The notes beneath the pieces are model-generated. The model did not search any database. It was not told where the DNA came from and saw nothing but the letters and a program-made list of their open reading frames with translations. The translations under genes were made by a program, and so were the position numbers. From a virus, in IMG/VR virus record IMGVR_UViG_3300033232_000045, positions 1 to 64,000 of that record: a stretch of DNA of 64,000 nt; one strand, written 5' to 3'. Positions within the stretch are counted from its first letter, which is position 1. Every line of letters starts with the position of its first letter. Shown in pieces: positions 1-64,000 of the stretch.

Positions 1-117
1 CCCATAAAAATAACTTCGTTAAAAAGTCTGCTTTTTTTGTTGCGCTTTTTCCCTGACACTGTAGAATTCAGGTTGTCGAATCAATCGACAACAACCTAAC
101 TAAATGGAGTCTACAAA

Positions 118-777
118 ATGAATGCAATCGTAAATACCCTGAACGCTGCGAACGCTAAAAAAGACGCGCCCAAGAAAGAAGCAAAAACCGACTCTTTCGC
201 ACTTCCCAAGAATGCACCTAAGGGATTCAAAACCCTAATCGACGCGCTCACCCAGCGCGGTAAAACCGAAACCATGCGCGTGCGCTCGAAATTGAATGCC
301 CACGTTATCGCATACGCTCAAAACGTCGGGCTTGATATTAACGAATTCTCCAAGTGCATTTTGATTACCGACGAAAAAGCGCCCGGTTTCGTCGCGCAAA
401 AAGCGGTAGAACGTGCGCTGCTTCTGGTGCAGGGATGCGCAAGCGGTACGCTTTCAACCATTCCCCCTACGGTGATTCAAATCATTGCGGGCATTCAGCG
501 CGACGCGGGCAAAAGCGAGCCCAATTTGTACGCCCAGGGCTTGCTGTCCCGATTCATTGAACAAGAAGACCTAAGCGAACTGCTAACGCGCAAGGGCATT
601 AAACACAATGAGCGCGGGACCAAAGCGGTATCAACAGCAGCAGCCCAAGCATCTAGCATGAAAAGCGCATTGCGCGGTCTGGGCGTCGGGAATGGGGTTA
701 AGCACGCTAGACAATACGGAGATTTAGACGTGTCCCATGCCCTGATTCAAGATTTTAATAAACTGCTTGCGAAGTAA
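118..777 (+). CDS. hypothetical protein, 219 aa
   Basis: Track ORF; GGAG about 9 nt upstream of ATG (tggagtctacaaaATG); no family motif recognised. Confidence 0.6.
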   Translation: MNAIVNTLNAANAKKDAPKKEAKTDSFALPKNAPKGFKTLIDALTQRGKTETMRVRSKLNAHVIAYAQNVGLDINEFSKCILITDEKAPGFVAQKAVERALLLVQGCASGTLSTIPPTVIQIIAGIQRDAGKSEPNLYAQGLLSRFIEQEDLSELLTRKGIKHNERGTKAVSTAAAQASSMKSALRGLGVGNGVKHARQYGDLDVSHALIQDFNKLLAK

Positions 778-780
778 TTC

Positions 781-810
781 ACAACTGACTAACCCGCCCA
801 CTAGGGCGGG
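781..810 (+). promoter_or_regulatory. conserved 12-mer ACAACTGACTAA plus GC hairpin (first copy)
   Basis: acaactgactaa followed by CCCGCCC-acta-GGGCGGG. Confidence 0.55.
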
Positions 811-841
811 ATTCGAAACCCTACTATCTGGAGTCTACAAA

Positions 842-991
842 ATGAATGCTAACGCTAACCCCGAGCTGTTAAACCTCGATCATTACACTGTAGAAGAGCT
901 GACAATTGAAGACATCGAAATAACCGCGCCCGCTTATGACAGCGACGGTATGCGGTGCGGAGAGCTCGACTTGATCAGACTGGGAGAGTAA
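842..991 (+). CDS. small acidic hypothetical protein, 49 aa
   Basis: Internal ATG of ORF 767-991 chosen because 21 nt around it (tggagtctacaaaATGaatgc, 829-849) are identical to 105-125 at the start of gene 118-777. Confidence 0.5.
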   Translation: MNANANPELLNLDHYTVEELTIEDIEITAPAYDSDGMRCGELDLIRLGE

Positions 992-1116
992 CCACACGGG
1001 CGCGAGGGGAACGAAGTCTTAGAACCCTGCGCCCGGGGTCAGGGCCACGCCGCCAATATTTTCGCCAAAATGCAGACCCCCTTATAGTTCCAGGCCGGCC
1101 TGCCAAATATCAGACC

Positions 1117-1344
1117 TTATACTTCCGCAAACCGCCAGTGTTTTTGGTCAACAAAGCTGTGCTGCGTGTCGTCATCGACGAGGATCGCGAAGACCGGAAC
1201 CTCGCCGCCTTCGCCGTCAGGGAAGAAGTCGTCGACGATCAGCTCGCCTGCCACGATCGTCCCGTCCTCGCGCTCGATTTCCACCCGCTTGCCGATATCA
1301 GACCAGTCAGGCCAGCCCCCCGTATCCCAACCCGTCCAATCCAT
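1117..1344 (-). CDS. hypothetical protein, 75 aa, Trp/Asp-rich
   Basis: ORF 1117-1416 trimmed to ATG at 1344, which has AGGGG 5 nt upstream on the minus strand. Confidence 0.45.
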   Translation of the reverse strand: MDWTGWDTGGWPDWSDIGKRVEIEREDGTIVAGELIVDDFFPDGEGGEVPVFAILVDDDTQHSFVDQKHWRFAEV

Positions 1345-1507
1345 GACTTCCCCTATACGACGTGAAGCACGCCACCCCTGAAAACGACCCACAATCCCGT
1401 GCCGCTGGCGCAGCACAGGTTATTGACAGTCTCATACACACTTAACGGCTGAAAACCCAACAGAAAGACCATTGCCGCCTGGGCAAGAAAGATTGTGATA
1501 GCGAGGC

Positions 1508-1669
1508 TCACCAGCGCGCCCTCCATACCAGCACGGCGCATGCGACAAGGATCATGCCGATGACGAGCTGCAGCAGCGGAAGGTCACGGGGAACCCCCCA
1601 CACATTGAGCCCCGCCATCATCAGGATAGAGCCCGCGATGGTGGCGAGCACATCGCGTCCCACCCTCAT
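1508..1669 (-). CDS. small membrane protein, 53 aa, two predicted TM helices
   Basis: Own translation (MRVGRDVLATIAGSILMMAGLNVWGVPRDLPLLQLVIGMILVACAVLVWRARW); below track size cut-off; ATGA overlap with stop of gene 1666-1974. Confidence 0.4.
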   Translation of the reverse strand: MRVGRDVLATIAGSILMMAGLNVWGVPRDLPLLQLVIGMILVACAVLVWRARW

Positions 1670-1974
1670 TTGAGCTCTCCGCGCTGCTCGGCGCGCTGAC
1701 GCAGAATCTCCTGCAGCTCGTCGTCCGACAGCAGGTCGAGCGCCTTCTGGATGACTTTGGCGCCCTGCCGGCCGGCGACCTTCTTCTCGCGCGCCGCCCT
1801 GAACAGACCGGCATAGACATCACCGACATCAACGGCGTCGAAAATCGCGTCGAGCACTTCGCCCTGCGTGATCTTGTAGGTCTTGGCGACCGTATGTAGG
1901 GCGCTACGGGTGTCCGCGCGCGTCTCGATGGTGAAGCGCTCTCGCTCCGGGGTGTTCTGCTTACCAGCTTCCAT
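1666..1974 (-). CDS. hypothetical protein, 102 aa
   Basis: Track ORF in a co-directional minus-strand gene chain; overlaps neighbours by a few nt. Confidence 0.55.
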   Translation of the reverse strand: MEAGKQNTPERERFTIETRADTRSALHTVAKTYKITQGEVLDAIFDAVDVGDVYAGLFRAAREKKVAGRQGAKVIQKALDLLSDDELQEILRQRAEQRGELK

Positions 1975-2308
1975 AGCTTACATAGTCCTTTTCGTTGAAT
2001 TTGTCGATCTTCACGTCTGGCTTGTTCGAGTCGAGGAGGGCGGGGCGCTTCCCCTTGGTTTCTTCAATTTCATCCTTGAGATCGCTCACGGAGGGAACCG
2101 AAAGCCCCGTCATGTCCTCGACAGCGCCGTTGATCAGGGCGATTGCGCGAGTAAGGCGCTCGTCCTTGAGATCGCTCACGGCGGGAACCGAGACCCCCAT
2201 CATGTTGCAGATTGTTTTTGCGCCCAACTTCTTACTTTTGTACCCACTGAAAACTGCGTAATACATCGGGTGCTTCTTTAGTGCGTCTTCAAACTCGTCA
2301 ATTGTCAC
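1961..2308 (-). CDS. hypothetical protein, 115 aa, with internal 30-aa-period repeat
   Basis: Track ORF; repeated peptide G(V/L)SVP(A/S)VSDLKDE. Confidence 0.55.
   Translation of the reverse strand: MTIDEFEDALKKHPMYYAVFSGYKSKKLGAKTICNMMGVSVPAVSDLKDERLTRAIALINGAVEDMTGLSVPSVSDLKDEIEETKGKRPALLDSNKPDVKIDKFNEKDYVSYGSW
2073..2205. repeat. two copies of a 43-nt direct repeat, 90-nt period, inside gene 1961-2308
   Basis: 2073-2115 tccttgagatcgctcacggagggaaccgaaagccccgtcatgt versus 2163-2205 tccttgagatcgctcacggcgggaaccgagacccccatcatgt. Confidence 0.8.
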
Positions 2309-2323
2309 AAAATGTAAACCTGT

Positions 2324-2367
2324 AAAAAGAAAAACCTGTACCCATTATAGGTACAGGTTTTTCTTTT
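2324..2367. terminator. bidirectional intrinsic terminator hairpin
   Basis: Perfect 12-bp stem aaaacctgtacc / ggtacaggtttt with loop cattata; A-run upstream and T-run downstream. Confidence 0.7.
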
Positions 2368-2380
2368 GAACCCAGAAAAG

Positions 2381-2602
2381 TCAGAGTTTTGCGGTAAAGC
2401 CTGTACCGTGCTCGTTGTATTCAGGATCGTCACCCACTGCGTCTGCGAGCTCCTGTGCGCCGTACTGCGACTCAGGGTCGGAGAATTGAATCTGCTGCAG
2501 GAAGAACAGACCCAGCAGCGCCAGGGGATTTTCCGTTGCAAGGATTGTGAGGATGACGGCGAGGATGACGGCGACGTTGATGATGATGGCGTACTGTTTC
2601 AT
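2381..2602 (-). CDS. small membrane protein, 73 aa
   Basis: Track ORF; hydrophobic N-terminus IIINVAVILAVILTILA; GGAG RBS on minus strand. Confidence 0.55.
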   Translation of the reverse strand: MKQYAIIINVAVILAVILTILATENPLALLGLFFLQQIQFSDPESQYGAQELADAVGDDPEYNEHGTGFTAKL

Positions 2603-2700
2603 GAATGACTCCGATATGTAAGTAGTGACTTTACTATACCCGACTTGGATCAGCGCTCATATAAGAGAGGACCGGTCGGATAGGGGTCGCCCATCCGCGC

Positions 2701-4356
2701 TCATGCCGCGCCCCTCAGCAGCCCGAGGCCCGCGAAGTCGAAGTCTCTGCCGGCAGGCAGGATGTTCTCCCCGAAACCCTCGGTATTTTTAACGATGTTG
2801 AAACGGGCGACGGCGTGGTTCTTCGTGTGTTGGTTCCACTCGTCGTGGAAATCGACCACCAGGCAGACATTCGGGCCACCCTTCTTTGCCCGTAGTCCGC
2901 GACCGATGCGCTGCCGCATGGCGACCTCCGCCTTGCCGCCGCCCGCCAGGATCACCATGCCCACCGCCGGCACGTCGACGCCCACGTCGAGAATGGTTGA
3001 GCCGATCAGCGTGTCGATCTTGCCGTCCTTCAGCCACCCGAGATAGCGACGGCGCTCCTCCTGCGAGTGCTCGCCAAAGATGAACGCCGCCCTGACGCCG
3101 CGCTCCTTCAGCATCGTCTCAAGCAGCTTGCCGTGCGCCTTGTGCTGAACCAGTACCATAACGGGCATGCCCAGCTTGGCTGCGCGCTCCGCCTCGTACA
3201 CGACCGCACGGTTACGCCGCTCGTTCTCGCTGACGCCCGCCTTGTAGGCGACCTTCCAGGCGCTCGTACGGTACAGTTTGGCGGGACGGTCAAATTGCGT
3301 AACGAACTTGAAGTAGGGTTTTGCCAGGATGCCCCGGTCGATCAGCAGTTTCTCGCTGACTTTGATTGCGATCGGGCCAGAGCACGCCATCAAACGCATG
3401 TTCGACTCTTCGCTGTCCTTCATGAAGGGCGTGGCGGTGAGCGCGAGACGGTAGTAGGCGTTCCTGCAGTTGCGCATAATCTCGAAGTAGGAGTTGCCGG
3501 ACGCCTCATGCGCCTCTTCGAGGATGACGAGCTCGAACATTTCGAGCACCTTGATGGTCTCCTCGCGTCGGCGCTGCTGCGTCTCGACCCTAGGCTTCAC
3601 AAGTTCGACGATTTCCCTATTGGTCTTGCGCTTGAACGCAGGCAGCTTGCCTGTGCCGCCCATCTTGCGGGCGAGCGTTAGCGCCTTGTTGAATTTCGCC
3701 TCTTCCTCGCGCTCCTTAACCAGGAATGCCTCGACCTCGCTCTCGATCGTGGCCTCACGCAGGCGGGCGACCAAAGTCTGCACCATGCCGACATTGATGC
3801 CTCTGCGCGGGCTCCATTCTGAGTCACCCAGTACACCGACCGCCTTACCCAGGCCCTCGAAGCTGTCCTTCATCTGGTACATCAGGATGCCGCGCGTGGT
3901 CAGGAAGAGAGTGGGGCGACCGATGCGCACGGCGCACATTTTGGCGATGCGGGATTTGCCGCCACCGGTGGCGACCTGAGCGATGATCTGACCATATCTG
4001 ACCAGACGCCGCATGACTTCAGGCTGATAGTCGTAGCGCGGATCATCGCCGAACTCGTCGACGACCGGATTCTCGGGGCCGAGCGGGGCCGGCAGCGGCT
4101 TCCTGGCGCGCAGAACCTTGTAGCCCTTCTTAACCAAGTGCGCATGCACACGATCGGCGAAGCCTGCGGGGAAGGTGCCCCTGTTGAAGTCCAAAAATGA
4201 ACTGCGCCCGTCCCAGCGTCCACTTTGAAACGTGCTGGTGTGCTCCGCGCCGTCGACCTGATAGGAGAGGAGTGCCGAGACGAGGAGCTTCACCTCGCGG
4301 TCTGCATCGACCAGCTTGGCGATAACGGCATTGTTGGCGATCGTAACTGTGCTCAT
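2701..4356 (-). CDS. superfamily-2 DEAD/DEAH-box DNA/RNA helicase
   Basis: Walker A ATGGGKS, DEAH-like LEEAHE, motif VI QRIGRGLR. Confidence 0.85.
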   Translation of the reverse strand: MSTVTIANNAVIAKLVDADREVKLLVSALLSYQVDGAEHTSTFQSGRWDGRSSFLDFNRGTFPAGFADRVHAHLVKKGYKVLRARKPLPAPLGPENPVVDEFGDDPRYDYQPEVMRRLVRYGQIIAQVATGGGKSRIAKMCAVRIGRPTLFLTTRGILMYQMKDSFEGLGKAVGVLGDSEWSPRRGINVGMVQTLVARLREATIESEVEAFLVKEREEEAKFNKALTLARKMGGTGKLPAFKRKTNREIVELVKPRVETQQRRREETIKVLEMFELVILEEAHEASGNSYFEIMRNCRNAYYRLALTATPFMKDSEESNMRLMACSGPIAIKVSEKLLIDRGILAKPYFKFVTQFDRPAKLYRTSAWKVAYKAGVSENERRNRAVVYEAERAAKLGMPVMVLVQHKAHGKLLETMLKERGVRAAFIFGEHSQEERRRYLGWLKDGKIDTLIGSTILDVGVDVPAVGMVILAGGGKAEVAMRQRIGRGLRAKKGGPNVCLVVDFHDEWNQHTKNHAVARFNIVKNTEGFGENILPAGRDFDFAGLGLLRGAA

Positions 4357-5114
4357 GCGCTTGCCTCTCCTGCGAAATGCCTCCTTAGCCTCTTCCTGAG
4401 CGTGTCTGAGCTGACGCCATATTCGGCCGCAACACGAGTAAGCCCAGTCAGCCTGTTTGGGTTTGCAAAGTTTTTTGCCGCCCTCTCAACGTCTTCCACC
4501 GAGAGGGCATCACCATGCTTTTTTGTCGTCAGAATATTTTCTGACGACATTCCTAGCGCAATTCGCGTTCTGATCGTACCCGCTGGGACCCCAAGCCTTC
4601 TTGACCACTGAGCCACAGTCATTCTCTCGCCATCAAATTCGATGAAAACGCTATTCCTCTTATTGTTTTGCTGCGTCACCGCATCTGCCCACCTGCAATT
4701 TTCGGGAGAGTAGTCGCCGTCAACGTCAATACGGTCGAGACTTTTGCCGTCCTGCGCTTCACCCATGTCGCTCAGGAACGCCTCAAAGGAGCTAGCCCAC
4801 CTGTCGCATACCTTGATGCCACGCCCTCCATAGTTTCTGTAACTGGACAAACTTTCGTTTTTGCATCGCGCCCGCATAGACAGCCAGACCGCATAGGTCA
4901 GCGTCTGACTCATGCCGTGGGTTCTGTGCGTGTCTCCATTCCGCTCCCGGTGCAGGCACCCGCAAGACCGGGTATTTCCACTTTTAATGTTCCTAGTGGT
5001 TGCGCGAATCTCTTGTCCGCAATCGCACCTGCACAACCACAAACTTTTGCCAAGATACTCGACCGCAACAAGACGGCCGAATCGCTCGTTCGATAATTTT
5101 GACCTTGGGCTCAT
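4353..5114 (-). CDS. homing-endonuclease-like protein (Zn-ribbon, degenerate HNH-like motif, C-terminal HTHs); paralog of 60752-61345
   Basis: FGRL..C.CDCG..SCGC; YGGRGIKVCDRW; DRIDVDGDYSPENCRWA..Q.N; start moved to ATG 5114 (MSPRSKL); ATGA overlap with helicase start. Confidence 0.55.
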   Translation of the reverse strand: MSPRSKLSNERFGRLVAVEYLGKSLWLCRCDCGQEIRATTRNIKSGNTRSCGCLHRERNGDTHRTHGMSQTLTYAVWLSMRARCKNESLSSYRNYGGRGIKVCDRWASSFEAFLSDMGEAQDGKSLDRIDVDGDYSPENCRWADAVTQQNNKRNSVFIEFDGERMTVAQWSRRLGVPAGTIRTRIALGMSSENILTTKKHGDALSVEDVERAAKNFANPNRLTGLTRVAAEYGVSSDTLRKRLRRHFAGEASA

Positions 5115-5142
5115 TGACGTTTGCCTTATAGCAGGATAAAGT
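5114..5142 (+). promoter_or_regulatory. sigma70-like promoter TTGACG-N17-TAAAGT for the ParB/ABC/GNAT operon
   Basis: Hexamers at 5114-5119 and 5137-5142; same -10 and downstream context as the late promoter at 10056. Confidence 0.5.
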
Positions 5143-5155
5143 AAGCTGTGACTTA
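5138..5155 (+). promoter_or_regulatory. TAAGTCA-N4-TGAYTTA motif copy (degenerate left half)
   Basis: AAAGTAAGCTGTGACTTA, 25 nt upstream of gene 5180. Confidence 0.45.
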
Positions 5156-5179
5156 TATTATAGTAGATTAAACCAAACA

Positions 5180-5842
5180 ATGAAGAAGTTTGAAACAATT
5201 TATTTAAGCCCGCTCGCGCTAAGTGCGAACAAGTTCAATCCGAACGTGATGTCCGCAGAGAATGAGAACCGTCTGCGCGAGAGCATTCGCCGAAATGGAT
5301 TTTTCAAGCCCGCGCTTGTGCGGGAGCTGCCCAATGGAACGCTCGAAATCATAGGTGGAGAGCATAGGGTATCTGCAGCCATTGACCTTGGAATCACGGA
5401 GGTTCCGGTTGTCAATCTTGGCAGCATTAGCGACGAAAAGGCAAAAGAGCTTTGCGTCCTAGACAACGGTCGGTACGGTGACGACGATGCCCTGCGACTC
5501 GCGGAACTGCTGAGCGAGATGGGCTCCGTCGATGAAATTGCCTCCTTCATGCCTTACTCCGATGCTGATTTCGCTGCGATCTTCGCTTCGACCAGTATAG
5601 AGCTCGACAACCTCGACATCCCCGATAACGAGGAACTGCCTCCCATGCTGCCGACCGAGAAGCCGATCCAGACCCATCAGGTCATGCGCTTTAAAGTCCC
5701 GGTCGGCGATGTCGAGCACATCACCAGCGTCATCGAGCGCGTGATGCGGACACAAAAGTTCACCGATGAAGATTCCCTCTCCAACGCAGGCAATGCGCTG
5801 GTCCACGTATTCAAAAAAGGAGCAACCGAAGATGGCGTATAA
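5180..5842 (+). CDS. ParB/Srx N-terminal-domain (ParB-like nuclease domain) protein
   Basis: NPN..., EIIGGEHRVSAAIDLG, VLDNGRY motifs typical of the ParB N-terminal domain. Confidence 0.75.
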   Translation: MKKFETIYLSPLALSANKFNPNVMSAENENRLRESIRRNGFFKPALVRELPNGTLEIIGGEHRVSAAIDLGITEVPVVNLGSISDEKAKELCVLDNGRYGDDDALRLAELLSEMGSVDEIASFMPYSDADFAAIFASTSIELDNLDIPDNEELPPMLPTEKPIQTHQVMRFKVPVGDVEHITSVIERVMRTQKFTDEDSLSNAGNALVHVFKKGATEDGV

Positions 5843-5966
5843 GTGCGAAGAGTGCGAGTTCTGCGTGTTTCACGGCGTCGAGCCTGGCATTTGCGAGGAG
5901 TGCGAGAACGGCAGCGAGTACGAACCGGACTACGACGATGAAGACAGCATGAAGGCGGCAGCATGA
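5832..5966 (+). CDS. small zinc-ribbon-like protein, 44 aa
   Basis: ORF 5766-5966 trimmed to ATG 5832 with AAGGAG upstream; CEECEFC...CEECENG; acidic tail. Confidence 0.5.
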   Translation: MAYKCEECEFCVFHGVEPGICEECENGSEYEPDYDDEDSMKAAA

Positions 5967-6169
5967 GCAGCTTCATCGTCGCAGCACGCCACAAGGACGG
6001 CACCAAAAACCTCTATCAGGTGTCCGAAGCTGAGAACCACACCGAGGCATACGAACACGTTCGCGCATCCACAAGGGCGCGCGCAGTCCTCGTCTGCATC
6101 GAGGGCGGCAAGCCCCTCAAGGAAGCCCCCATCCCCGAAGATCAAGATAAGCAGGAGCAAACCGCGTGA
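5963..6169 (+). CDS. hypothetical protein, 68 aa
   Basis: Track ORF; ATGA-type overlap with both neighbours. Confidence 0.5.
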   Translation: MSSFIVAARHKDGTKNLYQVSEAENHTEAYEHVRASTRARAVLVCIEGGKPLKEAPIPEDQDKQEQTA

Positions 6170-6819
6170 GCGCCATGAACATTAAAATCTGGAACATCGA
6201 TGAGCTGATTCCGTACGAGCTCAACGCCAAGATTCACACCCCCGAGCAGGTCGCCCGTATCGCCAAGTCCATCAATGATTTCGGCTGGAACCAGCCGATC
6301 GTGGTGGATAAGTCAGGGGTGATTATCGCCGGTCACGGTCGGCGTCTCGCCGCAATCAAGTTGGGTATGGCAAAGGTGCCGGTCTGGGTGCGCGATGACC
6401 TCGACGATGATCAGGCGCGGGCGCTGCGCCTTGCTGACAACCGCGTTGCCGAGGGCGATATCGACACTGAAATATTTCGTCGCGAGCTGGAGACGCTGGA
6501 ATACGACCTGTCGGGAATCTTCGACGAGAAGGAGCTGGACTTTGGCACCCTCGACCTGGGCGAAATGGACACGGGCTCATTCATTGAGGATGTGGACGAG
6601 CAGGTCAGGCAGCAAAAGGCGGCAACCGAATCCCATATCCAGGAGACAGCGGTGCGCCAGGTTTCGCTGGCAAAAGCGATGGGCTTCAAGTCGATTTCCG
6701 GCGCCGACGAGATTCACGTCGCACAGTTCATGGCGGAAATCATGAACGACTTCGACCCCGACCCTGCGATCGCCTTTGTGAAGTTCGTCCAAGCATATAA
6801 CAATGGAGATGCAAAGTGA
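6166..6819 (+). CDS. ParB/Srx N-terminal-domain protein (second paralog)
   Basis: IIAGHGRRLAAIKLG and LRLADN motifs; no methylase or HTH domain follows. Confidence 0.75.
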   Translation: MSAMNIKIWNIDELIPYELNAKIHTPEQVARIAKSINDFGWNQPIVVDKSGVIIAGHGRRLAAIKLGMAKVPVWVRDDLDDDQARALRLADNRVAEGDIDTEIFRRELETLEYDLSGIFDEKELDFGTLDLGEMDTGSFIEDVDEQVRQQKAATESHIQETAVRQVSLAKAMGFKSISGADEIHVAQFMAEIMNDFDPDPAIAFVKFVQAYNNGDAK

Positions 6820-7589
6820 GCGATAAGTATCTGATTAACAAGAAGTTTACGACCCGTGTTGCGCGCTCGCCGCGCGTGCTTGAAATTGCTGAAGCCTTCG
6901 GTATCGGGCTCGAAGATAAGGAGTTTGTAATCTTTGACAACCTAGAGCTGGAAGTGCGTCAGGGCGACATCGTCTACATTACCGGCCAGTCCGGCTCGGG
7001 CAAGTCGCTACTGCTGAAGGAACTGGAGACCCAGATGCGCGAGCGCGGCAAGAACGTGGTCAACCTGGACCACATCCAGCTCGACGACTCGAAGCCTCTG
7101 ATTGACCAGATCGGGCACGACACTGGCGATGCCCTAAAGTACCTGTCGATTGCCGGCCTGAACGACGCCTTCCTGTTCGTGCGCCGACCCAATGAGCTGT
7201 CTGACGGGCAGCGTTATCGCTTTCGCCTGGCAAAGGCAATTGAGTCCGGCGCTGATGTTTGGGTGGTCGACGAGTTTATGGCGATTCTGGACCGCGTAGC
7301 GGCCCGCGTCATTGCCTTCTCGATCCAGAAGACCGCTCGCAATGCAGGCGCAACCGTGATCGTGGCAACCACGCACACCGACATGGTGCAAGACTTGCAT
7401 CCCGACCTCTACATCGAGAAGCATTACCGCGAAAAACTCAAGGTTGAAAGCTACGAAGACGCCGCGAAGCATGCCGGCGCCGACCACGTATCGGAAGAGG
7501 ACATTGAGGAGGCGGAGGTGGCGATGCATGCCGCAGGCGTCGCATTCACCCGAGCCGACCTCTACCGTTACCTGCTGGAGACCCTGTGA
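6816..7589 (+). CDS. ABC-type ATPase, soluble, no transmembrane partner
   Basis: Walker A GQSGSGKS, signature-like LSDGQRYR, Walker B VWVVDEF, H-loop ATTHT; GTGA overlap with upstream gene. Confidence 0.8.
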   Translation: MSDKYLINKKFTTRVARSPRVLEIAEAFGIGLEDKEFVIFDNLELEVRQGDIVYITGQSGSGKSLLLKELETQMRERGKNVVNLDHIQLDDSKPLIDQIGHDTGDALKYLSIAGLNDAFLFVRRPNELSDGQRYRFRLAKAIESGADVWVVDEFMAILDRVAARVIAFSIQKTARNAGATVIVATTHTDMVQDLHPDLYIEKHYREKLKVESYEDAAKHAGADHVSEEDIEEAEVAMHAAGVAFTRADLYRYLLETL

Positions 7590-7717
7590 TGGAGGCGCTG
7601 AGAGATTTTCTGAACATGGTCGTCCCGCTGCTTGCGATCGCCGCCGCCATCTTCCTGATGTGGCGCTCATTGAGCAACAAGGACGATGACGACTTCCCCG
7701 GGGGCACGCCCGCATGA
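7589..7717 (+). CDS. small single-TM peptide, 42 aa
   Basis: Own translation MEALRDFLNMVVPLLAIAAAIFLMWRSLSNKDDDDFPGGTPA; start overlaps upstream stop, stop overlaps next ATG. Confidence 0.4.
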   Translation: MEALRDFLNMVVPLLAIAAAIFLMWRSLSNKDDDDFPGGTPA

Positions 7718-7902
7718 CGCCCGAACAGTTCTGCTGCTGGTTGCAGGGGCTCTGCGAGCTCAATGTGCCCCGGGAACGGCCCACAGAGCGCCAGCGGGCG
7801 TCCATTAGGGAACATTTGCAGTTGACCTTCAAAAAGGTCACGGCGCCCATCTACGGCCCTAAAACTGCTGCCCCTGCGCAACACATTGACGTGGTGTGCT
7901 GA
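7714..7902 (+). CDS. hypothetical protein, 62 aa
   Basis: Track ORF, translationally coupled on both sides. Confidence 0.45.
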   Translation: MTPEQFCCWLQGLCELNVPRERPTERQRASIREHLQLTFKKVTAPIYGPKTAAPAQHIDVVC

Positions 7903-7904
7903 CC

Positions 7905-8819
7905 ATGAGCGAAATCATTCTGCTGGACAACCCTGACGCCCTTGTGAAGCGTCTGAAGCACGATAAGCCGCGACTCTCGCTGCTCGATCGCATCTACGTC
8001 GAAAAAGGCACACTCGATGACTGGAAAAAGCTGCATGAGCTTCACTACAAGGCTGAGAACCTGGGCATTGGCCCTCGCTATTGGCGCTGCGTACTCGATG
8101 GGGAAACTATTGGCGTTCTGGTCTTTACCGTGCCCAAGCCACTCGACTCGGGTCGTAACAAGGTGTTCCCGCGACTGAAGCCCAATCAGGGCGGGCGCGA
8201 CAATCGCCTGGTCAACCGCGCTCGCATGAACTGGCTCAACGCGAACATGATCCTATGCAGCCGCAACGTGCTCGACACCATGTACCGGGGCGCGGGCATC
8301 GCCTATCGCTTCCGAAACCTGACGTTCCGCATGTGCGGGCTGCGCTACATCGAGGCGCGCTCGTCCATGAGCCGGTTCAACCCGTTCTACCAGAAGGCCG
8401 GCATGAAGTTGATCGCCCCCAAGCCGTCGAACTGCCACCTGCAAGGGCTGGAGTTCTTTGGCCGTCACTTCCGCTCGCTACCCTCCGACAGCGTGGCAGT
8501 GATGAACGAACTGCAGGGAATGCCCGAGGCAATCCGCGAGAACGTAATTCGCGAAATGCGGGGCTTCTACTACCGCCACAGCTCGATGGAGAAGTCAGGT
8601 GACAAGCGCTTACTTGGCACGTCCAGAGTCGATTCTCTGCCCGTTACGACCCTATTACGTCAGGTATTGCAGCTCGTCTTCGGATCGACCATCTACGGAA
8701 TCTACGAAAACCCCGATCACGGGCGCCAGCTTCCGAGCCGACTGCCCCTTACCGCGTTCGACTGGCAGGCCACCAACGAGCCGCTGCGTCTTGACCTATT
8801 GCCAAAGGAGTACCAGTGA
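7905..8819 (+). CDS. GNAT-like acyltransferase-fold protein (putative)
   Basis: Acetyl-CoA-loop-like motif VLDTMYRGAGIAYRF followed by NPFYQKAGM; N-terminal LHELHY...GETIGVLVFTVP; a GTG at 7896 is an alternative start. Confidence 0.5.
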   Translation: MSEIILLDNPDALVKRLKHDKPRLSLLDRIYVEKGTLDDWKKLHELHYKAENLGIGPRYWRCVLDGETIGVLVFTVPKPLDSGRNKVFPRLKPNQGGRDNRLVNRARMNWLNANMILCSRNVLDTMYRGAGIAYRFRNLTFRMCGLRYIEARSSMSRFNPFYQKAGMKLIAPKPSNCHLQGLEFFGRHFRSLPSDSVAVMNELQGMPEAIRENVIREMRGFYYRHSSMEKSGDKRLLGTSRVDSLPVTTLLRQVLQLVFGSTIYGIYENPDHGRQLPSRLPLTAFDWQATNEPLRLDLLPKEYQ

Positions 8820-9139
8820 ATCTAACTGTGAAGCAAATTTCCATTCTGCGGGCGGTCGTCAACCGCAACGACGACGGGTCCCTTGTGGACCTGGATCAGC
8901 TCCTCGACCGCATCGACTATGAGACGACCAAGGCCAGCATCCAGTTTTCGATCCGCAGCATGGTGAAGGCGGGCGTGATCATGAAGGTCGCGGAGAGACG
9001 GCGGGGTCGGCAGCATGTCTGCTACGAACCAACCGGCCTCGGCGCCCGCATCCTGGGTCGAGACAAGCCCATGCAGGGAGTGGTTGAGGATGAGGGCTGG
9101 AACGAAATCCTCTCCGCAACGGGACACCTCGCCCTATAA
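8816..9139 (+). CDS. winged-helix (MarR-like) DNA-binding protein, 107 aa
   Basis: ISILRAV...SIQFSIRSMVKAGVIMKV...Y.PT helix-turn-helix plus wing pattern; last gene of the operon. Confidence 0.5.
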   Translation: MNLTVKQISILRAVVNRNDDGSLVDLDQLLDRIDYETTKASIQFSIRSMVKAGVIMKVAERRRGRQHVCYEPTGLGARILGRDKPMQGVVEDEGWNEILSATGHLAL

Positions 9140-9643
9140 GGCAGAAAAGAATTCGCTGTCTATACCGTGATGCTCAATATGCGCAGCCTTGAATGCATCG
9201 AATGCCTCTTCCGCGTCGTCGTAGAGCCCGATGAAGTGGCGCCTGCCCCTCACGTTGATGGTGGCGCAGTAGCGGTCGCCTCGCGGGTAGACGCCCCTGA
9301 AGCCGGTCTTGCTCGTCGTGCCGCGATTGTTGATGTTCGCAACACAGGGAACATCGCGAAGGTTCTCGATTCGGTTGTTGGTCTTGTTCCGGTCGATATG
9401 GTCGATCTGTCGCTTCGGCAATTCACCATCGTTGTGCAACGCCCACACAATGCGGTGGCAGCGATATTGCGTCCCATCGATGCCGACCATGAGATAGCCC
9501 TTCGGGTTTGTCGACCCCGCGATGCCTCCAGCTTTGACGTTGCCGCGATTGATTCGCCAGATCAGGTTCCCCGTCTTGGGGTCGTAGTCGAGCAGTTCGC
9601 GAATGCGCTCCAGGGTTGGATGCGTCTTGTATTGGGCGTGCAT
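9134..9643 (-). CDS. HNH endonuclease with AP2-type DNA-binding domain (free-standing homing endonuclease)
   Basis: CHRIVWALH...IDHIDRNKTNNRIENLR HNH motif; GFRGVYPRGDRYCATINVRGRRHFIGLYDDAEEA AP2-like domain. Confidence 0.8.
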   Translation of the reverse strand: MHAQYKTHPTLERIRELLDYDPKTGNLIWRINRGNVKAGGIAGSTNPKGYLMVGIDGTQYRCHRIVWALHNDGELPKRQIDHIDRNKTNNRIENLRDVPCVANINNRGTTSKTGFRGVYPRGDRYCATINVRGRRHFIGLYDDAEEAFDAFKAAHIEHHGIDSEFFSAL

Positions 9644-9692
9644 GATAAGTCCTTGCTGAGTAACATTGGTCTCATTATAGCGTCCCGCGCTG

Positions 9693-9741
9693 TAGGGTTT
9701 ACTGGCGATAGAGCTAGGGGATTTCTGGACGTTCTTATAAG
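9693..9741 (+). repeat. 49-bp direct repeat copy 1 (core GGTTTACTGGYGATAGAGCTAGGG)
   Basis: TAGGGTTTACTGGCGATAGAGCTAGGGGATTTCTGGACGTTCTTATAAG. Confidence 0.85.
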
Positions 9742-9749
9742 CGCCCCTA

Positions 9750-9798
9750 TAAGGTTTACTGGTGATAGAGCTAGGGGATTTTCGGGCATTCTTGTAAG
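9750..9798 (+). repeat. 49-bp direct repeat copy 2
   Basis: TAAGGTTTACTGGTGATAGAGCTAGGGGATTTTCGGGCATTCTTGTAAG; about 42/49 identical to copy 1. Confidence 0.85.
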
Positions 9799-9860
9799 AT
9801 AGAAGTATAAGTAAGTAGTTAATTAAAGAGTCTATATATATATGAGAAGCACCAAAAATA

Positions 9861-9884
9861 CCCTAGTTCTATCACTAGTAAAAC
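9861..9884 (-). repeat. inverted copy of the 24-bp repeat core
   Basis: Reverse complement GTTTTACTAGTGATAGAACTAGGG matches the core at 21/24; separated from the direct copies by an AT-rich tract (tatatatatatg). Confidence 0.75.
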
Positions 9885-10011
9885 ACCATTGATTTTATTG
9901 AATAATTTTACGAAACAGGATCGCGGAATGAAGATAGAGGCTGCGGAGAGCAACATCCACACCCCAGAGGCGGAGCGGAAGGGTGCGCCCTCGGTCGCCT
10001 CCGGCTCCCGT

Positions 10012-10030
10012 CACGGGAAAATTTCCCGTG
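10012..10030. promoter_or_regulatory. perfect 9+1+9 palindrome CACGGGAAA-A-TTTCCCGTG
   Basis: Read directly; lies 26 nt upstream of the late promoter -35. Confidence 0.5.
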
Positions 10031-10040
10031 CCCCGAAATA

Positions 10041-10058
10041 TAAGTAAGCGGTGACTTG
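10041..10058 (+). promoter_or_regulatory. TAAGTCA-N4-TGAYTTA motif copy overlapping the late promoter -35
   Basis: TAAGTAAGCGGTGACTTG. Confidence 0.5.
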
Positions 10059-10084
10059 ACAATGGAATTCGATATGGCTAAAGT
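10056..10084 (+). promoter_or_regulatory. sigma70-like late promoter TTGACA-N17-TAAAGT
   Basis: Consensus -35, 17-nt spacer, 4/6 -10; about 78 nt upstream of terS. Confidence 0.6.
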
Positions 10085-10119
10085 AGTGACTGTTGTTGCA
10101 AGACAATCTCCTCCCCAAA

Positions 10120-10149
10120 GGGCGCCACTCTCTCGCGCCCCTTTTTTTT
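10120..10149 (+). terminator. intrinsic terminator between the late promoter and terS
   Basis: GGGCGC-cactctctc-GCGCCC followed by C and T8; ends 12 nt before the terS ATG. Confidence 0.75.
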
Positions 10150-10161
10150 GGTCGCTGAATC

Positions 10162-10836
10162 ATGAGTGAACCGAAGAAGACATTTCCGAACCCGCGCAAG
10201 AGCTACCCCAAGACCATCCGATCGAGCAAGCGCATGACGCCGGCGCAATGGGCCGAGGCGGAAGCACTGTGGGAATCGGGTCAGGTCACGCTGGTTGACC
10301 TCGCCAAGAAGTTCGACAAGGCGGAAGAGACGTTCTCGCGCTACTTCAAGAAAAAAGGCATGAAGAAGGGCGCCAAGAAGGAAGAGCACGCCGAAAAGGT
10401 CAAGGAGAGGGTCGCTGACGCGATCGCTGACGACGCGACGGTGCTTGCCTCCCGCATTCGCGAGACGAAGGAGGAGCACTACCAGATGGCCCGCGCCATC
10501 GGCAAGCTCACCTGGCGTGAAGTGCTGAAGGCACAGACTGCCGGCTCGGTCGCCGGCTCGACGGCAGAGTTCAGGTCGCTCAGGGAGGCGATGACCGTTC
10601 TCAAGCTGGCGCGCGAAGAGCGCTGGGCGGTTCTGGGCCTCGACAACCCCGATACCGAGAACGACGCCAACTTGCCCGACCTCGTGATTCAGGAGCTCAC
10701 CGCTGGTCAGATTGAGGCGATGCAGGCAGATCAGGAGCAAGACCTTGCGTTGCAGTCGCTCAACCTCGAAGAGGACCCCATGTTGAATGAGGACGACGAC
10801 GGCGACGAAGACGACGTGGTGATGGAGGGGGAATGA
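10162..10836 (+). CDS. terS: terminase small subunit
   Basis: Position immediately upstream of and overlapping terL; N-terminal HTH-like VTLVDLAKKFDKAEETFSRYFKKKG; acidic C-terminus. Confidence 0.7.
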   Translation: MSEPKKTFPNPRKSYPKTIRSSKRMTPAQWAEAEALWESGQVTLVDLAKKFDKAEETFSRYFKKKGMKKGAKKEEHAEKVKERVADAIADDATVLASRIRETKEEHYQMARAIGKLTWREVLKAQTAGSVAGSTAEFRSLREAMTVLKLAREERWAVLGLDNPDTENDANLPDLVIQELTAGQIEAMQADQEQDLALQSLNLEEDPMLNEDDDGDEDDVVMEGE

Positions 10837-12110
10837 CCGCAATCAAACAGTCGACCCGTGACCTGTACCAAGCAAAGCACCGCATTCAGCTCCATCCGGG
10901 ACAGATGCGGGTGTTCAAGTCAAAGGCGCGCTTCAAGGTTGTCGTCTCTGGTCGCCGATGGGGCAAGACCACGTTGTCGAAGACCGTCATCATCAAGATG
11001 GCCCAGATCAAGAATCGTCGTATATGGTACGTCGCCCCGAGCTATCGGATGGCAAAGGGCATCATGTGGACCGACCTGATCGAGGCGATTCCGCGCAAGT
11101 GGATTCGCAAGATCAACGAAACCACGATGACGATTCGCCTGGTCAACGGGACGGTGATCGAGCTCAAAGGCGCCGACAAGCCCGACAGCTTGCGGGGCGT
11201 CGGTCTGCACTACATCGTGCTCGACGAGATGCAAGACATGGGCGAAGAGCTTTGGACGAAGGTGCTGCGCCCTACGCTCGCTTCTACGGGTGGTCACGCG
11301 CTGTTTCTGGGTACGCCCAAAGCGTACAACTACCTGCACAGCTTGTACCGGCTCGGGAAAGACCCTGAGAACATCAAGTCTGGCATGTGGGAATCCTGGC
11401 AGTACCCGACCATCACCAGCCCGTTCATCCCGAAGTCGGAGATTGAGGCTGCGCGCCGCGATATGGACGAGAAATCGTTCCGTCAGGAGTTCGAGGCATC
11501 ATTCGAGACGATGAGCGGGCGGGTCTACCATCCATTCGATCGCGCAATCCATGTCAACAAGTGCGAGTTCAATCCGAAGCTGCCTATTTGGATTGGGCAG
11601 GACTTCAACATCGACCCGATGTCTTCGATCGTCATGCAGCCGCAGCAAAACGGAGAGGTCTGGGTGGTCGACGAGGTTATTCTGCCTGGCTCAAACACGG
11701 AAGAGACCTGCGCTGAGCTTGAGCGGCGCTACTGGCGTCACATCGAGCAAATCACGATCTACCCCGACCCTGCCGGCGGTCAGCGTCAGCACGCTCGCGG
11801 CGAAACCGACCTCGACATTTTTCGCGAGAAGGGCTTCAAGCGTCTGAAGTATCGCAAAAAGCACCCCGCCGTCGCTGACCGGGTGAACTCGGTCAACCGT
11901 ATGCTGAAAGCGGCCGATGGGACTGTGCGCCTGCGCGTCAACGAGAAGTGCAAGCACACGATTAAGGCGCTGGAGCAAACGATCTACGAGCCTGGAAGTC
12001 GTGACGTGGACAAGCGGGCGGGCGTCGAGCATGCAGCAGACGGCCTGGGCTACTGCATCGAGCTGGAGTTCCCGATGCGCAAAATCAACATCATGGGCAT
12101 TTCACTATAG
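10833..12110 (+). CDS. terL: terminase large subunit
   Basis: Walker A SGRRWGKT, Walker B HYIVLDEMQD, C-terminal nuclease region (DPAGG...). Confidence 0.9.
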   Translation: MTAIKQSTRDLYQAKHRIQLHPGQMRVFKSKARFKVVVSGRRWGKTTLSKTVIIKMAQIKNRRIWYVAPSYRMAKGIMWTDLIEAIPRKWIRKINETTMTIRLVNGTVIELKGADKPDSLRGVGLHYIVLDEMQDMGEELWTKVLRPTLASTGGHALFLGTPKAYNYLHSLYRLGKDPENIKSGMWESWQYPTITSPFIPKSEIEAARRDMDEKSFRQEFEASFETMSGRVYHPFDRAIHVNKCEFNPKLPIWIGQDFNIDPMSSIVMQPQQNGEVWVVDEVILPGSNTEETCAELERRYWRHIEQITIYPDPAGGQRQHARGETDLDIFREKGFKRLKYRKKHPAVADRVNSVNRMLKAADGTVRLRVNEKCKHTIKALEQTIYEPGSRDVDKRAGVEHAADGLGYCIELEFPMRKINIMGISL

Positions 12111-12121
12111 GGCTTGACGAA

Positions 12122-12139
12122 TAAGTCAGTCCTGAGTTA
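12122..12139 (+). promoter_or_regulatory. TAAGTCA-N4-TGAYTTA motif copy
   Basis: TAAGTCAGTCCTGAGTTA between terL and portal; TTGACG lies just upstream (12114). Confidence 0.6.
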
Positions 12140-12167
12140 ATCTCTGGCGATTCTTACAGGAAGCTGC

Positions 12168-13736
12168 ATGGACAACGAACAGCAGAAACAGCTAAAGGCA
12201 TTGGTCGAGCGCCGTCATCCCGAGTATGACGCGCTGATCGGGCATTGGAACTTCCTGCAGGCGACCTACGAGGGTGGCCGTGCCTGGTTCAGCGAGCACA
12301 TTTTCAAGTACCTAAAAGAAGGCGACGGCGAGTTCGGCGACCGTATCACGCGCGCCTACCGCTTCAACCACACCCGCGAGGTAGTGGACCTCCTGAACAA
12401 GTACATTTTCAAAATGGACATCGTGAGCAGCGAAGACGCGCCCGAGTCCATCAGACGGTTCTGGGCGAACTCGACCAAAAACGGCATGCCGATTGATCAG
12501 TTCCGTCGCGAGCTTTCGCGCAAGTCTTCGATTGGCGGGCGTATCTGGGTAGTGGTCGACTCGACCAATGCTGGCGACGTGGTCACGAAGGCGGACGAAA
12601 AGCGCGTGGGTGCTCGCGCGTTCGCCTACGCCGTGATGCCGCAGCACGTCCTGGACTTCAGCTACGACGAGCATGGCGACCTCAACTGGATTTTGATTCA
12701 CGAGGTTGGGCGCGACGACGACGACCCCATCACATCGAGCGGCAAGACGGTCAATCGTTACCGCCTGTGGACGCGCACCGAATGGAAGCTCTTCAAGGAG
12801 GAGAAGCAGGGCCGCAAGACGGTTATCGTCGAGGACGGCGGCGACAGTCACGACCTAGGCGAAGTGCCGGTGGTACGCGTCGATAACCTGATTTCTGATG
12901 AGCCGTGGTCCTCTCCTGCGCTGATCGCCGATATTGCCTACCTGGATCGGGCGGTCGCGAACTACCTGTCGAACCTTGATGCCATCATTCAGGATCAAAC
13001 ATTCAGTCAACTTGCCATGCCGGCGCAGAACGTCATGCCAGGCGAGAGCGCCTACACCGCGCTGGTCGAGGCGGGTACGAAGCGCATTTTCATCTATGAC
13101 GGCGAGGGCAATGGCAAGCCATTCTACTTGTCGCCCGACCCAGCCCAGGCGCGTCTGATTCTCGAAGTGGTCAACAAAATCATTTCGGAGATTTACCACT
13201 CGGTCGGCATGGCCGGCGAGCGCACCAAGGAGGACAACTCAATGGGGATCGACAATAGCTCGGGCGTAGCGAAAGCCTATGACTTCGAGCGGGTCAACTC
13301 CCTACTGGTGTCAAAGGCTGACGCTCTGGAGCTCGCAGAGAACCGCATTTGTCGTCTGGTTGCGCTGTGGGCGGGCGACAAGGTTGAAGAGGGCGACTCA
13401 TGGGTGACGTACCCCGAAACCTTCGACGTGCGCGGGCTATATGACGAGTTCGACATCGCCACCAGGCTCTCATTGGTCGAGGCGCCCGACTCGATGCGCC
13501 GTGAGCAGATGAAGACGATTATCGAGAAATTGTTCCCGCGTCTGAGGGACGAGCTCAAAGACAAGATGCTTGGCGAGCTGGACAAGTGGCCCCCTGAGCA
13601 TGATCCGATGACGCTTGGGGCTCCGCCAGCCGGCAGCAAGCTACCAACCCCAAAAGGCGACAACAAGCAAGGGCAGAACAACAAGCGCGAGCCTGTTGAT
13701 GCTCGCACCAGTAGTTTCGAGTCTCAGAATGACTGA
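12168..13736 (+). CDS. portal protein
   Basis: 522 aa ORF directly after terL, AGGAAG RBS; size and position typical of a portal. Confidence 0.75.
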   Translation: MDNEQQKQLKALVERRHPEYDALIGHWNFLQATYEGGRAWFSEHIFKYLKEGDGEFGDRITRAYRFNHTREVVDLLNKYIFKMDIVSSEDAPESIRRFWANSTKNGMPIDQFRRELSRKSSIGGRIWVVVDSTNAGDVVTKADEKRVGARAFAYAVMPQHVLDFSYDEHGDLNWILIHEVGRDDDDPITSSGKTVNRYRLWTRTEWKLFKEEKQGRKTVIVEDGGDSHDLGEVPVVRVDNLISDEPWSSPALIADIAYLDRAVANYLSNLDAIIQDQTFSQLAMPAQNVMPGESAYTALVEAGTKRIFIYDGEGNGKPFYLSPDPAQARLILEVVNKIISEIYHSVGMAGERTKEDNSMGIDNSSGVAKAYDFERVNSLLVSKADALELAENRICRLVALWAGDKVEEGDSWVTYPETFDVRGLYDEFDIATRLSLVEAPDSMRREQMKTIIEKLFPRLRDELKDKMLGELDKWPPEHDPMTLGAPPAGSKLPTPKGDNKQGQNNKREPVDARTSSFESQND

Positions 13737-13814
13737 GGCTTGGGCAAGCGCCCATCAAGTGACTGACGGGCAATTTTCTAAATCAAGCCGAGAGAATGGC
13801 GACAAGAGGTAATC

Positions 13815-14672
13815 ATGAGTTTATTTTTGCGTAATTTGTTGAATGCACGAAAGTATCGCAACGAAGCTGGCGAAGGCGGCGACAGTGGCGGTGGCGCAGG
13901 TGATGGTCAGGGCGGTGCTGGCGACGGCCAGGGCGGTGCGGGCGGTCAAGGCGCAGGTGCAGGTGATGGTGGTCAAGGCGGCAAACCCGGCCCGACCGAT
14001 GCCGAGGCCAAACTTCTCAAAGAAGTGATGGACAAAAAGAATGCCTTGAAAAAGGCGTCCGAAGAGCTGGACCAAGTGAAGGGCAAGCTCAAGGATTTCG
14101 ACGGTATCGACCCGGCAGAAGTGAAGAAGCTCATTGCTGATCGCAAAGAGGCAGAGACCAGGCAGCTCGAAGCACAGGGCAACTGGGATCGCCTGAAGGA
14201 GCGCATGGCAGAAGAGCACGGCAACGAAACGAAGTCGTTGAAGGAAGCCTTGGTCGCCCGCGACCAGGAAATCCAAGAGCGCGACCGCGCGATCAACGAG
14301 TTGACGATCGGTGCCGCATTTGGCTCGTCCAAGTTCATCTCCGAGGATTTGACCCTGACCCCGAACAAAGCGCGAATGATTTATGGAGACCACTTTGACT
14401 TTGTCGATGGCAAGGTTGTCGGCTTCGACAAGCCCCGCAGTGCAGCGAACCGCACGCAGTATGTCGATGGCAAAGGCGACCCGGTTTCATTTGATGAAGC
14501 CATGAAGAAGATCATCGACGCCGACCCCGATAAAGACGAGCTGACCAAGTCTCGAATGAAGAAGGGCGCAGACTCCAGCACGCAAAAAGGCGAACCCCCG
14601 ACGAAGCCAAGCGCCGGCTTGAAGGGTATGAGCCGAATTGCTGCCGGACTGAAAAATGGCGTTGCAAAGTAA
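13815..14672 (+). CDS. scaffolding protein
   Basis: Between portal and capsid; Gly-rich tandem tract (GDGQGGAG x2...) followed by highly charged helical sequence. Confidence 0.65.
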   Translation: MSLFLRNLLNARKYRNEAGEGGDSGGGAGDGQGGAGDGQGGAGGQGAGAGDGGQGGKPGPTDAEAKLLKEVMDKKNALKKASEELDQVKGKLKDFDGIDPAEVKKLIADRKEAETRQLEAQGNWDRLKERMAEEHGNETKSLKEALVARDQEIQERDRAINELTIGAAFGSSKFISEDLTLTPNKARMIYGDHFDFVDGKVVGFDKPRSAANRTQYVDGKGDPVSFDEAMKKIIDADPDKDELTKSRMKKGADSSTQKGEPPTKPSAGLKGMSRIAAGLKNGVAK

Positions 14673-14682
14673 GTCCAATTTT

Positions 14683-14714
14683 GCTAAGATAACTCAGTAG
14701 TGATTTATCTTAGC
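14683..14714. promoter_or_regulatory. 32-bp near-perfect palindrome (13/14-bp arms, 4-nt spacer) enclosing a motif copy, upstream of the capsid gene
   Basis: GCTAAGATAACTCA-GTAG-TGATTTATCTTAGC; the motif copy TAACTCAGTAGTGATTTA is at 14690-14707. Confidence 0.7.
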
Positions 14715-14739
14715 GCCACTAAATCGAAAGGAAATAGAA

Positions 14740-15642
14740 ATGCCTGTGTTGCGAGTTGAAGCAGAAAAGCTCTCGAATAACGACCTGGAAGCTGGCGTTA
14801 TTGAGGAAATCATCGAAAAAGACGACCTGTTCGCCGTTCTGCCGTTCATGCAGATCAGCGGCAAGGCTTACGTGTACGACCGCGAGAACACCATTGGTGG
14901 CGCCGACTTCCTGGACGTGAACGAAGTCGTGCCGGAAGAGGCATCGACCTTCACCGAGGTCGTGTCCAAGCTGCGCGTGCTGGCTGGCGACGTTGACGTG
15001 GACAAGTTCCTGCAGGCAACCATGTCTGACACGAACGACCAGCGTGCCGTGCAGATCGCTCAAAAGGCGAAAGGCGTTGCCCGCAAGTTCCACCAGACCC
15101 TCGCTACTGGCGACTCCGTTACCAACCCGAAGGCGTTCGACGGCCTGAGCAAGCTGCTGGTTGCTGGTCAGACCATTCTGGCCGGCGCCAACGGCAACGC
15201 CCTGAGCCTGTCGATGCTGGACGAGCTGCTGGACGCTGTCCCGAACGGCGCTGACGCGCTGATCATGCGCCCCGGCACCATTCGCGCCTACCGTGCTCTC
15301 CTGCGCGCTTCCGGTGGTATTCAGCCCGCCGAAATCATGATGGAGAACTTCGGTCGCGTGATGCTGACCCACAACGGCGTGCCCATTCTGCGTAACGACT
15401 TCATTGCGGGCGACGTGGACCAGGGCACCGCTCTGGACACCACCTCGATCTACGCCGTACGTCTGAACGAGCTGGATGGTCTGCACGGCATCTACGGCGG
15501 CTCCAACGCCGGCATCGTGGTCGAGGATATCGGCACCGTTCAGAATAAGGATGCTTCGCGCATCCGTCTGAAGTGGTACACCGGCTTGGCGCTGAAGAGC
15601 ACCAAGTCCCTCGCGGCCATCACGGGCGTCACCAACGTCTAA
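14740..15642 (+). CDS. major capsid protein
   Basis: 300 aa ORF after scaffold, AAAGGAAA RBS, followed by a strong terminator. Confidence 0.75.
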   Translation: MPVLRVEAEKLSNNDLEAGVIEEIIEKDDLFAVLPFMQISGKAYVYDRENTIGGADFLDVNEVVPEEASTFTEVVSKLRVLAGDVDVDKFLQATMSDTNDQRAVQIAQKAKGVARKFHQTLATGDSVTNPKAFDGLSKLLVAGQTILAGANGNALSLSMLDELLDAVPNGADALIMRPGTIRAYRALLRASGGIQPAEIMMENFGRVMLTHNGVPILRNDFIAGDVDQGTALDTTSIYAVRLNELDGLHGIYGGSNAGIVVEDIGTVQNKDASRIRLKWYTGLALKSTKSLAAITGVTNV

Positions 15643-15671
15643 TTGATGATAAGTCACGGGTGACGTACAAT
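15643..15671 (+). promoter_or_regulatory. sigma70-like hexamers TTGATG-N17-TACAAT with a motif copy filling the spacer
   Basis: Motif TAAGTCACGGGTGACGTA at 15650-15667. Confidence 0.45.
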
Positions 15672-15697
15672 GGGCGGACTTAGGTTCGCCCATTTTT
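15670..15697 (+). terminator. intrinsic terminator after the capsid gene
   Basis: 10-bp stem atgggcggac / gttcgcccat (one G-T pair), loop ttag, then TTTTT. Confidence 0.75.
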
Positions 15698-15712
15698 ACT
15701 TGAGGAATAGGC

Positions 15713-16177
15713 ATGAAACTGAAGATTACTGAAAAAGGCTTTGAAAACCTGACAGGCCCGATTGCCGAGGTCATGTTTGCCGATGGCGTGTCCGTCGACG
15801 AGGTATCCGGCGAACAGGCGCAGCGGATTTCCGCCGCCATGCGCTGCGAGACGCTGGAGGGCGTGAATCCGAGCGCTTCCGCCGAAATGCTGCGCTCGCA
15901 CGCCAAGCGCGCCGATGTCGTCGCCGAAATGAAACGCGGAGAAGAGGATCAGACGCCCCATGCGATCGTCGAGGCTGCCAGCCCGATCGCGAAGTCAGAA
16001 GGGTCCGCAGATGCGTGGACGCGTGAGACGCTCGAAGCTGTCGCCGACAAGGGCGGCATCAAGGGTCTGCGCGCTATCGCCGAACCGCTGGGCGTCAAGG
16101 CGACCAGCATCAAGGAGCTGATCACCGAAGTTCTGGACGCGCAGGCGGCGAAGTTCGCCACTGAAAAGAGGGACTAA
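15713..16177 (+). CDS. hypothetical head-associated protein, 154 aa
   Basis: Track ORF with GAGGAA RBS; C-terminal HeH/Rho-N-like segment GIKGLRAIAEPLGVKATSIKELITEV. Confidence 0.55.
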   Translation: MKLKITEKGFENLTGPIAEVMFADGVSVDEVSGEQAQRISAAMRCETLEGVNPSASAEMLRSHAKRADVVAEMKRGEEDQTPHAIVEAASPIAKSEGSADAWTRETLEAVADKGGIKGLRAIAEPLGVKATSIKELITEVLDAQAAKFATEKRD

Positions 16178-16180
16178 CCC

Positions 16181-16921
16181 ATGAACCTCTATCTCCACGC
16201 GACAGACGTTAGCTTGTCCATTTCGCTGCAGGGTATCGCGGCGACCGCCGTCACCTATCGAGTGCTCGACGCTGCCGGCGTCGAACTGCTCGCGGAATCC
16301 GCGACGGGCTTCGTGGCGGGAGATACCGAGGTTGCGATCGCCGTGCCGGTCGCGCTCAACACGCTGCCGGCAGGCACCTACACTGACCTTCGCAAGGTTG
16401 AGCTCAAAGTTGTCGCTGCAGACGGCACACGCACCATTTCCGAGCTCTACGCCATCGAGACGCCAGACGTTTTGGTCGAGGGCGTGAACTCATACCAGAA
16501 TTACGAGACGGCAGAGCTGGGCGCCATGTTCACCCAGCCTCTCGAAGCATGGGGCATGAACGACAAGTTCGCCCGCATCTCCGCAATGATCGAGGCGCGT
16601 GACCGGATTGGGCGCCTGTCGTTCGTCGAGGTTGAAGCGTATGACGCATTTTCGATCAACGAACTGACCCCCGCCCAATTTCAGTCGCTCAGCGCCGCGC
16701 TGCGCACCGCACTACGCAAGGCGCAGATCGTCGAGGCGGACTTCGTTCTGGGCGGCAGCGCAATCGACCACAAGCGCGATCAGGGCCTGATGAGCGAGAC
16801 GATCGGCGAGTCCAGCAATATGTTCCGCCCTGGCAAGCCGCTTGAGCTGCCGGTGTCGAAGCGCACCGCCCGCATGCTCATGGGCCATATCACCTACGCC
16901 TTGAAGATCGGTCGCGCATGA
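16181..16921 (+). CDS. hypothetical virion protein (connector region), 246 aa
   Basis: Track ORF in head-tail joining region; overlaps the next gene (ATGA). Confidence 0.55.
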   Translation: MNLYLHATDVSLSISLQGIAATAVTYRVLDAAGVELLAESATGFVAGDTEVAIAVPVALNTLPAGTYTDLRKVELKVVAADGTRTISELYAIETPDVLVEGVNSYQNYETAELGAMFTQPLEAWGMNDKFARISAMIEARDRIGRLSFVEVEAYDAFSINELTPAQFQSLSAALRTALRKAQIVEADFVLGGSAIDHKRDQGLMSETIGESSNMFRPGKPLELPVSKRTARMLMGHITYALKIGRA

Positions 16922-17661
16922 TGATCACCGACCAGATCGACCGCACGGCAGACCGCTACGCCGCAGGCTACGGTCAGTTCTTGCGGGCGCTGACGGGCGT
17001 CATGTCGAAAGCCATGACCAGTCCGGACGCACTTGAGTCAAAAACCTACTCGACGCTGACAGTGGAGAGCTTCGAGGTGTCGGCGGAATTCATGGCGAGT
17101 CACCAGCTTACCCTCGACGGCGAGTCGGCGATGCTCGACGCGATCAATGGCGGGGGCGGGCTCGAAGAGGACGATGAGCGCACCCTGCGCGATCACTGCT
17201 GGATGCAATTGGCGGCAGCACAGGAGTCGCTAAACAGCGCGGTCACGCGGGACAGAACGGAGGCACGCACGGTATTCCGTCGATTCGCCTTTGACGCATC
17301 GCTGCGCGCCGCAACCCACGGGACGGTCGGGGGTCTGATCGGCGCAAGACTCAAGCACATGCCGATCAAGGCTTCATTCGTCAAGACTGACCGTATTGGA
17401 CGCGGCTGGGCTGCCGGCTTGCACGTTCGTACGCTGGTCCGCGCTGCGCTGCTCGGTGCCTATGTTGACGCCTACCTATTCACCCTGATGGCGAACGGGA
17501 CCTATAAGGCTCGCGTGGCGTACTCGGATGTGACGCATCAGGACCACGGGCTCGTCTTTTCGATTGACGGCAGTGACCCGTTCGTTCCTGCATTTGAGGA
17601 TATTCGGGCGCAAATCTTTCACCCCAATTCAACTGCCAGACTTGAGTCTGTCACGGAGTAG
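16918..17661 (+). CDS. hypothetical virion protein, 247 aa
   Basis: Track ORF, co-directional and coupled. Confidence 0.55.
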   Translation: MMITDQIDRTADRYAAGYGQFLRALTGVMSKAMTSPDALESKTYSTLTVESFEVSAEFMASHQLTLDGESAMLDAINGGGGLEEDDERTLRDHCWMQLAAAQESLNSAVTRDRTEARTVFRRFAFDASLRAATHGTVGGLIGARLKHMPIKASFVKTDRIGRGWAAGLHVRTLVRAALLGAYVDAYLFTLMANGTYKARVAYSDVTHQDHGLVFSIDGSDPFVPAFEDIRAQIFHPNSTARLESVTE

Positions 17662-17663
17662 TC

Positions 17664-18008
17664 ATGTTCCAGCCAAACGTACTTTGCGCCCTCACTCAAG
17701 CAACAGACCGGACGGACCTCTATGGAAACCCCATCATGGGGCGGGTGCGGCCCGCGAAATGCGGCATCGTGAAGCTACGCGTGGGCGACCAGAACGCTAC
17801 CGTACGCGCCGACAGCTCCGCTTCGCGTGGTGCAGCACAGGAGATTGTGGCGGACGCAGTGTTGCTGTTTCCGCATATCTACGGGGTCAAGGTCGATGAC
17901 GTAATCAACATCATTGGGTACACGCTCAAAGTGACGCAGGTATTCCCTCGCCACAACGTCAATGGGCAGATCGATCACTGTCAGGTTGAGGCGATGATAT
18001 GGGGATGA
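17664..18008 (+). CDS. head-tail joining / head-closure protein (putative)
   Basis: 114 aa ORF at the canonical position; assignment by synteny only. Confidence 0.45.
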   Translation: MFQPNVLCALTQATDRTDLYGNPIMGRVRPAKCGIVKLRVGDQNATVRADSSASRGAAQEIVADAVLLFPHIYGVKVDDVINIIGYTLKVTQVFPRHNVNGQIDHCQVEAMIWG

Positions 18009-18454
18009 AAATCTCCTTCGACGCCAGGGCAATCGTAGCCAAGCTGACGCAGATCGGTGAGCACGCCGAAAAGAGAGGGGCGGAAGCCCTGCGCAAGGGC
18101 GCGCACGAGATTCGGAACCGCGCACGCGCCTACGCCCCGCTGGAGCATGGCGGTCTTGAGCATGCGATTCAGGTGTATTCGGATCGCAGCGGCATCAACC
18201 GCCGGCGGGTCTACTACGTCTACATTGATCCTGACATGCCCGAGCTCGACGCTGGTGGAAAACCTACGAGTCGCAAGGTGGGCCGCTACATGATGATGAT
18301 GCACGAGGGCAGCTACAACCTCGGCAAGCGCTCGCTTGCGAAGGAGGCTTCGAGCGGAGTTTCCGTTGGGCCGAAATTCCTTGAGCGTGCTGCGGATGAG
18401 GTGATCGATAAGCTCAACCAGGCGGTCGCACAACATATAAGGGGTATTTTCTGA
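17999..18454 (+). CDS. HK97 gp10-like head-tail connector protein (putative)
   Basis: 151 aa; the N-terminal pattern ...AEALRKGAHEIRNRARAYAP...GGLE.AI resembles the gp10 family; synteny. Confidence 0.5.
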   Translation: MGMKISFDARAIVAKLTQIGEHAEKRGAEALRKGAHEIRNRARAYAPLEHGGLEHAIQVYSDRSGINRRRVYYVYIDPDMPELDAGGKPTSRKVGRYMMMMHEGSYNLGKRSLAKEASSGVSVGPKFLERAADEVIDKLNQAVAQHIRGIF

Positions 18455-18843
18455 TGTTCCTGAAGGCAATTGCGGAATACGCACAATCAGTGGGCGCCGG
18501 CACGATCGGACAAGACCTGTTCGCCTACAACATGCCGGAAACCCCCAATATCGGGATTCTGCTGCGCCAGCCACTTGTCGGCGCAGAGATTGATTACGAG
18601 CTGCCAGGCTACCGAAAGTCGAAATTTCAGGTCGTTGTTCGCTGCAAGGCGACCCAGATTGAGCAGGGCAGGGCGACGATTGACGACTTTGTGGCAAAAA
18701 TCACGTTGATGCAAGAAACCGCGCTTACGGGCTACACGATTAAGTTCATGCGCCCGCGTCACGACCCGATCGTGTATCCGATCAGCGAGGGCGCGAACCT
18801 GGAATTCAGCGTGAATTTTGACGTGGTTTATGTTATAGTCTAA
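18454..18843 (+). CDS. tail completion / terminator protein (putative)
   Basis: 129 aa ORF immediately upstream of the tail tube gene. Confidence 0.45.
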   Translation: MFLKAIAEYAQSVGAGTIGQDLFAYNMPETPNIGILLRQPLVGAEIDYELPGYRKSKFQVVVRCKATQIEQGRATIDDFVAKITLMQETALTGYTIKFMRPRHDPIVYPISEGANLEFSVNFDVVYVIV

Positions 18844-18858
18844 GTCACCCGTGACTTA
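18841..18858 (+). promoter_or_regulatory. TAAGTCA-N4-TGACTTA motif copy (perfect palindrome)
   Basis: TAAGTCACCCGTGACTTA; its TAA is the stop codon of gene 18454-18843. Confidence 0.7.
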
Positions 18859-18881
18859 TCTCTTGAATAGGAGCTTTTGAA

Positions 18882-19406
18882 ATGTCTGATACCCAAAACG
18901 TCAAACTTGGCGTCTGTAAGGTTACTTTTAACGGCGTCGACCTCGGTTACACCAAAGGCGGCGTCGAAGTGAGCGTAAGCACTGAAACTCACAAGGTCGA
19001 AATCGACCAGTTTGGCAAAACCGTCATCAACGAGCTGATCATGTCGCGCAACGTCCAGGTCAAAGTTCCGCTGGCGGAAACCACCCTGGAAAACCTCGTC
19101 GCGACCATGCCTGGCGCTACGCTCGTGACTGACGCGATCGACCCGACCTCGAAGCGCGTCGATGTGTCCACCGCCATCGGCACGAACCTGCTCGCGCTGG
19201 CGCAAACCCTGGTGCTGCATCCGATCGCGCTGGCAGATTCCGACAAGTCCGAGGACTTTACCGTTCATAAGGCGGCGACCGCAGGCGCACTTCAGTTCGC
19301 CTACAAACTGGAAGAAGAGCGCGTGTTCAACGTGGAGTTCAATGGCTACCCTGATGTGGCGAACGGAAGCAAACTGTTCTCCTACGGCGACCCCGACGCT
19401 GTGTGA
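18882..19406 (+). CDS. major tail tube protein
   Basis: 174 aa ORF with AGGAG RBS, directly upstream of the G/GT chaperone pair and tape measure. Confidence 0.7.
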   Translation: MSDTQNVKLGVCKVTFNGVDLGYTKGGVEVSVSTETHKVEIDQFGKTVINELIMSRNVQVKVPLAETTLENLVATMPGATLVTDAIDPTSKRVDVSTAIGTNLLALAQTLVLHPIALADSDKSEDFTVHKAATAGALQFAYKLEEERVFNVEFNGYPDVANGSKLFSYGDPDAV

Positions 19407-19429
19407 TTGAATAGCTCACCTTTTACTTA

Positions 19430-19463
19430 ACAACTGACTAAGTCCCGCCATCATGGCGGGACT
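19430..19463 (+). promoter_or_regulatory. conserved 12-mer ACAACTGACTAA plus GC hairpin (second copy)
   Basis: The 12-mer is identical to 781-792; hairpin AGTCCCGCC-atcat-GGCGGGACT has no U-tract. Confidence 0.55.
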
Positions 19464-19484
19464 GCTCACAGCAAGGAGTCAAGC

Positions 19485-19802
19485 ATGGCAAAAGTTTTAA
19501 ACCTGGATTCTCTGAGCGAAGAGACCCGCTCCATCACCCTTAACGGCGTGACCCATGAGGTCGTCGGCATGAGCGTCGACTCGTACATTAAGGTCCAGAA
19601 GGTTCTGGAGAACCTGAAAGAGGAAGATGACCTCCCCACCAAGATGAAGGCGAGCGTCGAAATGATTTCCGCCGCAGTGCCAACCCTCAAAGAGGACGTG
19701 CTGCGAGCAATGTCGATGGAAAAGCTGAACATGATCATCGAGTTCGTGAACGGCCCCACGCCCGAAGTTGAAGGCGAGGGAGAAGTAGAAAAAAAAGCGT
19801 AA
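19485..19802 (+). CDS. tail assembly chaperone (gpG-like)
   Basis: 105 aa ORF between tail tube and tape measure; ends just after an A8 slippery run. Confidence 0.75.
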   Translation: MAKVLNLDSLSEETRSITLNGVTHEVVGMSVDSYIKVQKVLENLKEEDDLPTKMKASVEMISAAVPTLKEDVLRAMSMEKLNMIIEFVNGPTPEVEGEGEVEKKA

Positions 19803-20125
19803 ACGGCGAACTGGAATCCATTGATTTTGGATTCCTCTTCTGTCGTGTCTCTCACTACTACTCGATGTCCTACTCGGAAGTCATGCGGCTTCCGATTAGG
19901 GCATTTTGGCTAATGAGCGGTTCAATCAACCGTCTGCTTGCCGAAAAAGACCTGCGCTCAATGTCGGTCGCCACCTCCACCCAGAGCGGCGAAAGCATTG
20001 CGAAAGCGCACGCCGATCTGGTGCTCGAACTTGGCGATGTCATCGTAGGAACGCCGGCGAATCCGATGGATGCGAGACGCGACGAAGATGCCGGAATCAA
20101 GCTGAGAGCTTTGTCGATGCTGTAA
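19485..20125 (+). CDS. tail assembly chaperone fusion (gpGT-like) made by a -1 frameshift at 19790-19796
   Basis: The -1 frame is open from the slippery site through ORF 19865-20125, which has no RBS of its own. Confidence 0.65.
19790..19796 (+). other. programmed -1 ribosomal frameshift slippery heptamer A_AAA_AAA
   Basis: gaa aaa aaa gcg taa in the zero frame; I verified codon by codon that the -1 frame has no stop up to 19865. Confidence 0.65.
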
Positions 20126-20137
20126 AAGGACTCCCGA

Positions 20138-23100
20138 ATGTCGCTGCGCGCCGGTACGATTCACATTGAGCTTGACCTGGACAATGGAAAGTTCAGACAG
20201 CGTGTCGTTGATACGACCGGCGCATTGCGCAGACTTGAGCGCGATCTTGGCACGACCGCGAAGGGCGTCAAGAATGTCGAGCACCACTTCGCCAGTTTGG
20301 GTTCGCGCTTCCGCAGGCTCGCAATCACAGTCGCATCGCTGAAGTATACCTTCGGCGACTTCAAGAATATTATCGCTGCGCCGGTCGGCGCCATCACAAA
20401 AGCGTCCGGCGAGATTGAGCGCATGACGATGCTCATGTCCGGACTCTCGAAAGAGACGGATGAGCTCAAGCGCAAGCAGGAGGGACTTGCTGGAACCAAG
20501 TTCATATTCGACCTTGCAAAGACTTCGCCGTTCGAAGTTAATGCCCTGTCTGACTCCTTCGTCAAATTCAAAGCTGCCGGTCTCGACCCGACCAACGGCT
20601 CGCTGAAGACGCTCGTTGACTCGGTGGCGCGCTTTGGCGGCTCCTCCGAACACCTGAAGCGCGCCTCCGTCGCCATTCAGCAGATGGGGGGCAAAGGCGT
20701 CGTATCGATGGAAGAGCTGCGCCAACAGCTCGGAGAAGCCGTCCCCTCAGCGATCAGGGCGATGGCGACGGGCACCGGCATGGCGATGGGCGATCTGGTC
20801 AAGCAAATCTCCAGAGGCTCGGTCGAGGCGACCGCAGCGCTTGAGCGCATGTTCGCCGTTCTGAAGTTCGAGAATGACGGCGCAGCCCTCAAGATGATGG
20901 AAACCTGGGTTGGTCAGGTCGAAAAGCTGAAGACCAACTGGACGCTGTTTTTGAACGAGGTGGGACAGAGTGGGGGCTTCTTCAGTGGTCTCACGGGGCA
21001 CCTCGAAAAGCTCAACGCGTTCCTGGAGAGCGACGTAGGGCGACAGTGGGCCTACGAAATCGGGAGGGGCATGAAAACCGCGCTGGACGCTGTGGTTGCG
21101 TTCGGCCAGATGGCGGTAAAGTATTGGGACTTGATAAAAGGCGCAACGGAAGCATTGATCGCCCTGTGGGCCGGCGGCAAGCTGATCGCCGGAATCAGCG
21201 CGGCAAAGAAAATCTACGGAACGTTCGTCACCACGTATCTCGCAGGCGCAAAAGCAATGTACGCCGAGGGGAAGAAAGGCGCAGCGGAATCAGTAGCAAC
21301 AACCATTGCCGGCAAGCGCGCTGAAATCCTGGCGCACGCAAAGGCGAACGCCCAGAAAATTGCCGATGACTCCCGCGCCGCAGCGGTTCAACTTAACGCG
21401 AACCGTGCGAAGTACGCGGCGCTATCGGCAGAGGCGGCGGCGTACAGGGCGAAAGAATTGGCAGCAGCGAAGACGGAGGTCGTTGCTGTAGCAAAGTACG
21501 GAGAATATGCCGGCAAAATTCATGCGCAGCGTCAGCGCGAGATGAGAATTGCCTATGGTGAGCGCGCGATGGCGGCTGAGAGGGCCGCAGCGCGAATCAA
21601 GGCGGCAGAGGCAGGCGTTCTAACCACATTGCACACTCACACCGCAAGGCTGCGCCAAAACACCCAAGTCGCCACCGCGCAACTTGGACTACTTGCACGA
21701 ACCGGGGTATCAGCCGGGTCGAAACTTGCCGGGGCAATGAACCTGGCTCGCGGCGCAGTTGGGTTGCTTGGTGGTCCGATTGGCATCATCACCACCCTGC
21801 TGTCTTTTGGCGCGACCGCATGGCTCATGTGGGGCAACAAGGCGGACGAGGCGACCGGGAAGGCAAAGGAGGGTCTCCAGGCGGTCAAGGATGGCTACGC
21901 CACGCTTGAGCATGCGCAGGCGATGGCGAAGCGCATTCTCGCTGTCGAAACGGAAATCGCCGAGAAGAAGAAGCTGATTTCCGAGGCGGGCAACAACTTC
22001 AACATGACGAACACCGTCACTGCGGCGGAGGCGAAGCTCGCCGAGCTGAAAAAGGAGCTTGCCGACCTTCGCAAGAACACCGGGGAGGCGTTCAAGCAGG
22101 GTACAGAGGCGTCCCTCGACAGGTCTGTCCAAAACATGCTGAGAAGGACTGACGCTGTCCTTGCCGAGTACAAGCGCTCCGTCGACAAGACATACCACGC
22201 AGAACTGGAAGCGCTCGAAGCGAAACACAAGGCGCAAAACACCAGCGAAGACAAGGCGGCGCAGGAGCGTTCCGCCTTGATGCGGGAGCACTCCAAAGCC
22301 TACCACGAGAAAGAGCTAGAGCAGCTCGTCGGGCAGCGCGAGTACCTTGAAAAGGCGATGAAAGACGCGGCGCCGGCAGCCGGTAGCGACAACTTCAAGG
22401 CGTTCGAGCGTCAACTTGACGCGCTTGACGCGCGCATTGCGCAGTCGAGGGAGAGCGCAAGACAGGCGAGCACGATTGGCACCCAAACCAAGCTGATCAG
22501 TATGTCCGGCGGAGAGGGTAAAGATGGTGTGGCGGGCCATCGCCCTATCCTTGGATTCATCGAGTCGATGACCGAGAAGATTGCCGGACTCAACGCCGAG
22601 CTAAACAAGAAAGGCGACGGCGATGCCGCCAAGCTCCTTGAAAGTCTGAAAGGCGACAAGTACACCTCGGGCAAGAATAAGGCGACCTCGGCAGAGCTTG
22701 AAGAGGCGGAGAGGAAGATTTTCGAGTACAAGGCGCTGAAGGATTCGCTCGTCGTCAATAAGGATGCCGACCGCATGCTGGAGCGCTCCAGCGAGCTACT
22801 TGACGCAATCAGCGTCAAGTCTGAGGGCGGCTCGGGCGCAATTGCCAATATGCGCACCGAGATTGAAAAGCTTCTCGAAACGACAAACGACGTTGACGCG
22901 GTGAATAAATTTATCGGCGCACTGAAGCGGCTCGACGAGTACGACAAGCTGCTGGCTCAGGATAATGCCGACAAGGGCCACAAGATCGCCCTCGACTACA
23001 AGGAGAAGGCTGCTGCCATCTACCGTTCGCTGTCAAATGACAAGCGGGCAATCATGATGGAAGAGGTCCAGCTTGAGTTCGAGAAGGCACAGGCAGAAAT

Positions 23101-23833
23101 CAGGCTCAGAAAGCTCGGCCCAGAGGCAGAAATGGAGGCGCTGAACGCGCTTCTTGACTGGAAGAAGGCGCGCCTTGAACAGGCGAACCGTGATCTGGAA
23201 ACGCCCATGCAGAAGATGCTGCGCGACTGGGAAGACGTGACTGGCGCAATGGAAAAGGCGACCGCGAACTGGCTCGACCGGGGCATCGACGGGCTTGCCG
23301 AATTCGCCAAGACGGGCAAGCTCAACTTCCGCGAGTTCACCGTCAGCATTCTCGAAGACCTACTGAAGATTCAGCTTCGCGCAATGGCAGTCAAGATGCT
23401 CGGCGGAACGGGTGGGGGCGGCGCGACCGGCGCGACCGGCGGCATCGGCGGCGCAATCGGCGGTTTTATCACCAGCCTGTTTGCGAATGGCGGAATCATG
23501 ACAAGCGCAGGCTCGATGCCGCTCAAAATGTACTCAAACGGGGGCATCGCTAACTCTCCGCAGCTTGCCGTATTCGGGGAGGGGCGAAAGCCCGAAGCGT
23601 ACGTTCCGCTGCCTGACGGGCGCACGATCCCTGTGACCATGAGCGGCGGCGGCGGCAGCAATGTCATCATCAACATCGCGATCGACAACGGGGGCGGTGA
23701 GAAGTCCGACGCTGGCGGCGACGGGGGCGAAGCGCGCGCATTCTGGAAGGGCGTCGGCGACAAGGTCAAGAGCGTCGTGCGGCAGGAATTGGTTGAGCAA
23801 CAACGCCCTGGCGGTGTACTATATCGCCGATAG
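20138..23833 (+). CDS. tape measure protein
   Basis: 1231 aa, long Ala/Lys/Glu-rich helical regions, Gly-rich C-terminal part, position after G/GT. Confidence 0.9.
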   Translation: MSLRAGTIHIELDLDNGKFRQRVVDTTGALRRLERDLGTTAKGVKNVEHHFASLGSRFRRLAITVASLKYTFGDFKNIIAAPVGAITKASGEIERMTMLMSGLSKETDELKRKQEGLAGTKFIFDLAKTSPFEVNALSDSFVKFKAAGLDPTNGSLKTLVDSVARFGGSSEHLKRASVAIQQMGGKGVVSMEELRQQLGEAVPSAIRAMATGTGMAMGDLVKQISRGSVEATAALERMFAVLKFENDGAALKMMETWVGQVEKLKTNWTLFLNEVGQSGGFFSGLTGHLEKLNAFLESDVGRQWAYEIGRGMKTALDAVVAFGQMAVKYWDLIKGATEALIALWAGGKLIAGISAAKKIYGTFVTTYLAGAKAMYAEGKKGAAESVATTIAGKRAEILAHAKANAQKIADDSRAAAVQLNANRAKYAALSAEAAAYRAKELAAAKTEVVAVAKYGEYAGKIHAQRQREMRIAYGERAMAAERAAARIKAAEAGVLTTLHTHTARLRQNTQVATAQLGLLARTGVSAGSKLAGAMNLARGAVGLLGGPIGIITTLLSFGATAWLMWGNKADEATGKAKEGLQAVKDGYATLEHAQAMAKRILAVETEIAEKKKLISEAGNNFNMTNTVTAAEAKLAELKKELADLRKNTGEAFKQGTEASLDRSVQNMLRRTDAVLAEYKRSVDKTYHAELEALEAKHKAQNTSEDKAAQERSALMREHSKAYHEKELEQLVGQREYLEKAMKDAAPAAGSDNFKAFERQLDALDARIAQSRESARQASTIGTQTKLISMSGGEGKDGVAGHRPILGFIESMTEKIAGLNAELNKKGDGDAAKLLESLKGDKYTSGKNKATSAELEEAERKIFEYKALKDSLVVNKDADRMLERSSELLDAISVKSEGGSGAIANMRTEIEKLLETTNDVDAVNKFIGALKRLDEYDKLLAQDNADKGHKIALDYKEKAAAIYRSLSNDKRAIMMEEVQLEFEKAQAEIRLRKLGPEAEMEALNALLDWKKARLEQANRDLETPMQKMLRDWEDVTGAMEKATANWLDRGIDGLAEFAKTGKLNFREFTVSILEDLLKIQLRAMAVKMLGGTGGGGATGATGGIGGAIGGFITSLFANGGIMTSAGSMPLKMYSNGGIANSPQLAVFGEGRKPEAYVPLPDGRTIPVTMSGGGGSNVIINIAIDNGGGEKSDAGGDGGEARAFWKGVGDKVKSVVRQELVEQQRPGGVLYRR

Positions 23834-23834
23834 A

Positions 23835-23852
23835 TAAGTCACAGGTGACGTA
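23835..23852 (+). promoter_or_regulatory. TAAGTCA-N4-TGAYTTA motif copy abutting the gpM start codon
   Basis: TAAGTCACAGGTGACGTA followed directly by ATG at 23853. Confidence 0.65.
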
Positions 23853-24191
23853 ATGGCACATCAGGAATTCACTTGGTATCCGGACTCCGGTTCATCGATG
23901 TCGATCGAGCCCCTCGTCGAGCAGACGAAGTTTGGCGACGGCTACGAGCTGCGCATCCCAAAGGGCATCAATTACATGCCCGAGTCGTGGGATTTGCGCT
24001 TCACCGGGGTCGAAGTCGAGTCAGGGGCGATTCTTGCGTTTCTGAAGGCGCACGGCGGAGCCCAGGCATTTGAGTGGGTGAACCCAAACGGCGACCTTGG
24101 CGTGTATGTTTGTCGCGAGTGGAAAGCTGTCAGACTGAAGGGCGGGGCGATGGAAATCTCCTGCAAATTCGAGCAAGTCTTCGAGGCGTAA
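23853..24191 (+). CDS. minor tail protein, lambda gpM-like
   Basis: 112 aa; FGDGYE...FL..HGG...F.W pattern; position after tape measure. Confidence 0.75.
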   Translation: MAHQEFTWYPDSGSSMSIEPLVEQTKFGDGYELRIPKGINYMPESWDLRFTGVEVESGAILAFLKAHGGAQAFEWVNPNGDLGVYVCREWKAVRLKGGAMEISCKFEQVFEA

Positions 24192-24193
24192 GA

Positions 24194-24211
24194 TAAGTCA
24201 CCCATGACTAT
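24194..24211 (+). promoter_or_regulatory. TAAGTCA-N4-TGAYTTA motif copy containing the gpL start codon
   Basis: TAAGTCACCCATGACTAT; the ATG at 24204 lies inside the motif. Confidence 0.65.
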
Positions 24212-24896
24212 TCAAGCTGAAATCCAGTCGCTTTCCCCGTCCGCAGTGGTTGAGCTGTTCACGCTCGACTCCACAAACCTGCCTGGTGGCACGCTGCTGC
24301 ACTTCCATGCTGGCACGAACGAGCTGCGCCAGCCCGTCATCTGGCAGGGCGTCGAATACTCGCCCCTGCCGATCGAGGCGGAGGGCTTTGACATTAGCAC
24401 ACAGGGTACGCTGCCGCGCCCGAAGATAAGGATTGCGAACATTGACGGACTCATGTCTGCCGCTGCACGCGAGTCAGACGACCTGATCGGTACGAAAGTG
24501 GTCCGCAAGCGAACCTTTGTCAAATACCTGGACGGGGCGAACTTCACCGGTGGCACCAATCCGGCGGCGAACCCCGACATGCACTTTCCCGACGATATCT
24601 GGTATGTCGACCAGAAGACGGCCGAGAACCGCTATGTCATTGAGTGGGAGCTGGCATCGGCGTTTGATCTTCAGGGGGTCACGTTGCCTGGGCGCCAGGT
24701 TGTCCAGAACTCATGCTGGTGGAGATATCGCGGGCCGGAATGCAACTACACGGGCGGCTACTTCGACAAGAACGACAGACAGACATCCGACCCCGCAAGT
24801 GACTTCTGCGCGAAGCGTCTCGCATCGTGTCGCGCCCGTCACGTCAATGTAATCGTGCCATTTGGTGGCTATCCCGGGTCGGTGCGCAATGGCTGA
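24204..24896 (+). CDS. minor tail protein, lambda gpL-like
   Basis: 230 aa; C-terminal Cys cluster C.WRYRG.EC.Y....C..RL..C typical of gpL. Confidence 0.8.
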   Translation: MTIQAEIQSLSPSAVVELFTLDSTNLPGGTLLHFHAGTNELRQPVIWQGVEYSPLPIEAEGFDISTQGTLPRPKIRIANIDGLMSAAARESDDLIGTKVVRKRTFVKYLDGANFTGGTNPAANPDMHFPDDIWYVDQKTAENRYVIEWELASAFDLQGVTLPGRQVVQNSCWWRYRGPECNYTGGYFDKNDRQTSDPASDFCAKRLASCRARHVNVIVPFGGYPGSVRNG

Positions 24897-25638
24897 GGTT
24901 GATTTTGGCGATCTGCTCGCGACCATGCGCAGCGCTGGTGAGCGCGCCTATCCGAACGAGGCGTGCGGGCTGGTTATCGCTGTCGGGAAAAAGTCGACTG
25001 CTGTCGAGTGCGCGAACATTTCGACCGAGCCGCGCTACAGATTCATGATCGACCCGAAGGATTACGCGAGGGCTGCCGACATGGGCGAGGTTATCGGTGT
25101 CTGGCACACGCACCCCGACCTGCCCCCGACTCCATCGCCAGCAGACAGGGTGGGATGCGAAAACTCAGGCGTGACGTGGTTCATCCTCGGGATTCACAAG
25201 GAGGGCGACAGGTTTGCCCATGCCGGTCCAAGCGTCACTGAGCCGACCGGTTTTGAAATGCCCTACGAGGGGCGTCCTTACGTCATGGGCGTGCTCGACT
25301 GCTACACAATTCTGCAGGACTTCTACAAGCGCGAATATGGGCTTGGGGTAACAGATTTCCCGCGCATCGAAGAAGACGGGCGCATGGGTTTTACCCGTTT
25401 CGTCGAGCGCTACGCGGACGAAGGCTTTGTCAGACTGATCGACAAAGGGCCCCAGCGCGGCGACGTGTTTCTGATCCAGTCCGGTCAGTGCGACGGCCCG
25501 AACCACATTGCCGTCTATCTGGGCGACGACATGATTCTTCACCACTGCCAAGACAGACTCTCCCGCAGGGATATCTATGGGGGCGGCTACTGGCATCGCC
25601 ACACAACCTACCACTTGAGGCACAAGACGCAATGTTGA
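24889..25638 (+). CDS. tail tip assembly protein, lambda gpK-like (JAB/MPN plus NlpC/P60)
   Basis: E.CG and HTHPDLPPTPSPAD JAMM motif; LDCYTIL and downstream His residues of NlpC/P60; start set at the ATG overlapping the gpL stop. Confidence 0.85.
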   Translation: MAEVDFGDLLATMRSAGERAYPNEACGLVIAVGKKSTAVECANISTEPRYRFMIDPKDYARAADMGEVIGVWHTHPDLPPTPSPADRVGCENSGVTWFILGIHKEGDRFAHAGPSVTEPTGFEMPYEGRPYVMGVLDCYTILQDFYKREYGLGVTDFPRIEEDGRMGFTRFVERYADEGFVRLIDKGPQRGDVFLIQSGQCDGPNHIAVYLGDDMILHHCQDRLSRRDIYGGGYWHRHTTYHLRHKTQC

Positions 25639-26231
25639 CCAAGGTCATCCTCGAAGGCGAAATGGGAAAGAAGTTCGGACGCGAATGGTCGTTCGATATT
25701 TCATCGCCCGCCGAAGCGCTGCGCATGGTTGACGCGAACAATCCAGGCGTATTCATCTGGATCAAGTCGAACTTGGCGAAATACGAGGCGTACCGTGTTG
25801 TCTGCAAGTACGAGGACGGCAGGGAGGAGAGTCTTGACAAGGACTCATACATTCTCCAGGGCAAGCCCGCCGAGATTCGCTTCGTCCCGCTCATCGAGGG
25901 CGCTGGTGGAAAGTGGGGCACCGCCATTCTTGGCGCCATTCTGATTGTTGTCGGATACGCGATCATTGCTTTCACCTCCGGGTTCGGCGGCGTAATTGGC
26001 TCGTACATGATTCAGGCGGGCGTGTCGATGATGATCGGCGGCATTATCCAGGCGCTCACGACGCAGCCAAAAAAGGGCGACGAGGCACAGCGCAAAGACA
26101 TGACATCCCACTTCTTCGACGGCCCGGTGAACACGACGGAGCAGGGCGTCCCTGTCCAGCTCATCTACGGTGAGGTGCTGGTGGGTTCCCATGCAATTTC
26201 TGCGGAAGTGACCGTAGATCAACTGATGTAA
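25632..26231 (+). CDS. tail assembly protein, lambda gpI-like
   Basis: ORF 25488-26231 trimmed to ATG 25632 (MLTKVILEG...); central Gly-rich hydrophobic segment; synteny. Confidence 0.75.
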   Translation: MLTKVILEGEMGKKFGREWSFDISSPAEALRMVDANNPGVFIWIKSNLAKYEAYRVVCKYEDGREESLDKDSYILQGKPAEIRFVPLIEGAGGKWGTAILGAILIVVGYAIIAFTSGFGGVIGSYMIQAGVSMMIGGIIQALTTQPKKGDEAQRKDMTSHFFDGPVNTTEQGVPVQLIYGEVLVGSHAISAEVTVDQLM

Positions 26232-26243
26232 GGCGGCAAGAAT

Positions 26244-29200
26244 ATGGCTGACGAAGACAAGAAGACCGTGGCAATGATCGGTGGTGCTGGCGGGGGCGGG
26301 TGCTTCAGGGCTGGCGCGCGAATCCTGCTTGAACACGGAAAGACCGCAGCGATCGAAACGCTTAAGGCGGGCGACGAGGTTCTGGCGTTCGATGAGGACG
26401 GCAAGATTCACCTCGCAAAGGTCACGAAGGTCCACTATCACGCGGACCCACAGCCAATTCTGAAGGTCAAGTTCTGGCGCGGGGAGACCCATATTACTCC
26501 GAACCATTGGGTGCTCAACCAGTACGCCTCGTTCGTCGAAATGGGAAGCCTGACCGAGCATGACGCTCTCGTTGACGGCATGGGACACCTTCGTCCTATC
26601 GTCGGTGCCGAGTTGATTGGCTACGAGCCCGTCTGGAACTTGACGGTCGAGCCGCATCACACCTTTATCTGTGATGGCGTCCGCGTGCATAACGGGGGCC
26701 ATCGTGAGCGCTACCCGGTCATTGCCGGGGCTGGCGGCGGTGGCGGTAGCAAAGGCGGCGGCGGGGCGGTTGAAGACCCCGACAGCCTGCAATCGCGTGC
26801 GATGGTTTCGCTGCTCGACCTTGTTGGAGAGGGCGAGATTGGCGGCTTGATGGCTGGCGGACAGTCAATCTTTCTAAACGACACCCCGCTGCAGAACGCG
26901 AACGGAACGTACAACTTCAATGGCGTGACCTGGGCGGCACGCAATGGCACGCAGAACCAGACGCCGATCGAGGGTCACTCCGATATCGAAACACCTGCGG
27001 TCGTCGGGACTCAGGTCAAGTACGATATGCCGAAGACGGTCACGATTACCAACCCCAACGTCGACAAGATTCGGGCGATCGTGACCTTTCCGTCGCTTGC
27101 GTCGACGAATACCAAGACCGGCGACATTCACGGAACGACCGTTCAATACAAGTTTCAAATCTCGGCGGACGGCGGACCATTTAACGATGTCATTGCCTCG
27201 ACCTCGCTCTTTCCCGCGACCGGGGCGCAAACGACTGAATACGGCGCAACCCAGACGCTCTACAATTCGTCGACGGACGAAAACTACACCGTAACCCCGG
27301 TGGTTGCCGTTGTGGGCGAAATCTACGACGCTGACGCACTCGGCATAGGCGTAACCATTACGGCAAGCTACAGTGACCCCAATGTCAACACTATTGGCGA
27401 CAACTGGGACTACTGGACTGGATCGGTAGAGCTTCAGCCGCAAGTGCATAACGGGGCGGCATGGGTCAATCACGGCGGAACAGTCAAGCTCAACTATCAG
27501 GATACGTGGAACAATTATCAAGCCACGAGCCCATCAGTCTTCCATTCCGTTGACGGATACAAAAAGATTCGCTTCGTCGTCGTCGGCGCGAGCAACCTTG
27601 CAGGCATTAAACTGACTGACTTCAAGAAGTCTTCCGTGACATCGACGATCACCGTCACGGGCAAGTCGCGCTCACGCTACCAGCGCAGCCACATGCTGAC
27701 GCTGCCCAAGCCCGCGACAGGCTGGAACCTGAGAATGGTCAGGCTGACGCCCGACTCTGAGGCCGCGACGCTCGCCAATGACACCTACTTTGACAGCTAC
27801 GTCGAGATTGTCGATAGCAAGCTGTCGTATCCGAACTCTGCACTGATCGGCGTCAGGATTGACTCGTCTCAGTTCAACCAGATTCCGCGACGCTCGTACT
27901 TGGTGAGCGGGCTCTACATTAAGGTTCCGTCCAACTATAACCCCGCGACCAGACTGTACAGCGGCGTGTGGGATGGCACCTTCAAGATCGCGGTGTCGAA
28001 CAATCCGGCGTGGGTGCTCTACGACATTCTGACCAACGGCAGATATGGACTGGGGCAGTTCATCACGTCCGCACAGGTCGATAAGGCGAAGCTCTACCAG
28101 ATCGGGCGCTATTGCGATGAGCTGGTGCCTGACGGGTTTGGGCGCTATGAGCCGCGCTTCACCCTGAACACCGCGATCCAGTCGATCCAGGAGGCATACA
28201 GGCTGATCGCAAACATCACTTCAGTCTTCCGTGGGATGGCGTTCTGGAACGGCGGGATGGTCGGATTCACCCAGGACGCCCCCTCAGGCGTGAGCATGGA
28301 GTACAACAATGCGAACGTCATCGACGGCATGTTCAACTACACGGGCTCGTCGCGAAAGGACAGGCATTCTGTCGTCCTGGTGACATGGAACGACCCAACG
28401 GAGAATTACAAGCGAAAGGTCGAGTACATCGAAGACCCGGGTCTCGTCGCGAAGTACGGCATTCGCAAGGCGGACACAGTCGCGTTCGGATGTACCAGTC
28501 GCGGTCAAGCGCACCGTCTCGGCAAGTGGATTCTCTACACCGAGCGTGACGAGTCCAATGTCATCAGCTTCAAGGTCGGGATTGACTCCGCGCTTGTCAT
28601 TCCTGGGGAGGTCATTCGCATCGCCGACCAGTACCGCTCCGGGAAGCGCATGGGCGGGCGCCTGCTCGCCGCCACAACGACCTCCGCGACGCTCGACGCC
28701 CCCGTAACGTTGTCCGGCAGCGGCGCGAGTCTGTCGGTCAGGCTGCCCGATGGGACCTTCGCGGACAGGGTGATCCTGGAGGCGCCTGGCACGCGCAACG
28801 TCGTGACGTGGGCCGACCCGCTGCCCGACCTTCCTGTGCCGAACGCCGTCTGGATAATTTCCGAGGTCTCGCTTGAGCCGATGATGGCGCGGGTGGTCGG
28901 GATCACGCAAGATGGCGAATCGAAAAACACGTTCGTCATCAGCGCGATTGAGCACAACCCGAACAAGTACGGCGCCATTGAACTTGGGCTGACCCTTGAA
29001 AGGCCGAACAACAGCCTTCTCAGCATCAGCTCGGTAGTGACGCCCGAAGACTTCAAGGTCACGGAATCCGCGTACCTCGCTGCACCCAGCACGCCCGGAT
29101 TCAAGATGCACGTTTCGTGGTTCGGAAGCGCATCGTCCTACGAGCTTCAATGGCGTCGGTCCGACAGTGCAACGTCCAACTGGGAGACCATCACGACGAA

Positions 29201-30686
29201 GTCGCTGTCTGTCGAGATTGACGGCATCAACCCAGGCACGCACGAGCTCAAGCTGGTCGCGCTCAACGCGATCGGAGGCGCCCGCTCTCAGCCGCTTGCC
29301 CTGTCCTTCAATGTTCTCGGACTGATTCCCGCACCTGAAAAGGTCGAGAACTTCGTGGTCGGCGTCAGAACGACCGACCTTCAGCTCCGCTGGTCGCCTG
29401 CAGAAGTGATCGGACCTGCGTTATACGAGGTTCGCGTAGGCCCATCTTGGGATGACGCGGAAGTCATCATGGCGGGGTTCAGCGGAAACACGATGATTCA
29501 CGACCAGAGTGAGGCGGGATCGTACCGCTATCATATTCGCTCGATCAACGGCGCGACCGGACAATACTCGAACGAGGTGACGACTGCCGTGTTCACCGTA
29601 GATGCGCCGGCGACCGTTTCTGGCTTCGACTGCGTTCAAAACGGAAGTCGCATCGAGTTTCGCTGGAATGCCAACCCTGAGCGCGGCATCGTCGGGTACG
29701 AGATTCGTGAAGGCACGACCTGGGCATCGTCCTCATTCGTGACGCAGGTCAACGCGACGACCTACTCGACCCCTGCCAACTCGGTCGAGGGCGCGCGCAC
29801 CTTTCTGATCAAGGCGATTGTCGCACCCGGAGTCTATTCGGATGTCGCCACGTTCTCGACAACCGAAGTGGCAAAGTCGTCTGACCGCAACGTTATCGTC
29901 ACGGTCGATGAATGGGCGACGGGCTGGCTCGGCTCCAAGTTTAACGTCTCGACCTTCGAGGATGACCTCGTTCTCGACCCCGGCAAGACCTATGGAGAGT
30001 ACACATGGGGCGTTTCGCTGCCGCAGACGTATCGCGCCCGCAACTCGGTACACTCGACGTTTGACGCCCTAATCGCAGACACGACAACTTGGGGCACCGC
30101 ATCTTATCGCTGGGTTGATCCGCAGTCTGGGCGCTCATGGATTATCACGGGCGACCTGGCAGCGGTCGATATTACCTACTACATTTCGAAGTTCGTCGGG
30201 CTCAACCCATCCTACATTGAGGGCTTCGGACTGAACGCCGAGACGGTCGGCGTAAACGGCACAGTCGCGACCCAGGCGACAGGGTTGACATACGATGCTG
30301 GTCGATTCCTGAAGGGCGCCTACATCAGCGACTTCACACGCCTGAACTGGAATATTACCGTCCCGGAGACCTTCAGCAAGACGTTCTGGGCGATCCCCAA
30401 GTCGATCGTCGGGAATCAAGTCTACCTCTCCGCAGAGACCGCCAGCGGGCTTCACCTCATGGTTGGTCACGACGCCGTGAATGGCTGGTTCTACCTGGAG
30501 GACAGCATGGGCCAGAAGATTACCGTTCCGTACACTATCGAGCCGGAAGATCGGGTGCTGGTCGGAATCGTGCAAACAGCAAGTGAGCGCAAGCTGCATA
30601 TCGGAAGGCTGAACGATGTTCCGGCAAGCGCTTCTGCCGCGCACCTCCCGCTCGGGCCGGTCACCAAAATCAAGCTGCATCAGTAA
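26244..30686 (+). CDS. central tail fibre / host specificity protein, lambda gpJ-like, with an inserted N-terminal Hint domain
   Basis: 1480 aa; after the insert the sequence SLQSRAMVSLLDLVGEGEIGG matches the gpJ N-terminal pattern; fibronectin-like repeats; synteny after gpI. Confidence 0.9.
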   Translation: MADEDKKTVAMIGGAGGGGCFRAGARILLEHGKTAAIETLKAGDEVLAFDEDGKIHLAKVTKVHYHADPQPILKVKFWRGETHITPNHWVLNQYASFVEMGSLTEHDALVDGMGHLRPIVGAELIGYEPVWNLTVEPHHTFICDGVRVHNGGHRERYPVIAGAGGGGGSKGGGGAVEDPDSLQSRAMVSLLDLVGEGEIGGLMAGGQSIFLNDTPLQNANGTYNFNGVTWAARNGTQNQTPIEGHSDIETPAVVGTQVKYDMPKTVTITNPNVDKIRAIVTFPSLASTNTKTGDIHGTTVQYKFQISADGGPFNDVIASTSLFPATGAQTTEYGATQTLYNSSTDENYTVTPVVAVVGEIYDADALGIGVTITASYSDPNVNTIGDNWDYWTGSVELQPQVHNGAAWVNHGGTVKLNYQDTWNNYQATSPSVFHSVDGYKKIRFVVVGASNLAGIKLTDFKKSSVTSTITVTGKSRSRYQRSHMLTLPKPATGWNLRMVRLTPDSEAATLANDTYFDSYVEIVDSKLSYPNSALIGVRIDSSQFNQIPRRSYLVSGLYIKVPSNYNPATRLYSGVWDGTFKIAVSNNPAWVLYDILTNGRYGLGQFITSAQVDKAKLYQIGRYCDELVPDGFGRYEPRFTLNTAIQSIQEAYRLIANITSVFRGMAFWNGGMVGFTQDAPSGVSMEYNNANVIDGMFNYTGSSRKDRHSVVLVTWNDPTENYKRKVEYIEDPGLVAKYGIRKADTVAFGCTSRGQAHRLGKWILYTERDESNVISFKVGIDSALVIPGEVIRIADQYRSGKRMGGRLLAATTTSATLDAPVTLSGSGASLSVRLPDGTFADRVILEAPGTRNVVTWADPLPDLPVPNAVWIISEVSLEPMMARVVGITQDGESKNTFVISAIEHNPNKYGAIELGLTLERPNNSLLSISSVVTPEDFKVTESAYLAAPSTPGFKMHVSWFGSASSYELQWRRSDSATSNWETITTKSLSVEIDGINPGTHELKLVALNAIGGARSQPLALSFNVLGLIPAPEKVENFVVGVRTTDLQLRWSPAEVIGPALYEVRVGPSWDDAEVIMAGFSGNTMIHDQSEAGSYRYHIRSINGATGQYSNEVTTAVFTVDAPATVSGFDCVQNGSRIEFRWNANPERGIVGYEIREGTTWASSSFVTQVNATTYSTPANSVEGARTFLIKAIVAPGVYSDVATFSTTEVAKSSDRNVIVTVDEWATGWLGSKFNVSTFEDDLVLDPGKTYGEYTWGVSLPQTYRARNSVHSTFDALIADTTTWGTASYRWVDPQSGRSWIITGDLAAVDITYYISKFVGLNPSYIEGFGLNAETVGVNGTVATQATGLTYDAGRFLKGAYISDFTRLNWNITVPETFSKTFWAIPKSIVGNQVYLSAETASGLHLMVGHDAVNGWFYLEDSMGQKITVPYTIEPEDRVLVGIVQTASERKLHIGRLNDVPASASAAHLPLGPVTKIKLHQ
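26301..26693 (+). other. Hint / bacterial intein-like domain (aa 20-150 of the gpJ-like protein)
   Basis: Starts with Cys (GGGG|CFRAGARILL), block B ITPNHWV, C-terminal VWNLTVEPHHTFICDGVRVHN; the +1 residue is Gly. Confidence 0.7.
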
Positions 30687-30701
30687 GTCAGCGTTGACTT
30701 A
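30684..30701 (+). promoter_or_regulatory. TAAGTCA-N4-TGACTTA motif copy (perfect palindrome)
   Basis: TAAGTCAGCGTTGACTTA; its TAA is the gpJ stop codon. Confidence 0.7.
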
Positions 30702-30722
30702 TAGGCGCAGCTACAAGATAAT
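30694..30722 (+). promoter_or_regulatory. sigma70-like promoter TTGACT-N17-GATAAT
   Basis: The -35 is the right half of the motif copy; upstream of gene 30760. Confidence 0.5.
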
Positions 30723-30759
30723 CCACAGGTCACCACCTACTTATCATTAAGGAGTAAAA

Positions 30760-31203
30760 ATGTTCGACGACAAGTTCCACCTGAAGGGCTCGATGGAAGC
30801 GGTACTGGTCAAGGAAGACGGCAGCGTTGAAGTCACCCGCAAGGACAACATCATCGTCAACGGCGGCTTCGACTTCATCTGTGCGGCAATCGGCAACGCG
30901 GACCGCCCCGCAGCGATGGGCTATATCGCTGTCGGCACTGGCGCCACCGCGCCCGCAGCGACCCAAGCCGCCCTCGTCACTCAGTCGGCCCGTATCGCCG
31001 CGACCTACGCGCATACTGCAGGCACGAAGACTTTCACCGTGAGCGCGACCTTCGCGGCCGGCACCGCGACCGCAGCCCTGACCGAAGCTGGCGTATTCAA
31101 CGATCCGGCCGCTGGCACCATGCTCGACCGCGTGACCTTCGCCGTCATCAACAAGGGCGCATCCGATACCCTGACCGTCACCTTCACCTTTACCCTGTCC
31201 TAA
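30760..31203 (+). CDS. hypothetical tail-fibre-region protein, 147 aa
   Basis: Strong RBS AAGGAG; Ala/Thr-rich beta-type sequence; no named family recognised. Confidence 0.6.
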   Translation: MFDDKFHLKGSMEAVLVKEDGSVEVTRKDNIIVNGGFDFICAAIGNADRPAAMGYIAVGTGATAPAATQAALVTQSARIAATYAHTAGTKTFTVSATFAAGTATAALTEAGVFNDPAAGTMLDRVTFAVINKGASDTLTVTFTFTLS

Positions 31204-31219
31204 TCAGGCTGAGCAGTGA

Positions 31220-34200
31220 GTGGCAACCACCGTAAGCGTCAGCAGTGTCCCGACGACGCCCACTTATCAGAAGTGGGCGGACCACGCGAGCACCGTCTGG
31301 GGCTCCAGCTACGGCACCAACAGGTGGCTAAGCACTACTGAGCCGACCGCATATTCTGCCGCGATCGCCGAAACGCTGACTGTTCGATTGGGCGCCATCA
31401 CTGACGCCTACGATTCACGATTATGGCGGGACGGCATCACCCCGGCCGGATACAGTCTCAACCAGAACCAGCCAGGCGAGAGCTTCTTCGCCACCAGGGC
31501 GGGGCCATTCGACTACCCCGAAGTCGTCAACGTCAGCAAGGTAATCGTTGCTGGCGACAATGACGCGGACGGCGGCTGGAACATGAACACCAACGTCGCA
31601 GTAGACCATACCGCAGGCGCGATCTTTGCCGTGTTCATGCGCAAGATGACAATCGAGGGGACGGGCTACTGGGGGCTGTATTCAAATGGCACGGCGCACG
31701 TCTATAAACTCGACGGAGTAGCAAACAATAACCCCTACTTCTGGGCGTCCGACCTGCCCAACACAAACGACTGGTTCCTGGTAGTCGGGTACGTGCATGG
31801 AAGTGCATACGCTGGCGGCAGCGCCGGGGTTACAGGCGTCTACAACCTGTCTGGAAGCAAGGTGGCAGGCGGGAACGAGTTCAAGTGGGTCGCGGGGACA
31901 ACCCTGGCGCGACACCGCTGCTACCACTACTACAACGTCAATAGTCCTGTCGGGGAAGAGGTGCAGTACAGTACCCGCCCCGTCATCATCCCGTGCTCGG
32001 TCGCTGAAGCGCCTGGGAAGATTGCCGCGATCCTGAACAATGCGGGGAGAACGCTGGACAATGTGACATCGTTCCAGAGGGCGCTTGCCGATTCCCTCTC
32101 TATTGTCGACGCTGGAGCGCACGGGGTCGGCAAAGCCCAGAGCGAATCAATCGACATCCTCGGCTCCAGCTATGACTGGCGCAGGTTTCCGACCACATGG
32201 GCCGGCGCCACGAGCTACGACTGGACAGGAACTGATGCCTCACGCTTCGGCTATGGCTTTCTGATCATCAGGGGGTTCATGGAGTCGATCGGCGTTTCGG
32301 AGCTTGAGGCAAACACGGTTAGCAAGAAGCTAGCAGACGCACTTGTCATTGCGGAATCACGGGTGTCCGGGTTCGCAAAGGGCATCGCGGAGCACATCAA
32401 CGCGACCCCTGCGACACTCAGCTTTGACGGCGTAGATGGCGCAATGACCGCCCTGAACAGCCCCTCGTTGCAGGTCATTGGCGATCTGACCATTGAAATG
32501 TGGCTGTATCCGACCGACATCGCGGTATCGCGCCAAAACCCTATCAACAAGGCGTTTGGCGGCGAATACACCGTCACGCAGGAGACGGGTGGGTCTCTCT
32601 CATTCTATTGGGGCACGGCCGGGGGAAACACCACACCATATCAAGGCTTTGGCTCGTCAAGGGTCACACAGGGAAAGTGGAACCACTGCGTTCTGCGTAG
32701 AAAGCTGGGTGACGACGGATTCTTAAAATGGACGATCAATGGTGTCTCAAACTCCGGGACTCCAGGATACGCAGAAGCGGTTGCGTCGCCGACCAACGTG
32801 ACGATCGGCACTGGCTACGCGGGCAAATACAGGGGCATGATCGACAATGTGCGCATCTACAATCGCGCCCTGACCGATCAGGAGGTTGTCGAGCATCGGC
32901 AGGGGCTCTTCCTGGGTGACGCCGGCCTGGTCGCATCCTGGGGCTTTGACGAAGATGGTGCGATCGCCTATGACGGCAGCGGAAATGGCAACCACGGGGC
33001 GCTGACGGGCTCGGTCACGCGCGCCGAGATTGCGGAGTACGCGAATAGCATGGTCGTGCCAAAATCTGAAGTATTCGCGGTCACGGACGCAGGCGCGAAG
33101 CAGTTCTCCGCGAATAAGGTGGAGGTACTTGCGGTTTCGGAGGCGTACTCGCGCATCGCAGATTTCAGCAGGGCGCTTGCGGAGTCGGTAGGCATTGCGG
33201 AAAGCAGCAGCAAGGGCACCTCGGTCGTCAGGTCAGAGTCCGTATCGGTGACAGAGGCAACCGGGAAGGACGCGTCCTCGGAGCACGCCAGTTCGCTCGC
33301 GATTTCAGAAGACGTGCTCAAGTCGCAACTGCTCGCGCTGGCTGACGCATTTAACATTCTGGGCTCCGGCTACGATTGGACCAACGCAGGGTTTGATTGG
33401 GCGTCTGCGGTAGACAAATCGTGGGTCGCCAACGGTGGGTTCTCGACTGGCACCACCAAGCGGCTGACGGACTCGGTTGCCGTTACGGAGTCGTACGGTC
33501 GCGCTGCATCCTTTGCCCGTCAGGTCGCGGAAGCGCTGGCGGTGGCAGATGGCACAGCCAAGAGCGCCAGCCTGACACTTGCAGAGTCGGTTTCGGTGCT
33601 GGAGGCGATCGTCAACGGGTTCGATATCTTCCGCGAATTAGCCGAATCGCTTGGAGTTACCGACTCAGCGGGCAAAGTCGCCGTGTTCGAGCGCATTGTC
33701 GCCGAGATATTCGCTATTGCGGAAATGCGCGCATCGTCATCTTCAATTGCGAAGGGCGAGTCGTTTGCGATTTCCGAATCCAACTCAAAGAGCGCCGGAA
33801 AGCCGATAGGCGAAGTGCTGGGGGTATCAGAGGCAAACTCAAAGGCTTCAGGCAAGAACGAATCCCAGACACTCGCTATCGCGGAGCAGTACGGGTCCGC
33901 AGCCCAGTTCGCCCGCGCATTCGCGGAGACGCTTGGGGTCGTCGAGTCATTCGTGAAAGTCGCAGAGTTCAATCGCGCACTTGCGGAAGCGCTATCGCTC
34001 GCCGAGTCAAGCGCGAAATACACGACGAAGCCTGTACTTGAGTCGATCGCGGTCGCGGAGGCAATTCAGAAGGCGTCATCGATCCTGAAGGCCGAGTCGT
34101 TCGCCCTGGCGGAGGCGTTCGGACGCAATGCGGTTTTCAGCAGGGCGATCGCCGAGGGGCTGTCCGTCGCCGAAGCGCTGAAGAAAACCACATCGGTATC

Positions 34201-34693
34201 GAAGGCGGAGGCGCTTTCCATCGGTGACGAGCTGCGCAGAAACTCCCAGGCGGTGATTTCCGACATCCTGATCAACTCGGGCGACATCACGCTTGAGCGG
34301 TTCACGACCATGCTTGCAGAAGCGCAAGCGCCAGGGTACGGCCCCTTCACCCAGTTCAGCGAAGGCGACCACGAATACCAGAGCGCAATCTTCAAGGCGG
34401 TCATTACGGCACAAAATGGCGCGTCAACACGTCTGACCGACCTGAGCGTCGGAATTGACGTGCCTGACGTGTTCGACAACGGAACGACGGCAGTGACCGA
34501 TCAAGGCGCCACGGTATTCTTCACAAGGCATTTTTACGAGAAGCCCGAAGTGAACGTGTCGCTCAAAGGCGGCACGATCTTCGCCATCCCGCGAGTGACA
34601 AGCATCGAGAAGGACAGATTTACGGTCGAGCTCATCGACGCGCTCGGAAACAAGGTTCCCGGCACGCTAACGTGGGCAGCACAAGGATATTGA
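31220..34693 (+). CDS. large tail fibre protein with LamG/concanavalin-like domain and a repeat array
   Basis: GTG start; LamG-type segment LTIEMWLYPTD...GKWNHCVL...IDNVRIYNRALTDQEVVEH; about 19 repeats of 18-20 aa with core AE.h.h.E. Confidence 0.8.
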   Translation: MATTVSVSSVPTTPTYQKWADHASTVWGSSYGTNRWLSTTEPTAYSAAIAETLTVRLGAITDAYDSRLWRDGITPAGYSLNQNQPGESFFATRAGPFDYPEVVNVSKVIVAGDNDADGGWNMNTNVAVDHTAGAIFAVFMRKMTIEGTGYWGLYSNGTAHVYKLDGVANNNPYFWASDLPNTNDWFLVVGYVHGSAYAGGSAGVTGVYNLSGSKVAGGNEFKWVAGTTLARHRCYHYYNVNSPVGEEVQYSTRPVIIPCSVAEAPGKIAAILNNAGRTLDNVTSFQRALADSLSIVDAGAHGVGKAQSESIDILGSSYDWRRFPTTWAGATSYDWTGTDASRFGYGFLIIRGFMESIGVSELEANTVSKKLADALVIAESRVSGFAKGIAEHINATPATLSFDGVDGAMTALNSPSLQVIGDLTIEMWLYPTDIAVSRQNPINKAFGGEYTVTQETGGSLSFYWGTAGGNTTPYQGFGSSRVTQGKWNHCVLRRKLGDDGFLKWTINGVSNSGTPGYAEAVASPTNVTIGTGYAGKYRGMIDNVRIYNRALTDQEVVEHRQGLFLGDAGLVASWGFDEDGAIAYDGSGNGNHGALTGSVTRAEIAEYANSMVVPKSEVFAVTDAGAKQFSANKVEVLAVSEAYSRIADFSRALAESVGIAESSSKGTSVVRSESVSVTEATGKDASSEHASSLAISEDVLKSQLLALADAFNILGSGYDWTNAGFDWASAVDKSWVANGGFSTGTTKRLTDSVAVTESYGRAASFARQVAEALAVADGTAKSASLTLAESVSVLEAIVNGFDIFRELAESLGVTDSAGKVAVFERIVAEIFAIAEMRASSSSIAKGESFAISESNSKSAGKPIGEVLGVSEANSKASGKNESQTLAIAEQYGSAAQFARAFAETLGVVESFVKVAEFNRALAEALSLAESSAKYTTKPVLESIAVAEAIQKASSILKAESFALAEAFGRNAVFSRAIAEGLSVAEALKKTTSVSKAEALSIGDELRRNSQAVISDILINSGDITLERFTTMLAEAQAPGYGPFTQFSEGDHEYQSAIFKAVITAQNGASTRLTDLSVGIDVPDVFDNGTTAVTDQGATVFFTRHFYEKPEVNVSLKGGTIFAIPRVTSIEKDRFTVELIDALGNKVPGTLTWAAQGY

Positions 34694-34700
34694 GGCAATC

Positions 34701-35225
34701 ATGGCGGATTTAGCGTTAAACATCGACGAGACACTTCACTCCGACGACGAGCTCCGGCGGTCATCCGACTGTGTCATTTCTGACGTTTCAATTGCCCAGA
34801 CGGACATCACGCAGGCGCAATTTGCAGAGCTTCTGAGGGCGGGCGCCCCCGTTGGGTACGAGCCATTTCGTCACTACATTGGTGGCGAGTATGAGTACAA
34901 GGATGCGGTCTACAAGGCGGTACTGAGAACGTCGAGCGGCAGTTCGCCACGCATGACTACGCTCGGGGTCGAGATTGACGTTCCCGATGTCTACGATCGC
35001 GGCTCTGCGAGCATCCCAGCGGCAAAAACAACCATCACCTGCGGCCGTGCCTTCTACGAGGTCAGCGAGGTGATCGCCTCGCTGAAGGGTGGGACGGTCA
35101 TCGCGATGCCCCGCGTCTCGAACATCCAAATCAACAGCCTGGTCGCCACGTTCGATGTCGAGCTGGTTAGTCCGTCTGGGGCTCTCGTGGCGGGCGAAGT
35201 AACGTGGGCAGCAAAGGGCTATTGA
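34701..35225 (+). CDS. fibre tip module paralog, 174 aa (homologous to the C-terminus of 31220-34693)
   Basis: Shared blocks: D(I/V)PDV(F/Y)D, SLKGGT(I/V)(F/I)A(I/M)PRV, (L/V)TWAA(Q/K)GY at the C-terminus. Confidence 0.65.
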   Translation: MADLALNIDETLHSDDELRRSSDCVISDVSIAQTDITQAQFAELLRAGAPVGYEPFRHYIGGEYEYKDAVYKAVLRTSSGSSPRMTTLGVEIDVPDVYDRGSASIPAAKTTITCGRAFYEVSEVIASLKGGTVIAMPRVSNIQINSLVATFDVELVSPSGALVAGEVTWAAKGY

Positions 35226-35250
35226 CCCAGGCGTGCCTAACCGTATAAGA

Positions 35251-35268
35251 TAAATCATTACTGACATA
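35251..35268 (+). promoter_or_regulatory. degenerate TAAGTCA-N4-TGAYTTA motif copy
   Basis: TAAATCATTACTGACATA, 10 nt upstream of gene 35278. Confidence 0.4.
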
Positions 35269-35277
35269 GCAGACGAC

Positions 35278-36492
35278 ATGCAATCCTTCACTGAAATCAC
35301 CGATCAGAACACGCTGCTTGAGTCCATCGGCATGCTGATGAACAACGACAAAACCGCCTTGTCATGCAGCTCTGGCACCGCGTTCCCGACCGCCAACCTC
35401 GAAGTTGGCATGTTCTGCTACCGGACGGACGAGTCGAAGTTGTACCAACTCAAGGACGCAACCCCCACCTGGAAGTTGATTTTCGACCTGTCGAAGACTG
35501 CAACAAATAAGGAATACGTCGATGCGGCGGTGAGCGGGGTCGACCTGTCAACCCGCGTTGCGAAGACGGGCGACACCATGACGGGCAACCTGACCGTGCC
35601 GGCGCTGAACTTGTCTGCCGACGCAAACAATAGATTCGAGCAGGGTAAGGCCGTGCTTCGCAGCGCCTCCCCAACTGTGTATTTCAGGGACACCGACCAT
35701 AGCAGCGCGATGTGGCACTGCAACTCCGGCAGAATGTATCTGTTAAGGGGCGCGGTAGACTCTGAAACCTGGACACAGGCGAATGGCAGTTGGCCGTTGG
35801 AAGTCAATCTGGACACCAACGAGGCGTTGTTTGGGGGCAAGGTACGAGTTCAGAGAAATCTCGGCACGACGTCGGACTATGCTCATAGTCAGCTTGAGCT
35901 TCGCTGCACGGATGGCGGCGATGTGTCGCTGGGATTCCATCGGTTAGGCTATACAGCATGCGCTCTAAGACACGAAAACAACGGACTCAGACTATCGGGG
36001 GTCGGCGAGTTCGCTACTGCGGATTTTATCGTGGATAACGTGATGGGAGTTTATAGTAGCGGCGTCGATGTTTTCAGAGTCAATTACACGAGAAACGGCG
36101 CGACACCATATTTCTATGTCAACACGGGAGGGGGGTACGGAACTTTTTCGGACGCCCGTTTGAAAAATTCTATCGAGCCGCTTTCGCCTGAGGCGGCAGT
36201 CACACTGATAAGGGGCGTGACGCCAGTTGAATTTAACTGGAACGAGGACGCGGGAGACGACAAGAGGGTAGGCGGGTTCCTAGCCCAGGACGTGTTAAGG
36301 CATGCCGTAACAGATGGGCAGAAAAACATTCTCACCCATTGGGAGACCTACGACGAGAGCGATCCAGAGTGCCCCAAGATGGGTCTATCCGACCATCGCA
36401 TGATTCCGTCTGTTGTTGCGGCGCTGCAACATGCGCTCGCTCGCATTGATGACCTCCAGACGCAGATTGACGCCTTGACCAAGACATCCTGA
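35278..36492 (+). CDS. tail fibre with C-terminal S74-type intramolecular chaperone (autoproteolytic) domain
   Basis: GDTMTGNL fibre motif; the C-terminal domain starts at SDARLKNSIEPL (Ser291, nt 36148) and ends with the helical ...ALARIDDLQTQIDALTK. Confidence 0.8.
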   Translation: MQSFTEITDQNTLLESIGMLMNNDKTALSCSSGTAFPTANLEVGMFCYRTDESKLYQLKDATPTWKLIFDLSKTATNKEYVDAAVSGVDLSTRVAKTGDTMTGNLTVPALNLSADANNRFEQGKAVLRSASPTVYFRDTDHSSAMWHCNSGRMYLLRGAVDSETWTQANGSWPLEVNLDTNEALFGGKVRVQRNLGTTSDYAHSQLELRCTDGGDVSLGFHRLGYTACALRHENNGLRLSGVGEFATADFIVDNVMGVYSSGVDVFRVNYTRNGATPYFYVNTGGGYGTFSDARLKNSIEPLSPEAAVTLIRGVTPVEFNWNEDAGDDKRVGGFLAQDVLRHAVTDGQKNILTHWETYDESDPECPKMGLSDHRMIPSVVAALQHALARIDDLQTQIDALTKTS

Positions 36493-36502
36493 CCGGCTAT
36501 GA

Positions 36503-36520
36503 TAAGTCATCACTGAATTA
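36503..36520 (+). promoter_or_regulatory. TAAGTCA-N4-TGAYTTA motif copy
   Basis: TAAGTCATCACTGAATTA upstream of gene 36531. Confidence 0.6.
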
Positions 36521-36530
36521 GGTATCGCAC

Positions 36531-37442
36531 ATGCAGTCTTACCTTGATATTCCAGAGAGCGAGTCGCTGACCAACTCTCGCCTGAAGCTGCTCAACAACA
36601 TCCTGACGACGATGTCGTGCAGTTCGGGCACAGTCTTCCCGACCACGAACCTTCAGGTCGGCATGATGTGTTTGCGCACGGACGAAATGAAGCTGTACCA
36701 GCTCAAGGATGCCACGCCGACCTGGAAGTTGATTTTCAACCTCAACAAGACGGCGACCGACAAGGAGTATGTCGACGCCTCGCTGTCGAACTACTCGTCG
36801 ACATTGACCGGCGCCGTCACTACCATTCTGTCGGCGAACCTAGCGACAAGTCGCGCACTTGTGTCCGATGGCAGCGGCAAGGTCGCCGCGTCCGCGATTA
36901 CGGCGGCAGAGCTCGGCAACCTTGCCGCTGTGACGGGCAACGTTCAGACCCAATTGAACTCGAAATTCCCCAACTCGGCGCTACCGGCGGGCACCAAGAT
37001 GCTGTTCGCGCAAACTGCCGCTCCGGTAGGCTGGACGAAGGATGTCGTCCACGACAACAAGGCGCTGCGCGTCGTCAGCGGCACGGCAGGCTCGGGTGGC
37101 TCCGCAGCGTTCACCTCGGTATTTGCCTCAAGGGCGGTCAGTGGCTCCATCGGGAGCACGACGGTTACCGGCTGGGCTAATGGGACAACGCTTTCCACCG
37201 CGCAGATTCCGAGCCATACCCACGCCCATGCGCTCGGATACTTAGATTGGGACGGGGGCTATACTGGGGCAGCTGGAGGGTCAAGAGAGTACCCCGACAT
37301 GACCGAAACATCCTCGGCAGTGGGCGGCGGCGGCGCCCACTCCCACAGTATCGGAACGAACGCCCACGGCCACACCTTCGCCGGCACCGCGATCGACATG
37401 GCGGTGCAGTACGTCGACATCATCATTGCAACTAAAAATTAA
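36531..37442 (+). CDS. tail fibre with phage tail-collar-type C-terminal domain
   Basis: N-terminal 86 aa paralogous to 35278-36492; C-terminal IPSHTHAH...GGGAHSHSIG..AHGHTF...QYVDIIIATK collar-domain pattern. Confidence 0.75.
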   Translation: MQSYLDIPESESLTNSRLKLLNNILTTMSCSSGTVFPTTNLQVGMMCLRTDEMKLYQLKDATPTWKLIFNLNKTATDKEYVDASLSNYSSTLTGAVTTILSANLATSRALVSDGSGKVAASAITAAELGNLAAVTGNVQTQLNSKFPNSALPAGTKMLFAQTAAPVGWTKDVVHDNKALRVVSGTAGSGGSAAFTSVFASRAVSGSIGSTTVTGWANGTTLSTAQIPSHTHAHALGYLDWDGGYTGAAGGSREYPDMTETSSAVGGGGAHSHSIGTNAHGHTFAGTAIDMAVQYVDIIIATKN

Positions 37443-37444
37443 CC

Positions 37445-37738
37445 ATGAAATTTGAAGCCAAATCTAACTGCCCGCTCGACGGATTTAAACCTTGCCGTCA
37501 GCTTGAATGCGCCTGGTTCCTGCAAGTTCGCGGGAAGAGCCCCAATACCGGCGAAGACATGGACGAGTGGGGGTGCTCGATCGCCTGGATGCCGATATTG
37601 ACGATTGAGAACAGCAACATGCAGCGTCAGACCGGAGCCGCAGTCGAGTCCTTCCGCAATGAAATGGTCAAGGCAAACCACAGCGCCTTGCGCCTCATTG
37701 AGGCGCGTGACGCATCGCAAATGAAGGAGGTTAGCTAA
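37445..37738 (+). CDS. hypothetical protein, 97 aa, Cys-containing
   Basis: Track ORF, tightly packed after the fibre gene. Confidence 0.5.
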   Translation: MKFEAKSNCPLDGFKPCRQLECAWFLQVRGKSPNTGEDMDEWGCSIAWMPILTIENSNMQRQTGAAVESFRNEMVKANHSALRLIEARDASQMKEVS

Positions 37739-38325
37739 TGCGAGTAACAATTATCCCCCAGGACTCCGTCATTGGAGTCGATGGCGTTTTCTATCAGGTT
37801 GACATGACAGGTGTTCGCGCAGGGGTCCACGCTGTGCAGTTCGACGGGGCGGCAGGCGAGATTGAGTTTTCGGACAAGACGAACATGAATGAGCCTATCG
37901 ATGACCTGACTGAATTTCAGGTCATCATCGACCGCTGGCAGGATGCGCACAACACCGCTACCGCGCCGTCGCCTCCGCCGACGCTTGCGAGGGCTAAGGC
38001 GCTAAAAATGGCGGAAATCGAACGCGCACGCGACACTGCCATATTCAGCGACGTGTCGGCTCACGGTCGTCTGTGGCAGGCAGATAGGCGCAGTCAGGAA
38101 ATACTCGGGCAAGCAATTACACTTGCCCAGGCGGGGCTTCCGCTCCCTGAAGCATGGAGGGACGCAAGCAACAGCAATATGGCGATCACCTCGCCTGCCG
38201 ATCTTTTGGGGATCGCAGGCGCTGTCGCGCAGCAGACTCATGCTGCCTATGTTAAGTCGTGGAACTTGAAGGCGCAGGTCGACGCAGCAACGACCCCGGC
38301 GCAAGTCGACGCGATCGTCTGGTGA
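37738..38325 (+). CDS. fibre-associated protein with DUF4376-like C-terminal half (putative)
   Basis: 195 aa; pattern ...W.AD..S...L.....LA.....LP..WR.A.N....I.....LL.I..A.......Y..SW..K..V seen in phage fibre-associated proteins; assigned from memory of the family. Confidence 0.45.
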   Translation: MRVTIIPQDSVIGVDGVFYQVDMTGVRAGVHAVQFDGAAGEIEFSDKTNMNEPIDDLTEFQVIIDRWQDAHNTATAPSPPPTLARAKALKMAEIERARDTAIFSDVSAHGRLWQADRRSQEILGQAITLAQAGLPLPEAWRDASNSNMAITSPADLLGIAGAVAQQTHAAYVKSWNLKAQVDAATTPAQVDAIVW

Positions 38326-38330
38326 GCGAA

Positions 38331-38612
38331 ATGAATGCGAAGTTCCTCGCCGCCGCCATTCGGCTTTATTTCCTGAATGTCCTGGTCGCCATCGACCAAT
38401 TGATCTCCACGATCGCCCTCGGCGACCCCGACGAGACAATTTCGTCGCGCCTGGGTAAGGCAGTGCGCGGAGACTTCGGGCGCTTTCAGGCGATCTTCTG
38501 GCTTCCACTGGCGAAGCTGGTTGATCTGATCTTCCTGCCGTTCGACGGCCCCAATCACTGTGCCCGCCACATTGAAGAGGATCGGGGCTACAACGCCATC
38601 CCCATGCCATGA
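38331..38612 (+). CDS. hypothetical membrane-associated protein, 93 aa
   Basis: ORF 38259-38612 trimmed to ATG 38331 (GGTGAG RBS); hydrophobic N-terminus. Confidence 0.45.
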   Translation: MNAKFLAAAIRLYFLNVLVAIDQLISTIALGDPDETISSRLGKAVRGDFGRFQAIFWLPLAKLVDLIFLPFDGPNHCARHIEEDRGYNAIPMP

Positions 38613-38932
38613 AACACAGACTTTACCCTGCGGTGATTGTCAAAGTTGTCGACGGCGACTCAGTCCACCTCGATGTCGATGTCGGCTTCAGGGGAGCATT
38701 CAAAGACCTGTTTAGGATGTATGGCATCAACGCGGAGGAGGGCAGGAGCAACCCGGCGGCGCTCTTCCTGCGCGAACTGTTGCCAATCGGACTCAGAGTT
38801 GTCGTCATGACATACAAGCCCGACAAGTACGGACGCTGGCTGTGCGACGTCTTCCTGCCCGATGGGCGCTGCGCAAACGACATCATGCTTGAAGAGGGGC
38901 ATGCGGTTCCCTACTTCGGCGGCAAGCGATAA
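38609..38932 (+). CDS. staphylococcal-nuclease (SNase/thermonuclease)-like protein
   Basis: VVDGDSVHLD...FRMYGINAEE...KYGRWLCDV....G...N..ML.EGHAV.Y pattern of the SNase fold. Confidence 0.6.
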   Translation: MKHRLYPAVIVKVVDGDSVHLDVDVGFRGAFKDLFRMYGINAEEGRSNPAALFLRELLPIGLRVVVMTYKPDKYGRWLCDVFLPDGRCANDIMLEEGHAVPYFGGKR

Positions 38933-38947
38933 GTCACCACTGACTTG
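38930..38947 (+). promoter_or_regulatory. TAAGTCA-N4-TGAYTTA motif copy
   Basis: TAAGTCACCACTGACTTG; its TAA is the stop of the nuclease gene. Confidence 0.65.
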
Positions 38948-38973
38948 CAAACAGGCAGGATTTTAGGCATAAT
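38945..38973 (+). promoter_or_regulatory. sigma70-like promoter TTGCAA-N17-CATAAT for the lysis cassette
   Basis: The -35 overlaps the motif right half; 40 nt upstream of gene 39013. Confidence 0.5.
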
Positions 38974-39012
38974 TTGCGAATCAACACTTCGTAAGCGAAC
39001 TCGGAGTTATCA

Positions 39013-39366
39013 ATGAGCGGGACACTTGTAAGCGGACTCGACATGGAAAGCCTGAAACTCATCACTGATTCTGTCGCCCGTACTGCTGCAAACGAAGTTG
39101 CGGATCAACTTGAAAAAAAGATGACCGAGCAGCATACCAAGCTGAAGAACGAAATCACCGATGAGTTTCGCCGTGACCTCAAGGGGTACTTCGGCAAGCT
39201 CGAAGCGGACGAGCACATTATTCAGCACCGTCGCATCGACAAGTTGCTGAACTTCCTCGACAAGACTGGCGAAAATCTCGTCGGCAGGGTCATCACGCAG
39301 CTTTTCCTGTGGGGCGCCGTTCTGCTGGTCATCGGCTACGCCGCATTTGGAAAGACACCGAGCTAA
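39013..39366 (+). CDS. C-tail-anchored membrane protein in the lysis cassette (holin/antiholin candidate)
   Basis: 117 aa; charged helical N-terminal part, single C-terminal TM LFLWGAVLLVIGYAAF. Confidence 0.45.
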   Translation: MSGTLVSGLDMESLKLITDSVARTAANEVADQLEKKMTEQHTKLKNEITDEFRRDLKGYFGKLEADEHIIQHRRIDKLLNFLDKTGENLVGRVITQLFLWGAVLLVIGYAAFGKTPS

Positions 39367-39368
39367 TC

Positions 39369-39782
39369 ATGATTACGCCAAAAGAGTTCTGGAAGGGCAG
39401 GGACACTGCCTACGCCAAAGACCTGACCCCCGAAATCAGATGGAACGCGGAGGTGACGCTTCACCGCGTCAACCTGCTGCTGGAAGAGTTTTATCGCGCA
39501 AACCCGACCTCCAACCAGGATCGAGGCTGCAACTCGGGCTGGCGCCCGCCTGCGCTCAACGCCAGCATCAAAGGTGCGGCAAAAATGTCGAACCACATGC
39601 TCGCCAGAGCATGCGATGTCAACGACGATGACGGCATGCTCGACAAGTGGTGCATGAGCAATGTCGGTCAGGACGCGCTGGAGCGCATCGGCTTGTGGAT
39701 GGAGCACCCGTCCGCGACCCCGCGCTGGTGTCACCTTCAGACCGTGCCGCCGCGCTCGGGTCGTCGCGTCTTCTACCCGTAG
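39369..39782 (+). CDS. endolysin, peptidase M15 (VanY / L-alanyl-D-glutamate peptidase-like)
   Basis: ORF 39309-39782 trimmed to ATG 39369; SGWRP, SNHMLARACD (S.H..G.A.D-type zinc motif), EH...H. Confidence 0.75.
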   Translation: MITPKEFWKGRDTAYAKDLTPEIRWNAEVTLHRVNLLLEEFYRANPTSNQDRGCNSGWRPPALNASIKGAAKMSNHMLARACDVNDDDGMLDKWCMSNVGQDALERIGLWMEHPSATPRWCHLQTVPPRSGRRVFYP

Positions 39783-39796
39783 TCACGGGTGATTTA
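39779..39796 (+). promoter_or_regulatory. motif copy (TAGTCA variant) spanning the endolysin stop and the holin start
   Basis: GTAGTCACGGGTGATTTA; its TAG is the stop codon (39780-39782) and the holin ATG starts at 39796. Confidence 0.55.
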
Positions 39797-40029
39797 TGCC
39801 GATGGTTGACTCGCTGACTCGTCTGCTCGGCGCCCTCAATAGCGCTGCACGACCCTATCTGACTGCGCTGATCGCCACCCTGTTCAACGGCATCTGCGCC
39901 TGGGCGGCAGTGACCAAGCAAATCTCGATCATGGAGTACATCACGGCGATCGGCCCAACCAACGCAATGATCATTGGCTTCTGGTTTGGCGAACGCGCCG
40001 CACTGAAGCATCCAGGAAAGGACACCTGA
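39796..40029 (+). CDS. holin (two TM helices)
   Basis: 77 aa; TM1 LTALIATLFNGICAWAAV, TM2 ITAIGPTNAMIIGFWF, charged C-terminus. Confidence 0.6.
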   Translation: MPMVDSLTRLLGALNSAARPYLTALIATLFNGICAWAAVTKQISIMEYITAIGPTNAMIIGFWFGERAALKHPGKDT

Positions 40030-40601
40030 TGTTCGGAATCATTCGCTCAACCCTGCTTGCGTTTGCAATCGGCTGCGTAATCGGCTTCAGCAGCGGCTTT
40101 TACGTCAAACACCAATTTGCACTGGCGAAACTCAATGGGGTCATCACGGAACAACGCAAGGAGGACGCACATGCTGTCGCAAACATGCGGGCAAAAGAGG
40201 CGACTCTACAGGCTCAACTCGATGAGACGCGAGCGCGAATTGAATCAATCCAGAAAGAGGTTAAGCCCAATGTTATATATCGCAAGCCTGCTGTCGCGAA
40301 GCCTGTCGCAACTGTCGTACCTAGCGCAACGAGTGCGCCCGACATTCCTGTGTGCCCCGATGTTGCTGATGGCGCTGATTATTTTCTTGATATTGATACT
40401 GTCAGGATGCTCGACACCGCCCGCGCCGGCCCTACTGGTCCCGCCTCCTGGCTCGATGCAGAAGGCGAAGCCGCTGCCGACATTAGCCTCACCGATTTCA
40501 TCTACAACGACCTCGAAGTAGTCGGTATGTATCACGACCTCGCCTTGCGGCATGACAGCCTGGTGGACTGGGTCGACGATCTGATCAATAAGCAGAAGTA
40601 A
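40029..40601 (+). CDS. i-spanin (Rz-like)
   Basis: N-terminal TM LLAFAIGCVIGFSSGF, coiled-coil periplasmic region, embedded lipoprotein ORF. Confidence 0.7.
   Translation: MFGIIRSTLLAFAIGCVIGFSSGFYVKHQFALAKLNGVITEQRKEDAHAVANMRAKEATLQAQLDETRARIESIQKEVKPNVIYRKPAVAKPVATVVPSATSAPDIPVCPDVADGADYFLDIDTVRMLDTARAGPTGPASWLDAEGEAAADISLTDFIYNDLEVVGMYHDLALRHDSLVDWVDDLINKQK
40360..40521 (+). CDS. o-spanin (Rz1-like lipoprotein) embedded in the +1 frame of the i-spanin gene
   Basis: MLLMALIIFLILILSGC lipobox followed by Pro-rich STPPAPALLVPPPG; 53 aa. Confidence 0.7.
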   Translation: MLLMALIIFLILILSGCSTPPAPALLVPPPGSMQKAKPLPTLASPISSTTTSK

Positions 40602-40650
40602 TCGCCGCGTGGGGGCCGGCGAAGCCTCCAGACGAACCAGTGAGCACACT

Positions 40651-41991
40651 ATGGAAGAAGTGCAGCAGAACGACTTTGGAGACTTTATCCGGGTCTACAA
40701 CGACACGGAGAACCACCCGTCGATTGCGGACGTTGCCGCAGCCCTGGAAATCAGCGTCAAGACGGTCCGAAACAAAGCGGGGATGATTCGATCTTTCGGG
40801 AAATTAAATCCCGAATACCCCAAGTTGATTCTGCGCTCTCCGGTGAACGAGAACCCCCTGTCGGAGGATGCCTCGAAGTTTATGGAGTCATGGGGGCCGG
40901 ACGATTGCATCACAGAGCTCCGCCGCATCGCAGAAATCGACCCCGACCACATTGTCAGCCGCAACTACTTTCGCACTCACTCCTCCATTTCAGAATCGAC
41001 CTGGAACCGCCACTTCGGCACATTCGAGGAGTTCAAGCGCCAGGCAGGCATCAAACTCTCCCGCCAGCAGCACGGGCATGAGCGGGCGATCGCCAGGCAT
41101 GCCTCGGTCGACCACTACCGGCGCCTCAACGTTGAGCGTCAGGACTACGGCGACAAGTACACCAAAGAGAACGGCAGCCGCTTCAAGACCATTATCGCCT
41201 GTTCGGACCTGCATGACGTTGAAATCGACCCATTCTTCCTGCGCGTTCTGATCGACACTGCGCGGCGCGTCAACCCTGACGTGTTCAGCTTCGTCGGCGA
41301 CGTGTTCGACCTGCCTGAATTCGGCAAGTACGGCGTCGACCCCCGCGAATGGGATGTCGTGGGCCGCATTAAGTTCGCCCACAAGGAGATTTTCAAAGCC
41401 ATCCGTGAAGCGCTGCCCGACACCCAGCTCGACTTTATCGAGGGCAACCATGAAGCCCGCCTGCTGCGCCAGCTCGCCGACGCAACCCCCGCGCTGCGCT
41501 CGGTCCTATCTGACCTGCACGGCTTCACCGTGAGCAAGCTACTGGGTCTGGACGAGTTTGAGATCAACTACATTGCCAAGGCAGACCTGGCGGCATGGAG
41601 TAAGCGCGACTTCGAAAAGGAGCAGGCGAACAACTACAAGGTGTATTGGGATACCGTGGTCTGCCACCACTTCCCGTACGCACGAAATATGGGTCTGCCT
41701 GGCGTCAACGGGCATCATCACTCGCATCAGGTGTGGCCGATGTTCAGTCCGATCTACGGCGCCTACGAGTGGCACCAGATGGGCTGCGGGCATCGCCGTT
41801 CGGCGAGCTACTGTGAGGGCGAGAAGTGGCACATGGGCTTCGCCATCATCCATATCGACACCCTGACGCACGCCACAACCTTCGACTACGTTCCCGTGAC
41901 GGATTTTGCCGTTTCTGGCGGCAAGTGGTATCACCGTCTTAAAGAGGAGCGCGAGGCGGAAGTGCCGAAGCGGCTGCTGATGGTCGCATAA
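40651..41991 (+). CDS. HTH-containing calcineurin-like metallophosphoesterase
   Basis: N-terminal HTH IADVAAALEISVKTVRNKAG; complete motifs SDLHD, VGDVFD, EGNHEA, CHH, GHHHSH. Confidence 0.75.
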   Translation: MEEVQQNDFGDFIRVYNDTENHPSIADVAAALEISVKTVRNKAGMIRSFGKLNPEYPKLILRSPVNENPLSEDASKFMESWGPDDCITELRRIAEIDPDHIVSRNYFRTHSSISESTWNRHFGTFEEFKRQAGIKLSRQQHGHERAIARHASVDHYRRLNVERQDYGDKYTKENGSRFKTIIACSDLHDVEIDPFFLRVLIDTARRVNPDVFSFVGDVFDLPEFGKYGVDPREWDVVGRIKFAHKEIFKAIREALPDTQLDFIEGNHEARLLRQLADATPALRSVLSDLHGFTVSKLLGLDEFEINYIAKADLAAWSKRDFEKEQANNYKVYWDTVVCHHFPYARNMGLPGVNGHHHSHQVWPMFSPIYGAYEWHQMGCGHRRSASYCEGEKWHMGFAIIHIDTLTHATTFDYVPVTDFAVSGGKWYHRLKEEREAEVPKRLLMVA

Positions 41992-42006
41992 AGTCGCCGT
42001 CTTATA

Positions 42007-42035
42007 TTGATAGTAAGTCATAACTGACTTAGACT
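42007..42035 (+). promoter_or_regulatory. sigma70-like hexamers TTGATA-N17-TAGACT with a perfect motif copy in the spacer
   Basis: Motif TAAGTCATAACTGACTTA at 42014-42031; upstream of phoH. Confidence 0.5.
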
Positions 42036-42065
42036 CTGGCTTTCAAGTGACGTGAAGGAAACAGC

Positions 42066-42860
42066 ATGGCAAGAACGGCGCGCAAATCCACCCAGAAGCA
42101 GCGCAGCACACGCAGACGGACGGATGACCACACGGCACTAATGGAGCGAGTTCAAGACGTTCAGCGGCCCGCCCCCCGCACTCCGCCGGCAGTTGAGCCG
42201 GCAAACGCAGCCCAAACGCGCTACGTCAATGCCATCAAATCAAGTCAGCTCACCTTTGCGCTCGGCCCCGCTGGCACCGGCAAGACCTGGGTCTGTACCG
42301 GCCTTGCCGCACAAGCGCTGCACAATGGAGACATCGAAAAGCTGATCATCACCCGTCCCGCTGTCGAGGCTGGCGAAAACCTCGGCTTTCTCCCTGGCGA
42401 GCTCGAAGAAAAGTTCGACCCCTACCTGCAGCCGTTCCGCGATTCCCTTTACCACTTTCTCGGCAAGAGCTTCACGGAGTACCTGATCAAGGCGGGCAAG
42501 ATTGAGGCGGCACCCCTGGCATACATGCGCGGGCGGACATTCAAAAACGCATGGGTCATTCTTGACGAAGCGCAGAACACCACGCCCAAACAGATGAAAA
42601 TGTTTCTGACCCGCCTGGGCTCCGACTGCAAAATGGTGGTCAACGGTGACACCGCACAGACCGACATCAACGGCAAGAGCGGGCTGCAGGATGCCGTCGA
42701 GCGCCTGTTCTACATCCCGAGCATTCGGGTGGTCAAGTTCAAGCGCGAGGACATCGTGCGTTCCGGTCTGGTTCAGGAAATTGTCGAATGTTATGAGGAG
42801 GGCGTGAGCCTTCCCGATGGCGGAAGGGAAGTTGTCTCCGCGATGTTCTCCAATCACTGA
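42066..42860 (+). CDS. phoH: PhoH-like ATPase
   Basis: Walker A GPAGTGKTW, ITRPAVEAGE.LGFLPG, ILDEAQN, GD..Q.D characteristic PhoH blocks. Confidence 0.9.
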   Translation: MARTARKSTQKQRSTRRRTDDHTALMERVQDVQRPAPRTPPAVEPANAAQTRYVNAIKSSQLTFALGPAGTGKTWVCTGLAAQALHNGDIEKLIITRPAVEAGENLGFLPGELEEKFDPYLQPFRDSLYHFLGKSFTEYLIKAGKIEAAPLAYMRGRTFKNAWVILDEAQNTTPKQMKMFLTRLGSDCKMVVNGDTAQTDINGKSGLQDAVERLFYIPSIRVVKFKREDIVRSGLVQEIVECYEEGVSLPDGGREVVSAMFSNH

Positions 42861-42871
42861 AAGGAATCAAA

Positions 42872-43096
42872 ATGGAAAATCAGCACCAGAAAATCAAGGG
42901 CTACCGCGACCTCAGTCAGGCGGAAGTTGATCTCATGAACGAAATCAAAAGCAAGGGTGCGGAACTCGGTGATCTGGTCGCGAAGCTTCGTGCCGCGCCT
43001 GGGCTCGACCAACGCTGGGTGGGTATCGGGGCGACCGACTTCCAGACGGGGCTGATGGCTCTTGTCCGTTCCGTCGCGCAACCGACTTCGTTCTAA
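42872..43096 (+). CDS. conserved-looking small protein, 74 aa, function unknown
   Basis: GGAATC RBS region; IKGYRDLSQAEVDLMNEIK...DQRW...T.FQTG.MALVR. Confidence 0.55.
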   Translation: MENQHQKIKGYRDLSQAEVDLMNEIKSKGAELGDLVAKLRAAPGLDQRWVGIGATDFQTGLMALVRSVAQPTSF

Positions 43097-43234
43097 ACCA
43101 AATAGCCTCTCCGCGTTCCGACGCGGGGTTGGTAAAGTAGAAATAGATGGGGGCGCACTAGGCCATTCCGGTGTGCTCTCATATAGATAACACTCTTGTA
43201 AGAAACACCTTTTTAATATTCTTTTAGGGCGGGC

Positions 43235-43978
43235 ATGGACAATCCTAGTGAAATCTTCGGGCTAGATCGCGGATTGGTCGACAACGAAGTCCTGGCAATC
43301 AGCAAGGTAGACCACAAGCTACTGAAGCTGGAGGCGGACCTGTACGAGACAAAGTGGTGGGACTATCGGCACCTGCACCCGGTTGCAGCAACCTATGCGT
43401 TCGCGCACGAGTTCAACAAGGCGTACCAGTTCATCGTCAAGCGCTGTCGCGACCTTGAACGCGGGCAGTATATGAAGGGCTTCAAAGGCGAGGACATTTT
43501 CGAGCCCAAGATCACCAAGCGGCGGAACAAGACGACAGGACAGACGGAGACGAAAGAGAGCGATGAGATCGTCGCCTTCTGGAAGGCGCGACAGTCGGCC
43601 GACCGGCTCGGTATTCGCTACGACTTCTACATCAGGAAGGCGATGATGTGGGCGGAGGACCGCAATTACCGCAACATCCCGCGCCCGATTCACCTTTACT
43701 CGGTCGGCCTTGTCGAACACCTGACGGCGTGTTGGATAGAGGAGCGCAAGGCCCGTCTGCAGTCGGCGGATGACGAGAGCTACCTGATCGAGAATTACTC
43801 GGCGCACCCCGACCAGGATGCCTATCAGGAATGGGCGCTGGAGCAGGTCGCACACCGGCAGCACAAGGATTTCGCGCTGCATCACTACCTACAGCGCGGG
43901 CAGATTCAGGCTCAACTTGCGGAGTCGCGCTTCGGGAACGACACGGTGAGAAGGGCCAAAGCAATCGAATTAGAATAA
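43235..43978 (+). CDS. hypothetical protein, 247 aa
   Basis: Track ORF after an AT-rich 138-nt gap. Confidence 0.6.
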   Translation: MDNPSEIFGLDRGLVDNEVLAISKVDHKLLKLEADLYETKWWDYRHLHPVAATYAFAHEFNKAYQFIVKRCRDLERGQYMKGFKGEDIFEPKITKRRNKTTGQTETKESDEIVAFWKARQSADRLGIRYDFYIRKAMMWAEDRNYRNIPRPIHLYSVGLVEHLTACWIEERKARLQSADDESYLIENYSAHPDQDAYQEWALEQVAHRQHKDFALHHYLQRGQIQAQLAESRFGNDTVRRAKAIELE

Positions 43979-43997
43979 ATTCGCGGTGACTGATTGT

Positions 43998-44015
43998 TAA
44001 GTCATTGCTGACTAT
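43998..44015 (+). promoter_or_regulatory. TAAGTCA-N4-TGAYTTA motif copy overlapping a perfect -10 TATAAT
   Basis: TAAGTCATTGCTGACTAT; TATAAT at 44013-44018. Confidence 0.6.
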
Positions 44016-44063
44016 AATGTCGCAATAGCAGTAAGTTTTCGATTTTTCCAAGAGGAGGTAGAC

Positions 44064-44510
44064 GTGAGCAGTTTTTCCAACCCAGACCAAGAGCGTGTAA
44101 ATCAGATTCGCGAGGCGTCCCGCATGGGTGAGCCGGAAGGAGGGGAGCGCCCTACCCTGAGCGTTCCGCGTCCGCGTCCAAAGACTGTGGTCAATAACGC
44201 CCGCAACAGCGACCGTAACAATGACCGCGACAACGCCCGTCGCCCTTCGGCGCCCCGCGCCAAACACACCCCGAAGGGGCATGACGCGAAGCTGAAGGCG
44301 TGGCAAGCGGAGAGCCGCGAGGTCGTTGTCGGGCTGATTTTCGGCGTCAGCGAGACGGTTGATACTCATACCGGGAGGATCGTCGATTCGGATCGCTACA
44401 CAATCACCCTGCGCTTCAGCACCGGCGCTGACGCGCTGATCTACAAGCATGCCATTGCATGCATCTACCCGCAGCCCGAGTGCTGTGCGCCAGCAGGTAT
44501 GACGCAATGA
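44064..44510 (+). CDS. Sm/Hfq-like protein with basic disordered N-terminal extension
   Basis: GTG start 6 nt after AGGAGG; C-terminal VVVGLIFG...GRIVDSDRYTITLRF...ALIYKHAIACIYP parallels Hfq Sm1/Sm2 (YKHAI). Confidence 0.6.
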   Translation: MSSFSNPDQERVNQIREASRMGEPEGGERPTLSVPRPRPKTVVNNARNSDRNNDRDNARRPSAPRAKHTPKGHDAKLKAWQAESREVVVGLIFGVSETVDTHTGRIVDSDRYTITLRFSTGADALIYKHAIACIYPQPECCAPAGMTQ

Positions 44511-45928
44511 GCGAGACAGTGGAGGCAGCGGTCACTGAAATGATCGCCACCTCATTCGGTGGAGAGCATGCCTCCCCCGCCGACCCCGCCGACCCCGCCG
44601 ACCCCATTGAGCCGGCGGAAGAGTCGCACTTTGATTTCGACGAGGAGTTCCAGACCAAAATCGCAGCGCTCGCGATCCGCGATCAACTGTTTGCGAAACG
44701 CACGGAAGGGCTGCTGCGTCCCGAATACTTCGAGAACATCGCGGAAGCGGCGCTGGTCAATATCTCGCTGCGCTATTTCGCGAAATACAAGAAGACGCCG
44801 GATCAAGTTACGTTTCTGAACCTGCTGAAAGAAGACATCAAGGCAAATATCGTTCGCAAGGACATGGTCGAGGAGGCGAAGAACGTCTTTAAGCGCATCT
44901 ATCAGGCGGACATTGCCGACCGCGACTACGTGATTGATCAGGTCGGCGAGTTCGCCCGCTACCAGGCGGTCGGTCAGGAAATTCTGAAGGCGGTAGATTC
45001 GCTTGGTAAGGGCAACTTTAGCGCCATCGAGAAGGGCTTGAAGGCTGCGCTACAGGTTGGCGCCAAGCAGGAGGAGGCGACCTACGACTACTTCGCCCGC
45101 ATCGTCGAGCGTACCCAGGACCGGCGCGACACTATCTCGGGCGTCAAGAAGCCGAACGGTATCACCACGGGCATCAAGGCGATCGATGACCGACTCATGC
45201 ACAAGGGCTGGGGCCGGCGCGAGCTCAGCTCCATCCTCGGTGGGGCGAAGGCGGGCAAGACGACCGGCCTGATCAACTTTGCAAAGGCCGCATCCCTTGC
45301 CGGCCACAACGCGCTGTACGCGACCCTCGAAGTCTCCGCGCCGATCATTTCGACGCGTCTTGACGCCTCGATATCCGGTCACATCATGGATGAGCTGGCG
45401 GCGAACCTCAATGACGTTGACGAGCGGGTCAAGGCGCTGCATGAGCGCGCCGGCAAGCTGAACATCGTCGAGTACCCCACCGGCACGCTGCGTCCCGCAG
45501 ACCTGCGTCGGCTGCTCGATATGCACCTGGCGGCAGGGACAAAGTACGACATTGTAGTGGTCGATTACGCCGACATCATGGCGCCCGACATGCGCTCACA
45601 GGATGGCATCGAGAACTCTAAGTCGATCTATGAAGGCTTGCGCGCCATCGCGCAGGAGTACGACCTTGCCATGCTGACCGCAACGCAGACCAACCGAGAG
45701 GGCTTCAAGTCCAGCGTGGCGAAGGCGGAGCACGTCGCGGAAGACTTCAACAAGGTGCGGATCGTTGACCTGATGATTTCGATCAACAAAACTGAAGAGG
45801 AGATGGAGCGCAATGAGGCACGCCTGTTCTTCGCCGCATCGCGGAACCAGCGCGGTGCATTCACCCTGCGCATCCAGCAGAACCTCGAATGTATGCGCTT
45901 CGTGACCAAGGTACTTGGAATCGAATAA
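44507..45928 (+). CDS. dnaB: DnaB-type replicative helicase
   Basis: Start at the ATG overlapping the upstream stop; Walker A GGAKAGKTT, Walker B VVVDYADIM, TATQTNREG. Confidence 0.85.
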   Translation: MSETVEAAVTEMIATSFGGEHASPADPADPADPIEPAEESHFDFDEEFQTKIAALAIRDQLFAKRTEGLLRPEYFENIAEAALVNISLRYFAKYKKTPDQVTFLNLLKEDIKANIVRKDMVEEAKNVFKRIYQADIADRDYVIDQVGEFARYQAVGQEILKAVDSLGKGNFSAIEKGLKAALQVGAKQEEATYDYFARIVERTQDRRDTISGVKKPNGITTGIKAIDDRLMHKGWGRRELSSILGGAKAGKTTGLINFAKAASLAGHNALYATLEVSAPIISTRLDASISGHIMDELAANLNDVDERVKALHERAGKLNIVEYPTGTLRPADLRRLLDMHLAAGTKYDIVVVDYADIMAPDMRSQDGIENSKSIYEGLRAIAQEYDLAMLTATQTNREGFKSSVAKAEHVAEDFNKVRIVDLMISINKTEEEMERNEARLFFAASRNQRGAFTLRIQQNLECMRFVTKVLGIE

Positions 45929-45930
45929 GA

Positions 45931-47061
45931 ATGGCACATGACGGCACTCTCAAAGAGATTCTGGATACGATCGATGTCGAGTCGTACTTGGACCGCGAGG
46001 CGATCGATTACCGCCACACGCGGGGCAGCTCTGGCGAGCAGCTGAACGTCAGGGAGTGCCCGGTGTGCGGCGGCAATGCCTGGAAGGTGTTTATCAACGC
46101 CGACACGGGGCTCGGCAACTGCTTTCATGGATCATGCGGCGAAAAGTTCAACAAGTACAAGTTCATTCGCGCTCACATCGGCAGCCCGACCAATGCGAAG
46201 ACTTTCGAGCATATCAAGCAGGTTGCGCGGGAGCAGGGATGGCGCGCACCACGCAAGCATTCCAGCGCGGTCAATCTGACGCCTGGAGCGCTTAAGCTGC
46301 CCGAGTCGATGCAATTTCCAATCAAGGGGCAGAATCTGTCCTACCTGGCGAACCGGGGCGTATCGGTTGGGGTGGCGCAATACTTTAACTTGCGCTACTC
46401 GCACACTGGCAGGTTCTGGTACAAGGCGGACGGCAAGAATCGCGCTCAGTCGTATGAGCGCAGGATACTCATTCCAATCTTCGACCTCGATGGCAAGCTG
46501 GTTTCATTTCAGGGGCGCGACATCACCGGCGCTGCCGAAAAGAAGTACCTGTTCCCGCCCGAGTATTCCTCGACCGGCAGGTATCTCTACAACGGTCACA
46601 ATGCGCTCGGCGCGAAGCGGGTAGTGGTGGGGGAGGGTGCGTTCGACGTGATCGCCACCAAGATCGCGCTCGACGAGGACATGACGCTGCGCGACGTGGT
46701 GCCAGTTGGAACCTTCGGCAAGCACCTGTCGTACGGCGACCCCAACGGTGGCGACCAGCTCGGCGCATTCATCCGACTGCGCGATGCGGGCCTGGAGGAA
46801 GTCACCTTCATGTGGGACGGCGAGGCCCAGGCGGCGAAAGATGCGATTGCGGCCGCGCTGCGCTTGCGTCAGATCGGCCTGAAGACGAGGCTTGCGCTGC
46901 TGCCGGCGGGTAAAGACCCGAACGAGGTGCCGACCATCGAGGTCAGGAAGGCGTACTGGTCGGCAAAGCCCATCATCAAGTCGGAAGTCACCAAGCTGCT
47001 GCTGGCGATCGAGACGGGCAAGCTATACCCGGCGAAGAGAGATTCCGATGTCGGTTCCTAA
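45931..47061 (+). CDS. DNA primase (zinc finger plus Toprim)
   Basis: CPVCGGNAWKVF...GNCFHGSCG zinc-binding; Toprim VVVGEGAFDV ... WDGEAQA. Confidence 0.8.
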   Translation: MAHDGTLKEILDTIDVESYLDREAIDYRHTRGSSGEQLNVRECPVCGGNAWKVFINADTGLGNCFHGSCGEKFNKYKFIRAHIGSPTNAKTFEHIKQVAREQGWRAPRKHSSAVNLTPGALKLPESMQFPIKGQNLSYLANRGVSVGVAQYFNLRYSHTGRFWYKADGKNRAQSYERRILIPIFDLDGKLVSFQGRDITGAAEKKYLFPPEYSSTGRYLYNGHNALGAKRVVVGEGAFDVIATKIALDEDMTLRDVVPVGTFGKHLSYGDPNGGDQLGAFIRLRDAGLEEVTFMWDGEAQAAKDAIAAALRLRQIGLKTRLALLPAGKDPNEVPTIEVRKAYWSAKPIIKSEVTKLLLAIETGKLYPAKRDSDVGS

Positions 47062-47551
47062 GGGTGAGCGCTACAGTGTCGCTATCAGTGGTAGACAAGC
47101 AGGGAAAACACACATTATGACGTACGGACTTGAATACATCGAGCTACGGGTCACAACAGACGGACGCAACGCCTTTTACAAGATGGCGCTGGTCACGAAG
47201 CCGTCCGGCCTGACTGTGCTCATCAAGCAGTGGGGAAAGGTCGGCGCGAAGGGCCAGGTCAAGGTCGAGAACGGCAGCTCCGCGCTGTCGCGCAATGAGC
47301 TCCGCGACATGGCCGAATCCAAGCGAAAGAGAGGCTATCACCGCGTCGATGCCAACGAAATGTTTGAAGTGGGAGATGCCAACCAAATCCACGATAAGCT
47401 GCTTACGTACGGGTTCAGCGCAAGCCCGTTCACAGCAAGCGAACGGGCTGACGCCTCGCCAATGGAAGAGCTGGACCACGATGCTCTTGCTGAATTTATG
47501 GACGGGCCAAGTGCAGAGCTCAAACGTCCTTCAGGCTGGGGCGACTGGTAA
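47048..47551 (+). CDS. WGR-domain protein
   Basis: YIELRV...NAFYKMALV...WGKVGAKGQ...KRKRGY WGR pattern; start uncertain (alternative ATG at 47117). Confidence 0.6.
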   Translation: MSVPKGERYSVAISGRQAGKTHIMTYGLEYIELRVTTDGRNAFYKMALVTKPSGLTVLIKQWGKVGAKGQVKVENGSSALSRNELRDMAESKRKRGYHRVDANEMFEVGDANQIHDKLLTYGFSASPFTASERADASPMEELDHDALAEFMDGPSAELKRPSGWGDW

Positions 47552-47566
47552 GTCATTCGTGAGTTG
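47549..47566 (+). promoter_or_regulatory. TAAGTCA-N4-TGAYTTA motif copy
   Basis: TAAGTCATTCGTGAGTTG; its TAA is the stop of the WGR gene. Confidence 0.6.
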
Positions 47567-47592
47567 CTGTTCCGACATCGCGTCGGTATCAT
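47564..47592 (+). promoter_or_regulatory. sigma70-like promoter TTGCTG-N17-TATCAT
   Basis: Abuts the motif copy; the spacer begins TTCCGA as in the promoter at 58134. Confidence 0.5.
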
Positions 47593-47618
47593 TCAGTTAT
47601 TGAGTCAAGGGGAGCACT

Positions 47619-48206
47619 ATGAACATTGACATTTCGCCCGAACTGCAGGAGGCGCGCAATCAGAAATTTCTAGTCACTGCGTCATGTGGCGGCGACAACG
47701 CCTTCTACCTGGGCCACTGCGGGGTCGTTGATCACCGTCCGCCCTACGCAATGTGCCTCAAACACATTGCGGATCGCAAGGAGGGGCGCCTGGACCCGCG
47801 CTGGGCAGCTTGCAGCGCTGCGGTCGGCAACAAGACCTGTGCCGCGCTCAAGCTGCGCAAGGAAGAGATCGCCGCAGATCAGGCGCTTTACTTCGTGCCG
47901 CGCTCCCGCGTTCAAGAGATGGCAGCCGAGCGCGACAGCGCGTCGAACGAGCGCTTCGCGCGCATAGCTGCAGGCGGCAAGCGCAGCGGGGGAAAGCCGC
48001 AGCGCAAGGCGGCAGAACCGAAACAGGAGTCGATCGGTGCGGCAATTGGGGAGGCCAACTGTTTTGCCGAAGCGATCACGCGGGCAGTTGCGGTCTCGAC
48101 GGCAATCGAGAAGCCTGTCGCCCCCAAGAAAGAGACTCCGGAAATCAAACCGCCCACGGGCGGCGGGCTGATGGCGCTCGCACGAGCAAGAAAAGCACAG
48201 CAGTAA
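47619..48206 (+). CDS. hypothetical protein, 195 aa, Cys-containing N-terminal domain and Lys/Ala-rich tail
   Basis: Track ORF with GGGGAG RBS. Confidence 0.6.
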   Translation: MNIDISPELQEARNQKFLVTASCGGDNAFYLGHCGVVDHRPPYAMCLKHIADRKEGRLDPRWAACSAAVGNKTCAALKLRKEEIAADQALYFVPRSRVQEMAAERDSASNERFARIAAGGKRSGGKPQRKAAEPKQESIGAAIGEANCFAEAITRAVAVSTAIEKPVAPKKETPEIKPPTGGGLMALARARKAQQ

Positions 48207-48233
48207 TCATTTTCAAACGAAGAGAGGAACACT

Positions 48234-49625
48234 ATGAATTCTGACCAAATTTTTGACCTGATCGAGCAAATCGCGGCGACTCCCAGTAAGAACGAGAAGA
48301 TCGTCATGCTTAAGGAAGGCTGTAAGTCCGACCACTTCAAGATGGTTCTCGCTGCGACCTATAATCCACTCGTGACTTACGGCATGGATAAAATGCCCGA
48401 GCGCCGCGATGACTTTGCCGGCGTCAAGCTGTTCGACGAGGATACCTACATCATCATCGACCATCTGGCGACCCGAGTGCTGACGGGTAACGGCGCCCGC
48501 GACACCGTCGCCGCCGAGCTCGGGATGCTGACCGAAAAGTCTGCCGAGCTGCTGAAGCGCATCCTGCGTAAAGACCTGCGCGCCGGCTTCTCCGAGTCGT
48601 CCTGCAACAAGGCGTACAAGGGGCTGGTTCCCGAATTCCCGTACATGCGCTGCAGCCTGCCAAAGGATGCAAAGCTGAAAGACTGGCCGTGGGAAACTGA
48701 TGGCGCCCTGTCGCAAGAGAAAGCTGACGGCATGTTTGCTAACCTCGATGTCGAGTCGACCGGCATCGTGCGCATCACCAGCCGTCAGGGCTCCGAATTC
48801 CCGCTGGGTCAGTTTGCCGATCTAGTGCAGGAGGCAAAGACCCGCCTGGTGCCCGACACGCAGACTCATGGTGAGTTGCTGGTGATGAAAGATGGCGAGA
48901 TTCTGCCCCGCGAAATCGGCAACGGCATTCTCAACAGTGTGCTCAGCGGCGGCGAATTCGGCCCTGGCGAAACCCCAATCTACAAGGTATGGGATTCGAT
49001 TCCGCTGTCTGCGGTGCAGCCGAAGGGGCGCTTCGAGACTCCGTACCGCACCCGACTGCGCGGCATGATCGTGGTGCTGCGTGATAACCCCGGTACGCTG
49101 ATCCAGATGATCGAAACCAAGCTGGTGAGGTCGCTTGCTGAAGCCTACCAGCATGCCGGCGAACTGATGAAGAAAGGCAAGGAGGGCACCATCGTTAAGC
49201 ACCCGCATGCCCACTGGCGCGATGGCACCAGTAAAGAGCAGGTCAAGCTCAAGCTGGAGTTCGAAGTGGACCTGCGCGTGGTCGCTATCGCTCCCGGCAA
49301 GGAGGGCACGAAGAATGAGGGCCGCGCCGGCGCCCTGACCTGCGAAACCGACTGCGGAAAGCTGCGGGTCGACGTGACGGTCAAGAACGAGGCGATGCGC
49401 GACCTTGTTGACGCGGACCCCGAAGACTGGATCGACCGCATCATCCCGGTCGTCGCCAACGAAATCATGACGCCGGGTGAGTCGAACGATCTGCACTCGC
49501 TGTTTCTGCCCCGCATGGCAGAGGCGAAGTACCGCCTCGACAAGGCCGACGCGGACACGCTCGACAAGGTGTTCGCAACGAAAGAGGCCGCGATTCTCGG
49601 TGCGGCCCTCAAAGCTGCAGCATAA
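48234..49625 (+). CDS. ATP-dependent DNA ligase
   Basis: Adenylation motif I EKADGM (KxDG), motif III HGELLV, motif IV EGTIVK, motif V VKLKLE. Confidence 0.85.
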   Translation: MNSDQIFDLIEQIAATPSKNEKIVMLKEGCKSDHFKMVLAATYNPLVTYGMDKMPERRDDFAGVKLFDEDTYIIIDHLATRVLTGNGARDTVAAELGMLTEKSAELLKRILRKDLRAGFSESSCNKAYKGLVPEFPYMRCSLPKDAKLKDWPWETDGALSQEKADGMFANLDVESTGIVRITSRQGSEFPLGQFADLVQEAKTRLVPDTQTHGELLVMKDGEILPREIGNGILNSVLSGGEFGPGETPIYKVWDSIPLSAVQPKGRFETPYRTRLRGMIVVLRDNPGTLIQMIETKLVRSLAEAYQHAGELMKKGKEGTIVKHPHAHWRDGTSKEQVKLKLEFEVDLRVVAIAPGKEGTKNEGRAGALTCETDCGKLRVDVTVKNEAMRDLVDADPEDWIDRIIPVVANEIMTPGESNDLHSLFLPRMAEAKYRLDKADADTLDKVFATKEAAILGAALKAAA

Positions 49626-49630
49626 GGAAG

Positions 49631-50278
49631 ATGAAGATGACGAAACCCCCAATTCTGGTCACGTTGACCGGCCCGTCGTGTGCGGGAAAGTCGCACCTGG
49701 AACGCCTGCTGAAGGAGCGCGGCTTTGTCTCGATCGTGTCTGTGACGACCCGCAAGCCTCGCGCCGGTGAAGTAAATGGGCAGCATTACCACTTTCTCAC
49801 TGATCACGAGTTCGCCGTGCTGGCGGGGGCGGGTGAGCTGGTCGAGAGCGTCGAGCTCAACTGCAACCGCTACGGCGTGACGAAGGAGGAAATACTGCGG
49901 GTGGCGGCGCTCGGTAAGCCGATCGTCGTCGTGGTCGAGCCGCATGGCGCCAAACAGTACCGACGCTTCACTGAAGAAGCCGGTTGGAACTTCGTGCCGA
50001 TCTTCATCAACAATCCGCCCGAGGTCATCGCGCGGCGCTTTCTCGAACGCTACACCTTTGACATCGAGGCGGGCAACTGCGGCGCGCTGGCGGGCCATCC
50101 TGCCCGTCTGGCAGCAATGATGACCGAAGAGCGTGGGTGGGTGAAAAACAGCTTCCTAGATGACTACGCCTTCGTGTTCGACCGATTCGATGACGAGTCA
50201 ACCTATCCGATCGTCAATTTCATCGTCAATCATGTTGAGCTGACGATGGCGCTCGCGGGCAACGAGGAGGCAGCATGA
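49631..50278 (+). CDS. guanylate-kinase-like nucleoside monophosphate kinase
   Basis: P-loop GPSCAGKS; TTRKPRAGEVNGQHYHF guanylate kinase signature; a second ATG at 49637 has better RBS spacing. Confidence 0.75.
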   Translation: MKMTKPPILVTLTGPSCAGKSHLERLLKERGFVSIVSVTTRKPRAGEVNGQHYHFLTDHEFAVLAGAGELVESVELNCNRYGVTKEEILRVAALGKPIVVVVEPHGAKQYRRFTEEAGWNFVPIFINNPPEVIARRFLERYTFDIEAGNCGALAGHPARLAAMMTEERGWVKNSFLDDYAFVFDRFDDESTYPIVNFIVNHVELTMALAGNEEAA

Positions 50279-50595
50279 CGACAGCATTCATTTTGAGCCT
50301 GGTGGTGCTGGCAGTAGTTGCGTTTTTGCAGAACATGGCGTTCACATGGGTCTCGCGCAGCCGCAACTCGGGCGACCCGAGCTACCACCGCTACGCCGCG
50401 CTGTCATCAAATGGCATCTGGTTCGTCACGACTCTGGTGATATGGAACCAGCTGTTCGGTGCGCTCACGCAGGGGGAGTGGTGGAAGATTGGCCTGACCG
50501 GGCTGGTTTACGTCGTGGCGACCACCGAAGGCTCCGTTCTGATGATGAAGTTTCTGCTCAAGACGGAGACGGGAAAGCGCAAGGTGGGCGCGTGA
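50275..50595 (+). CDS. membrane protein, 106 aa (about 3 TM helices)
   Basis: Track ORF; hydrophobic segments ILSLVVLAVVAFL, GIWFVTTLVIW, IGLTGLVYVVA. Confidence 0.55.
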   Translation: MTTAFILSLVVLAVVAFLQNMAFTWVSRSRNSGDPSYHRYAALSSNGIWFVTTLVIWNQLFGALTQGEWWKIGLTGLVYVVATTEGSVLMMKFLLKTETGKRKVGA

Positions 50596-50780
50596 GTCAG
50601 ACCAGCATGGACGAACTGAAGAAGACGATGCCCTGGCGGGAGGTAGTTCACCCCAATGGCGTTGTTCAGATGGTCGACGCACAAGGCCGGGAAGTGCCAA
50701 TCTTCGTCATGATGAGCTTTTTGACTACCGTCACGGCGCACATGGCACGCGAGCCCGCAGTCAAGACTAAACAGGCGTAA
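50592..50780 (+). CDS. hypothetical protein, about 60 aa
   Basis: ORF 50346-50780 trimmed to the GTG overlapping the upstream stop (alternative ATG at 50607). Confidence 0.4.
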   Translation: MSQTSMDELKKTMPWREVVHPNGVVQMVDAQGREVPIFVMMSFLTTVTAHMAREPAVKTKQA

Positions 50781-50814
50781 ATTCTTGGTGTATGCTTCCC
50801 CGAAAGGGGGAGCT

Positions 50815-51456
50815 ATGCCTGCACTACATCAAATCGGCAGCATTGAGACGCTGCTATCAAATTCTCCGCTGTCCACCTCGAAGCTGTGGTGGAGAGACAT
50901 CAATACCATCGCTGGACCCGAGCTGCACGCTTTTGTCGCCCGCATGGGCTACGAGGGCTACGGTCACGAGGCATGGAGCAACGTCGCAGTCGCGCAGGGA
51001 GAAGTACGCCGAGCGGCATGCAGGGGCGAAGTCGGTCCTGTCCCGATGCTGGAGTTCAGACTGCCAGGCGTCAGGATGACCACGGGTGAATTCCGTTCGC
51101 TACTCGCGCAGGTCTCCGTGCCGCGTCGCAAGGCGATTCTGTTCGCGCTCGAAACCGGGACGGACCTGAAAGACGTGCTGTCACTGCGCTGGCCCGCCGC
51201 GCTCAAGATAAACGTGACCGAACAGGCTCGATGGGTGCTGCTGGGCATGCCGCGCCACATCAGGAGCGACTTGGTGTTTTGGGAGTACAGCCGCAACGGC
51301 TCTCCGTTCCCGCTGGTCGGGCTTGCCGAGCAACTTGCCGGAATGACGCAGAACATGACGTGGAGCGGGCTCGTCGACTGCTACCGGCGGGCGATCCCCT
51401 ACGACTACGACGCCGAACTACGGGCGTTCAATGACGTGAGAATCCAGATAATTTAA
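50815..51456 (+). CDS. hypothetical protein, 213 aa
   Basis: ORF 50785-51456 trimmed to ATG 50815 with GGGGGAG RBS; weak integrase-like segment only (see rejected). Confidence 0.55.
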   Translation: MPALHQIGSIETLLSNSPLSTSKLWWRDINTIAGPELHAFVARMGYEGYGHEAWSNVAVAQGEVRRAACRGEVGPVPMLEFRLPGVRMTTGEFRSLLAQVSVPRRKAILFALETGTDLKDVLSLRWPAALKINVTEQARWVLLGMPRHIRSDLVFWEYSRNGSPFPLVGLAEQLAGMTQNMTWSGLVDCYRRAIPYDYDAELRAFNDVRIQII

Positions 51457-51473
51457 CATAATGCTTATTATGC

Positions 51474-51505
51474 GAAGTAAGCCTTTGATTTACAAGGGCT
51501 TCTTC
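51474..51505. terminator. hairpin between convergent genes (putative bidirectional terminator)
   Basis: gaagtaagcctttg-attta-caagggcttcttc, imperfect stem. Confidence 0.45.
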
Positions 51506-51753
51506 GTCATGCTCTGGAACATCATGGCGACCATGTCGTTGACCTCGCCGACGACATTCCCCCAAATCAGCAGCTCGTCCTCAAACTCGACTACGCTGCG
51601 ATGCGGCTCAAGACCCTTCTTTTCCTCTAAGGCAATCTCGAACTGATTGCGGTCGTCGCGGTATTTATTCCAGCGCCGGTCGGCCTCCTCATCGCTCAGG
51701 TTGAGAAAAATCTGATGAGTGTCGCCAACGGTGTAGATGATTGCCCGGTTCAT
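51490..51753 (-). CDS. hypothetical protein, 87 aa
   Basis: Track ORF, last gene of the minus-strand block. Confidence 0.5.
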   Translation of the reverse strand: MNRAIIYTVGDTHQIFLNLSDEEADRRWNKYRDDRNQFEIALEEKKGLEPHRSVVEFEDELLIWGNVVGEVNDMVAMMFQSMTKKPL

Positions 51754-52448
51754 GCCACCTCCTGCAAGGTCTGTTTCTTCAAGTATTCGCGTAGTCTGGA
51801 TACGGTGCCAGGCAGCAGCCTCAACTTAGAGGCGTCAATGCTCTTGACCAAGTCAGTATGTCCGTGCGCAACCCAATCGGTCATGCAGATGACCGCGTCC
51901 GATGTCCTGGTGAGACTTTTCAATGTGTGCGGGCTTTCGTCCTTCCAGAAGCGAAGGTCGAATGTAGAACCGAACTCCGATGCGATCTGATTCTGCTGTG
52001 CCGGTAGTAGACCTACGATTACGAGCTTGGGAGGGCGCTTTCTGGGCGTCGTAGAGGTCGCGGGTAAGGTTGGGGTAGCAACAGTCGCACTGGCACGCTG
52101 TAGGGCGATTCTGAGGGCTTCCGAGAACACTTCTGCGAACGCCGCTCCGATCGCTTCTGCGAGCTCTTCGATTTTGCTGTCTGGAGACGGTTTTGGCAGC
52201 GGCGGCGGAAGCTCTGCCGCCCTCTTCTCCCCATCCAGTCGTGCTGACAGGACTTCACGAGTCAACTTCGAGAGCTGCGCAACTGCGGAAGAATAGAGAA
52301 CTCGCCGGCGATGTGTCGGCAGAATGGACTGCGCATCGTGCAGCAGACTCTTCATGGTCAAGCCTGGGCGCTCTTGAACCATCTTTGCCGCTTGCTCCGC
52401 AACCGTGCGCTCCTCCTCCTTCGTCCAGAAAATCTTTGTCTTAGCCAT
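51750..52448 (-). CDS. hypothetical protein with DUF2325-like C-terminal domain (putative)
   Basis: 232 aa; C-terminal KLVIVGLLP...DAVICMTDWVAHGHTDLVK resembles the DUF2325 pattern (from memory). Confidence 0.5.
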   Translation of the reverse strand: MAKTKIFWTKEEERTVAEQAAKMVQERPGLTMKSLLHDAQSILPTHRRRVLYSSAVAQLSKLTREVLSARLDGEKRAAELPPPLPKPSPDSKIEELAEAIGAAFAEVFSEALRIALQRASATVATPTLPATSTTPRKRPPKLVIVGLLPAQQNQIASEFGSTFDLRFWKDESPHTLKSLTRTSDAVICMTDWVAHGHTDLVKSIDASKLRLLPGTVSRLREYLKKQTLQEVA

Positions 52449-52653
52449 TCTTCTTCGCCCCGAAACTATTCAAAAAACGTTGACGCCTGACATTCTGCTC
52501 GATGTCAGTACGCACGGCGCCTAGCCCTTCTTCGAGTAGGTACGACAGAACTTCCTCATTACTGGCATCGACGCCGAGCTCACTGAAGTTGCTCCTGACC
52601 TGCTCAATCTGGCTTTTGATTTCGTCCGGCACGGTACACATGATGAAAGCCAT
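52441..52653 (-). CDS. hypothetical protein, 70 aa
   Basis: ORF 52441-52830 trimmed to ATG 52653 (GGGGG RBS); the longer ORF would read through the iteron array. Confidence 0.5.
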   Translation of the reverse strand: MAFIMCTVPDEIKSQIEQVRSNFSELGVDASNEEVLSYLLEEGLGAVRTDIEQNVRRQRFLNSFGAKKNG

Positions 52654-52670
52654 ATTACCCCCTGAGAATG

Positions 52671-52868
52671 TGCCGCATCCATGCAGCACATACAAAACCT
52701 GAATCTTGTTTGATATATAGAATCTAGTTAGTGCCGCACCCATGCAGCATGAAACGCCCAATGTGCTGCACCCACGCGGCATATTGACCGCATCCATGCA
52801 GCACATTGCCGCTGGATATGCTGCACCCATGCAGCATGTGGATAATTATGTGCCGCACCCATGCAGCA
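52671..52868 (+). repeat. array of six 18-bp iterons TGCYGCA-YCCA-TGCAGCA, same orientation
   Basis: Copies start at 52671, 52732, 52764, 52786, 52819 and 52851 (spacings 61, 32, 22, 33, 32 bp); AT-rich tract 52690-52730 between copies 1 and 2. Confidence 0.85.
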
Positions 52869-52871
52869 CAT

Positions 52872-53564
52872 TTACTTCTTTTCCTGCGTGCCTTTGAGGT
52901 TCAACCCAGGAATCATCTTCTGCATCTTGGCGAGCGCGGCGTCCTTCGCGTTGAGCAGCCGGCGCTTCACTTCCTCTTCGTCATAAGCGCCATTCATCTG
53001 CACGTTTTCGGCTGCGACGATCTGCGTTTCGATCTGGGTGCCGTAGTTGATATTGACCTTGACCTCGATCTTCTCAATGTGGATGACCTGCTTGCCGTCC
53101 GTCCTGCCCTGCTCCGCGTACTGCCTGACCTGGCGCTGAACCTCTGCCACCGCCATCGGCACATAATCCCATCGCACCGCCTCTACCATTTCCCCCTCGC
53201 CATTCGTGATGGGAAAGCGCTCCTTGATCTTGTAAACGTTGTTGCGTCCGCGCTTGCCGATGATTTCGACGTAACCCATGTCCACCAGCGTCTTAACGGA
53301 ACGCACCACGGTATCGCGGCTTTTGCCGACAGTCTTGGCGATCGTCTCCATGCTCGGGAAGCTCTGCCCGGTGTTGAGCGAGGCGAATGACTTGATGCAG
53401 CACAGGACGAAGAACGGCGTCTCACCCATGTCCTTTGCATCGCCAGATGAGAACATGGCGTTGAACAGATGAACGAATGTAGTGTCGGCGCGGCGGTCAA
53501 GTAGCTCACCCTGCGCGGGCAGCATTGTTGGAGGCGTCTTCATACTTCCGCAGTCGGGCTGCAA
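52872..53564 (-). CDS. winged-helix DNA-binding protein, putative replication initiator
   Basis: wHTH METIAKTVGKSRDTVVRSVKTLVDMGYVEI; the iteron array starts 4 bp beyond its stop codon; start codon uncertain. Confidence 0.5.
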   Translation of the reverse strand: MQPDCGSMKTPPTMLPAQGELLDRRADTTFVHLFNAMFSSGDAKDMGETPFFVLCCIKSFASLNTGQSFPSMETIAKTVGKSRDTVVRSVKTLVDMGYVEIIGKRGRNNVYKIKERFPITNGEGEMVEAVRWDYVPMAVAEVQRQVRQYAEQGRTDGKQVIHIEKIEVKVNINYGTQIETQIVAAENVQMNGAYDEEEVKRRLLNAKDAALAKMQKMIPGLNLKGTQEKK

Positions 53565-53847
53565 TCTCCTTTTCTAAACCTTCGATGATGATCGAGTGCA
53601 TCGAGGCGTTAGGCTCATTTTCGCTCAAAAACTTGAGCTTTTGATAGAGCGACTCCTTGAGACGCAAGCTGTACTGGTACAGTACGCGGTCATTCGCGCT
53701 CGACCAGGGCCATGCGCCCTGCCCTGCCCCGCTTGGGGTCGGAAGATTTGCCTGCTCTACCCAATCTGCCGCACGGTGAAGACGATCCTTCGCCTCCTCG
53801 GTGGTGATTCCTGCGATCGCAGGACGTTTGCGCAATCCACTGCTCAT
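53506..53847 (-). CDS. ribbon-helix-helix protein, ParG-like partition/centromere-binding candidate
   Basis: 113 aa; C-terminal YSLRLKESLYQKLKFLSENEPNASMHSIIIEGLEKEI RHH pattern; directly downstream of parA. Confidence 0.5.
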   Translation of the reverse strand: MSSGLRKRPAIAGITTEEAKDRLHRAADWVEQANLPTPSGAGQGAWPWSSANDRVLYQYSLRLKESLYQKLKFLSENEPNASMHSIIIEGLEKEIAARLRKYEDASNNAARAG

Positions 53848-54491
53848 CCGAATATCTCCCGGTAAAGGTGCCTGATTTCGACGATCGCCTTCTCGGTGTC
53901 ACCCTCTTTTAGCTCGGTCACTGCCCGCCCATCGCGAGCCGCCTTCCTGAATGGAATGCGGTCGCAAATCACGGCTTTCGAAACCCTCATGCTCTCATAG
54001 GTGCCGATCGCATCAGCCGCCTCCTCCGCCTCGCGTACCTGCGGATTGGGGTTCGCCATGTTGATCACGACCAGCGGAGCGAGCCTGTCGTTGCCCCTGG
54101 CGCGCGCCTCGACCACCAGCCGATCCATCACATCGAACGTCCAGGTGTCGAACTGGCTGGGTTTGGTCGGGATGATCATGTGGTCGCAGAACAGCATGGC
54201 ATTCCGCATTTCGCTCGAATCCCTGCCGCCGGCGTCGACGATCACGGTGTCGAACTTGTTTGCCATCTGAACGATGTCGAAGCCCGCAGTCGGCCCGAGC
54301 TTGGAGACGCAAGTCAGGCTGGGCGAAACCCCCTCGTCCACCCGAACCTGCGCCCACAGGGTCGCGCTGCCCTGCTTGTCTGAATCGACCAACAGTACGT
54401 CCTTGCCCTTTGATGCGCGCATTGCTGCCAGGTTCACGGCGAGCGTTGTCTTACCCGTGCCGCCCTTCTCGGTGCCCACTAGGATGATCAT
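53844..54491 (-). CDS. parA: ParA-family partition ATPase
   Basis: Deviant Walker A GTEKGGTGKTT; start moved to ATG 54491 (GGGGA RBS) because the upstream ORF extension runs into the repeat field. Confidence 0.85.
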   Translation of the reverse strand: MIILVGTEKGGTGKTTLAVNLAAMRASKGKDVLLVDSDKQGSATLWAQVRVDEGVSPSLTCVSKLGPTAGFDIVQMANKFDTVIVDAGGRDSSEMRNAMLFCDHMIIPTKPSQFDTWTFDVMDRLVVEARARGNDRLAPLVVINMANPNPQVREAEEAADAIGTYESMRVSKAVICDRIPFRKAARDGRAVTELKEGDTEKAIVEIRHLYREIFG

Positions 54492-54636
54492 TTCATTTCC
54501 CCATATTGAATTGAATGGCATTGCACCACTCGATTTGATTCTATTCCATGTCGAGTCGAATTGCATCACTCAATTCAATTTGATGCCATTCGGTCCAATT
54601 CGACCCTACCCAATGCGATCCGATGTTGAATGACAC

Positions 54637-54717
54637 GGAATTGGGTGGGGTTGAATCGCACCATAGCATATCGAGTTGCATGATTCAAAGCCATGCAATT
54701 CAACCCCACCCAATTCC
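54637..54717. repeat. perfect 20-bp inverted repeat separated by 41 bp, upstream of parA
   Basis: GGAATTGGGTGGGGTTGAAT (54637-54656) and ATTCAACCCCACCCAATTCC (54698-54717). Confidence 0.85.
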
Positions 54718-54852
54718 ATCTCATCCAACATCGAATTGAGCCGCATGGCATCACATGGAGTTGCATGACATCGCATGAGATAGAGCCGCATGATGTGGCA
54801 TCGCATGATATGGAATGATATCAAGTTAAGTTGTTGTTTTGTAAGGGAGCGG

Positions 54853-54882
54853 CCAAAAGAAAGGGCGCCGATTGGCGCCCTT
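54853..54882 (-). terminator. intrinsic terminator of the repressor-like gene
   Basis: aagggcgcc-gatt-ggcgccctt with a T-run (minus strand) at 54853-54860. Confidence 0.7.
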
Positions 54883-54900
54883 GTTGGGGTTTGATTTCGA

Positions 54901-55425
54901 TCAGGAGTCGAGCTTGCGAACGATCGGCTTTCCATCCTTTTGCTTTTTGCGCATGTCGTCCCGCGCATGTACGAGGGAGTCACGCTCGATTTTCGACACG
55001 TCCGCCGCGATAGTCTTGAGAGCTTGTCGATGCTCGTCGAGCACGATCGTAGGATCGGTTTCGAGAGTCGCCTCGCGCCACAGCTTCAAAAGCTGGCGCT
55101 CATTCTCTGACACTGCTGCGCCCATGACAGACTCAAGTATATCGTGAAGCTCAGGCATGTACTCACTCAGTGCCAGCCTGGTCAGATGCACCGGATCGAC
55201 ATGAATTGCCTTCGCAAGCGCTGGCGCTTTGCCGATGGGGAGTTTTGTACCGCCACGCTTGATCATCACAAGAATGTTCGGTTTCTCGTAGCCTATCGCA
55301 TTGGCAACATCCTTCTGGGTAACGCCAGGCGGAAGATGCGCGAGTTGCGCGCCAATGTAATCAGCAACGGTAGTGACGGACTTGCGGGTTTTCTTTTCTT
55401 TAACGACCTTTGCAGCTTGTTCCAT
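54901..55425 (-). CDS. XRE-family HTH regulator (prophage repressor candidate)
   Basis: ORF trimmed to ATG 55425 with AGGAGG RBS; HTH VTQKDVANAIGYEKPNILVMIKRG. Confidence 0.7.
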   Translation of the reverse strand: MEQAAKVVKEKKTRKSVTTVADYIGAQLAHLPPGVTQKDVANAIGYEKPNILVMIKRGGTKLPIGKAPALAKAIHVDPVHLTRLALSEYMPELHDILESVMGAAVSENERQLLKLWREATLETDPTIVLDEHRQALKTIAADVSKIERDSLVHARDDMRKKQKDGKPIVRKLDS

Positions 55426-55484
55426 AAGACCTCCTGTACTTTTGAATGTACCTGCTCTCTCTCTGCTTCTCATGGTTACGCCGC

Positions 55485-55502
55485 TAAGTCACGACCACCA
55501 TA
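55485..55502 (+). promoter_or_regulatory. motif half-site copy in the divergent regulatory region
   Basis: TAAGTCACGACCACCATA (left half perfect, right half absent). Confidence 0.4.
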
Positions 55503-55520
55503 TTTACAGTATAGTATAAG

Positions 55521-55538
55521 AAAGTCACTGTTGACTAG
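55521..55538 (+). promoter_or_regulatory. TAAGTCA-N4-TGAYTTA motif copy in the divergent regulatory region
   Basis: AAAGTCACTGTTGACTAG. Confidence 0.55.
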
Positions 55539-55794
55539 CGCATGTTGGAACCTGTGACGAATCCGAAGGAATAGCTGCAGTGTGGAAAATTCGACGAAGG
55601 AGGCGAAAAGTTGAGATGTGGAACTTTCAACAATAGAGTTGAAAAGCGAACGCTAAGTGGCTGTATGCAAAAGAGAATTTATCGCTATAATGACGCACAA
55701 GACGACGCGATTGACCAAATGGGTGCGGAGCAGGCGCCCTGATCAATCGGCTGATTCAGCTTGATTTTAAGTTACGGGCGGAAGCGAGAGCTAA

Positions 55795-55980
55795 ATGATA
55801 AACAGCACCACCAAAGAAGTTGGATTTGAGGAATTTGTGGACATTCTGGCGCAGTCGAAGATAACAAGGTCGAGTGACCTCGGCAGCGCAATCATCCATG
55901 ACGTTGTCCACCCTAGTATGGGCGGATTGACGATGGTCAATACCATTTGTGGACAGTGCGCAATCGTTACGGCGTCATGA
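55795..55980 (+). CDS. hypothetical protein, 61 aa
   Basis: Track ORF followed by a strong terminator; weak RBS. Confidence 0.4.
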   Translation: MINSTTKEVGFEEFVDILAQSKITRSSDLGSAIIHDVVHPSMGGLTMVNTICGQCAIVTAS

Positions 55981-56007
55981 TGTAGTCACGGGGCATAAGC
56001 CACCAAG

Positions 56008-56037
56008 AAGCCCCGCCATTGCGCGGGGCTTTTTTAT
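56008..56037 (+). terminator. intrinsic terminator
   Basis: aagccccgc-cattgc-gcggggctt followed by TTTTTATT. Confidence 0.8.
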
Positions 56038-56152
56038 TCCTGTGCGCTGCCGAAAACCCACTGTCAGAATTCACCCTGTTGCAGTAAACAGCCCGACCCA
56101 GCGAAAAAGCCAAGCGGGGAGGGTGTCGAGTCCAACGCGACGACTATACTAT

Positions 56153-56170
56153 TGAGTCATCGGTAACTTA
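56153..56170 (+). promoter_or_regulatory. motif copy upstream of the CobT-like gene
   Basis: TGAGTCATCGGTAACTTA then TAGGGGAAGTAATG. Confidence 0.5.
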
Positions 56171-56181
56171 TAGGGGAAGTA

Positions 56182-58119
56182 ATGAACGAACGTGTCTACA
56201 TCCTGCGCGAAGCTGTCACACGCCTGACCAAGCTGCTTGCTGGCAAGAAGGTCGAGGTGACACAGCGTGGCACTCGCGCTTACGTTGAGTACACGCTGGC
56301 GGGCCAGCCCAAGCGCGTGAATTTGCCGTACATCCCCGACAACGCCAGCGAGGATTTGATCAACGCGATTCAGGGCTTTCTTGACCACGAGGTCGGGCAC
56401 ATCCTATTCAGCGACTTTGAGCTGCTGGCGAAGGGCATCGAGGAGGGCGTCGGGAACCTGCACAACGTCCTTGAGGACACGTTTATCGAGCGGCAGATGA
56501 TGAAGAAGTTTCGCGGCTCAGGCATGAACCTGACTTCCACCAGCGGCTTCTACCTGAACCACTTCGCCAAGCCGGAACTTGCGAAGGCGACTGCGGAGGG
56601 CGATGTCAAGAGAATGATCGGCATTCTCATGGTTCCGGCGATCCGCGCATGGTCGGGACAGGAGATTCACGCCGAGTTCATGCGTGACAAGCTGGGGATT
56701 CTGGAGCCGGTAGTCAAGCGTCTCGGATCGCTGATAGGTGACATTGCAAAATGCAACAGCACTGCCGACACCCTTGCGCTGGCGCACAAGATCAACAGGG
56801 CGCTCGAAGAGTCACCTGCCCCCGAATCACCCAGCAAGGAAGGCAAGGAAAAGCCCGAAAAGCCCGAGAAAAAGGATGAGATCGAGGAGCCCGATGAGAA
56901 GCCGGACGACGAGCAGAGCGAAGACAAAGGTGACGGGGAGAGCTCAGACGGCTCCGGCGCAAAAAATGAAGACGAAGACGAAGGTGAAGATAAGGATGAG
57001 GGCGAGGGCGACGAGGGCGACGAGGGCGAAGAGCCGCCTGGCGAGAGAGGGGCGGGCGCCGACGATAGTCCCGAGAACGCCTCCGAAGAGGAATCGGAGG
57101 AGTCCGGCGTCAGCCTGACAGGCATCGAAGGGATGCTCAGTGACGATTTCGACAGTGCTGTGGCGGAAGTCCTGTCTAAAGTTTCGGTGAAGGCAGCGGA
57201 GTCGTCTGACTACCTCGTTTACACGAAGGATTTCGATAAGATCGAGCCGCTGCCGACGAGGGGGTTCTCGGATTTTCTCCTGTCGCGTCTGGAGGACAAG
57301 ACGCTACACATGGCGGGGCCGCTGCAGAAAGACCTTGAGCGTGCCATCGCGGCGCGCTCAATGAAAGTATGGCAGGGTGGGCTGCGCAGGGGCAGAATCA
57401 ACGGGGCTAGCCTTGCCCGTCTTGCGACGGGCGACGATCGTATCTTCAGGCGACGCCAGGAGCACAGGGGCAAGGATGCGGCGGTCGAGCTGGTGGTGGA
57501 TTGCTCGGGCTCAATGGACGGGGTGCCGATCGAGCTTGCGACCCAGGCTGCGTACGCGCTGTCTACCGTGCTGGATCGCATGGGGATCGCCAACGAGGTG
57601 ATCGGGTTCACCACGCTTTCCATCTATGGACGCGGAGCAGCAGGGCCGAGCGACGAAGAGGTGCAGGAAGACCCGCTGAGCGCAACCGGCAAGCAGTATT
57701 CGCGGTTTGAGCCGATCTATATGCCGGTGATTAAGGGCTTCGACGAGCGCATGAATTCCACCGTCAAGCAGCGCTTTGCTGTCCTACCGGCGGCGGGGTG
57801 CTTCCGTAATAACATTGATGGCGAGTCGATTGAAATTGCCGCGATGCGTTTGATGCAGCGCCGAGAGAAGGGCAAGATAATGATCGTGCTGTCTGACGGG
57901 GAACCCGCAGCGTGTGGGGAGTCCGCCGAGCAGTACAGTCACCTCCTGCGAACGACGAAGAAAATCGAGGCAGCAGGCATCAACCTGATCGGGCTTGGCA
58001 TCGACAGCGCGGCGGTCACGCGGTTCTACAGTAAGAGCATCGTGATCCGCAAGATAGAGGAGCTGCCAGGTGAGGTGATGCGCCAGTTGAAAGGCATGCT
58101 GCTGGGCAGTATGCAATAA
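56182..58119 (+). CDS. cobT: CobT-like von Willebrand factor A protein with long acidic tract
   Basis: vWA MIDAS VVDCSGSM; about 100 aa Asp/Glu-rich insert; pairing with the downstream CobS-like AAA+ gene. Confidence 0.8.
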   Translation: MNERVYILREAVTRLTKLLAGKKVEVTQRGTRAYVEYTLAGQPKRVNLPYIPDNASEDLINAIQGFLDHEVGHILFSDFELLAKGIEEGVGNLHNVLEDTFIERQMMKKFRGSGMNLTSTSGFYLNHFAKPELAKATAEGDVKRMIGILMVPAIRAWSGQEIHAEFMRDKLGILEPVVKRLGSLIGDIAKCNSTADTLALAHKINRALEESPAPESPSKEGKEKPEKPEKKDEIEEPDEKPDDEQSEDKGDGESSDGSGAKNEDEDEGEDKDEGEGDEGDEGEEPPGERGAGADDSPENASEEESEESGVSLTGIEGMLSDDFDSAVAEVLSKVSVKAAESSDYLVYTKDFDKIEPLPTRGFSDFLLSRLEDKTLHMAGPLQKDLERAIAARSMKVWQGGLRRGRINGASLARLATGDDRIFRRRQEHRGKDAAVELVVDCSGSMDGVPIELATQAAYALSTVLDRMGIANEVIGFTTLSIYGRGAAGPSDEEVQEDPLSATGKQYSRFEPIYMPVIKGFDERMNSTVKQRFAVLPAAGCFRNNIDGESIEIAAMRLMQRREKGKIMIVLSDGEPAACGESAEQYSHLLRTTKKIEAAGINLIGLGIDSAAVTRFYSKSIVIRKIEELPGEVMRQLKGMLLGSMQ

Positions 58120-58134
58120 GTCAGCGGTGATTGT
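58117..58134 (+). promoter_or_regulatory. TAAGTCA-N4-TGAYTTA motif copy
   Basis: TAAGTCAGCGGTGATTGT; its TAA is the cobT-like stop. Confidence 0.6.
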
Positions 58135-58162
58135 TGCAGTTCCGAGACGCGAACTGTAAGAT
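58134..58162 (+). promoter_or_regulatory. sigma70-like promoter TTGCAG-N17-TAAGAT
   Basis: Abuts the motif copy; 32 nt upstream of the cobS-like ATG. Confidence 0.45.
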
Positions 58163-58193
58163 TACAAATATTGGGAAATCGAGAGGAGAGAAA

Positions 58194-59387
58194 ATGAGTG
58201 AAACGACTGCTGCTGTCGCGTCCAAAACCGAGTCTGATGACAAGATCGCCTGTGAAATTTGCGGAGCTCGGGTGCATAGCATTCAAATTCACCTGCGCGA
58301 TGGCGTACACGGCGAGACTACCATGCAGGACTACACGAACGCTTACCCGGGCGCCCCGGTGATGTCCGACCTGGCAAAGCGCAAGCTGGAGGAGGGGCGC
58401 TCCGCCAGGAGGATCGAGATGGCTACCGCTGCGGTGATTCCGATGCGCAGCACTGACGGCATCGAGAAGGTTGCAATGCACGAGCTGTTCGAGCTCGGCT
58501 CCACCAAGTCCACGCTGTCCGCTTCGGGCAAGCCCATCCCGATCAGCAAGATTCACGGTGGCGACCCCGACTTGGTTCCAGAAATCGACAATGGCTATGT
58601 TTACGACCTTGACTCGCTGAAAAACGTTCTACTCGGGCTGGAAGACAACATTCCGACCTACATTTGGGGCCACATGGGCACGGGCAAGTCCACCCTGGTC
58701 GAGCAGATCGCGGCTCGCACGGGTCGCCCGATGATGCGCATCCAGCACACAATCAACACCGAAGAGAGTCACATCGTCGGCCAGTGGACAGTGAAGGACG
58801 GCCACACGGTCTTCGAGCCAGGTCCGCTGGCGCTGGCGATGCGCAACGGTTGGCTCTACATGGCTGACGAATACGACTTCGCGCTGCCGAACGTCACCTC
58901 GGTCTATCAGGCGGTGCTGGAGGGTAAGTCATTGGTGATTAAGGAGGCAGACGCAGCGAACCGCGTAATTAAGCCTCACCCGCAGTTCCGCTTCGTCGCG
59001 ACGGGTAACACCAACGGCTCCGGTGACGAGACGGGCCTGTATCAGGGCACGAACATTCAGAACGCGGCGAACTATGACCGCTTCGGCGTCGTGATCCAGA
59101 TGACCTACATGCCCAAGCGCCAAGAGATGCAAATTCTGATCAACCAGTCGGGACTAATGAAGGAGGACGCTGAGCGTTTTGTCTCTTTCGCTTCTCTGGT
59201 GCGCGAGGCATTCGACGGGGGCAAGCTGTCCTCGACGATTTCGCCGCGTACCCTGATCACGGCTTCGCGCCTGGGTATCAAGAAGGGGTCGTGGGTGGCC
59301 GGACTGAACCTGTCGTTTGCCAATAAGTTGTCGAAGATCGACCGCGAGGTGGTGGACGGCCTGATGCAACGTGTTTTTGGGGAGTAA
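58194..59387 (+). CDS. cobS: CobS-like AAA+ (MoxR-type) ATPase
   Basis: ORF trimmed to ATG 58194 (GAGAGGAGAG RBS); N-terminal CEICGARVHSIQIHL; Walker A GHMGTGKST; Walker B LYMADEYD. Confidence 0.85.
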   Translation: MSETTAAVASKTESDDKIACEICGARVHSIQIHLRDGVHGETTMQDYTNAYPGAPVMSDLAKRKLEEGRSARRIEMATAAVIPMRSTDGIEKVAMHELFELGSTKSTLSASGKPIPISKIHGGDPDLVPEIDNGYVYDLDSLKNVLLGLEDNIPTYIWGHMGTGKSTLVEQIAARTGRPMMRIQHTINTEESHIVGQWTVKDGHTVFEPGPLALAMRNGWLYMADEYDFALPNVTSVYQAVLEGKSLVIKEADAANRVIKPHPQFRFVATGNTNGSGDETGLYQGTNIQNAANYDRFGVVIQMTYMPKRQEMQILINQSGLMKEDAERFVSFASLVREAFDGGKLSSTISPRTLITASRLGIKKGSWVAGLNLSFANKLSKIDREVVDGLMQRVFGE

Positions 59388-59402
59388 GTCATGGCTGAGT
59401 TC
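59385..59402 (+). promoter_or_regulatory. motif copy spanning the cobS-like stop and the sigma factor start
   Basis: TAAGTCATGGCTGAGTTC; its TAA is the stop codon, and the ATG at 59391 lies inside the motif. Confidence 0.5.
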
Positions 59403-60098
59403 GCTATCAATCAGGAGTTCAACGGGGTCGAGGACAAGACCAGTTACGAGTGCAACGTTAGGCTGATACACAGTCTGGCGTACAAGGCGCATCGCAAGCT
59501 GGAGGCAGCGGGTCACGTCGGCATGGACTACGACGACGTGTTTCAGGAGGCGTCCGAGTCGTACCTAAAGGCGGTCGCAGCGTTCGATCCGACGATGGGT
59601 TTCCGGTTTTCGACCTACTTCGTCACCGCCTTTTGGCGCAACTTTGCGAGAACGATGGAGGCGTTTCACAAGCGCAAGCCCATCGAGGCGATGTCCCTGA
59701 ACAGCATGATGACGGCAGGCGACGACGATGAATTTGGCGATGGAATTCTTAGCGCTGACACCGATGGCTACCGCCCCGACGAAGTGCTCTGGCAGAAGCA
59801 GGCGATCAGCTACGCGGTCAACCGTCTGGACGGACTGTCGAAGCGGGTTCTGGAGGCGATGGTGGGCCCGAGCGTCGAGCTCATGGGGCGGCTCGCCGAA
59901 GAGCGGGGCAGGACGAATATGGTCATGACGCAAACCAAAGACGGCATCAGGCCCATGTTCCAGAGCGTGCTGCGCATCGACTTCGTGGTCCGAGCCTTGA
60001 CCAGCGGCCACAACCTCACTGACAGGCAGATCAAGACTCTGACAAGAAAAGTCCGCCGGAACCTCAGCGGGGTCGCCTCCGAACTGGAGGCAATGTGA
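59391..60098 (+). CDS. sigma-70 family (group 4-like) RNA polymerase sigma factor
   Basis: Region 2 YDDVFQEASESYLKAVAAFDPTMGFRFSTYFVTAFWRNF; C-terminal region 4-like HTH. Confidence 0.75.
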   Translation: MAEFAINQEFNGVEDKTSYECNVRLIHSLAYKAHRKLEAAGHVGMDYDDVFQEASESYLKAVAAFDPTMGFRFSTYFVTAFWRNFARTMEAFHKRKPIEAMSLNSMMTAGDDDEFGDGILSADTDGYRPDEVLWQKQAISYAVNRLDGLSKRVLEAMVGPSVELMGRLAEERGRTNMVMTQTKDGIRPMFQSVLRIDFVVRALTSGHNLTDRQIKTLTRKVRRNLSGVASELEAM

Positions 60099-60724
60099 CC
60101 GCTGCGCCCATACCTTATTTGCGTGGCTGCTACGGGGCACTGTCGGTATTCCAGCATGGCTCGCCCACCTGTGGGCGGTGCGCAAACTTCGTTGCATGCG
60201 GTGAAGCGGTGCGGGAGACCCTGACCCTTGTCGGAGCTCAGGTGGATGCTTCTGACTTCGCTCTAGAGTACCGTAACGGGGCGATTAAAGCGGGGGAGAT
60301 GCCCGAGCCCCCGCCCGCCGAGCAGCAGTCTCCGCTGGTCGAACGCAAGACGCCGGCGCGCAAGGTGAAGTACGTTCTGTCGGAAGAGCAGCAGGTGATC
60401 TGCGAAGGTCTGCCTAAAAAGGCGGCGAGGGTGCTCGACACGCTGATTCGCAACGGGAAGTTGGAGGCAATGCAGGAGGCGCCGAAGAAGGGCATGAACC
60501 CGTTTCGGGACGCCGCGCCGAACTGGCTGGAGGTCGCGTACGACGCGCTATTAGCCGGGGGCTTTTCCAAGAAAGAATTGAAAGAATTGCTCATGACGAA
60601 ATTGCAGTGGGGCGAGACAACTGCCTTCCCGCACGTCACGAAGACGGTCGCCATTCTGACCTCAATCGGAGTGATCGAGGAGCGGGGCGGACGATTCGTC
60701 CTTACCGAACACAACGAGGAATGA
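60095..60724 (+). CDS. hypothetical protein, 209 aa (N-terminal Cys cluster, C-terminal wHTH-like)
   Basis: Track ORF, ATGA-coupled to the sigma factor gene. Confidence 0.55.
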   Translation: MTAAPIPYLRGCYGALSVFQHGSPTCGRCANFVACGEAVRETLTLVGAQVDASDFALEYRNGAIKAGEMPEPPPAEQQSPLVERKTPARKVKYVLSEEQQVICEGLPKKAARVLDTLIRNGKLEAMQEAPKKGMNPFRDAAPNWLEVAYDALLAGGFSKKELKELLMTKLQWGETTAFPHVTKTVAILTSIGVIEERGGRFVLTEHNEE

Positions 60725-60725
60725 T

Positions 60726-61368
60726 ATGAACCTGAAGCATCACATGAACTTATGCCAAGACCAACGATAGACCTTGAGGGCCACACGTTTGGGCGGCTGA
60801 CCGTCGTATCGCGCATTGGCACGGACGACAAGACTCGCGCTGCGGTATGGCGATGCGCGTGCTCGTGCGGTGGCGAAGTAAATGTTCGATCTGACGTGCT
60901 TAGGGCCGGAAAGTCACAGTCTTGCGGCTGTCTTGCGAAAGGGCTGTTATCCGCTCGGGCGAAAAAGCATGGAATGTCGAGGACTCCAACATGGAATTCG
61001 TGGCACAGCATGGTCAGGCGATGCACAGATGAGTCCTACCCTGCATACCAGACCTACGGCAAGGTGGGGGTCGAAGTTTGCGACAGATGGGTCGGATCGT
61101 TCGAGAACTTTCTCGACGATATGGGCGAGCGTCCAGATGGAATGACTATCGACAGAAGGGACAACGCAAAGGGATATTTCCCGGAAAACTGTAGATGGGC
61201 AACGGCAGAGCAGCAGTCGCGCAATCGAGGCGACTACAACGTCACCTTTGTTCACGCTGGAAGCGCAGTGAGTGCAAAAGAGCTTGCAAAGATTAAGGGC
61301 GTGTCGCTCGCCACTGCGTACCGAATTATAAAGAAAGGAATCTGATGAATTTACGACACCATATGAAT
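60726..61368 (+). mobile_element. free-standing homing-endonuclease cassette flanked by duplicated, recoded dnaE start codons
   Basis: 60726 ATGAACCTGAAGCATCACATGAAC (MNLKHHMN, then stop after 14 codons) versus 61345 ATGAATTTACGACACCATATGAAT (MNLRHHMN, true dnaE start). Confidence 0.55.
60752..61345 (+). CDS. homing-endonuclease-like protein; paralog of 4353-5114
   Basis: FGRLTVV..C.CSCG..SCGC; YGKVGVEVCDRW; DRRDNAKGYFPENCRWAT.EQQ.RN; C-terminal HTH SAKELAKIKGVSLATAYRIIKKG. Confidence 0.6.
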   Translation: MPRPTIDLEGHTFGRLTVVSRIGTDDKTRAAVWRCACSCGGEVNVRSDVLRAGKSQSCGCLAKGLLSARAKKHGMSRTPTWNSWHSMVRRCTDESYPAYQTYGKVGVEVCDRWVGSFENFLDDMGERPDGMTIDRRDNAKGYFPENCRWATAEQQSRNRGDYNVTFVHAGSAVSAKELAKIKGVSLATAYRIIKKGI

Positions 61369-64000
61369 GTGAGGTCCGACTTCTCACTCGGGGAGTCCAT
61401 GCTGCAGGTCAAGCAGCTCACCAAGCGGGCGAAGGAAGAGGACTACGAGTCCGTCGCCCTGGTGGACACCATGACGATTTCGAGCATGGTGGACTTCACG
61501 AATGCCGCCAAGAAGGAGGGGCTGCGCCCCATCGTCGGGGTGCGCATCCGTGTGGTCGCTGATCCCACCTATCGCAAGCCGCCGAAGAGCTCGGGTGAGG
61601 TCGAAAAGCCGAACCCGATGTACTACCTGAAGGCGTTCCCAATCAATGATAACGGCATCAGGAACATTATGGCGCTGCTGTCGAAGGCGAACAGCGAGGA
61701 ATACTTCTACTACCACGCCCGAGTGGGTCTGGAAGACGTGGTGCAGCTCGAAGACTGTGTGATAACTACCGGCGATATTCAGACGCTCTGGCATCTGGAG
61801 AACCGCGACGAAATCATGCTGCGCCTGCAGTGCGAGCTCACTGATCGCCTGTTTGTCGAGCTTGTACCTATCAACACGCCGCTGTTTGACAAGCTGAACG
61901 CGTTCGCCTGCAGGGCTGCGGAACAGTGGGGTTCGTCGCTGGTCGCGACCTACCCGTCCGCATATCTGGACGACGCCCACGCTGAAACGATGGAGGTGCT
62001 GGCTGCGATCACTAGTAACACGCAGATGGATGCCGGCTGGCGCTCAATTCAGTACGTTAGGGATTTCTCGATCAAGGCACCCAACGAGCTCGCAAGGCGG
62101 GCATTGGGGGCGGCGGGGCGCATGAGCCGGCGCTACGGGGAGAACTTCGGTAGGCACTGGAAGAGCGCGCTCGAAGGTGTTGAGAGCCTTGCTTCACTGT
62201 GCGAGTACGAATTCAAGAAGCAGGCGCCCTGTCTGCCGGTGATGGCTGAAAACGAGTTCGGTGAGCTGATGCGCCAGGTCAAGCAGGGCTGGGCACGTCG
62301 GTTCTCCGAGCCGGTGCTGGGCCACAAGCCTGAAGGGGCGGAGTTGGATCGCTACAAGGCGCGCCTGGTGTACGAGCTGGAAATTCTGAAGTCGATGGGC
62401 TTCAGCAATTACTTTTTGCTGGTGCAGGACTTGGTGATGTGGGCAAAGCAAAACGACATCATCGTCGGCCCCGGTCGAGGTTCGGTCGGGGGCAGCCTAG
62501 TCGCCTACCTGCTGGGCATTACGGACGTTGACCCGATTCGATTCAACCTGTTCTTCGAGCGCTTTATCAATCCCGAACGTCAGGACTTGCCCGACGCCGA
62601 CCTCGACTTCATGTCTACCAAGCGTCACCTCGTCGTGGAATACCTGCGCGAGAAGTACGGGGCGGACCGTGTCGCTGGTATCTCGAACTACGCCACCCTC
62701 GCGTCCGCCTCCGCACTGCGCGACTCAGGCCGGGTGTTCGGGCGGGAGCAGCATGAGTTGTCCTGCACTAAGCTGGTGCCGAAAGAGCACGGGCGCAGCT
62801 TCACGCTGGACGAAGCCGCCAACGCGGTGCCCGATATCGACAAATTCAAGGGCGAGAACCCCATGCTATGGGAGCACGCGACCCGTCTGGAGGGCGCCAT
62901 GCGCTCGTTCGGGCAACATGCAGCGGGCATCGTGGTGGCGGGCGAGCCCATCGTCAATCGTGCAGTGGTCGAATCCCGTACCGGCGGCGACGTGGTCAAC
63001 TGGGATAAGCGCTCGGTCGAGGACTGGGGGTTGATCAAGATGGATATTCTGGGTCTGTCCACGCTCGACACGCTGGAGCTGGCGAAGCAGATGATCTTCG
63101 AGCGTCACGAACAGGTGGTCGATTACATTCGTCTGCCGCTGGACGACAAGGCGATCATGGAAGAGTTCGGGCGCGGCAACACGACCGGAGTGTTCCAGTT
63201 CGATTCCCCTGGCATGAAGAAGCTGTTGAAGGACTTGGCGCTGGGCGGTCAACTGACGTTCGACGACATTACCGCCGCCACCGCGCTGTACCGTCCGGGT
63301 CCGCTCGACTCGGGCCTGCTCGACGACTTCGTGGCGATCAAGCAGGGGGTCAGGGACGTGTCTTACATCCACCCCGCCGTCGAAACCGCCCTGAAGGAAA
63401 CCTACGGGGTCATCGTGTACCAGGAACAGGTGATGCAGGTAGCACGCGACCTATGCGGGTTCACGCTGGCAGAAGCGGACAACCTGCGGAAAGCGATCGG
63501 TAAGAAGGACGCGGAGAAGATGGCATCGATGGGCGAGAAGTTCACCAATGGCGCCGTCAACCTGTCGGGCTTGCCCCTGCACCAGGCGACCGAATTGTGG
63601 GAAGCGATCATGAACTTCGCCGCCTACTCGTTCAACAAATCGCACTCGGTCGAGTATTCCATCATTTCGGTCTGGACGATGTGGGTGAAGGTCTACTTCC
63701 CGCAGGAGTTTTTTGCAGCGTCCATGACGACAGCGGCGTCGACCGGCAACAACAGCGAGGACAAATTGTACGGGCTGGTGCGGGATGCGCGGGAGAACGG
63801 CATCGAGGTCTATCCACCTGACATCAACCGCTCCAGTGGACGCTTCGAGGTGCGCGACGAGAAGACCGTGCTGGCGCCCTTCCAGGCGATCAAGGGGGTG
63901 TCCGACAACACGGTCAAGGTCATCCTGGATGCGCGCTCGAAGGCTGACGGCGAATGGTTCAAGACCAAAGAGGAGTTTTTGGCGCTGGTAAATAAGACAA
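61345..64000 (+). CDS. dnaE: DNA polymerase III alpha subunit (DnaE-type), 5' partial in the window
   Basis: Frame open from ATG 61345 to the window end (not in the track because there is no stop); PHP-domain N-terminus; GPGRGSVGGSLVAYLLGITDVDPIRFNLFFERFINPERQDLPDADLDF; YGVIVYQEQVMQ. Confidence 0.9.
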   Translation, partial: MNLRHHMNVRSDFSLGESMLQVKQLTKRAKEEDYESVALVDTMTISSMVDFTNAAKKEGLRPIVGVRIRVVADPTYRKPPKSSGEVEKPNPMYYLKAFPINDNGIRNIMALLSKANSEEYFYYHARVGLEDVVQLEDCVITTGDIQTLWHLENRDEIMLRLQCELTDRLFVELVPINTPLFDKLNAFACRAAEQWGSSLVATYPSAYLDDAHAETMEVLAAITSNTQMDAGWRSIQYVRDFSIKAPNELARRALGAAGRMSRRYGENFGRHWKSALEGVESLASLCEYEFKKQAPCLPVMAENEFGELMRQVKQGWARRFSEPVLGHKPEGAELDRYKARLVYELEILKSMGFSNYFLLVQDLVMWAKQNDIIVGPGRGSVGGSLVAYLLGITDVDPIRFNLFFERFINPERQDLPDADLDFMSTKRHLVVEYLREKYGADRVAGISNYATLASASALRDSGRVFGREQHELSCTKLVPKEHGRSFTLDEAANAVPDIDKFKGENPMLWEHATRLEGAMRSFGQHAAGIVVAGEPIVNRAVVESRTGGDVVNWDKRSVEDWGLIKMDILGLSTLDTLELAKQMIFERHEQVVDYIRLPLDDKAIMEEFGRGNTTGVFQFDSPGMKKLLKDLALGGQLTFDDITAATALYRPGPLDSGLLDDFVAIKQGVRDVSYIHPAVETALKETYGVIVYQEQVMQVARDLCGFTLAEADNLRKAIGKKDAEKMASMGEKFTNGAVNLSGLPLHQATELWEAIMNFAAYSFNKSHSVEYSIISVWTMWVKVYFPQEFFAASMTTAASTGNNSEDKLYGLVRDARENGIEVYPPDINRSSGRFEVRDEKTVLAPFQAIKGVSDNTVKVILDARSKADGEWFKTKEEFLALVNKT

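Follow-up and report, generated by a model that had tools for sequence, protein, structure and literature searches.

Repressor regulons with many operators are already known from L5, P1 and phiC31. The stoperators of L5 are asymmetric 13-bp sites which are mostly independent of promoters and block elongation (PMC6550527). For the family of RHEph10/SSU5-like phage-plasmids, our search found no published report of a multi-operator repressor regulon. The window studied here, a stretch of 64,000 nt of viral DNA, is an RHEph10/SSU5-like phage-plasmid and carries a repeated palindrome with the consensus (A/G)TAAGTCA-N4-TGACTTA(T/C) (18 bp core). Unlike the L5 stoperators, this site is dyad-symmetric over 18-26 bp, and at least half of its copies lie directly on the -35, spacer or -10/start elements of sigma70-like promoters and therefore resemble ordinary promoter operators; the label "stoperator-like", given to the element in an earlier sequence-only reading, does not find support in that form. 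We consider it probable (about 0.7) that a dimeric XRE-type repressor (54901-55425) uses the palindrome as its operator and can in this way silence nearly all lytic genes of the phage-plasmid.

Enrichment, placement and symmetry of the palindrome

The TAAGTCA-N4-TGACTTA element occupies about 30 positions of the window against 0.5 expected, and its enrichment was confirmed as genuine. Counted over the two strands, there are 21 TAAGTCA heptamers (3.07 expected; none of 100 shuffles reaches 21), and the 18-mer with up to three mismatches gives 61 strand-matches (2.86 expected). A weight matrix (PWM) of 26 nt, trained on related phages only with the window excluded, detected 30 distinct sites at a cut-off of 10 bits, compared to shuffled sequences with 0.5 sites on average and never more than 2. 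The 21 plus-strand copies and the minus-oriented copy at 2615 listed by the sequence-only reading all match the sequence in coordinates and letters. Its claim of at least 20 copies holds as an enrichment and falls short by about ten sites (775, 6309, 9646, 9808, 9879, 19412, 30726, 43976, 48362, 58925), and its count of at least 14 perfect heptamers in plus-strand gaps, each followed by TGA, is corrected to 13, with two more located in coding sequence and the one at 55485 lacking the TGA. The gene map of the window is 92% coding and 8% non-coding, and 27 of the 30 PWM sites are non-coding or touch only a stop or start codon (binomial P near 1e-26), in agreement with the intergenic placement noted before; the three copies within genes are those at 6309, 48362 and 58925. 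The earlier picture of an operator network is retained, namely many copies of one putative protein-binding site in short gaps across all lytic modules.

Previously described as an imperfect palindrome with polarity, the element is essentially truly symmetric, and its symmetry continues outward on either side, to about 26 bp in all (A-W-R-R, the 18-mer, Y-N-W-T). What remains of the polarity is a difference in conservation among 170 oriented sites, in which the outer bases of the right half vary somewhat more than their counterparts in the left half. The reported orientation bias is real and of modest size, since the gene orientation scores higher in 20 of 23 window sites with co-directional flanking genes (one-sided binomial 2.4e-4). 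This slight polarity would result from double duty, the TAA on the left often serving as stop codon of the upstream gene and the right end often being bent to a putative -35 (TTG) or -10 (TAnnnT). A palindrome in short gaps could also be read as an RNA hairpin. At off-consensus positions, 107 single changes unpair, 27 leave a wobble and just 6 have a compensating change in the other half; base pairing is broken in imperfect copies, and the hairpin reading was rejected. Because the deviating copies lack base-pair compensation, the palindrome is a DNA site and not an RNA structure.

Copies along the window and their promoters

The copies are on the plus strand unless stated otherwise, with PWM scores in brackets. 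In the left part of the window (775 to 24211), TAATTCACAACTGACTAA at 775..792 (18.6 bits; 2 mismatches) shares its TAA with the stop of ORF 118-777, and AAAGTCACTACTTACATA at 2615..2632, between the helicase gene 2701-4356(-) and gene 2381-2602(-), is better oriented on the minus strand (15.8 bits reverse, 14.8 forward). The copy at 5138..5155 (no strand assigned; 19.9/21.7 bits) overlaps the -10 of TTGACG-17-TAAAGT (5114-5142) in the divergent region between the minus-strand ORF 4353-5198 with helicase 2701-4356 and the plus-strand ParB-like gene; its orthologues, in about 15 related loci, are usually perfect palindromes. A weaker copy at 6309..6326 (13.5 bits) has 18/18 bases coding within the ParB-methyltransferase gene 6166-6819. 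Further copies are found at 9646..9663 (17.7 bits), 2 nt past the start of the HNH gene 9134-9643(-), in the gap 9644-10161 as TAAGTAAGTAGTTAATTA at 9808..9825 (17.9 bits), and, marginally, at 9879..9896 (10.4 bits). Upstream of the small terminase gene, the final three bases of the copy at 10041..10058 (25.1 bits) begin the -35 of TTGACA-17-TAAAGT (10056-10084; promoter match 10/12). At the TerL/portal junction, where at least 18 related loci have a site, the copy at 12122..12139 (23.7 bits) lies inside TTGACG-18-TAATCT (12114-12143), overlapping the end of the -35, filling the spacer and providing the TA of the -10. The major capsid gene is preceded by the copy at 14690..14707 (27.1 bits), the first T of which ends the -10 of TTGCAA-17-TAAGAT and the junction of which is the commonest orthologous one (28 sites), and directly followed at its 3' side by the copy at 15650..15667 (28.1 bits) in the spacer of TTGATG-17-TACAAT, a junction likewise conserved among relatives. 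A perfect palindrome at 18841..18858 (26.2 bits; 0 mismatches) contains the stop of 18454-18843 as its TAA and lies upstream of the major-tail-like gene 18882; a weak copy follows gene 18882-19406 at 19412..19429 (12.2 bits). The copy at 23835..23852 (23.1 bits) begins 1 nt past the tape-measure gene stop, with no overlapping match in the promoter search of the window, and that at 24194..24211 (24.8 bits) includes the ATG of gene 24204-24896.

The right part (30684 to 59402) begins with a perfect palindrome at 30684..30701 (0 mismatches), the TAA of which is the stop of 26244-30686 and the right half of which is the -35 of TTGACT-17-GATAAT (promoter match 10/12); a marginal minus-strand copy is located at 30726..30743 (10.4 bits reverse). 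Two copies occupy -10/start positions, at 35251..35268 (20.7 bits; TTGACC-18-TAAGAT) and 36503..36520 (23.5 bits; TTGACC-17-TATGAT, promoter match 10/12). Stop codons provide the TAA at 38930..38947 (26.2 bits; stop of 38609-38932), with its end overlapping the -35 of TTGCAA-17-CATAAT, and at 47549..47566 (19.8 bits), with its end overlapping the -35 of TTGCTG-17-TATCAT. The degenerate GTAGTCACGGGTGATTTA at 39779..39796 (below 10 bits; 2 mismatches) spans a gene boundary, overlapping one gene's stop and the following gene's start. The window maximum of 30.0 bits belongs to the perfect palindrome at 42014..42031 in the spacer of TTGATA-17-TAGACT. A weak copy at 43976..43993 (no strand assigned; 11.2/13.0 bits) overlaps the stop of 43235-43978, followed by a copy at 43998..44015 (19.9 bits) overlapping CTGATT-17-TATAAT, and a marginal minus-strand copy at 48362..48379 (10.7 bits reverse) is coding, within gene 48234-49625. 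Right after a TATACT -10, the copy at 56153..56170 (14.4/16.3 bits) covers the region where the CobT-CobS-sigma-PolIII operon is predicted to start; further copies of this operon lie at 58117..58134 (15.8 bits; TAA as CobT stop, abutting TTGCAG-17-TAAGAT), at 58925..58942 (18.1 bits; coding, within the CobS-like gene) and at 59385..59402 (12.7 bits), overlapping the CobS stop and the start codon of the sigma factor.

Among plus-strand promoter matches in the window, nine of the 15 with the highest scores overlap a copy (chance 2.3%). Sigma70-like hexamer pairs around the 170 oriented sites show four preferred registers in the gene orientation compared to a mirrored control (37 vs 15, 34 vs 10, 14 vs 3, 17 vs <3), and a TTG 17 nt upstream of a TAnnnT starting with the last TA of the palindrome was counted 20 times vs 1; the palindrome itself contributes some of these hexamer matches, a bias which the mirrored control lessens and does not abolish. 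The variable position relative to the hexamers, as described before, was correct and extends to the whole family, the overlaps being co-oriented with genes at several registers. No promoter is recognisable at about 14 copies of the window, which may instead be roadblocks. The alternative put forward by the sequence-only reading, a promoter recognised by the phage sigma factor, is not supported. The motif is symmetric, no partner element at constant distance was found among the 170 oriented sites, which argues against a bipartite sigma-factor promoter, and the register of the palindrome to the promoter hexamers differs between copies, some of which touch or include the start codon that follows. 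Moreover, it is kept in relatives whose sigma factor has diverged past tblastn detection.

Conservation in related phage-plasmids

With the exact palindrome alone as query, 119 IMG/VR loci were found, 85 of which encode homologues of window proteins. In related phage genomes, where the sequence-only reading had suggested looking for the motif, 62 strongly related loci (41-68% GC) contain 201 sites at orthologous gene junctions, only one of them within a homologous coding alignment. In Methylobacterium oryzae, a complete circular plasmid of 116.8 kb shows the same gene order and seven palindromes in 12.4 kb (0.2 expected). Judged by these comparisons, the palindrome is a hallmark of the RHEph10/SSU5-like phage-plasmid family. 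SSU5 has retained about 13 variant palindromes; neither its first 100 kb nor a tblastn search of the phage collection yielded a homologue of the XRE-like protein in SSU5, which counts against this protein as reader.

The XRE-like protein as candidate reader

The protein which likely reads the palindrome is the XRE-like helix-turn-helix protein of 174 aa encoded at 54901..55425 on the minus strand, also proposed as prophage repressor; its gene, beside two copies, had been noted before and is the best candidate. It has a weak Pfam HTH_3 match under the curated cut-off and the PHROG annotation "transcriptional regulator". The predicted structure is a five-helix HTH of low confidence (pLDDT 60.8), with XRE-type repressors including P22 c2 as best Foldseek matches, none of which reaches E 0.001. 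Nearly all of 66 IMG/VR loci found by homology to this protein have the palindrome, which clusters immediately upstream and downstream of the homologous genes. In the window, an isolated half-site TAAGTCA lies in the gene's leader (55485..55491, plus strand), and the predicted minus-strand promoter TAGTCA-18-TATACT (55537-55508) overlaps the copy at 55521..55538 (no strand assigned; 16.0 bits), the minus-strand half TAGTCA of which is the predicted -35. From this copy on the gene's own -35, negative autoregulation would follow.

We infer that this protein binds the palindrome as a dimer, that it represses and that it has a role in lysogeny. The lytic genes would form numerous short transcription units. 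Each of these would have a separate host sigma70-type promoter with an operator copy over its -35, spacer or -10/start, so that one repressor species could occlude RNA polymerase at about thirty places. During plasmid maintenance, the genes for packaging, head, tail, lysis and replication would be held off. The putative repressor gene faces away from the lytic genes, toward the ParA/Rep plasmid-maintenance genes. The gene diverges from the CobT-CobS-sigma-PolIII operon in about 45 loci, followed by ParA/Rep in several. Against a repressor counts that in RHEph10-like genomes it is co-directional with the lytic genes. Immunity determinants normally diversify, and the operator is unusually conserved for one, which also counts against this reading.

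The recognition-helix signature changes in clades whose half-site changes: xKPN goes with T(A/C)AGTCA (46 loci, 29 distinct sequences), TQSN with TCA(G/A)TCA and an AATATT centre (RHEph10 clade), (G/R)SN with TAACTAA or TCACTAA and KSPN with TAAGTAA. Since the variant-motif groups are clades, this co-variation comprises some four or five independent changes, and common descent could be the source of part of it. Eight of 16 homologues in bacterial genome assemblies, all eight in unrelated gene contexts, lack a palindrome at distances of up to 4 kb; seven of these carry the KPN signature (the other, L205, has no clean signature), and therefore the three residues do not define specificity. In the E. 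coli phage Cyrano, the homologue CYRAN_45, annotated as "putative repressor", has the signature NANN and a GGTAAG-CA-CTTACC palindrome before its gene, which is listed as transcribed 10-fold over local background in the lysogen (PMC9928086).

Distribution of the palindrome in the window and in related phage-plasmids

The repeated 18-bp palindromes of the window, with the consensus TAAGTCA-N4-TGACTTA, are proposed here, at an estimated probability of about 70%, to be operators of the XRE-like protein encoded at 54901-55425 on the minus strand, which would mainly repress predicted host-type promoters. The heptamer TAAGTCA occurs 21 times in the window compared with 3.07 expected copies, a number reached by none of 100 shuffled sequences, and a scan with the 18-mer TAAGTCA-N4-TGAYTTA allowing up to three mismatches gave 61 strand-matches compared with 2.86 expected. 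With a 26-nt weight matrix trained exclusively on related phages, the window being left out, and a cut-off of at least 10 bits, 30 distinct sites were detected, compared with 0.5 in shuffled controls. Twenty-seven of them are non-coding or touch just a stop or start codon, in a sequence for which our rough gene map comprises 79 genes and 92% coding DNA. The copies listed in the sequence-only reading of this DNA are real and correct in position and sequence, and the enrichment over chance that it claimed holds against the shuffled controls. Its list missed about ten copies, three of them within genes, and its figure of at least 14 perfect intergenic TAAGTCA heptamers is slightly too high, since 13 were counted here. 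The three wholly intragenic copies, at 6309-6326 (ParB-methyltransferase), 48362-48379 (gene 48234-49625) and 58925-58942 (CobS), may be functional internal operators or chance remnants.

In a megablast search with 20 kb of the window, the nucleotide match to GenBank phages was limited to a 943-bp TerL stretch of Rhizobium phage RHEph10, and the family was therefore assigned by protein searches. Twenty-nine window proteins were matched in Salmonella phage SSU5 and 34 in RHEph10, in the same order, with a TerL identity of 61-64%. The shared order starts with helicase (minus strand), ParB-like protein, methyltransferase, terminase, portal, capsid and tail genes. DnaB, primase and ligase genes come next, before a plasmid module on the minus strand, and the genes for CobT, CobS, the sigma factor and DNA polymerase III alpha close the series. 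In the window, the minus-strand block encodes a Rep-like HTH_36/DnaD_N protein, a ParA ATPase and the XRE-like protein. Protein matches and gene order assign the window to the RHEph10/SSU5-like siphoviruses, phage-plasmids of approximately 105-120 kb. A complete circular plasmid of 116.8 kb from Methylobacterium oryzae displays the same gene order and the helix signature K-P-N in its XRE-like protein, and it carries seven palindromes in 12.4 kb where 0.2 are expected. A 113-kb contig from Massilia sp. also belongs to this group.

The search of related phage genomes that had been proposed along with the sequence-only reading found the palindrome or variants of it in relatives. At least 119 IMG/VR loci contain the palindrome with all of its 14 specified bases, and among the 119 listed, 85 encode homologues of window proteins and 62 are strongly related. 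The GC content of the palindrome-bearing relatives ranges from 41% to 68%, and their DNA identity to the window is only about 65-70%. The 62 strong loci contain 201 sites with up to two mismatches, just one of which lies within a homologous coding alignment, and both the spread of the sites and their intergenic placement are the same as in the window. Recurrent positions are the TerL/portal and scaffold/capsid junctions, the regions after the capsid gene, around the major tail gene and after the tape measure gene, and the divergent helicase/ParB region. Variant palindromes are present at about 35 intergenic places in RHEph10 (TCAGTCAATATTGACTGA) and at about 13 places in SSU5 (TAAGTAAGTACTTACTTA). 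SSU5 also harbors a second, unrelated over-represented palindrome, AAACAA-N-TTGTTT, in 13-14 copies compared with about 0.08 expected. The boxes of host factors such as CtrA, LexA, IHF, CRP and FNR/FixK were considered and rejected, because the arrangement or spacing of their half-sites does not fit and the motif is conserved across host classes. In the literature searched, the letters of the motif matched primer-type coincidences alone, and no description was found of the motif or of the operators of the repressor in RHEph10/SSU5-like elements.

Anatomy of the site and its overlap with predicted promoters

Across 170 sites, each oriented according to its neighbouring genes, conservation is focused on a 7-N4-7 palindrome whose 4-bp centre is not conserved, and it extends symmetrically into A(-3) W R R at the left and Y N W T(22) at the right. 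Beyond these 26 bp, nothing further is conserved within 60 nt on either side, so that there is no partner element at a fixed distance. The orientation bias described in the sequence-only reading applies to the outer and flanking positions only, the core itself being palindromic; 20 of 23 window sites score better in gene orientation, by 0.4-3.7 bits. The sites mostly start 0-20 nt after the upstream stop codon, which in a fair number of cases is the site's own TAA. The next start codon follows at a widely varying distance (5-120 nt) and is overlapped by a few copies.

Copies beginning so close behind a gene, together with the 7-bp stem and 4-nt loop possible for a perfect copy, would suit an intercistronic RNA hairpin that terminates transcripts, marks them for processing or stabilises their 3′ ends. 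However, single changes break the pair in 107 of 145 deviating pair positions, while 27 are wobble pairs and just six are compensated. Furthermore, the unpaired combinations C2 with T17 (13 sites) and A2 with G17 (8 sites) outnumber the paired ones at positions 2/17 in RHEph10, and no run of T follows the stem in the flanks of the sites. These unpaired deviations favor a symmetric protein reading double-stranded DNA, and a role of the palindrome as RNA is extremely unlikely.

Sigma70-type hexamer pairs were scored at every register in the oriented sites, with the mirrored orientation as control because the palindrome itself favors some registers. The final TA of the site opens a −10 hexamer (positions 17-22), paired with a −35 at −6 to −1, in 37 cases compared with 15 in the mirrored control, and TTG is located exactly 17 nt 5′ of the position-17 hexamer in 20 cases compared with one. 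A −10 hexamer ending on the first T of the site occurs 34 times (10 mirrored), a −35 starting at position 16 occurs 17 times (fewer than three mirrored), and the right half serves as −35 in 14 cases (three mirrored). As a general −35 element the right half was ruled out, T being the rarest base at position 11. Among the best plus-strand promoter matches of the whole 64-kb window, nine of 15 overlap a site where 2.3% are expected, and about 16 of the 30 window sites overlap a promoter match. Examples, all on the plus strand, are TTGACA-17-TAAAGT at 10056, TTGATG-17-TACAAT at 15643, TTGACT-17-GATAAT at 30694, TTGACC-17-TATGAT at 36475 and TTGATA-17-TAGACT at 42007. Depending on the promoter, the palindrome lies over the −35, over the spacer or over the −10/start region, as expected for a repressor operator and not for a promoter element or an activator site. 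Some 14 copies in the window are without a recognisable promoter and may be roadblocks or be placed on weak promoters. The arrangement shows late genes of the RHEph10/SSU5-like family as running from many small predicted host-type promoters instead of one long late operon.

The sequence-only reading had offered as its main alternative a promoter element for RNA polymerase with the phage sigma factor (59391-60098). The window does encode this sigma70 region 2 protein, many genes are preceded by copies, and the right half of the palindrome is similar to −35 elements of the ECF type. Against such a role stand the dyad symmetry over 26 bp without a partner element, the avoidance of TTGAC that follows from the scarcity of T at position 11, and the at least four registers taken relative to sigma70-like hexamers. 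The wide spread in distance to the start codon also speaks against it, as do at least seven window copies that contain the next start codon or lie within 11 nt of it. In addition, a tblastn search of GenBank phages with the sigma factor yielded no match at 1e-5, and its identity to that of RHEph10 is only 23%, while the motif is conserved, and SSU5 has no space for a sigma gene at that position, yet keeps a variant palindrome. Since the sigma factor diverges too fast for so conserved a site and the site is not promoter-shaped, it is a very improbable reader.

The XRE-like protein as candidate reader

Candidate readers encoded in the window are the XRE-like protein, the ParB-like protein (5180-5842), a PHROG-900 protein (8816-9139), the protein following the sigma factor, and the sigma factor itself. 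Searching IMG/VR with the single XRE-like sequence retrieved no relatives, while an alignment of six homologues retrieved 66 loci, nearly all of which carry the palindrome. Around the XRE-like gene, the sites concentrate in the first 200 nt upstream, in the stretch 400-700 nt upstream, and directly behind the gene. In about 45 loci and in the window, this gene is divergent from the CobT-CobS-sigma-PolIII operon (CobT operon), and in several of them ParA and Rep follow. The predicted promoter of the XRE-like gene in the window, TAGTCA-18-TATACT, has half of the site at 55521 as its −35.

Where the predicted recognition helix begins, the two residues that precede an invariant Asn co-vary with the half-site. 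The signature K-P-N goes with T(A/C)AGTCA in 46 loci with 29 distinct HTH sequences, and Q-S-N goes with TCA(G/A)TCA and an AATATT centre in the RHEph10 clade. The signature (G/R)-S-N is found with TAACTAA or TCACTAA in the loci L180, L185 and L187, and S-P-N with TAAGTAA in three loci (two distinct HTH sequences). The homologue of E. coli phage Cyrano has N-A-N-N, and the palindrome GGTAAG-CA-CTTACC precedes its gene. Because each variant group is a clade, few independent changes underlie the co-variation. Of 16 homologues in bacterial genome assemblies, eight (contigs L194, L195, L199, L200, L202, L204, L205 and L206) have no palindrome within 4 kb, and all eight lie in unrelated gene contexts. 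Seven of these eight have the K-P-N signature, so that these residues alone do not set specificity; either such homologues use different operators or the signature is not the specificity determinant.

The Cyrano homologue, CYRAN_45, is annotated as a putative repressor. In the LF82 lysogen, which carries a plasmid prophage inducible by ciprofloxacin, it is listed as one of the genes with transcription above background (PMC9928086). XRE-like homologues are encoded in 968 PLSDB plasmid records, mostly non-mobilizable and about 105-115 kb in length. These include 154 records from Acinetobacter, the A. baumannii ones being 105-114 kb, and several hundred from Klebsiella, Escherichia, Enterobacter and Yersinia.

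The XRE-like protein scores 17.1 bits with the HTH_3 profile (cut-off 23), a homologue of 78% identity (P0002) has a precomputed PF01381 assignment, and PHROG 8, “transcriptional regulator”, is matched at 8.9e-6. The AlphaFold2 model contains five helices (residues 20-29, 37-44, 51-56, 64-73 and 78-89) at a low mean pLDDT of 60.8, since just six close homologues were found and the alignment is shallow. The top Foldseek matches of this low-confidence model are XRE-type repressors (Stl, SinR, P22 c2 and C proteins), all of them weak with E >0.02. A domain search detected no peptidase S24 domain in the protein. An XRE/lambda-repressor-like fold is assigned to the reader protein with moderate confidence.

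The palindromes might be operators of a protein that is mainly a regulator of the lytic cycle, either through Cro-like shut-off or as a dual repressor and activator ordering early and late expression. Such strength of operator conservation is unusual for an immunity system, and an operator maintained between distant relatives in very different hosts is easier to reconcile with a regulator of the core programme than with an immunity determinant. The gene lies directly 5′ of the CobT operon and in the same direction throughout the RHEph10 clade and at about 20 further loci. Class II activators bind around −36 to −41, and two of the four registers put the centre of the site near −36 and −41 from the predicted start. 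However, in the window and most loci the gene points against the lytic genes, towards ParA/Rep, the two commonest registers (spacer and −10/start) are those which block RNA polymerase, and the E. coli homologue is expressed in the lysogen. A mainly lytic role is thus regarded as unlikely.

A different phage protein would also be conceivable as reader, either the ParB-like protein in the style of KorB of RK2 or a regulator encoded outside the window, which covers just about half of a genome of approximately 115 kb. The window, RHEph10 and SSU5 all retain the ParB-like gene, whose product has an N-terminal ParB domain with a GxxR motif and which in most relatives adjoins a perfect copy in the divergent helicase/ParB region. 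SSU5 carries palindromes and no XRE homologue was detected there, neither with three queries against the first 100 kb of SSU5 nor in a collection-wide phage tblastn. Against the ParB-like protein, no helix-turn-helix is recognisable after the N-terminal domain, the matches to solved ParB/Noc structures ending near residue 118. With regard to ParB-parS and KorB-OB silencing, the site described here has a non-conserved 4-bp centre, and we know of no variable 4-bp spacer in ParB or KorB sites. Site clustering, promoter overlap and the helix-signature changes indicate the XRE-like protein instead, and another reader is considered quite improbable.

Comparison with known repressor systems and neighbouring features

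Repression by the XRE-like protein at these sites would resemble L5 and the Cluster A phages in several respects. These have 20-30 copies of one site in short intergenic gaps of all lytic modules (30 in 64 kb of the window), part of the sites lie within promoters, motif and repressor co-vary among lineages, and sites concentrate at the repressor locus. By analogy, the logic would match the multi-site repressor regulon of L5, and also those of phage-plasmid P1 and Streptomyces phage phiC31. The L5 sites are bound by a repressor monomer. L5 stoperators are asymmetric 13-mers in one orientation which lie mostly outside promoters and block elongation (PMC6550527). Unlike these, the palindrome spans 18-26 bp with a slight orientation bias, and at least half of its copies overlap promoter-like hexamers. 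Being symmetric and with many copies as putative promoter operators, it is not of the stoperator class; the sequence-only reading was right in substance about an operator network, and its “stoperator” label does not apply.

In the plasmid prophage P1, the C1 repressor likewise controls many operators scattered around the genome, each at the promoter of a lytic operon, and these differ from the palindrome in being asymmetric 17-mers. To our knowledge, C1 is not of the XRE type and P1 is unrelated to the RHEph10/SSU5-like family. Streptomyces phage phiC31 has a palindromic repeat of about 17 bp that is bound by its repressor at many intergenic places of the early region, and it differs in host phylum, phage family and repressor family. 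The phiC31 repeats accompany phage-specific early promoters, whereas sigma70-type promoters are overlapped in several registers here. The XRE/lambda-repressor-like fold predicted for the reader protein would link it to lambdoid CI/Cro and P22 c2 (weak structure matches; P22 c2 at 2.6 Å over 63 columns). In the lambdoid phages, too, the repressor gene is divergent from the early lytic genes, and the 18-bp operators of P22 are built as 7-N4-7 like the palindrome. Unlike the window with its approximately 30 sites in 64 kb, lambdoid phages have few operators at two or three promoters and otherwise use antitermination.

A more far-reaching proposal, which we hold tentatively and at somewhat less than even odds, is that one repressor-operator pair wires essentially all transcription units of a widespread phage-plasmid family through 14 near-frozen bases across Alpha-, Beta- and Gammaproteobacteria and from 41% to 68% GC. 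If so, at least 30 operators per genome would lock the specificity in place and very distant family members would be mutually immune. The few specificity switches (KPN, QSN, RSN, SPN and NAN with their half-sites) would then spell out, in readable form, the recognition code of this XRE subfamily. Klebsiella, Escherichia, Salmonella, Acinetobacter and many Proteobacteria from the environment commonly carry SSU5-like phage-plasmids, some of which have resistance or toxin genes, and the literature searched gave no account of how these elements stay silent as plasmids. Our results offer a candidate repressor gene, a 26-bp operator model, a map of about thirty predicted promoters and a testable recognition code, by which induction, cross-immunity and engineering of such elements would become directly testable.

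Several neighbouring features of the window were observed in addition. In relatives, the helicase start lies 35-56 nt from the divergent palindrome, and the window has 800 bp extra at this place. An ORF in this extra DNA, 4353-5198 on the minus strand, has weak HTH_psq and sigma70 region 4 matches and an uncertain start codon, and could be an insertion that encodes a DNA-binding protein. Two HNH endonuclease genes, one at 9134-9643 on the opposite strand just before the terminase genes and one at 61010-61345 on the plus strand directly before the DNA polymerase III alpha gene, gave no tblastn match in RHEph10 or SSU5 and may represent homing-type insertions. The gap between the XRE-like and ParA genes (54500-54830) contains no palindrome copy; it is filled with dense degenerate short repeats (GCATGA, TTGAAT and ATTGCA units) and a 43-nt inverted repeat (54618-54660/54694-54736, 88% complementary), and resembles a partition centromere or an array of iterons that would serve the ParA/Rep module. 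A small ORF of 61 aa without family match (55795-55980) is located between the genes for the candidate repressor and CobT, with its own promoter-like TTGAGA-17-TAGAGT at 55611 and, as read from the sequence, an apparently strong terminator of GC-rich hairpin and T-run at about 55990-56036. This unit, 55611-56036, is the sole one there without an overlapping palindrome, and the ORF could have a Cro- or antirepressor-like function.

What the first reader, a model, noticed from the sequence alone, without database searches (positions are those of the whole stretch)
5114..9139. Unassigned operon of two ParB/Srx-domain proteins, a soluble ABC ATPase, a GNAT-like protein and a wHTH protein: candidate nucleic-acid modification or counter-defence system
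Nine co-directional ORFs run from a sigma70-like promoter (5114-5142). Almost every junction overlaps (5963/5966, 6166/6169, 6816 GTGA, 7589, 7714, 8816).

Contents:
- two paralogous proteins consisting essentially of the ParB N-terminal (Srx-like NTP-binding/nuclease) domain, without the HTH/dimerisation part of chromosomal ParB and without a methyltransferase domain;
- a CxxC mini-protein;
- an ABC-type ATPase with all motifs but no membrane partner;
- a 42-aa TM peptide;
- a 304-aa protein with a GNAT-type acetyl-CoA loop (YRGAGIAYRF ... FYQKAGM);
- a MarR-like wHTH protein.

I do not recognise this combination as a named system.

From established knowledge:
- ParB/Srx domains recur in phage DNA-modification and anti-restriction loci.
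- The GNAT fold is the catalytic fold of phage Mu Mom, which modifies adenine in DNA.
- An ATPase plus GNAT pairing is used by TmcA for ATP-dependent cytidine acetylation.

Inference: this may be an ATP-dependent acyl-transfer modification of phage DNA or RNA, or another counter-defence function.
Basis: partly seen in the sequence, partly recalled or inferred. Interest (0 to 1): 0.75.

Follow-up and report, generated by a model that had tools for sequence, protein, structure and literature searches.

The report
Phage ParB, ABC-ATPase and acyltransferase cassette
This phage operon is a real member of a widespread but never tested virus gene cassette (ParB-like proteins, a soluble ABC ATPase and an acyl-CoA transferase) that most likely attaches an acyl group to DNA before it is packaged, an idea already predicted in the literature.

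Summary
Nine co-directional, mostly overlapping ORFs (5180-9139) encode two ParB N-domain proteins, a CxxC mini-protein, a complete soluble ABC ATPase, a TM peptide, a 304-aa protein and a wHTH protein.

An AlphaFold model of the 304-aa protein (pLDDT 90) is a GNAT fold. The acyl-CoA loop is invariant. Structural neighbours include phage Mom, TmcA and NAT10.

The ATPase and the GNAT protein are the two halves of a protein that is fused elsewhere (COG2401, "ABC-type ATPase fused to acetyltransferase"). More than 1,100 IMG/VR contigs carry a fused form.

In short-form loci a ParB gene lies directly upstream in 60 of 73 cases. A large terminase of four different families follows within three genes in about 57 of 76 loci. 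Some versions are fused to DNA polymerase B. Others are followed by PanD plus a CoA-transferase, by a formyltransferase, or by an amidoligase.

The best reading is ParB-assisted, ATP-driven acylation of DNA bases before packaging. The window encodes no donor-synthesis genes, so acetyl-CoA is the likely donor.

This is not new as an idea: Aravind's group predicted a GNAT-ABC DNA-base acylation system in 2013. I found no experimental test.

Verdict: a new member of a known, predicted but uncharacterised kind. Interest is moderate.

The parts
5114..5142 (+). sigma-70-like promoter candidate (TTGACG-17-TAAAGT) in the 65-nt gap between the divergent HNH gene and ParB1
   Evidence: The score is 9/12, which is not above chance on its own.
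5139..5154 (+). degenerate copy (AAGTAAGCTGTGACTT) of the intergenic palindrome AAGTCAnnnnTGACTT. A near-identical copy lies before terS at 10042-10057.
   Evidence: An exact copy lies at the equivalent position upstream of ParB1 in relative L094.
5180..5842 (+). ParB1: ParB/Srx N-domain protein, 220 aa, acidic (pI 4.7), with an unassigned C-terminal half
   Evidence: Pfam ParB_N 2.9e-11. phrog_723 5.6e-57. Orthologues in nickie, SSU5, L093 and L094. pI.
5832..5966 (+). CxxC...CxxC mini-protein (44 aa), a probable zinc ribbon
   Evidence: 65% identical homologue at the same position in L093, and a CxxC...CxxC ORF at the same position in L094. phrog_7446 E 8e-4.
5963..6169 (+). 68-aa ORF of unknown function
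   Evidence: Only a positional counterpart (60 aa) exists in L093. No family hit.
6166..6819 (+). ParB2: ParB CTPase-fold N domain plus a helical C-terminal domain, 217 aa (or 214 from ATG 6175). It is the conserved partner of the ABC-GNAT enzyme.
   Evidence: phrog_930 3.6e-79. Matches the ParB part of ParB-methyltransferase models (phrog_498 1.4e-38; PADLOC MTase_II 1e-26). Closest window relative of the single ParB of Pasteurella phage Pmp13 (E 2e-23). AF2 pLDDT 85; Foldseek hits Noc/ParB/KorB.
6816..7589 (+). soluble ABC-type ATPase, 257 aa, with all catalytic motifs. It is homologous to the N-terminal half of ABC-GNAT fusion proteins.
   Evidence: Pfam ABC_tran. Matches positions 4-217 of the fusion profile at E 7.4e-98. 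PDB relatives are generic ABC nucleotide-binding domains.
7586..7717 (+). 43-aa single-TM peptide with an acidic DDDDFPGG tail
   Evidence: An unannotated counterpart with DDDFPPGG lies after the ABC gene in L093, and a similar 32-aa peptide occurs in L094.
7714..7902 (+). 62-aa ORF of unknown function
   Evidence: phrog_35763 5e-11. Absent from nickie, SSU5, L093 and L094 at this place.
7905..8819 (+). GNAT-fold acyl-CoA transferase (core residues about 1-175) plus a conserved C-terminal domain, 304 aa, basic (pI 9.8). It is homologous to the C-terminal half of ABC-GNAT fusions.
   Evidence: phrog_886 2.8e-116. AF2 pLDDT 90. Foldseek hits GNATs, Mom, TmcA and NAT10. Invariant YRGAGIAYR acyl-CoA loop. 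Fusion profile 206-459 at E 2e-47.
8816..9139 (+). small winged-helix (MarR-like) DNA-binding protein, 107 aa
   Evidence: phrog_900 1.5e-22. Conserved directly after the GNAT gene in nickie, SSU5, Cyrano, L093 and L094. Weak MarR-family PDB hits.
2701..4356 (-). divergently transcribed DEAD/UvsW-type helicase. It is a conserved neighbour of the cassette in this phage lineage; its membership of the system is uncertain.
   Evidence: phrog_16 7.8e-100. Same position in nickie, SSU5, Cyrano, L093 and L094.

Best explanation
The cassette is a split version of the viral ParB + ABC-ATPase-GNAT system. It most likely acylates an exocyclic amine of bases in the phage's own double-stranded DNA, after replication and before packaging.

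Proposed mechanism:
- The GNAT protein binds an acyl-CoA. The window carries no donor-synthesis genes, so acetyl-CoA or another host acyl-CoA is the likely donor. The GNAT protein transfers the acyl group.
- The ABC ATPase, which is fused to the GNAT in other viruses, dimerises on ATP. This supplies the work needed to engage duplex DNA and expose the base, in the way the ATPase domain of TmcA/NAT10 serves its GNAT on RNA.
- ParB2, helped by its paralogue ParB1, is an NTP-binding adaptor lacking a ParB HTH. It loads or activates the enzyme on dsDNA, as shown for ParB-dependent phage thymine dioxygenases.
- The small wHTH protein regulates or targets the system.
- The modified DNA would resist host restriction or other DNA-sensing defences.

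Shown: the folds, the motifs, the fusions and the gene linkage. Inferred: the substrate (DNA), the chemistry, the timing and the protective role.
For: 1. The 304-aa protein has a GNAT fold with an invariant acyl-CoA loop. Among viral models its near neighbours include a Mom protein and Mom-like endonuclease fusions.

2. The window's ATPase and GNAT match the two halves of single-chain ABC-GNAT proteins (E 7e-98 and 2e-47). Fusions were verified by Pfam. The family is large: 611 representatives, 770 clusters, and 569 plus at least 595 IMG/VR contigs.

3. ParB linkage:
- A ParB gene lies directly upstream in 60 of 73 short-form loci and in Pmp13, LE4 and Sisko.
- ParB2's closest relatives are the ParB domains of DNA methyltransferase fusions.
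- There is a published precedent for short ParBs without an HTH that activate a DNA-modifying enzyme on dsDNA (PMC13229309).

4. DNA context:
- PolB-ABC-GNAT fusions, P0225 and P0196.
- A position between DnaB/DHH and Pol III alpha.
- Placement just upstream of terminases of four Pfam families in about 57 of 76 loci.
- The same placement in the window, with terS at 10162 and terL at 10833.

5. Acyl-group logic. Other versions carry, directly downstream of ABC-GNAT:
- PanD plus a CoA-transferase-III-like gene.
- A formyltransferase-like gene. The Gordonia and Burkholderia phage copies are 44% identical.
- Amidoligase_2 plus GGACT.

6. The GNAT protein is strongly basic across the family (median pI 9.6).

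7. The same prediction was reached independently by Iyer et al. (quoted in PMC7824862).
Against: - No modified base has been reported for SSU5-, nickie- or RHEph10-like phages in the papers I could read. No experimental study of the family was found.
- Both ParBs are very acidic (pI 4.6) and lack a recognisable DNA-binding domain. Direct DNA loading by them is therefore not evident.
- ParB is not adjacent in any of 80 long-form (mostly archaeal-virus-like) loci, so it is not a universal requirement.
- The region before terminase genes is a common site for accessory genes, so that position alone does not prove function.
- Structural similarity to Mom or TmcA is no better than to many small-molecule or protein GNATs (TM-scores 0.3-0.6 on the target).
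Confidence: 0.5

Rival explanations
1. The enzyme acylates a protein rather than DNA. Candidates are a host nucleoid or transcription protein (as the phiKMV Rac GNAT acetylates RNA polymerase), or a phage packaging or capsid protein. The ABC ATPase and ParBs would act as regulators.
For: Most characterised GNATs hit act on proteins or small amines. Phage GNATs that modify host proteins are known (PMC7824862). The position next to terminase and portal genes would also suit a packaging-protein target.
Against: This reading does not explain the tight ParB linkage, the kinship of ParB2 with ParB-DNA-methyltransferase fusions, the PolB fusions, or the dedicated acyl-donor and tailoring genes. The strongly basic GNAT surface fits a polyanion.
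Confidence: 0.15
2. The enzyme is a TmcA/NAT10-like ATP-dependent RNA acyltransferase. It would modify tRNA, rRNA or phage mRNA to favour phage translation or to evade tRNA-targeting defences.
For: It combines an ATPase with a GNAT, as in TmcA. TmcA (2zpa) and NAT10 (9j3c) appear among the Foldseek hits with long alignments. Relatives such as nickie carry tRNA genes nearby.
Against: The ATPase is an ABC type, not the helicase-type domain of TmcA. No TmcA/NAT10 family hit was found in Pfam or NCBIfam. ParB partners, PolB fusions and terminase proximity point to DNA. No tRNA gene lies in the window.
Confidence: 0.1
3. The cassette is an accessory of DNA packaging rather than a protective modification. 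ParB, ABC and GNAT would mark or prepare concatemeric DNA, or the pac/cos region, for the terminase. Alternatively they would regulate terminase activity.
For: A terminase large subunit of four unrelated families follows within three genes in about 57 of 76 short-form loci. In SSU5 the linear record ends between the wHTH gene and the terminase genes. In the window, three copies of a 27-nt repeat lie between the cassette and terS.
Against: In other viruses the ABC-GNAT gene sits far from the terminase: at the end of the tail module in archaeal proviruses and phiE255, or among replication genes. Donor-synthesis and tailoring genes fit a chemical hypermodification better.
Confidence: 0.1
4. The enzyme acts before replication, on free nucleotides or a small-molecule precursor. 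DNA polymerase would then incorporate the altered nucleotide.
For: Fusions to DNA polymerase B and placement beside Pol III alpha and a guanylate-kinase-like gene would also fit nucleotide-pool chemistry.
Against: N-acylated dNTPs would disturb base pairing during synthesis. ParB partners of this type have been tied to enzymes acting on polymer DNA. The window has no dNTP-pool remodelling genes next to the cassette.
Confidence: 0.07
5. The database annotations are right: the ParB proteins partition the phage-plasmid and the ATPase is part of an ABC transporter.
For: These are the names given in public records for SSU5, nickie and Cyrano.
Against: No ParA, no ParB HTH and no permease or binding protein are present. 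The cassette also occurs in nickie-type phages, for which one study saw no temperate behaviour. The 'ABC transporter ATP-binding subunit' (phrog_886) is in fact a GNAT-fold protein.
Confidence: 0.02

Closest known systems
COG2401 / MK0520-type 'ABC-type ATPase fused to a predicted acetyltransferase'. This is the GNAT-ABC system that Iyer, Zhang, Burroughs and Aravind (NAR 2013) predicted to acylate a DNA base, as quoted in PMC7824862.
   Same: The ATPase and GNAT domains are the same by profile match. The distribution is viral or proviral. ParB linkage is seen in many members. JGI names close homologues with the COG2401 label.
   Different: Here the two domains are separate genes with two small ORFs between them. 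Two ParB paralogues, a CxxC protein and a wHTH protein accompany them. The family has only a computational prediction, and I could not read the 2013 paper itself.
TmcA / NAT10 (ATP-dependent RNA cytidine N4-acetyltransferases)
   Same: An ATPase is coupled to a GNAT that acylates a nucleobase amine in a polymer. Both are Foldseek hits of the model (2zpa, 9j3c).
   Different: Their ATPase is helicase-like, not ABC type. They carry a dedicated tRNA-binding domain and have no ParB partner. No sequence-family hit was found.
Phage Mu Mom (GNAT-fold DNA adenine modification)
   Same: It is a phage-encoded GNAT-fold enzyme acting on DNA. Mom is among the best structural matches (8bv8; Mom of phage FSL SP-031). 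In the Mu-like phage phiE255 the ABC-GNAT gene sits after the tail-fibre genes, where accessory genes lie.
   Different: Mom has no ATPase and no ParB. There is no detectable sequence similarity, and Mom is under different regulation (Com).
ParB-dependent phage thymine dioxygenases (5mYOX + ParB; PMC13229309), and DpdB in the Dpd 7-deazaguanine system
   Same: A short ParB with an NTP-binding N domain and a C-terminal domain but no HTH is encoded beside a DNA-modifying enzyme. It is needed for the enzyme's action on dsDNA. The ParB2 model has the same architecture.
   Different: The partner enzyme here is an acyltransferase plus an ABC ATPase, not a dioxygenase or transglycosylase. Dependence on ParB has not been tested here.
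ParB-DNA methyltransferase fusion proteins of phages (phrog_498; PADLOC MTase_II model)
   Same: ParB2 aligns with their N-terminal ParB domain at E 1.4e-38 and 1e-26. They often occupy the same pre-terminase position.
   Different: No methyltransferase domain is present in the window proteins. The catalytic partner is supplied in trans and uses different chemistry.

Membership tests
ABC-GNAT (COG2401) viral system | ABC ATPase domain homologous to that of the fusion proteins, with intact catalytic motifs | tested here: met
   The fusion profile (A2), positions 4-217, matches the window ATPase at E 7.4e-98. Walker A and B, signature, D-loop and H-loop are present.
ABC-GNAT (COG2401) viral system | GNAT domain homologous to that of the fusion proteins, with an acyl-CoA binding loop | tested here: met
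   Fusion profile positions 206-459 match at E 2e-47. The fold is GNAT. The R-x-x-G-x-A loop is invariant in 41 homologues.
ABC-GNAT (COG2401) viral system | both domains in one polypeptide | tested here: not met
   The genes are separate (6816-7589 and 7905-8819) with two small ORFs between them. The split is shared by SSU5, nickie, L093 and L094.
ABC-GNAT (COG2401) viral system | adjacent ParB-like gene (typical of the short-form clade, not universal) | tested here: met
   ParB2 lies directly upstream and overlaps the ATPase gene. A ParB gene is directly upstream in 60 of 73 short-form loci and in none of 80 long-form loci.
ABC-GNAT (COG2401) viral system | acylation of a DNA base (the predicted activity) | not testable with these tools
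   This needs nucleoside mass spectrometry or an enzymatic assay.
TmcA/NAT10 RNA acetyltransferases | helicase-type (RecD-like) ATPase domain and DUF1726/tRNA-binding domains | tested here: not met
   Only ABC_tran and generic P-loop hits were found for the ATPase. No TmcA-type family matched any ORF.
TmcA/NAT10 RNA acetyltransferases | GNAT catalytic domain | tested here: met
   Foldseek hits 2zpa and 9j3c at E 4e-4 to 1e-3. The similarity is at fold level only.
Mom family | sequence membership in the Mom family | tested here: not met
   No Mom family hit in Pfam, PHROGs or NCBIfam. The similarity is structural only.
Chromosomal/plasmid ParB (partition) | ParB N-terminal CTPase-fold domain | tested here: met
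   Pfam ParB_N matches both proteins. Foldseek hits Noc, ParB and KorB.
Chromosomal/plasmid ParB (partition) | central HTH DNA-binding domain, ParA partner and parS sites | tested here: not met
   Structural alignments stop after about 100-137 columns, with no HTH match. No ParA-like gene lies in the neighbourhood. I did not search for parS.
ABC transporter | membrane permease and/or substrate-binding partner | tested here: not met
   The only membrane-type ORF nearby is a 43-aa peptide. Homologues are fused to GNAT, PolB or TFIIB-like domains, never to permease domains, in the sample checked.
MarR-type wHTH regulators (for ORF 8816-9139) | winged helix with a MarR-like recognition helix and wing | tested here: inconclusive
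   The best PDB profile hits are all MarR family but weak (E 0.012-0.7). Pfam HTH_27 gives E 0.043.
Known anti-phage defence systems (PADLOC) | match of the set of proteins to a defined defence system | tested here: not met
   Only domain-level hits were found: ParB to the ParB part of an MTase model, and the ATPase to generic ABC ATPases mad3/mad8. The GNAT, wHTH and small ORFs had no hits.

The most novel reading that the evidence does not exclude
The cassette writes a DNA modification that has never been described chemically in any virus: an N-acyl base. This would be acetyl in this phage, and beta-alanyl, formyl-aminoacyl or peptide-like in relatives that carry PanD plus a CoA-transferase, a formyltransferase or an amidoligase. 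The writer would be the first ATP-dependent, ParB-assisted DNA acyltransferase. It would be installed just before packaging in more than a thousand bacterial and archaeal viruses.
Probability: 0.4. Interest if true: 0.85.

Novelty: new member of a known kind. Interest (0 to 1): 0.55.

Why it matters
If the prediction is right, this family is a large and untested class of DNA-modifying enzymes in viruses of both bacteria and archaea. It would add acylation to the known chemistry of phage DNA.

The family includes the SSU5-type phage-plasmids of clinical Enterobacteriaceae. A cassette-dependent DNA modification could affect their escape from restriction and other defences, their sequencing, and their use as tools.

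A natural writer of N-acyl bases in DNA would also bear on the debated reports of N4-acetyl-deoxycytosine in eukaryotic DNA (PMC8722123). I know of no writer reported for it.

The split, four-component version in this window (ParB1, ParB2, ATPase, GNAT) suits reconstitution, because each part can be omitted or mutated separately.

Tried and rejected
- A megablast of 5100-9200 against 50,697 phage records found nothing. The phage is not a close relative of any deposited genome.
- Pfam, NCBIfam and a PDB sequence search gave no assignment for the 304-aa protein. Only the structure and PHROGs did.
- Literature searches for 'COG2401' and 'ABC-type ATPase fused to' found nothing.
- The two key Aravind-group papers (PMC3763556, PMC7544218) are not held. 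The prior prediction is therefore known to me only through its citation in PMC7824862.
- Papers on Cyrano/LF82, Nickievirus and P. syringae phages say nothing about these genes or about DNA resistant to restriction.
- The 80 best long-form IMG/VR loci belong largely to one clade. There the gene sits at the end of a tail module and near contig ends, so they gave little independent context.
- The ASCH-domain link to N4-acylcytosine (YqfB, PMC6972931) is weak. Only 3 of 145 neighbours are ASCH, and at least one is on the opposite strand.
- The N-terminal extension of P0159 looks like ParB plus a CxxC ribbon fused to ABC-GNAT. Support is only BLAST E 3e-5 to a ParB2-type protein, with no Pfam ParB hit.
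- The N-terminal extension of P0195 has a P-loop and a PD-(D/E)xK-like motif by eye only.
- PADLOC gave no defence-system assignment.
- The window holds no PanD, CoA-transferase, formyltransferase, amidoligase or GGACT homologue.
- The partition and transporter annotations are rejected (see the rival explanations).

Full report
**1. The observation**

The window carries nine + strand ORFs between 5180 and 9139:
- ParB1, 5180-5842
- a CxxC mini-protein, 5832-5966 (a longer reading starts at 5766)
- a 68-aa ORF, 5963-6169
- ParB2, 6166-6819 (the database copy starts at ATG 6175)
- an ABC ATPase, 6816-7589
- a 43-aa TM peptide, 7586-7717
- a 62-aa ORF, 7714-7902
- a 304-aa protein, 7905-8819
- a 107-aa protein, 8816-9139

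The promoter-like site 5114-5142 is real (9 of 12 matches). Such sites are no commoner here than in shuffled sequence (3 found, 2.7 expected).

The surroundings are as follows:
- a divergent DEAD/UvsW-type helicase, 2701-4356, on the - strand
- two HNH-type endonuclease genes on the - strand, 4353-5114 and 9134-9643
- a terS-like DNA-binding protein, 10162-10836
- TerL, 10833-12110
- portal, 12168-13736

The window is from a phage. The identical GNAT protein lies on a 98,679-bp JGI contig. No deposited phage is close at the DNA level.

**2. What the proteins are**

Both ParB proteins have the ParB N-terminal domain (Pfam). They are distant paralogues, 32% identical over 79 aa.

A model of ParB2 (pLDDT 85) matches the CTP-binding N domain of Noc, ParB, KorB and PadC, and sulfiredoxin more weakly. 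The matches span only about 100-137 columns. The helical C-terminal part has no ParB HTH match. The proteins are more than a bare N domain, however.

The ATPase has every ABC motif and resembles generic ABC nucleotide-binding domains. There is no permease.

The 304-aa protein has no Pfam, NCBIfam or PDB sequence match. It belongs to phrog_886, which is misnamed 'ABC transporter ATP-binding subunit'.
- Its AlphaFold model, built from 41 homologues, has pLDDT 90 and pTM 0.78.
- Residues about 1-175 are a GNAT fold. Foldseek probability is 1.0 to dozens of GNATs, including phage Mu Mom (8bv8), TmcA (2zpa) and NAT10 (9j3c).
- Among viral models, the neighbours include a Mom protein, Mom-like endonuclease fusions and Leptospira phage LE4 gp15.
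- The acyl-CoA loop YRGAGIAYR is invariant.
- The protein is strongly basic (pI 9.8; family median 9.6). Both ParBs are very acidic (pI 4.6-4.7).

The last ORF is a small protein conserved in all relatives. Its best structural-database relatives are MarR-family winged helices, but the hits are weak.

**3. The ATPase and the GNAT are one enzyme**

Public records name homologues of the 304-aa protein 'ABC-type ATPase fused to a predicted acetyltransferase' (COG2401, MK0520).

A profile search of 1.84 billion representatives found 611 relatives. Many are 450-500 aa with the GNAT part in the C-terminal half. Pfam confirms an N-terminal ABC domain in them.

A profile of 37 such fusions matches the window ATPase over positions 4-217 (E 7e-98) and the window GNAT protein over positions 206-459 (E 2e-47). 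The window therefore has a split form, with the same domain order as the fusions.

Further fusions add the following domains:
- a family B DNA polymerase (P0225, 1260 aa, found on two IMG/VR contigs; P0196)
- a TFIIB-like domain
- an intein

P0159 may add a ParB-like region plus a CxxC ribbon (weak).

**4. Conservation of the neighbourhood**

The whole arrangement recurs in several phage groups: helicase on the opposite strand, then ParB1, ParB2, ATPase, GNAT and wHTH, then terS and terL. It is found in:
- Pseudomonas phage nickie
- Salmonella phage SSU5 and other SSU5-type phage-plasmids of Escherichia and Klebsiella
- Rhizobium RHEph10-type phages
- Stenotrophomonas and Xanthomonas phages
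- two metagenomic relatives

These are shown.

The CxxC protein and the TM peptide are conserved in the two closest relatives, L093 and L094. The 62-aa ORF is not. The two HNH genes are absent from both relatives, so they are insertions.

These phages form one broad lineage, so I looked for independent lineages. A shorter fused ABC-GNAT (366-410 aa) occurs in four further phages:
- Pasteurella phage Pmp13 has ParB, then the fusion, then terS and terL.
- Leptospira phage LE4 has ParB, then the fusion, then terL.
- Gordonia phage Sisko has ParB gp1, the fusion gp2, a formyltransferase-like gp3 and the terminase gp4.
- The Mu-like Burkholderia phage phiE255 has the fusion gp29 and a formyltransferase-like gp30 after the tail-fibre genes.

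At least 595 IMG/VR contigs carry this short form. In the 76 loci I analysed:
- A ParB-like ORF is the immediate upstream neighbour in 60 of the 73 loci that have one.
- A large terminase of four different Pfam families follows within three genes in about 57 loci.

The single ParB of these phages is of the ParB2 type. ParB2 also aligns best with the ParB domain of ParB-DNA-methyltransferase fusions (phrog_498; PADLOC MTase_II).

The long fused form (about 480 aa; 569 IMG/VR contigs) is mostly in archaeal proviruses and some Firmicutes prophages. It has no adjacent ParB in any of 80 loci. ParB is therefore a frequent but not universal partner.

**5. Clues to the chemistry**

Three different enzyme sets sit directly downstream of ABC-GNAT in different viruses.
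- Aspartate decarboxylase (PanD) plus a short CoA-transferase-III-like protein occur in four loci, followed by terS and terL where the locus extends far enough. Jace-type Gordonia phages also carry the CoA-transferase-like gene.
- A Formyl_trans_N protein occurs in Sisko and in phiE255. The two copies are 44% identical although their hosts belong to different phyla.
- Amidoligase_2 plus a gamma-glutamyl-cyclotransferase-like protein occur in a Desulfofarcimen prophage and a related element.

My inference is that these sets make or tailor the transferred group. For example, aspartate would give beta-alanine, then beta-alanyl-CoA, which the GNAT would transfer. Formylation or ligation would then act on the free amine. 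This pattern fits a hypermodification pathway better than a regulatory protein acetylation.

None of these genes is in the window. The window's version probably uses a host acyl-CoA, and acetyl-CoA is the simplest candidate.

**6. Most likely mechanism**

The parts that are shown:
- a GNAT with an intact acyl-CoA site
- an ABC ATPase with intact motifs, physically fused to the GNAT elsewhere
- an NTP-binding-fold ParB without an HTH as a linked partner
- fusions to a DNA polymerase
- placement among replication genes or just before terminase genes

The parts that are inferred:
- The ATP-driven dimerisation of the ABC domains lets the basic GNAT engage duplex DNA and reach an exocyclic amine.
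- ParB2, with ParB1, loads or activates the enzyme on dsDNA.
- This happens on replicated phage DNA before packaging.
- The product protects against host nucleases.

ParB-dependent phage thymine dioxygenases are a direct experimental precedent for the ParB role. Their ParBs likewise have an N domain and a C-terminal domain but no DNA-binding domain, and are needed only on dsDNA (PMC13229309).

I put 0.5 on this explanation. The rivals and their weights are:
- protein acylation, 0.15
- TmcA-like RNA acylation, 0.10
- a packaging accessory role, 0.10
- nucleotide-pool chemistry, 0.07
- the annotated partition or transporter roles, 0.02

**7. Relation to what is known**

The idea is not new. [quoted passage not shown] It cites Iyer et al., NAR 2013 (PMC7824862). 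The same 2013 work is cited for the idea that ParB homologues direct modification enzymes. I could not read the 2013 paper.

I found no experimental characterisation in 8 million papers and preprints.

The cassette is a member of this predicted family by homology. It differs in being split and in carrying two ParBs, a CxxC protein and a wHTH protein. It works like TmcA/NAT10 and like Mom but is a member of neither family (see the membership table). It matches no known defence system.

**8. Verdict**

The cassette is a new member of a known, computationally predicted but untested kind.

What this analysis adds:
- structural confirmation of the GNAT fold
- numbers for the ParB and terminase linkage
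- the ParB2-type assignment of the conserved partner
- the three accessory enzyme sets, which point to acyl-CoA-based hypermodification

Interest is moderate at 0.55. A specialist would not be surprised, but the system is widespread, unexplored and directly testable.

Noticed in passing
window-wide, for example 12123, 14691, 15651, 18842, 23836, 24195, 30685, 35252, 36504, 38931, 42015, 43999, 47550, 55522, 58118, 59386; degenerate copies at 5139-5154 and 10042-10057: The 16-nt palindrome AAGTCAnnnnTGACTT occurs 29 times with up to 2 mismatches, against 1.5 expected. 23 of the 29 copies lie outside genes, mostly just after stop codons. Six are immediately preceded by a TAnnnT hexamer. The related contig L094 has four exact copies at equivalent places: before ParB1, before terS, after terL and one more. 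It may be a phage-specific promoter or operator element, or a 6-bp/4-nt RNA hairpin.
   Followed up: partly
window 9698-9724 (+), 9755-9781 (+), 9856-9882 (-): Three copies of the 27-nt element TTTACTGGYGATAGAGCTAGGGGATTT, two direct and one inverted, lie in the 520-nt gap between the cassette and terS. None is expected by chance. In SSU5 the linear record ends in the equivalent gap, so these may be terminase recognition (pac/cos) or regulator sites.
   Followed up: partly
window 4353-5114 (-) and 9134-9643 (-): Two HNH-type endonuclease genes (phrog_374/3377 and phrog_99) flank the cassette on the opposite strand. Both are absent from the two closest relatives, L093 and L094, so they look like recent homing-endonuclease insertions.
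   Followed up: partly
L129:2311-7064, L131:106-4805, L167:1741-6972, L148: Uncultured phages carry the order ParB, ABC-GNAT, aspartate decarboxylase (PanD), short CoA-transferase-III-like protein, then terS and terL. This suggests a phage-made beta-alanyl-CoA donor.
   Followed up: partly
L007:1814-2464 (Gordonia phage Sisko gp3) and L006:5936-6550 (Burkholderia phage phiE255 gp30): Sisko gp3 is annotated 'tRNA-methyltransferase' but matches Formyl_trans_N (E 4.5e-10). It is 44% identical to phiE255 gp30. In both phages the gene directly follows the ABC-GNAT gene.
   Followed up: partly
L053 and L058, 2595-6374 (protein P0225): A single 1260-aa ORF fuses a family B DNA polymerase (exonuclease and polymerase domains) to the ABC ATPase and GNAT. 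It is found on two IMG/VR contigs of 73 and 26 kb.
   Followed up: no
L093:8479-11083; L167:4531-6972; protein P0160: Inteins or homing elements interrupt neighbouring or homologous genes. The terL region of L093 carries a LAGLIDADG ORF, L167's TerL contains an intein, and one ABC-GNAT homologue (P0160) has an intein inside the ABC domain.
   Followed up: no
window 56182-58119 (+): A 645-aa protein matches phrog_1576 (unknown function, E 6e-201), with weaker similarity to CobT/cobaltochelatase-like families. It was scanned only as context.
   Followed up: no
PHROGs and GenBank annotations of phrog_886 and phrog_293 members: The GNAT protein family is propagated in databases as 'ABC transporter ATP-binding subunit', and ParB2 homologues as 'DNA methyltransferase'. 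Both names are misleading for these proteins.
   Followed up: yes
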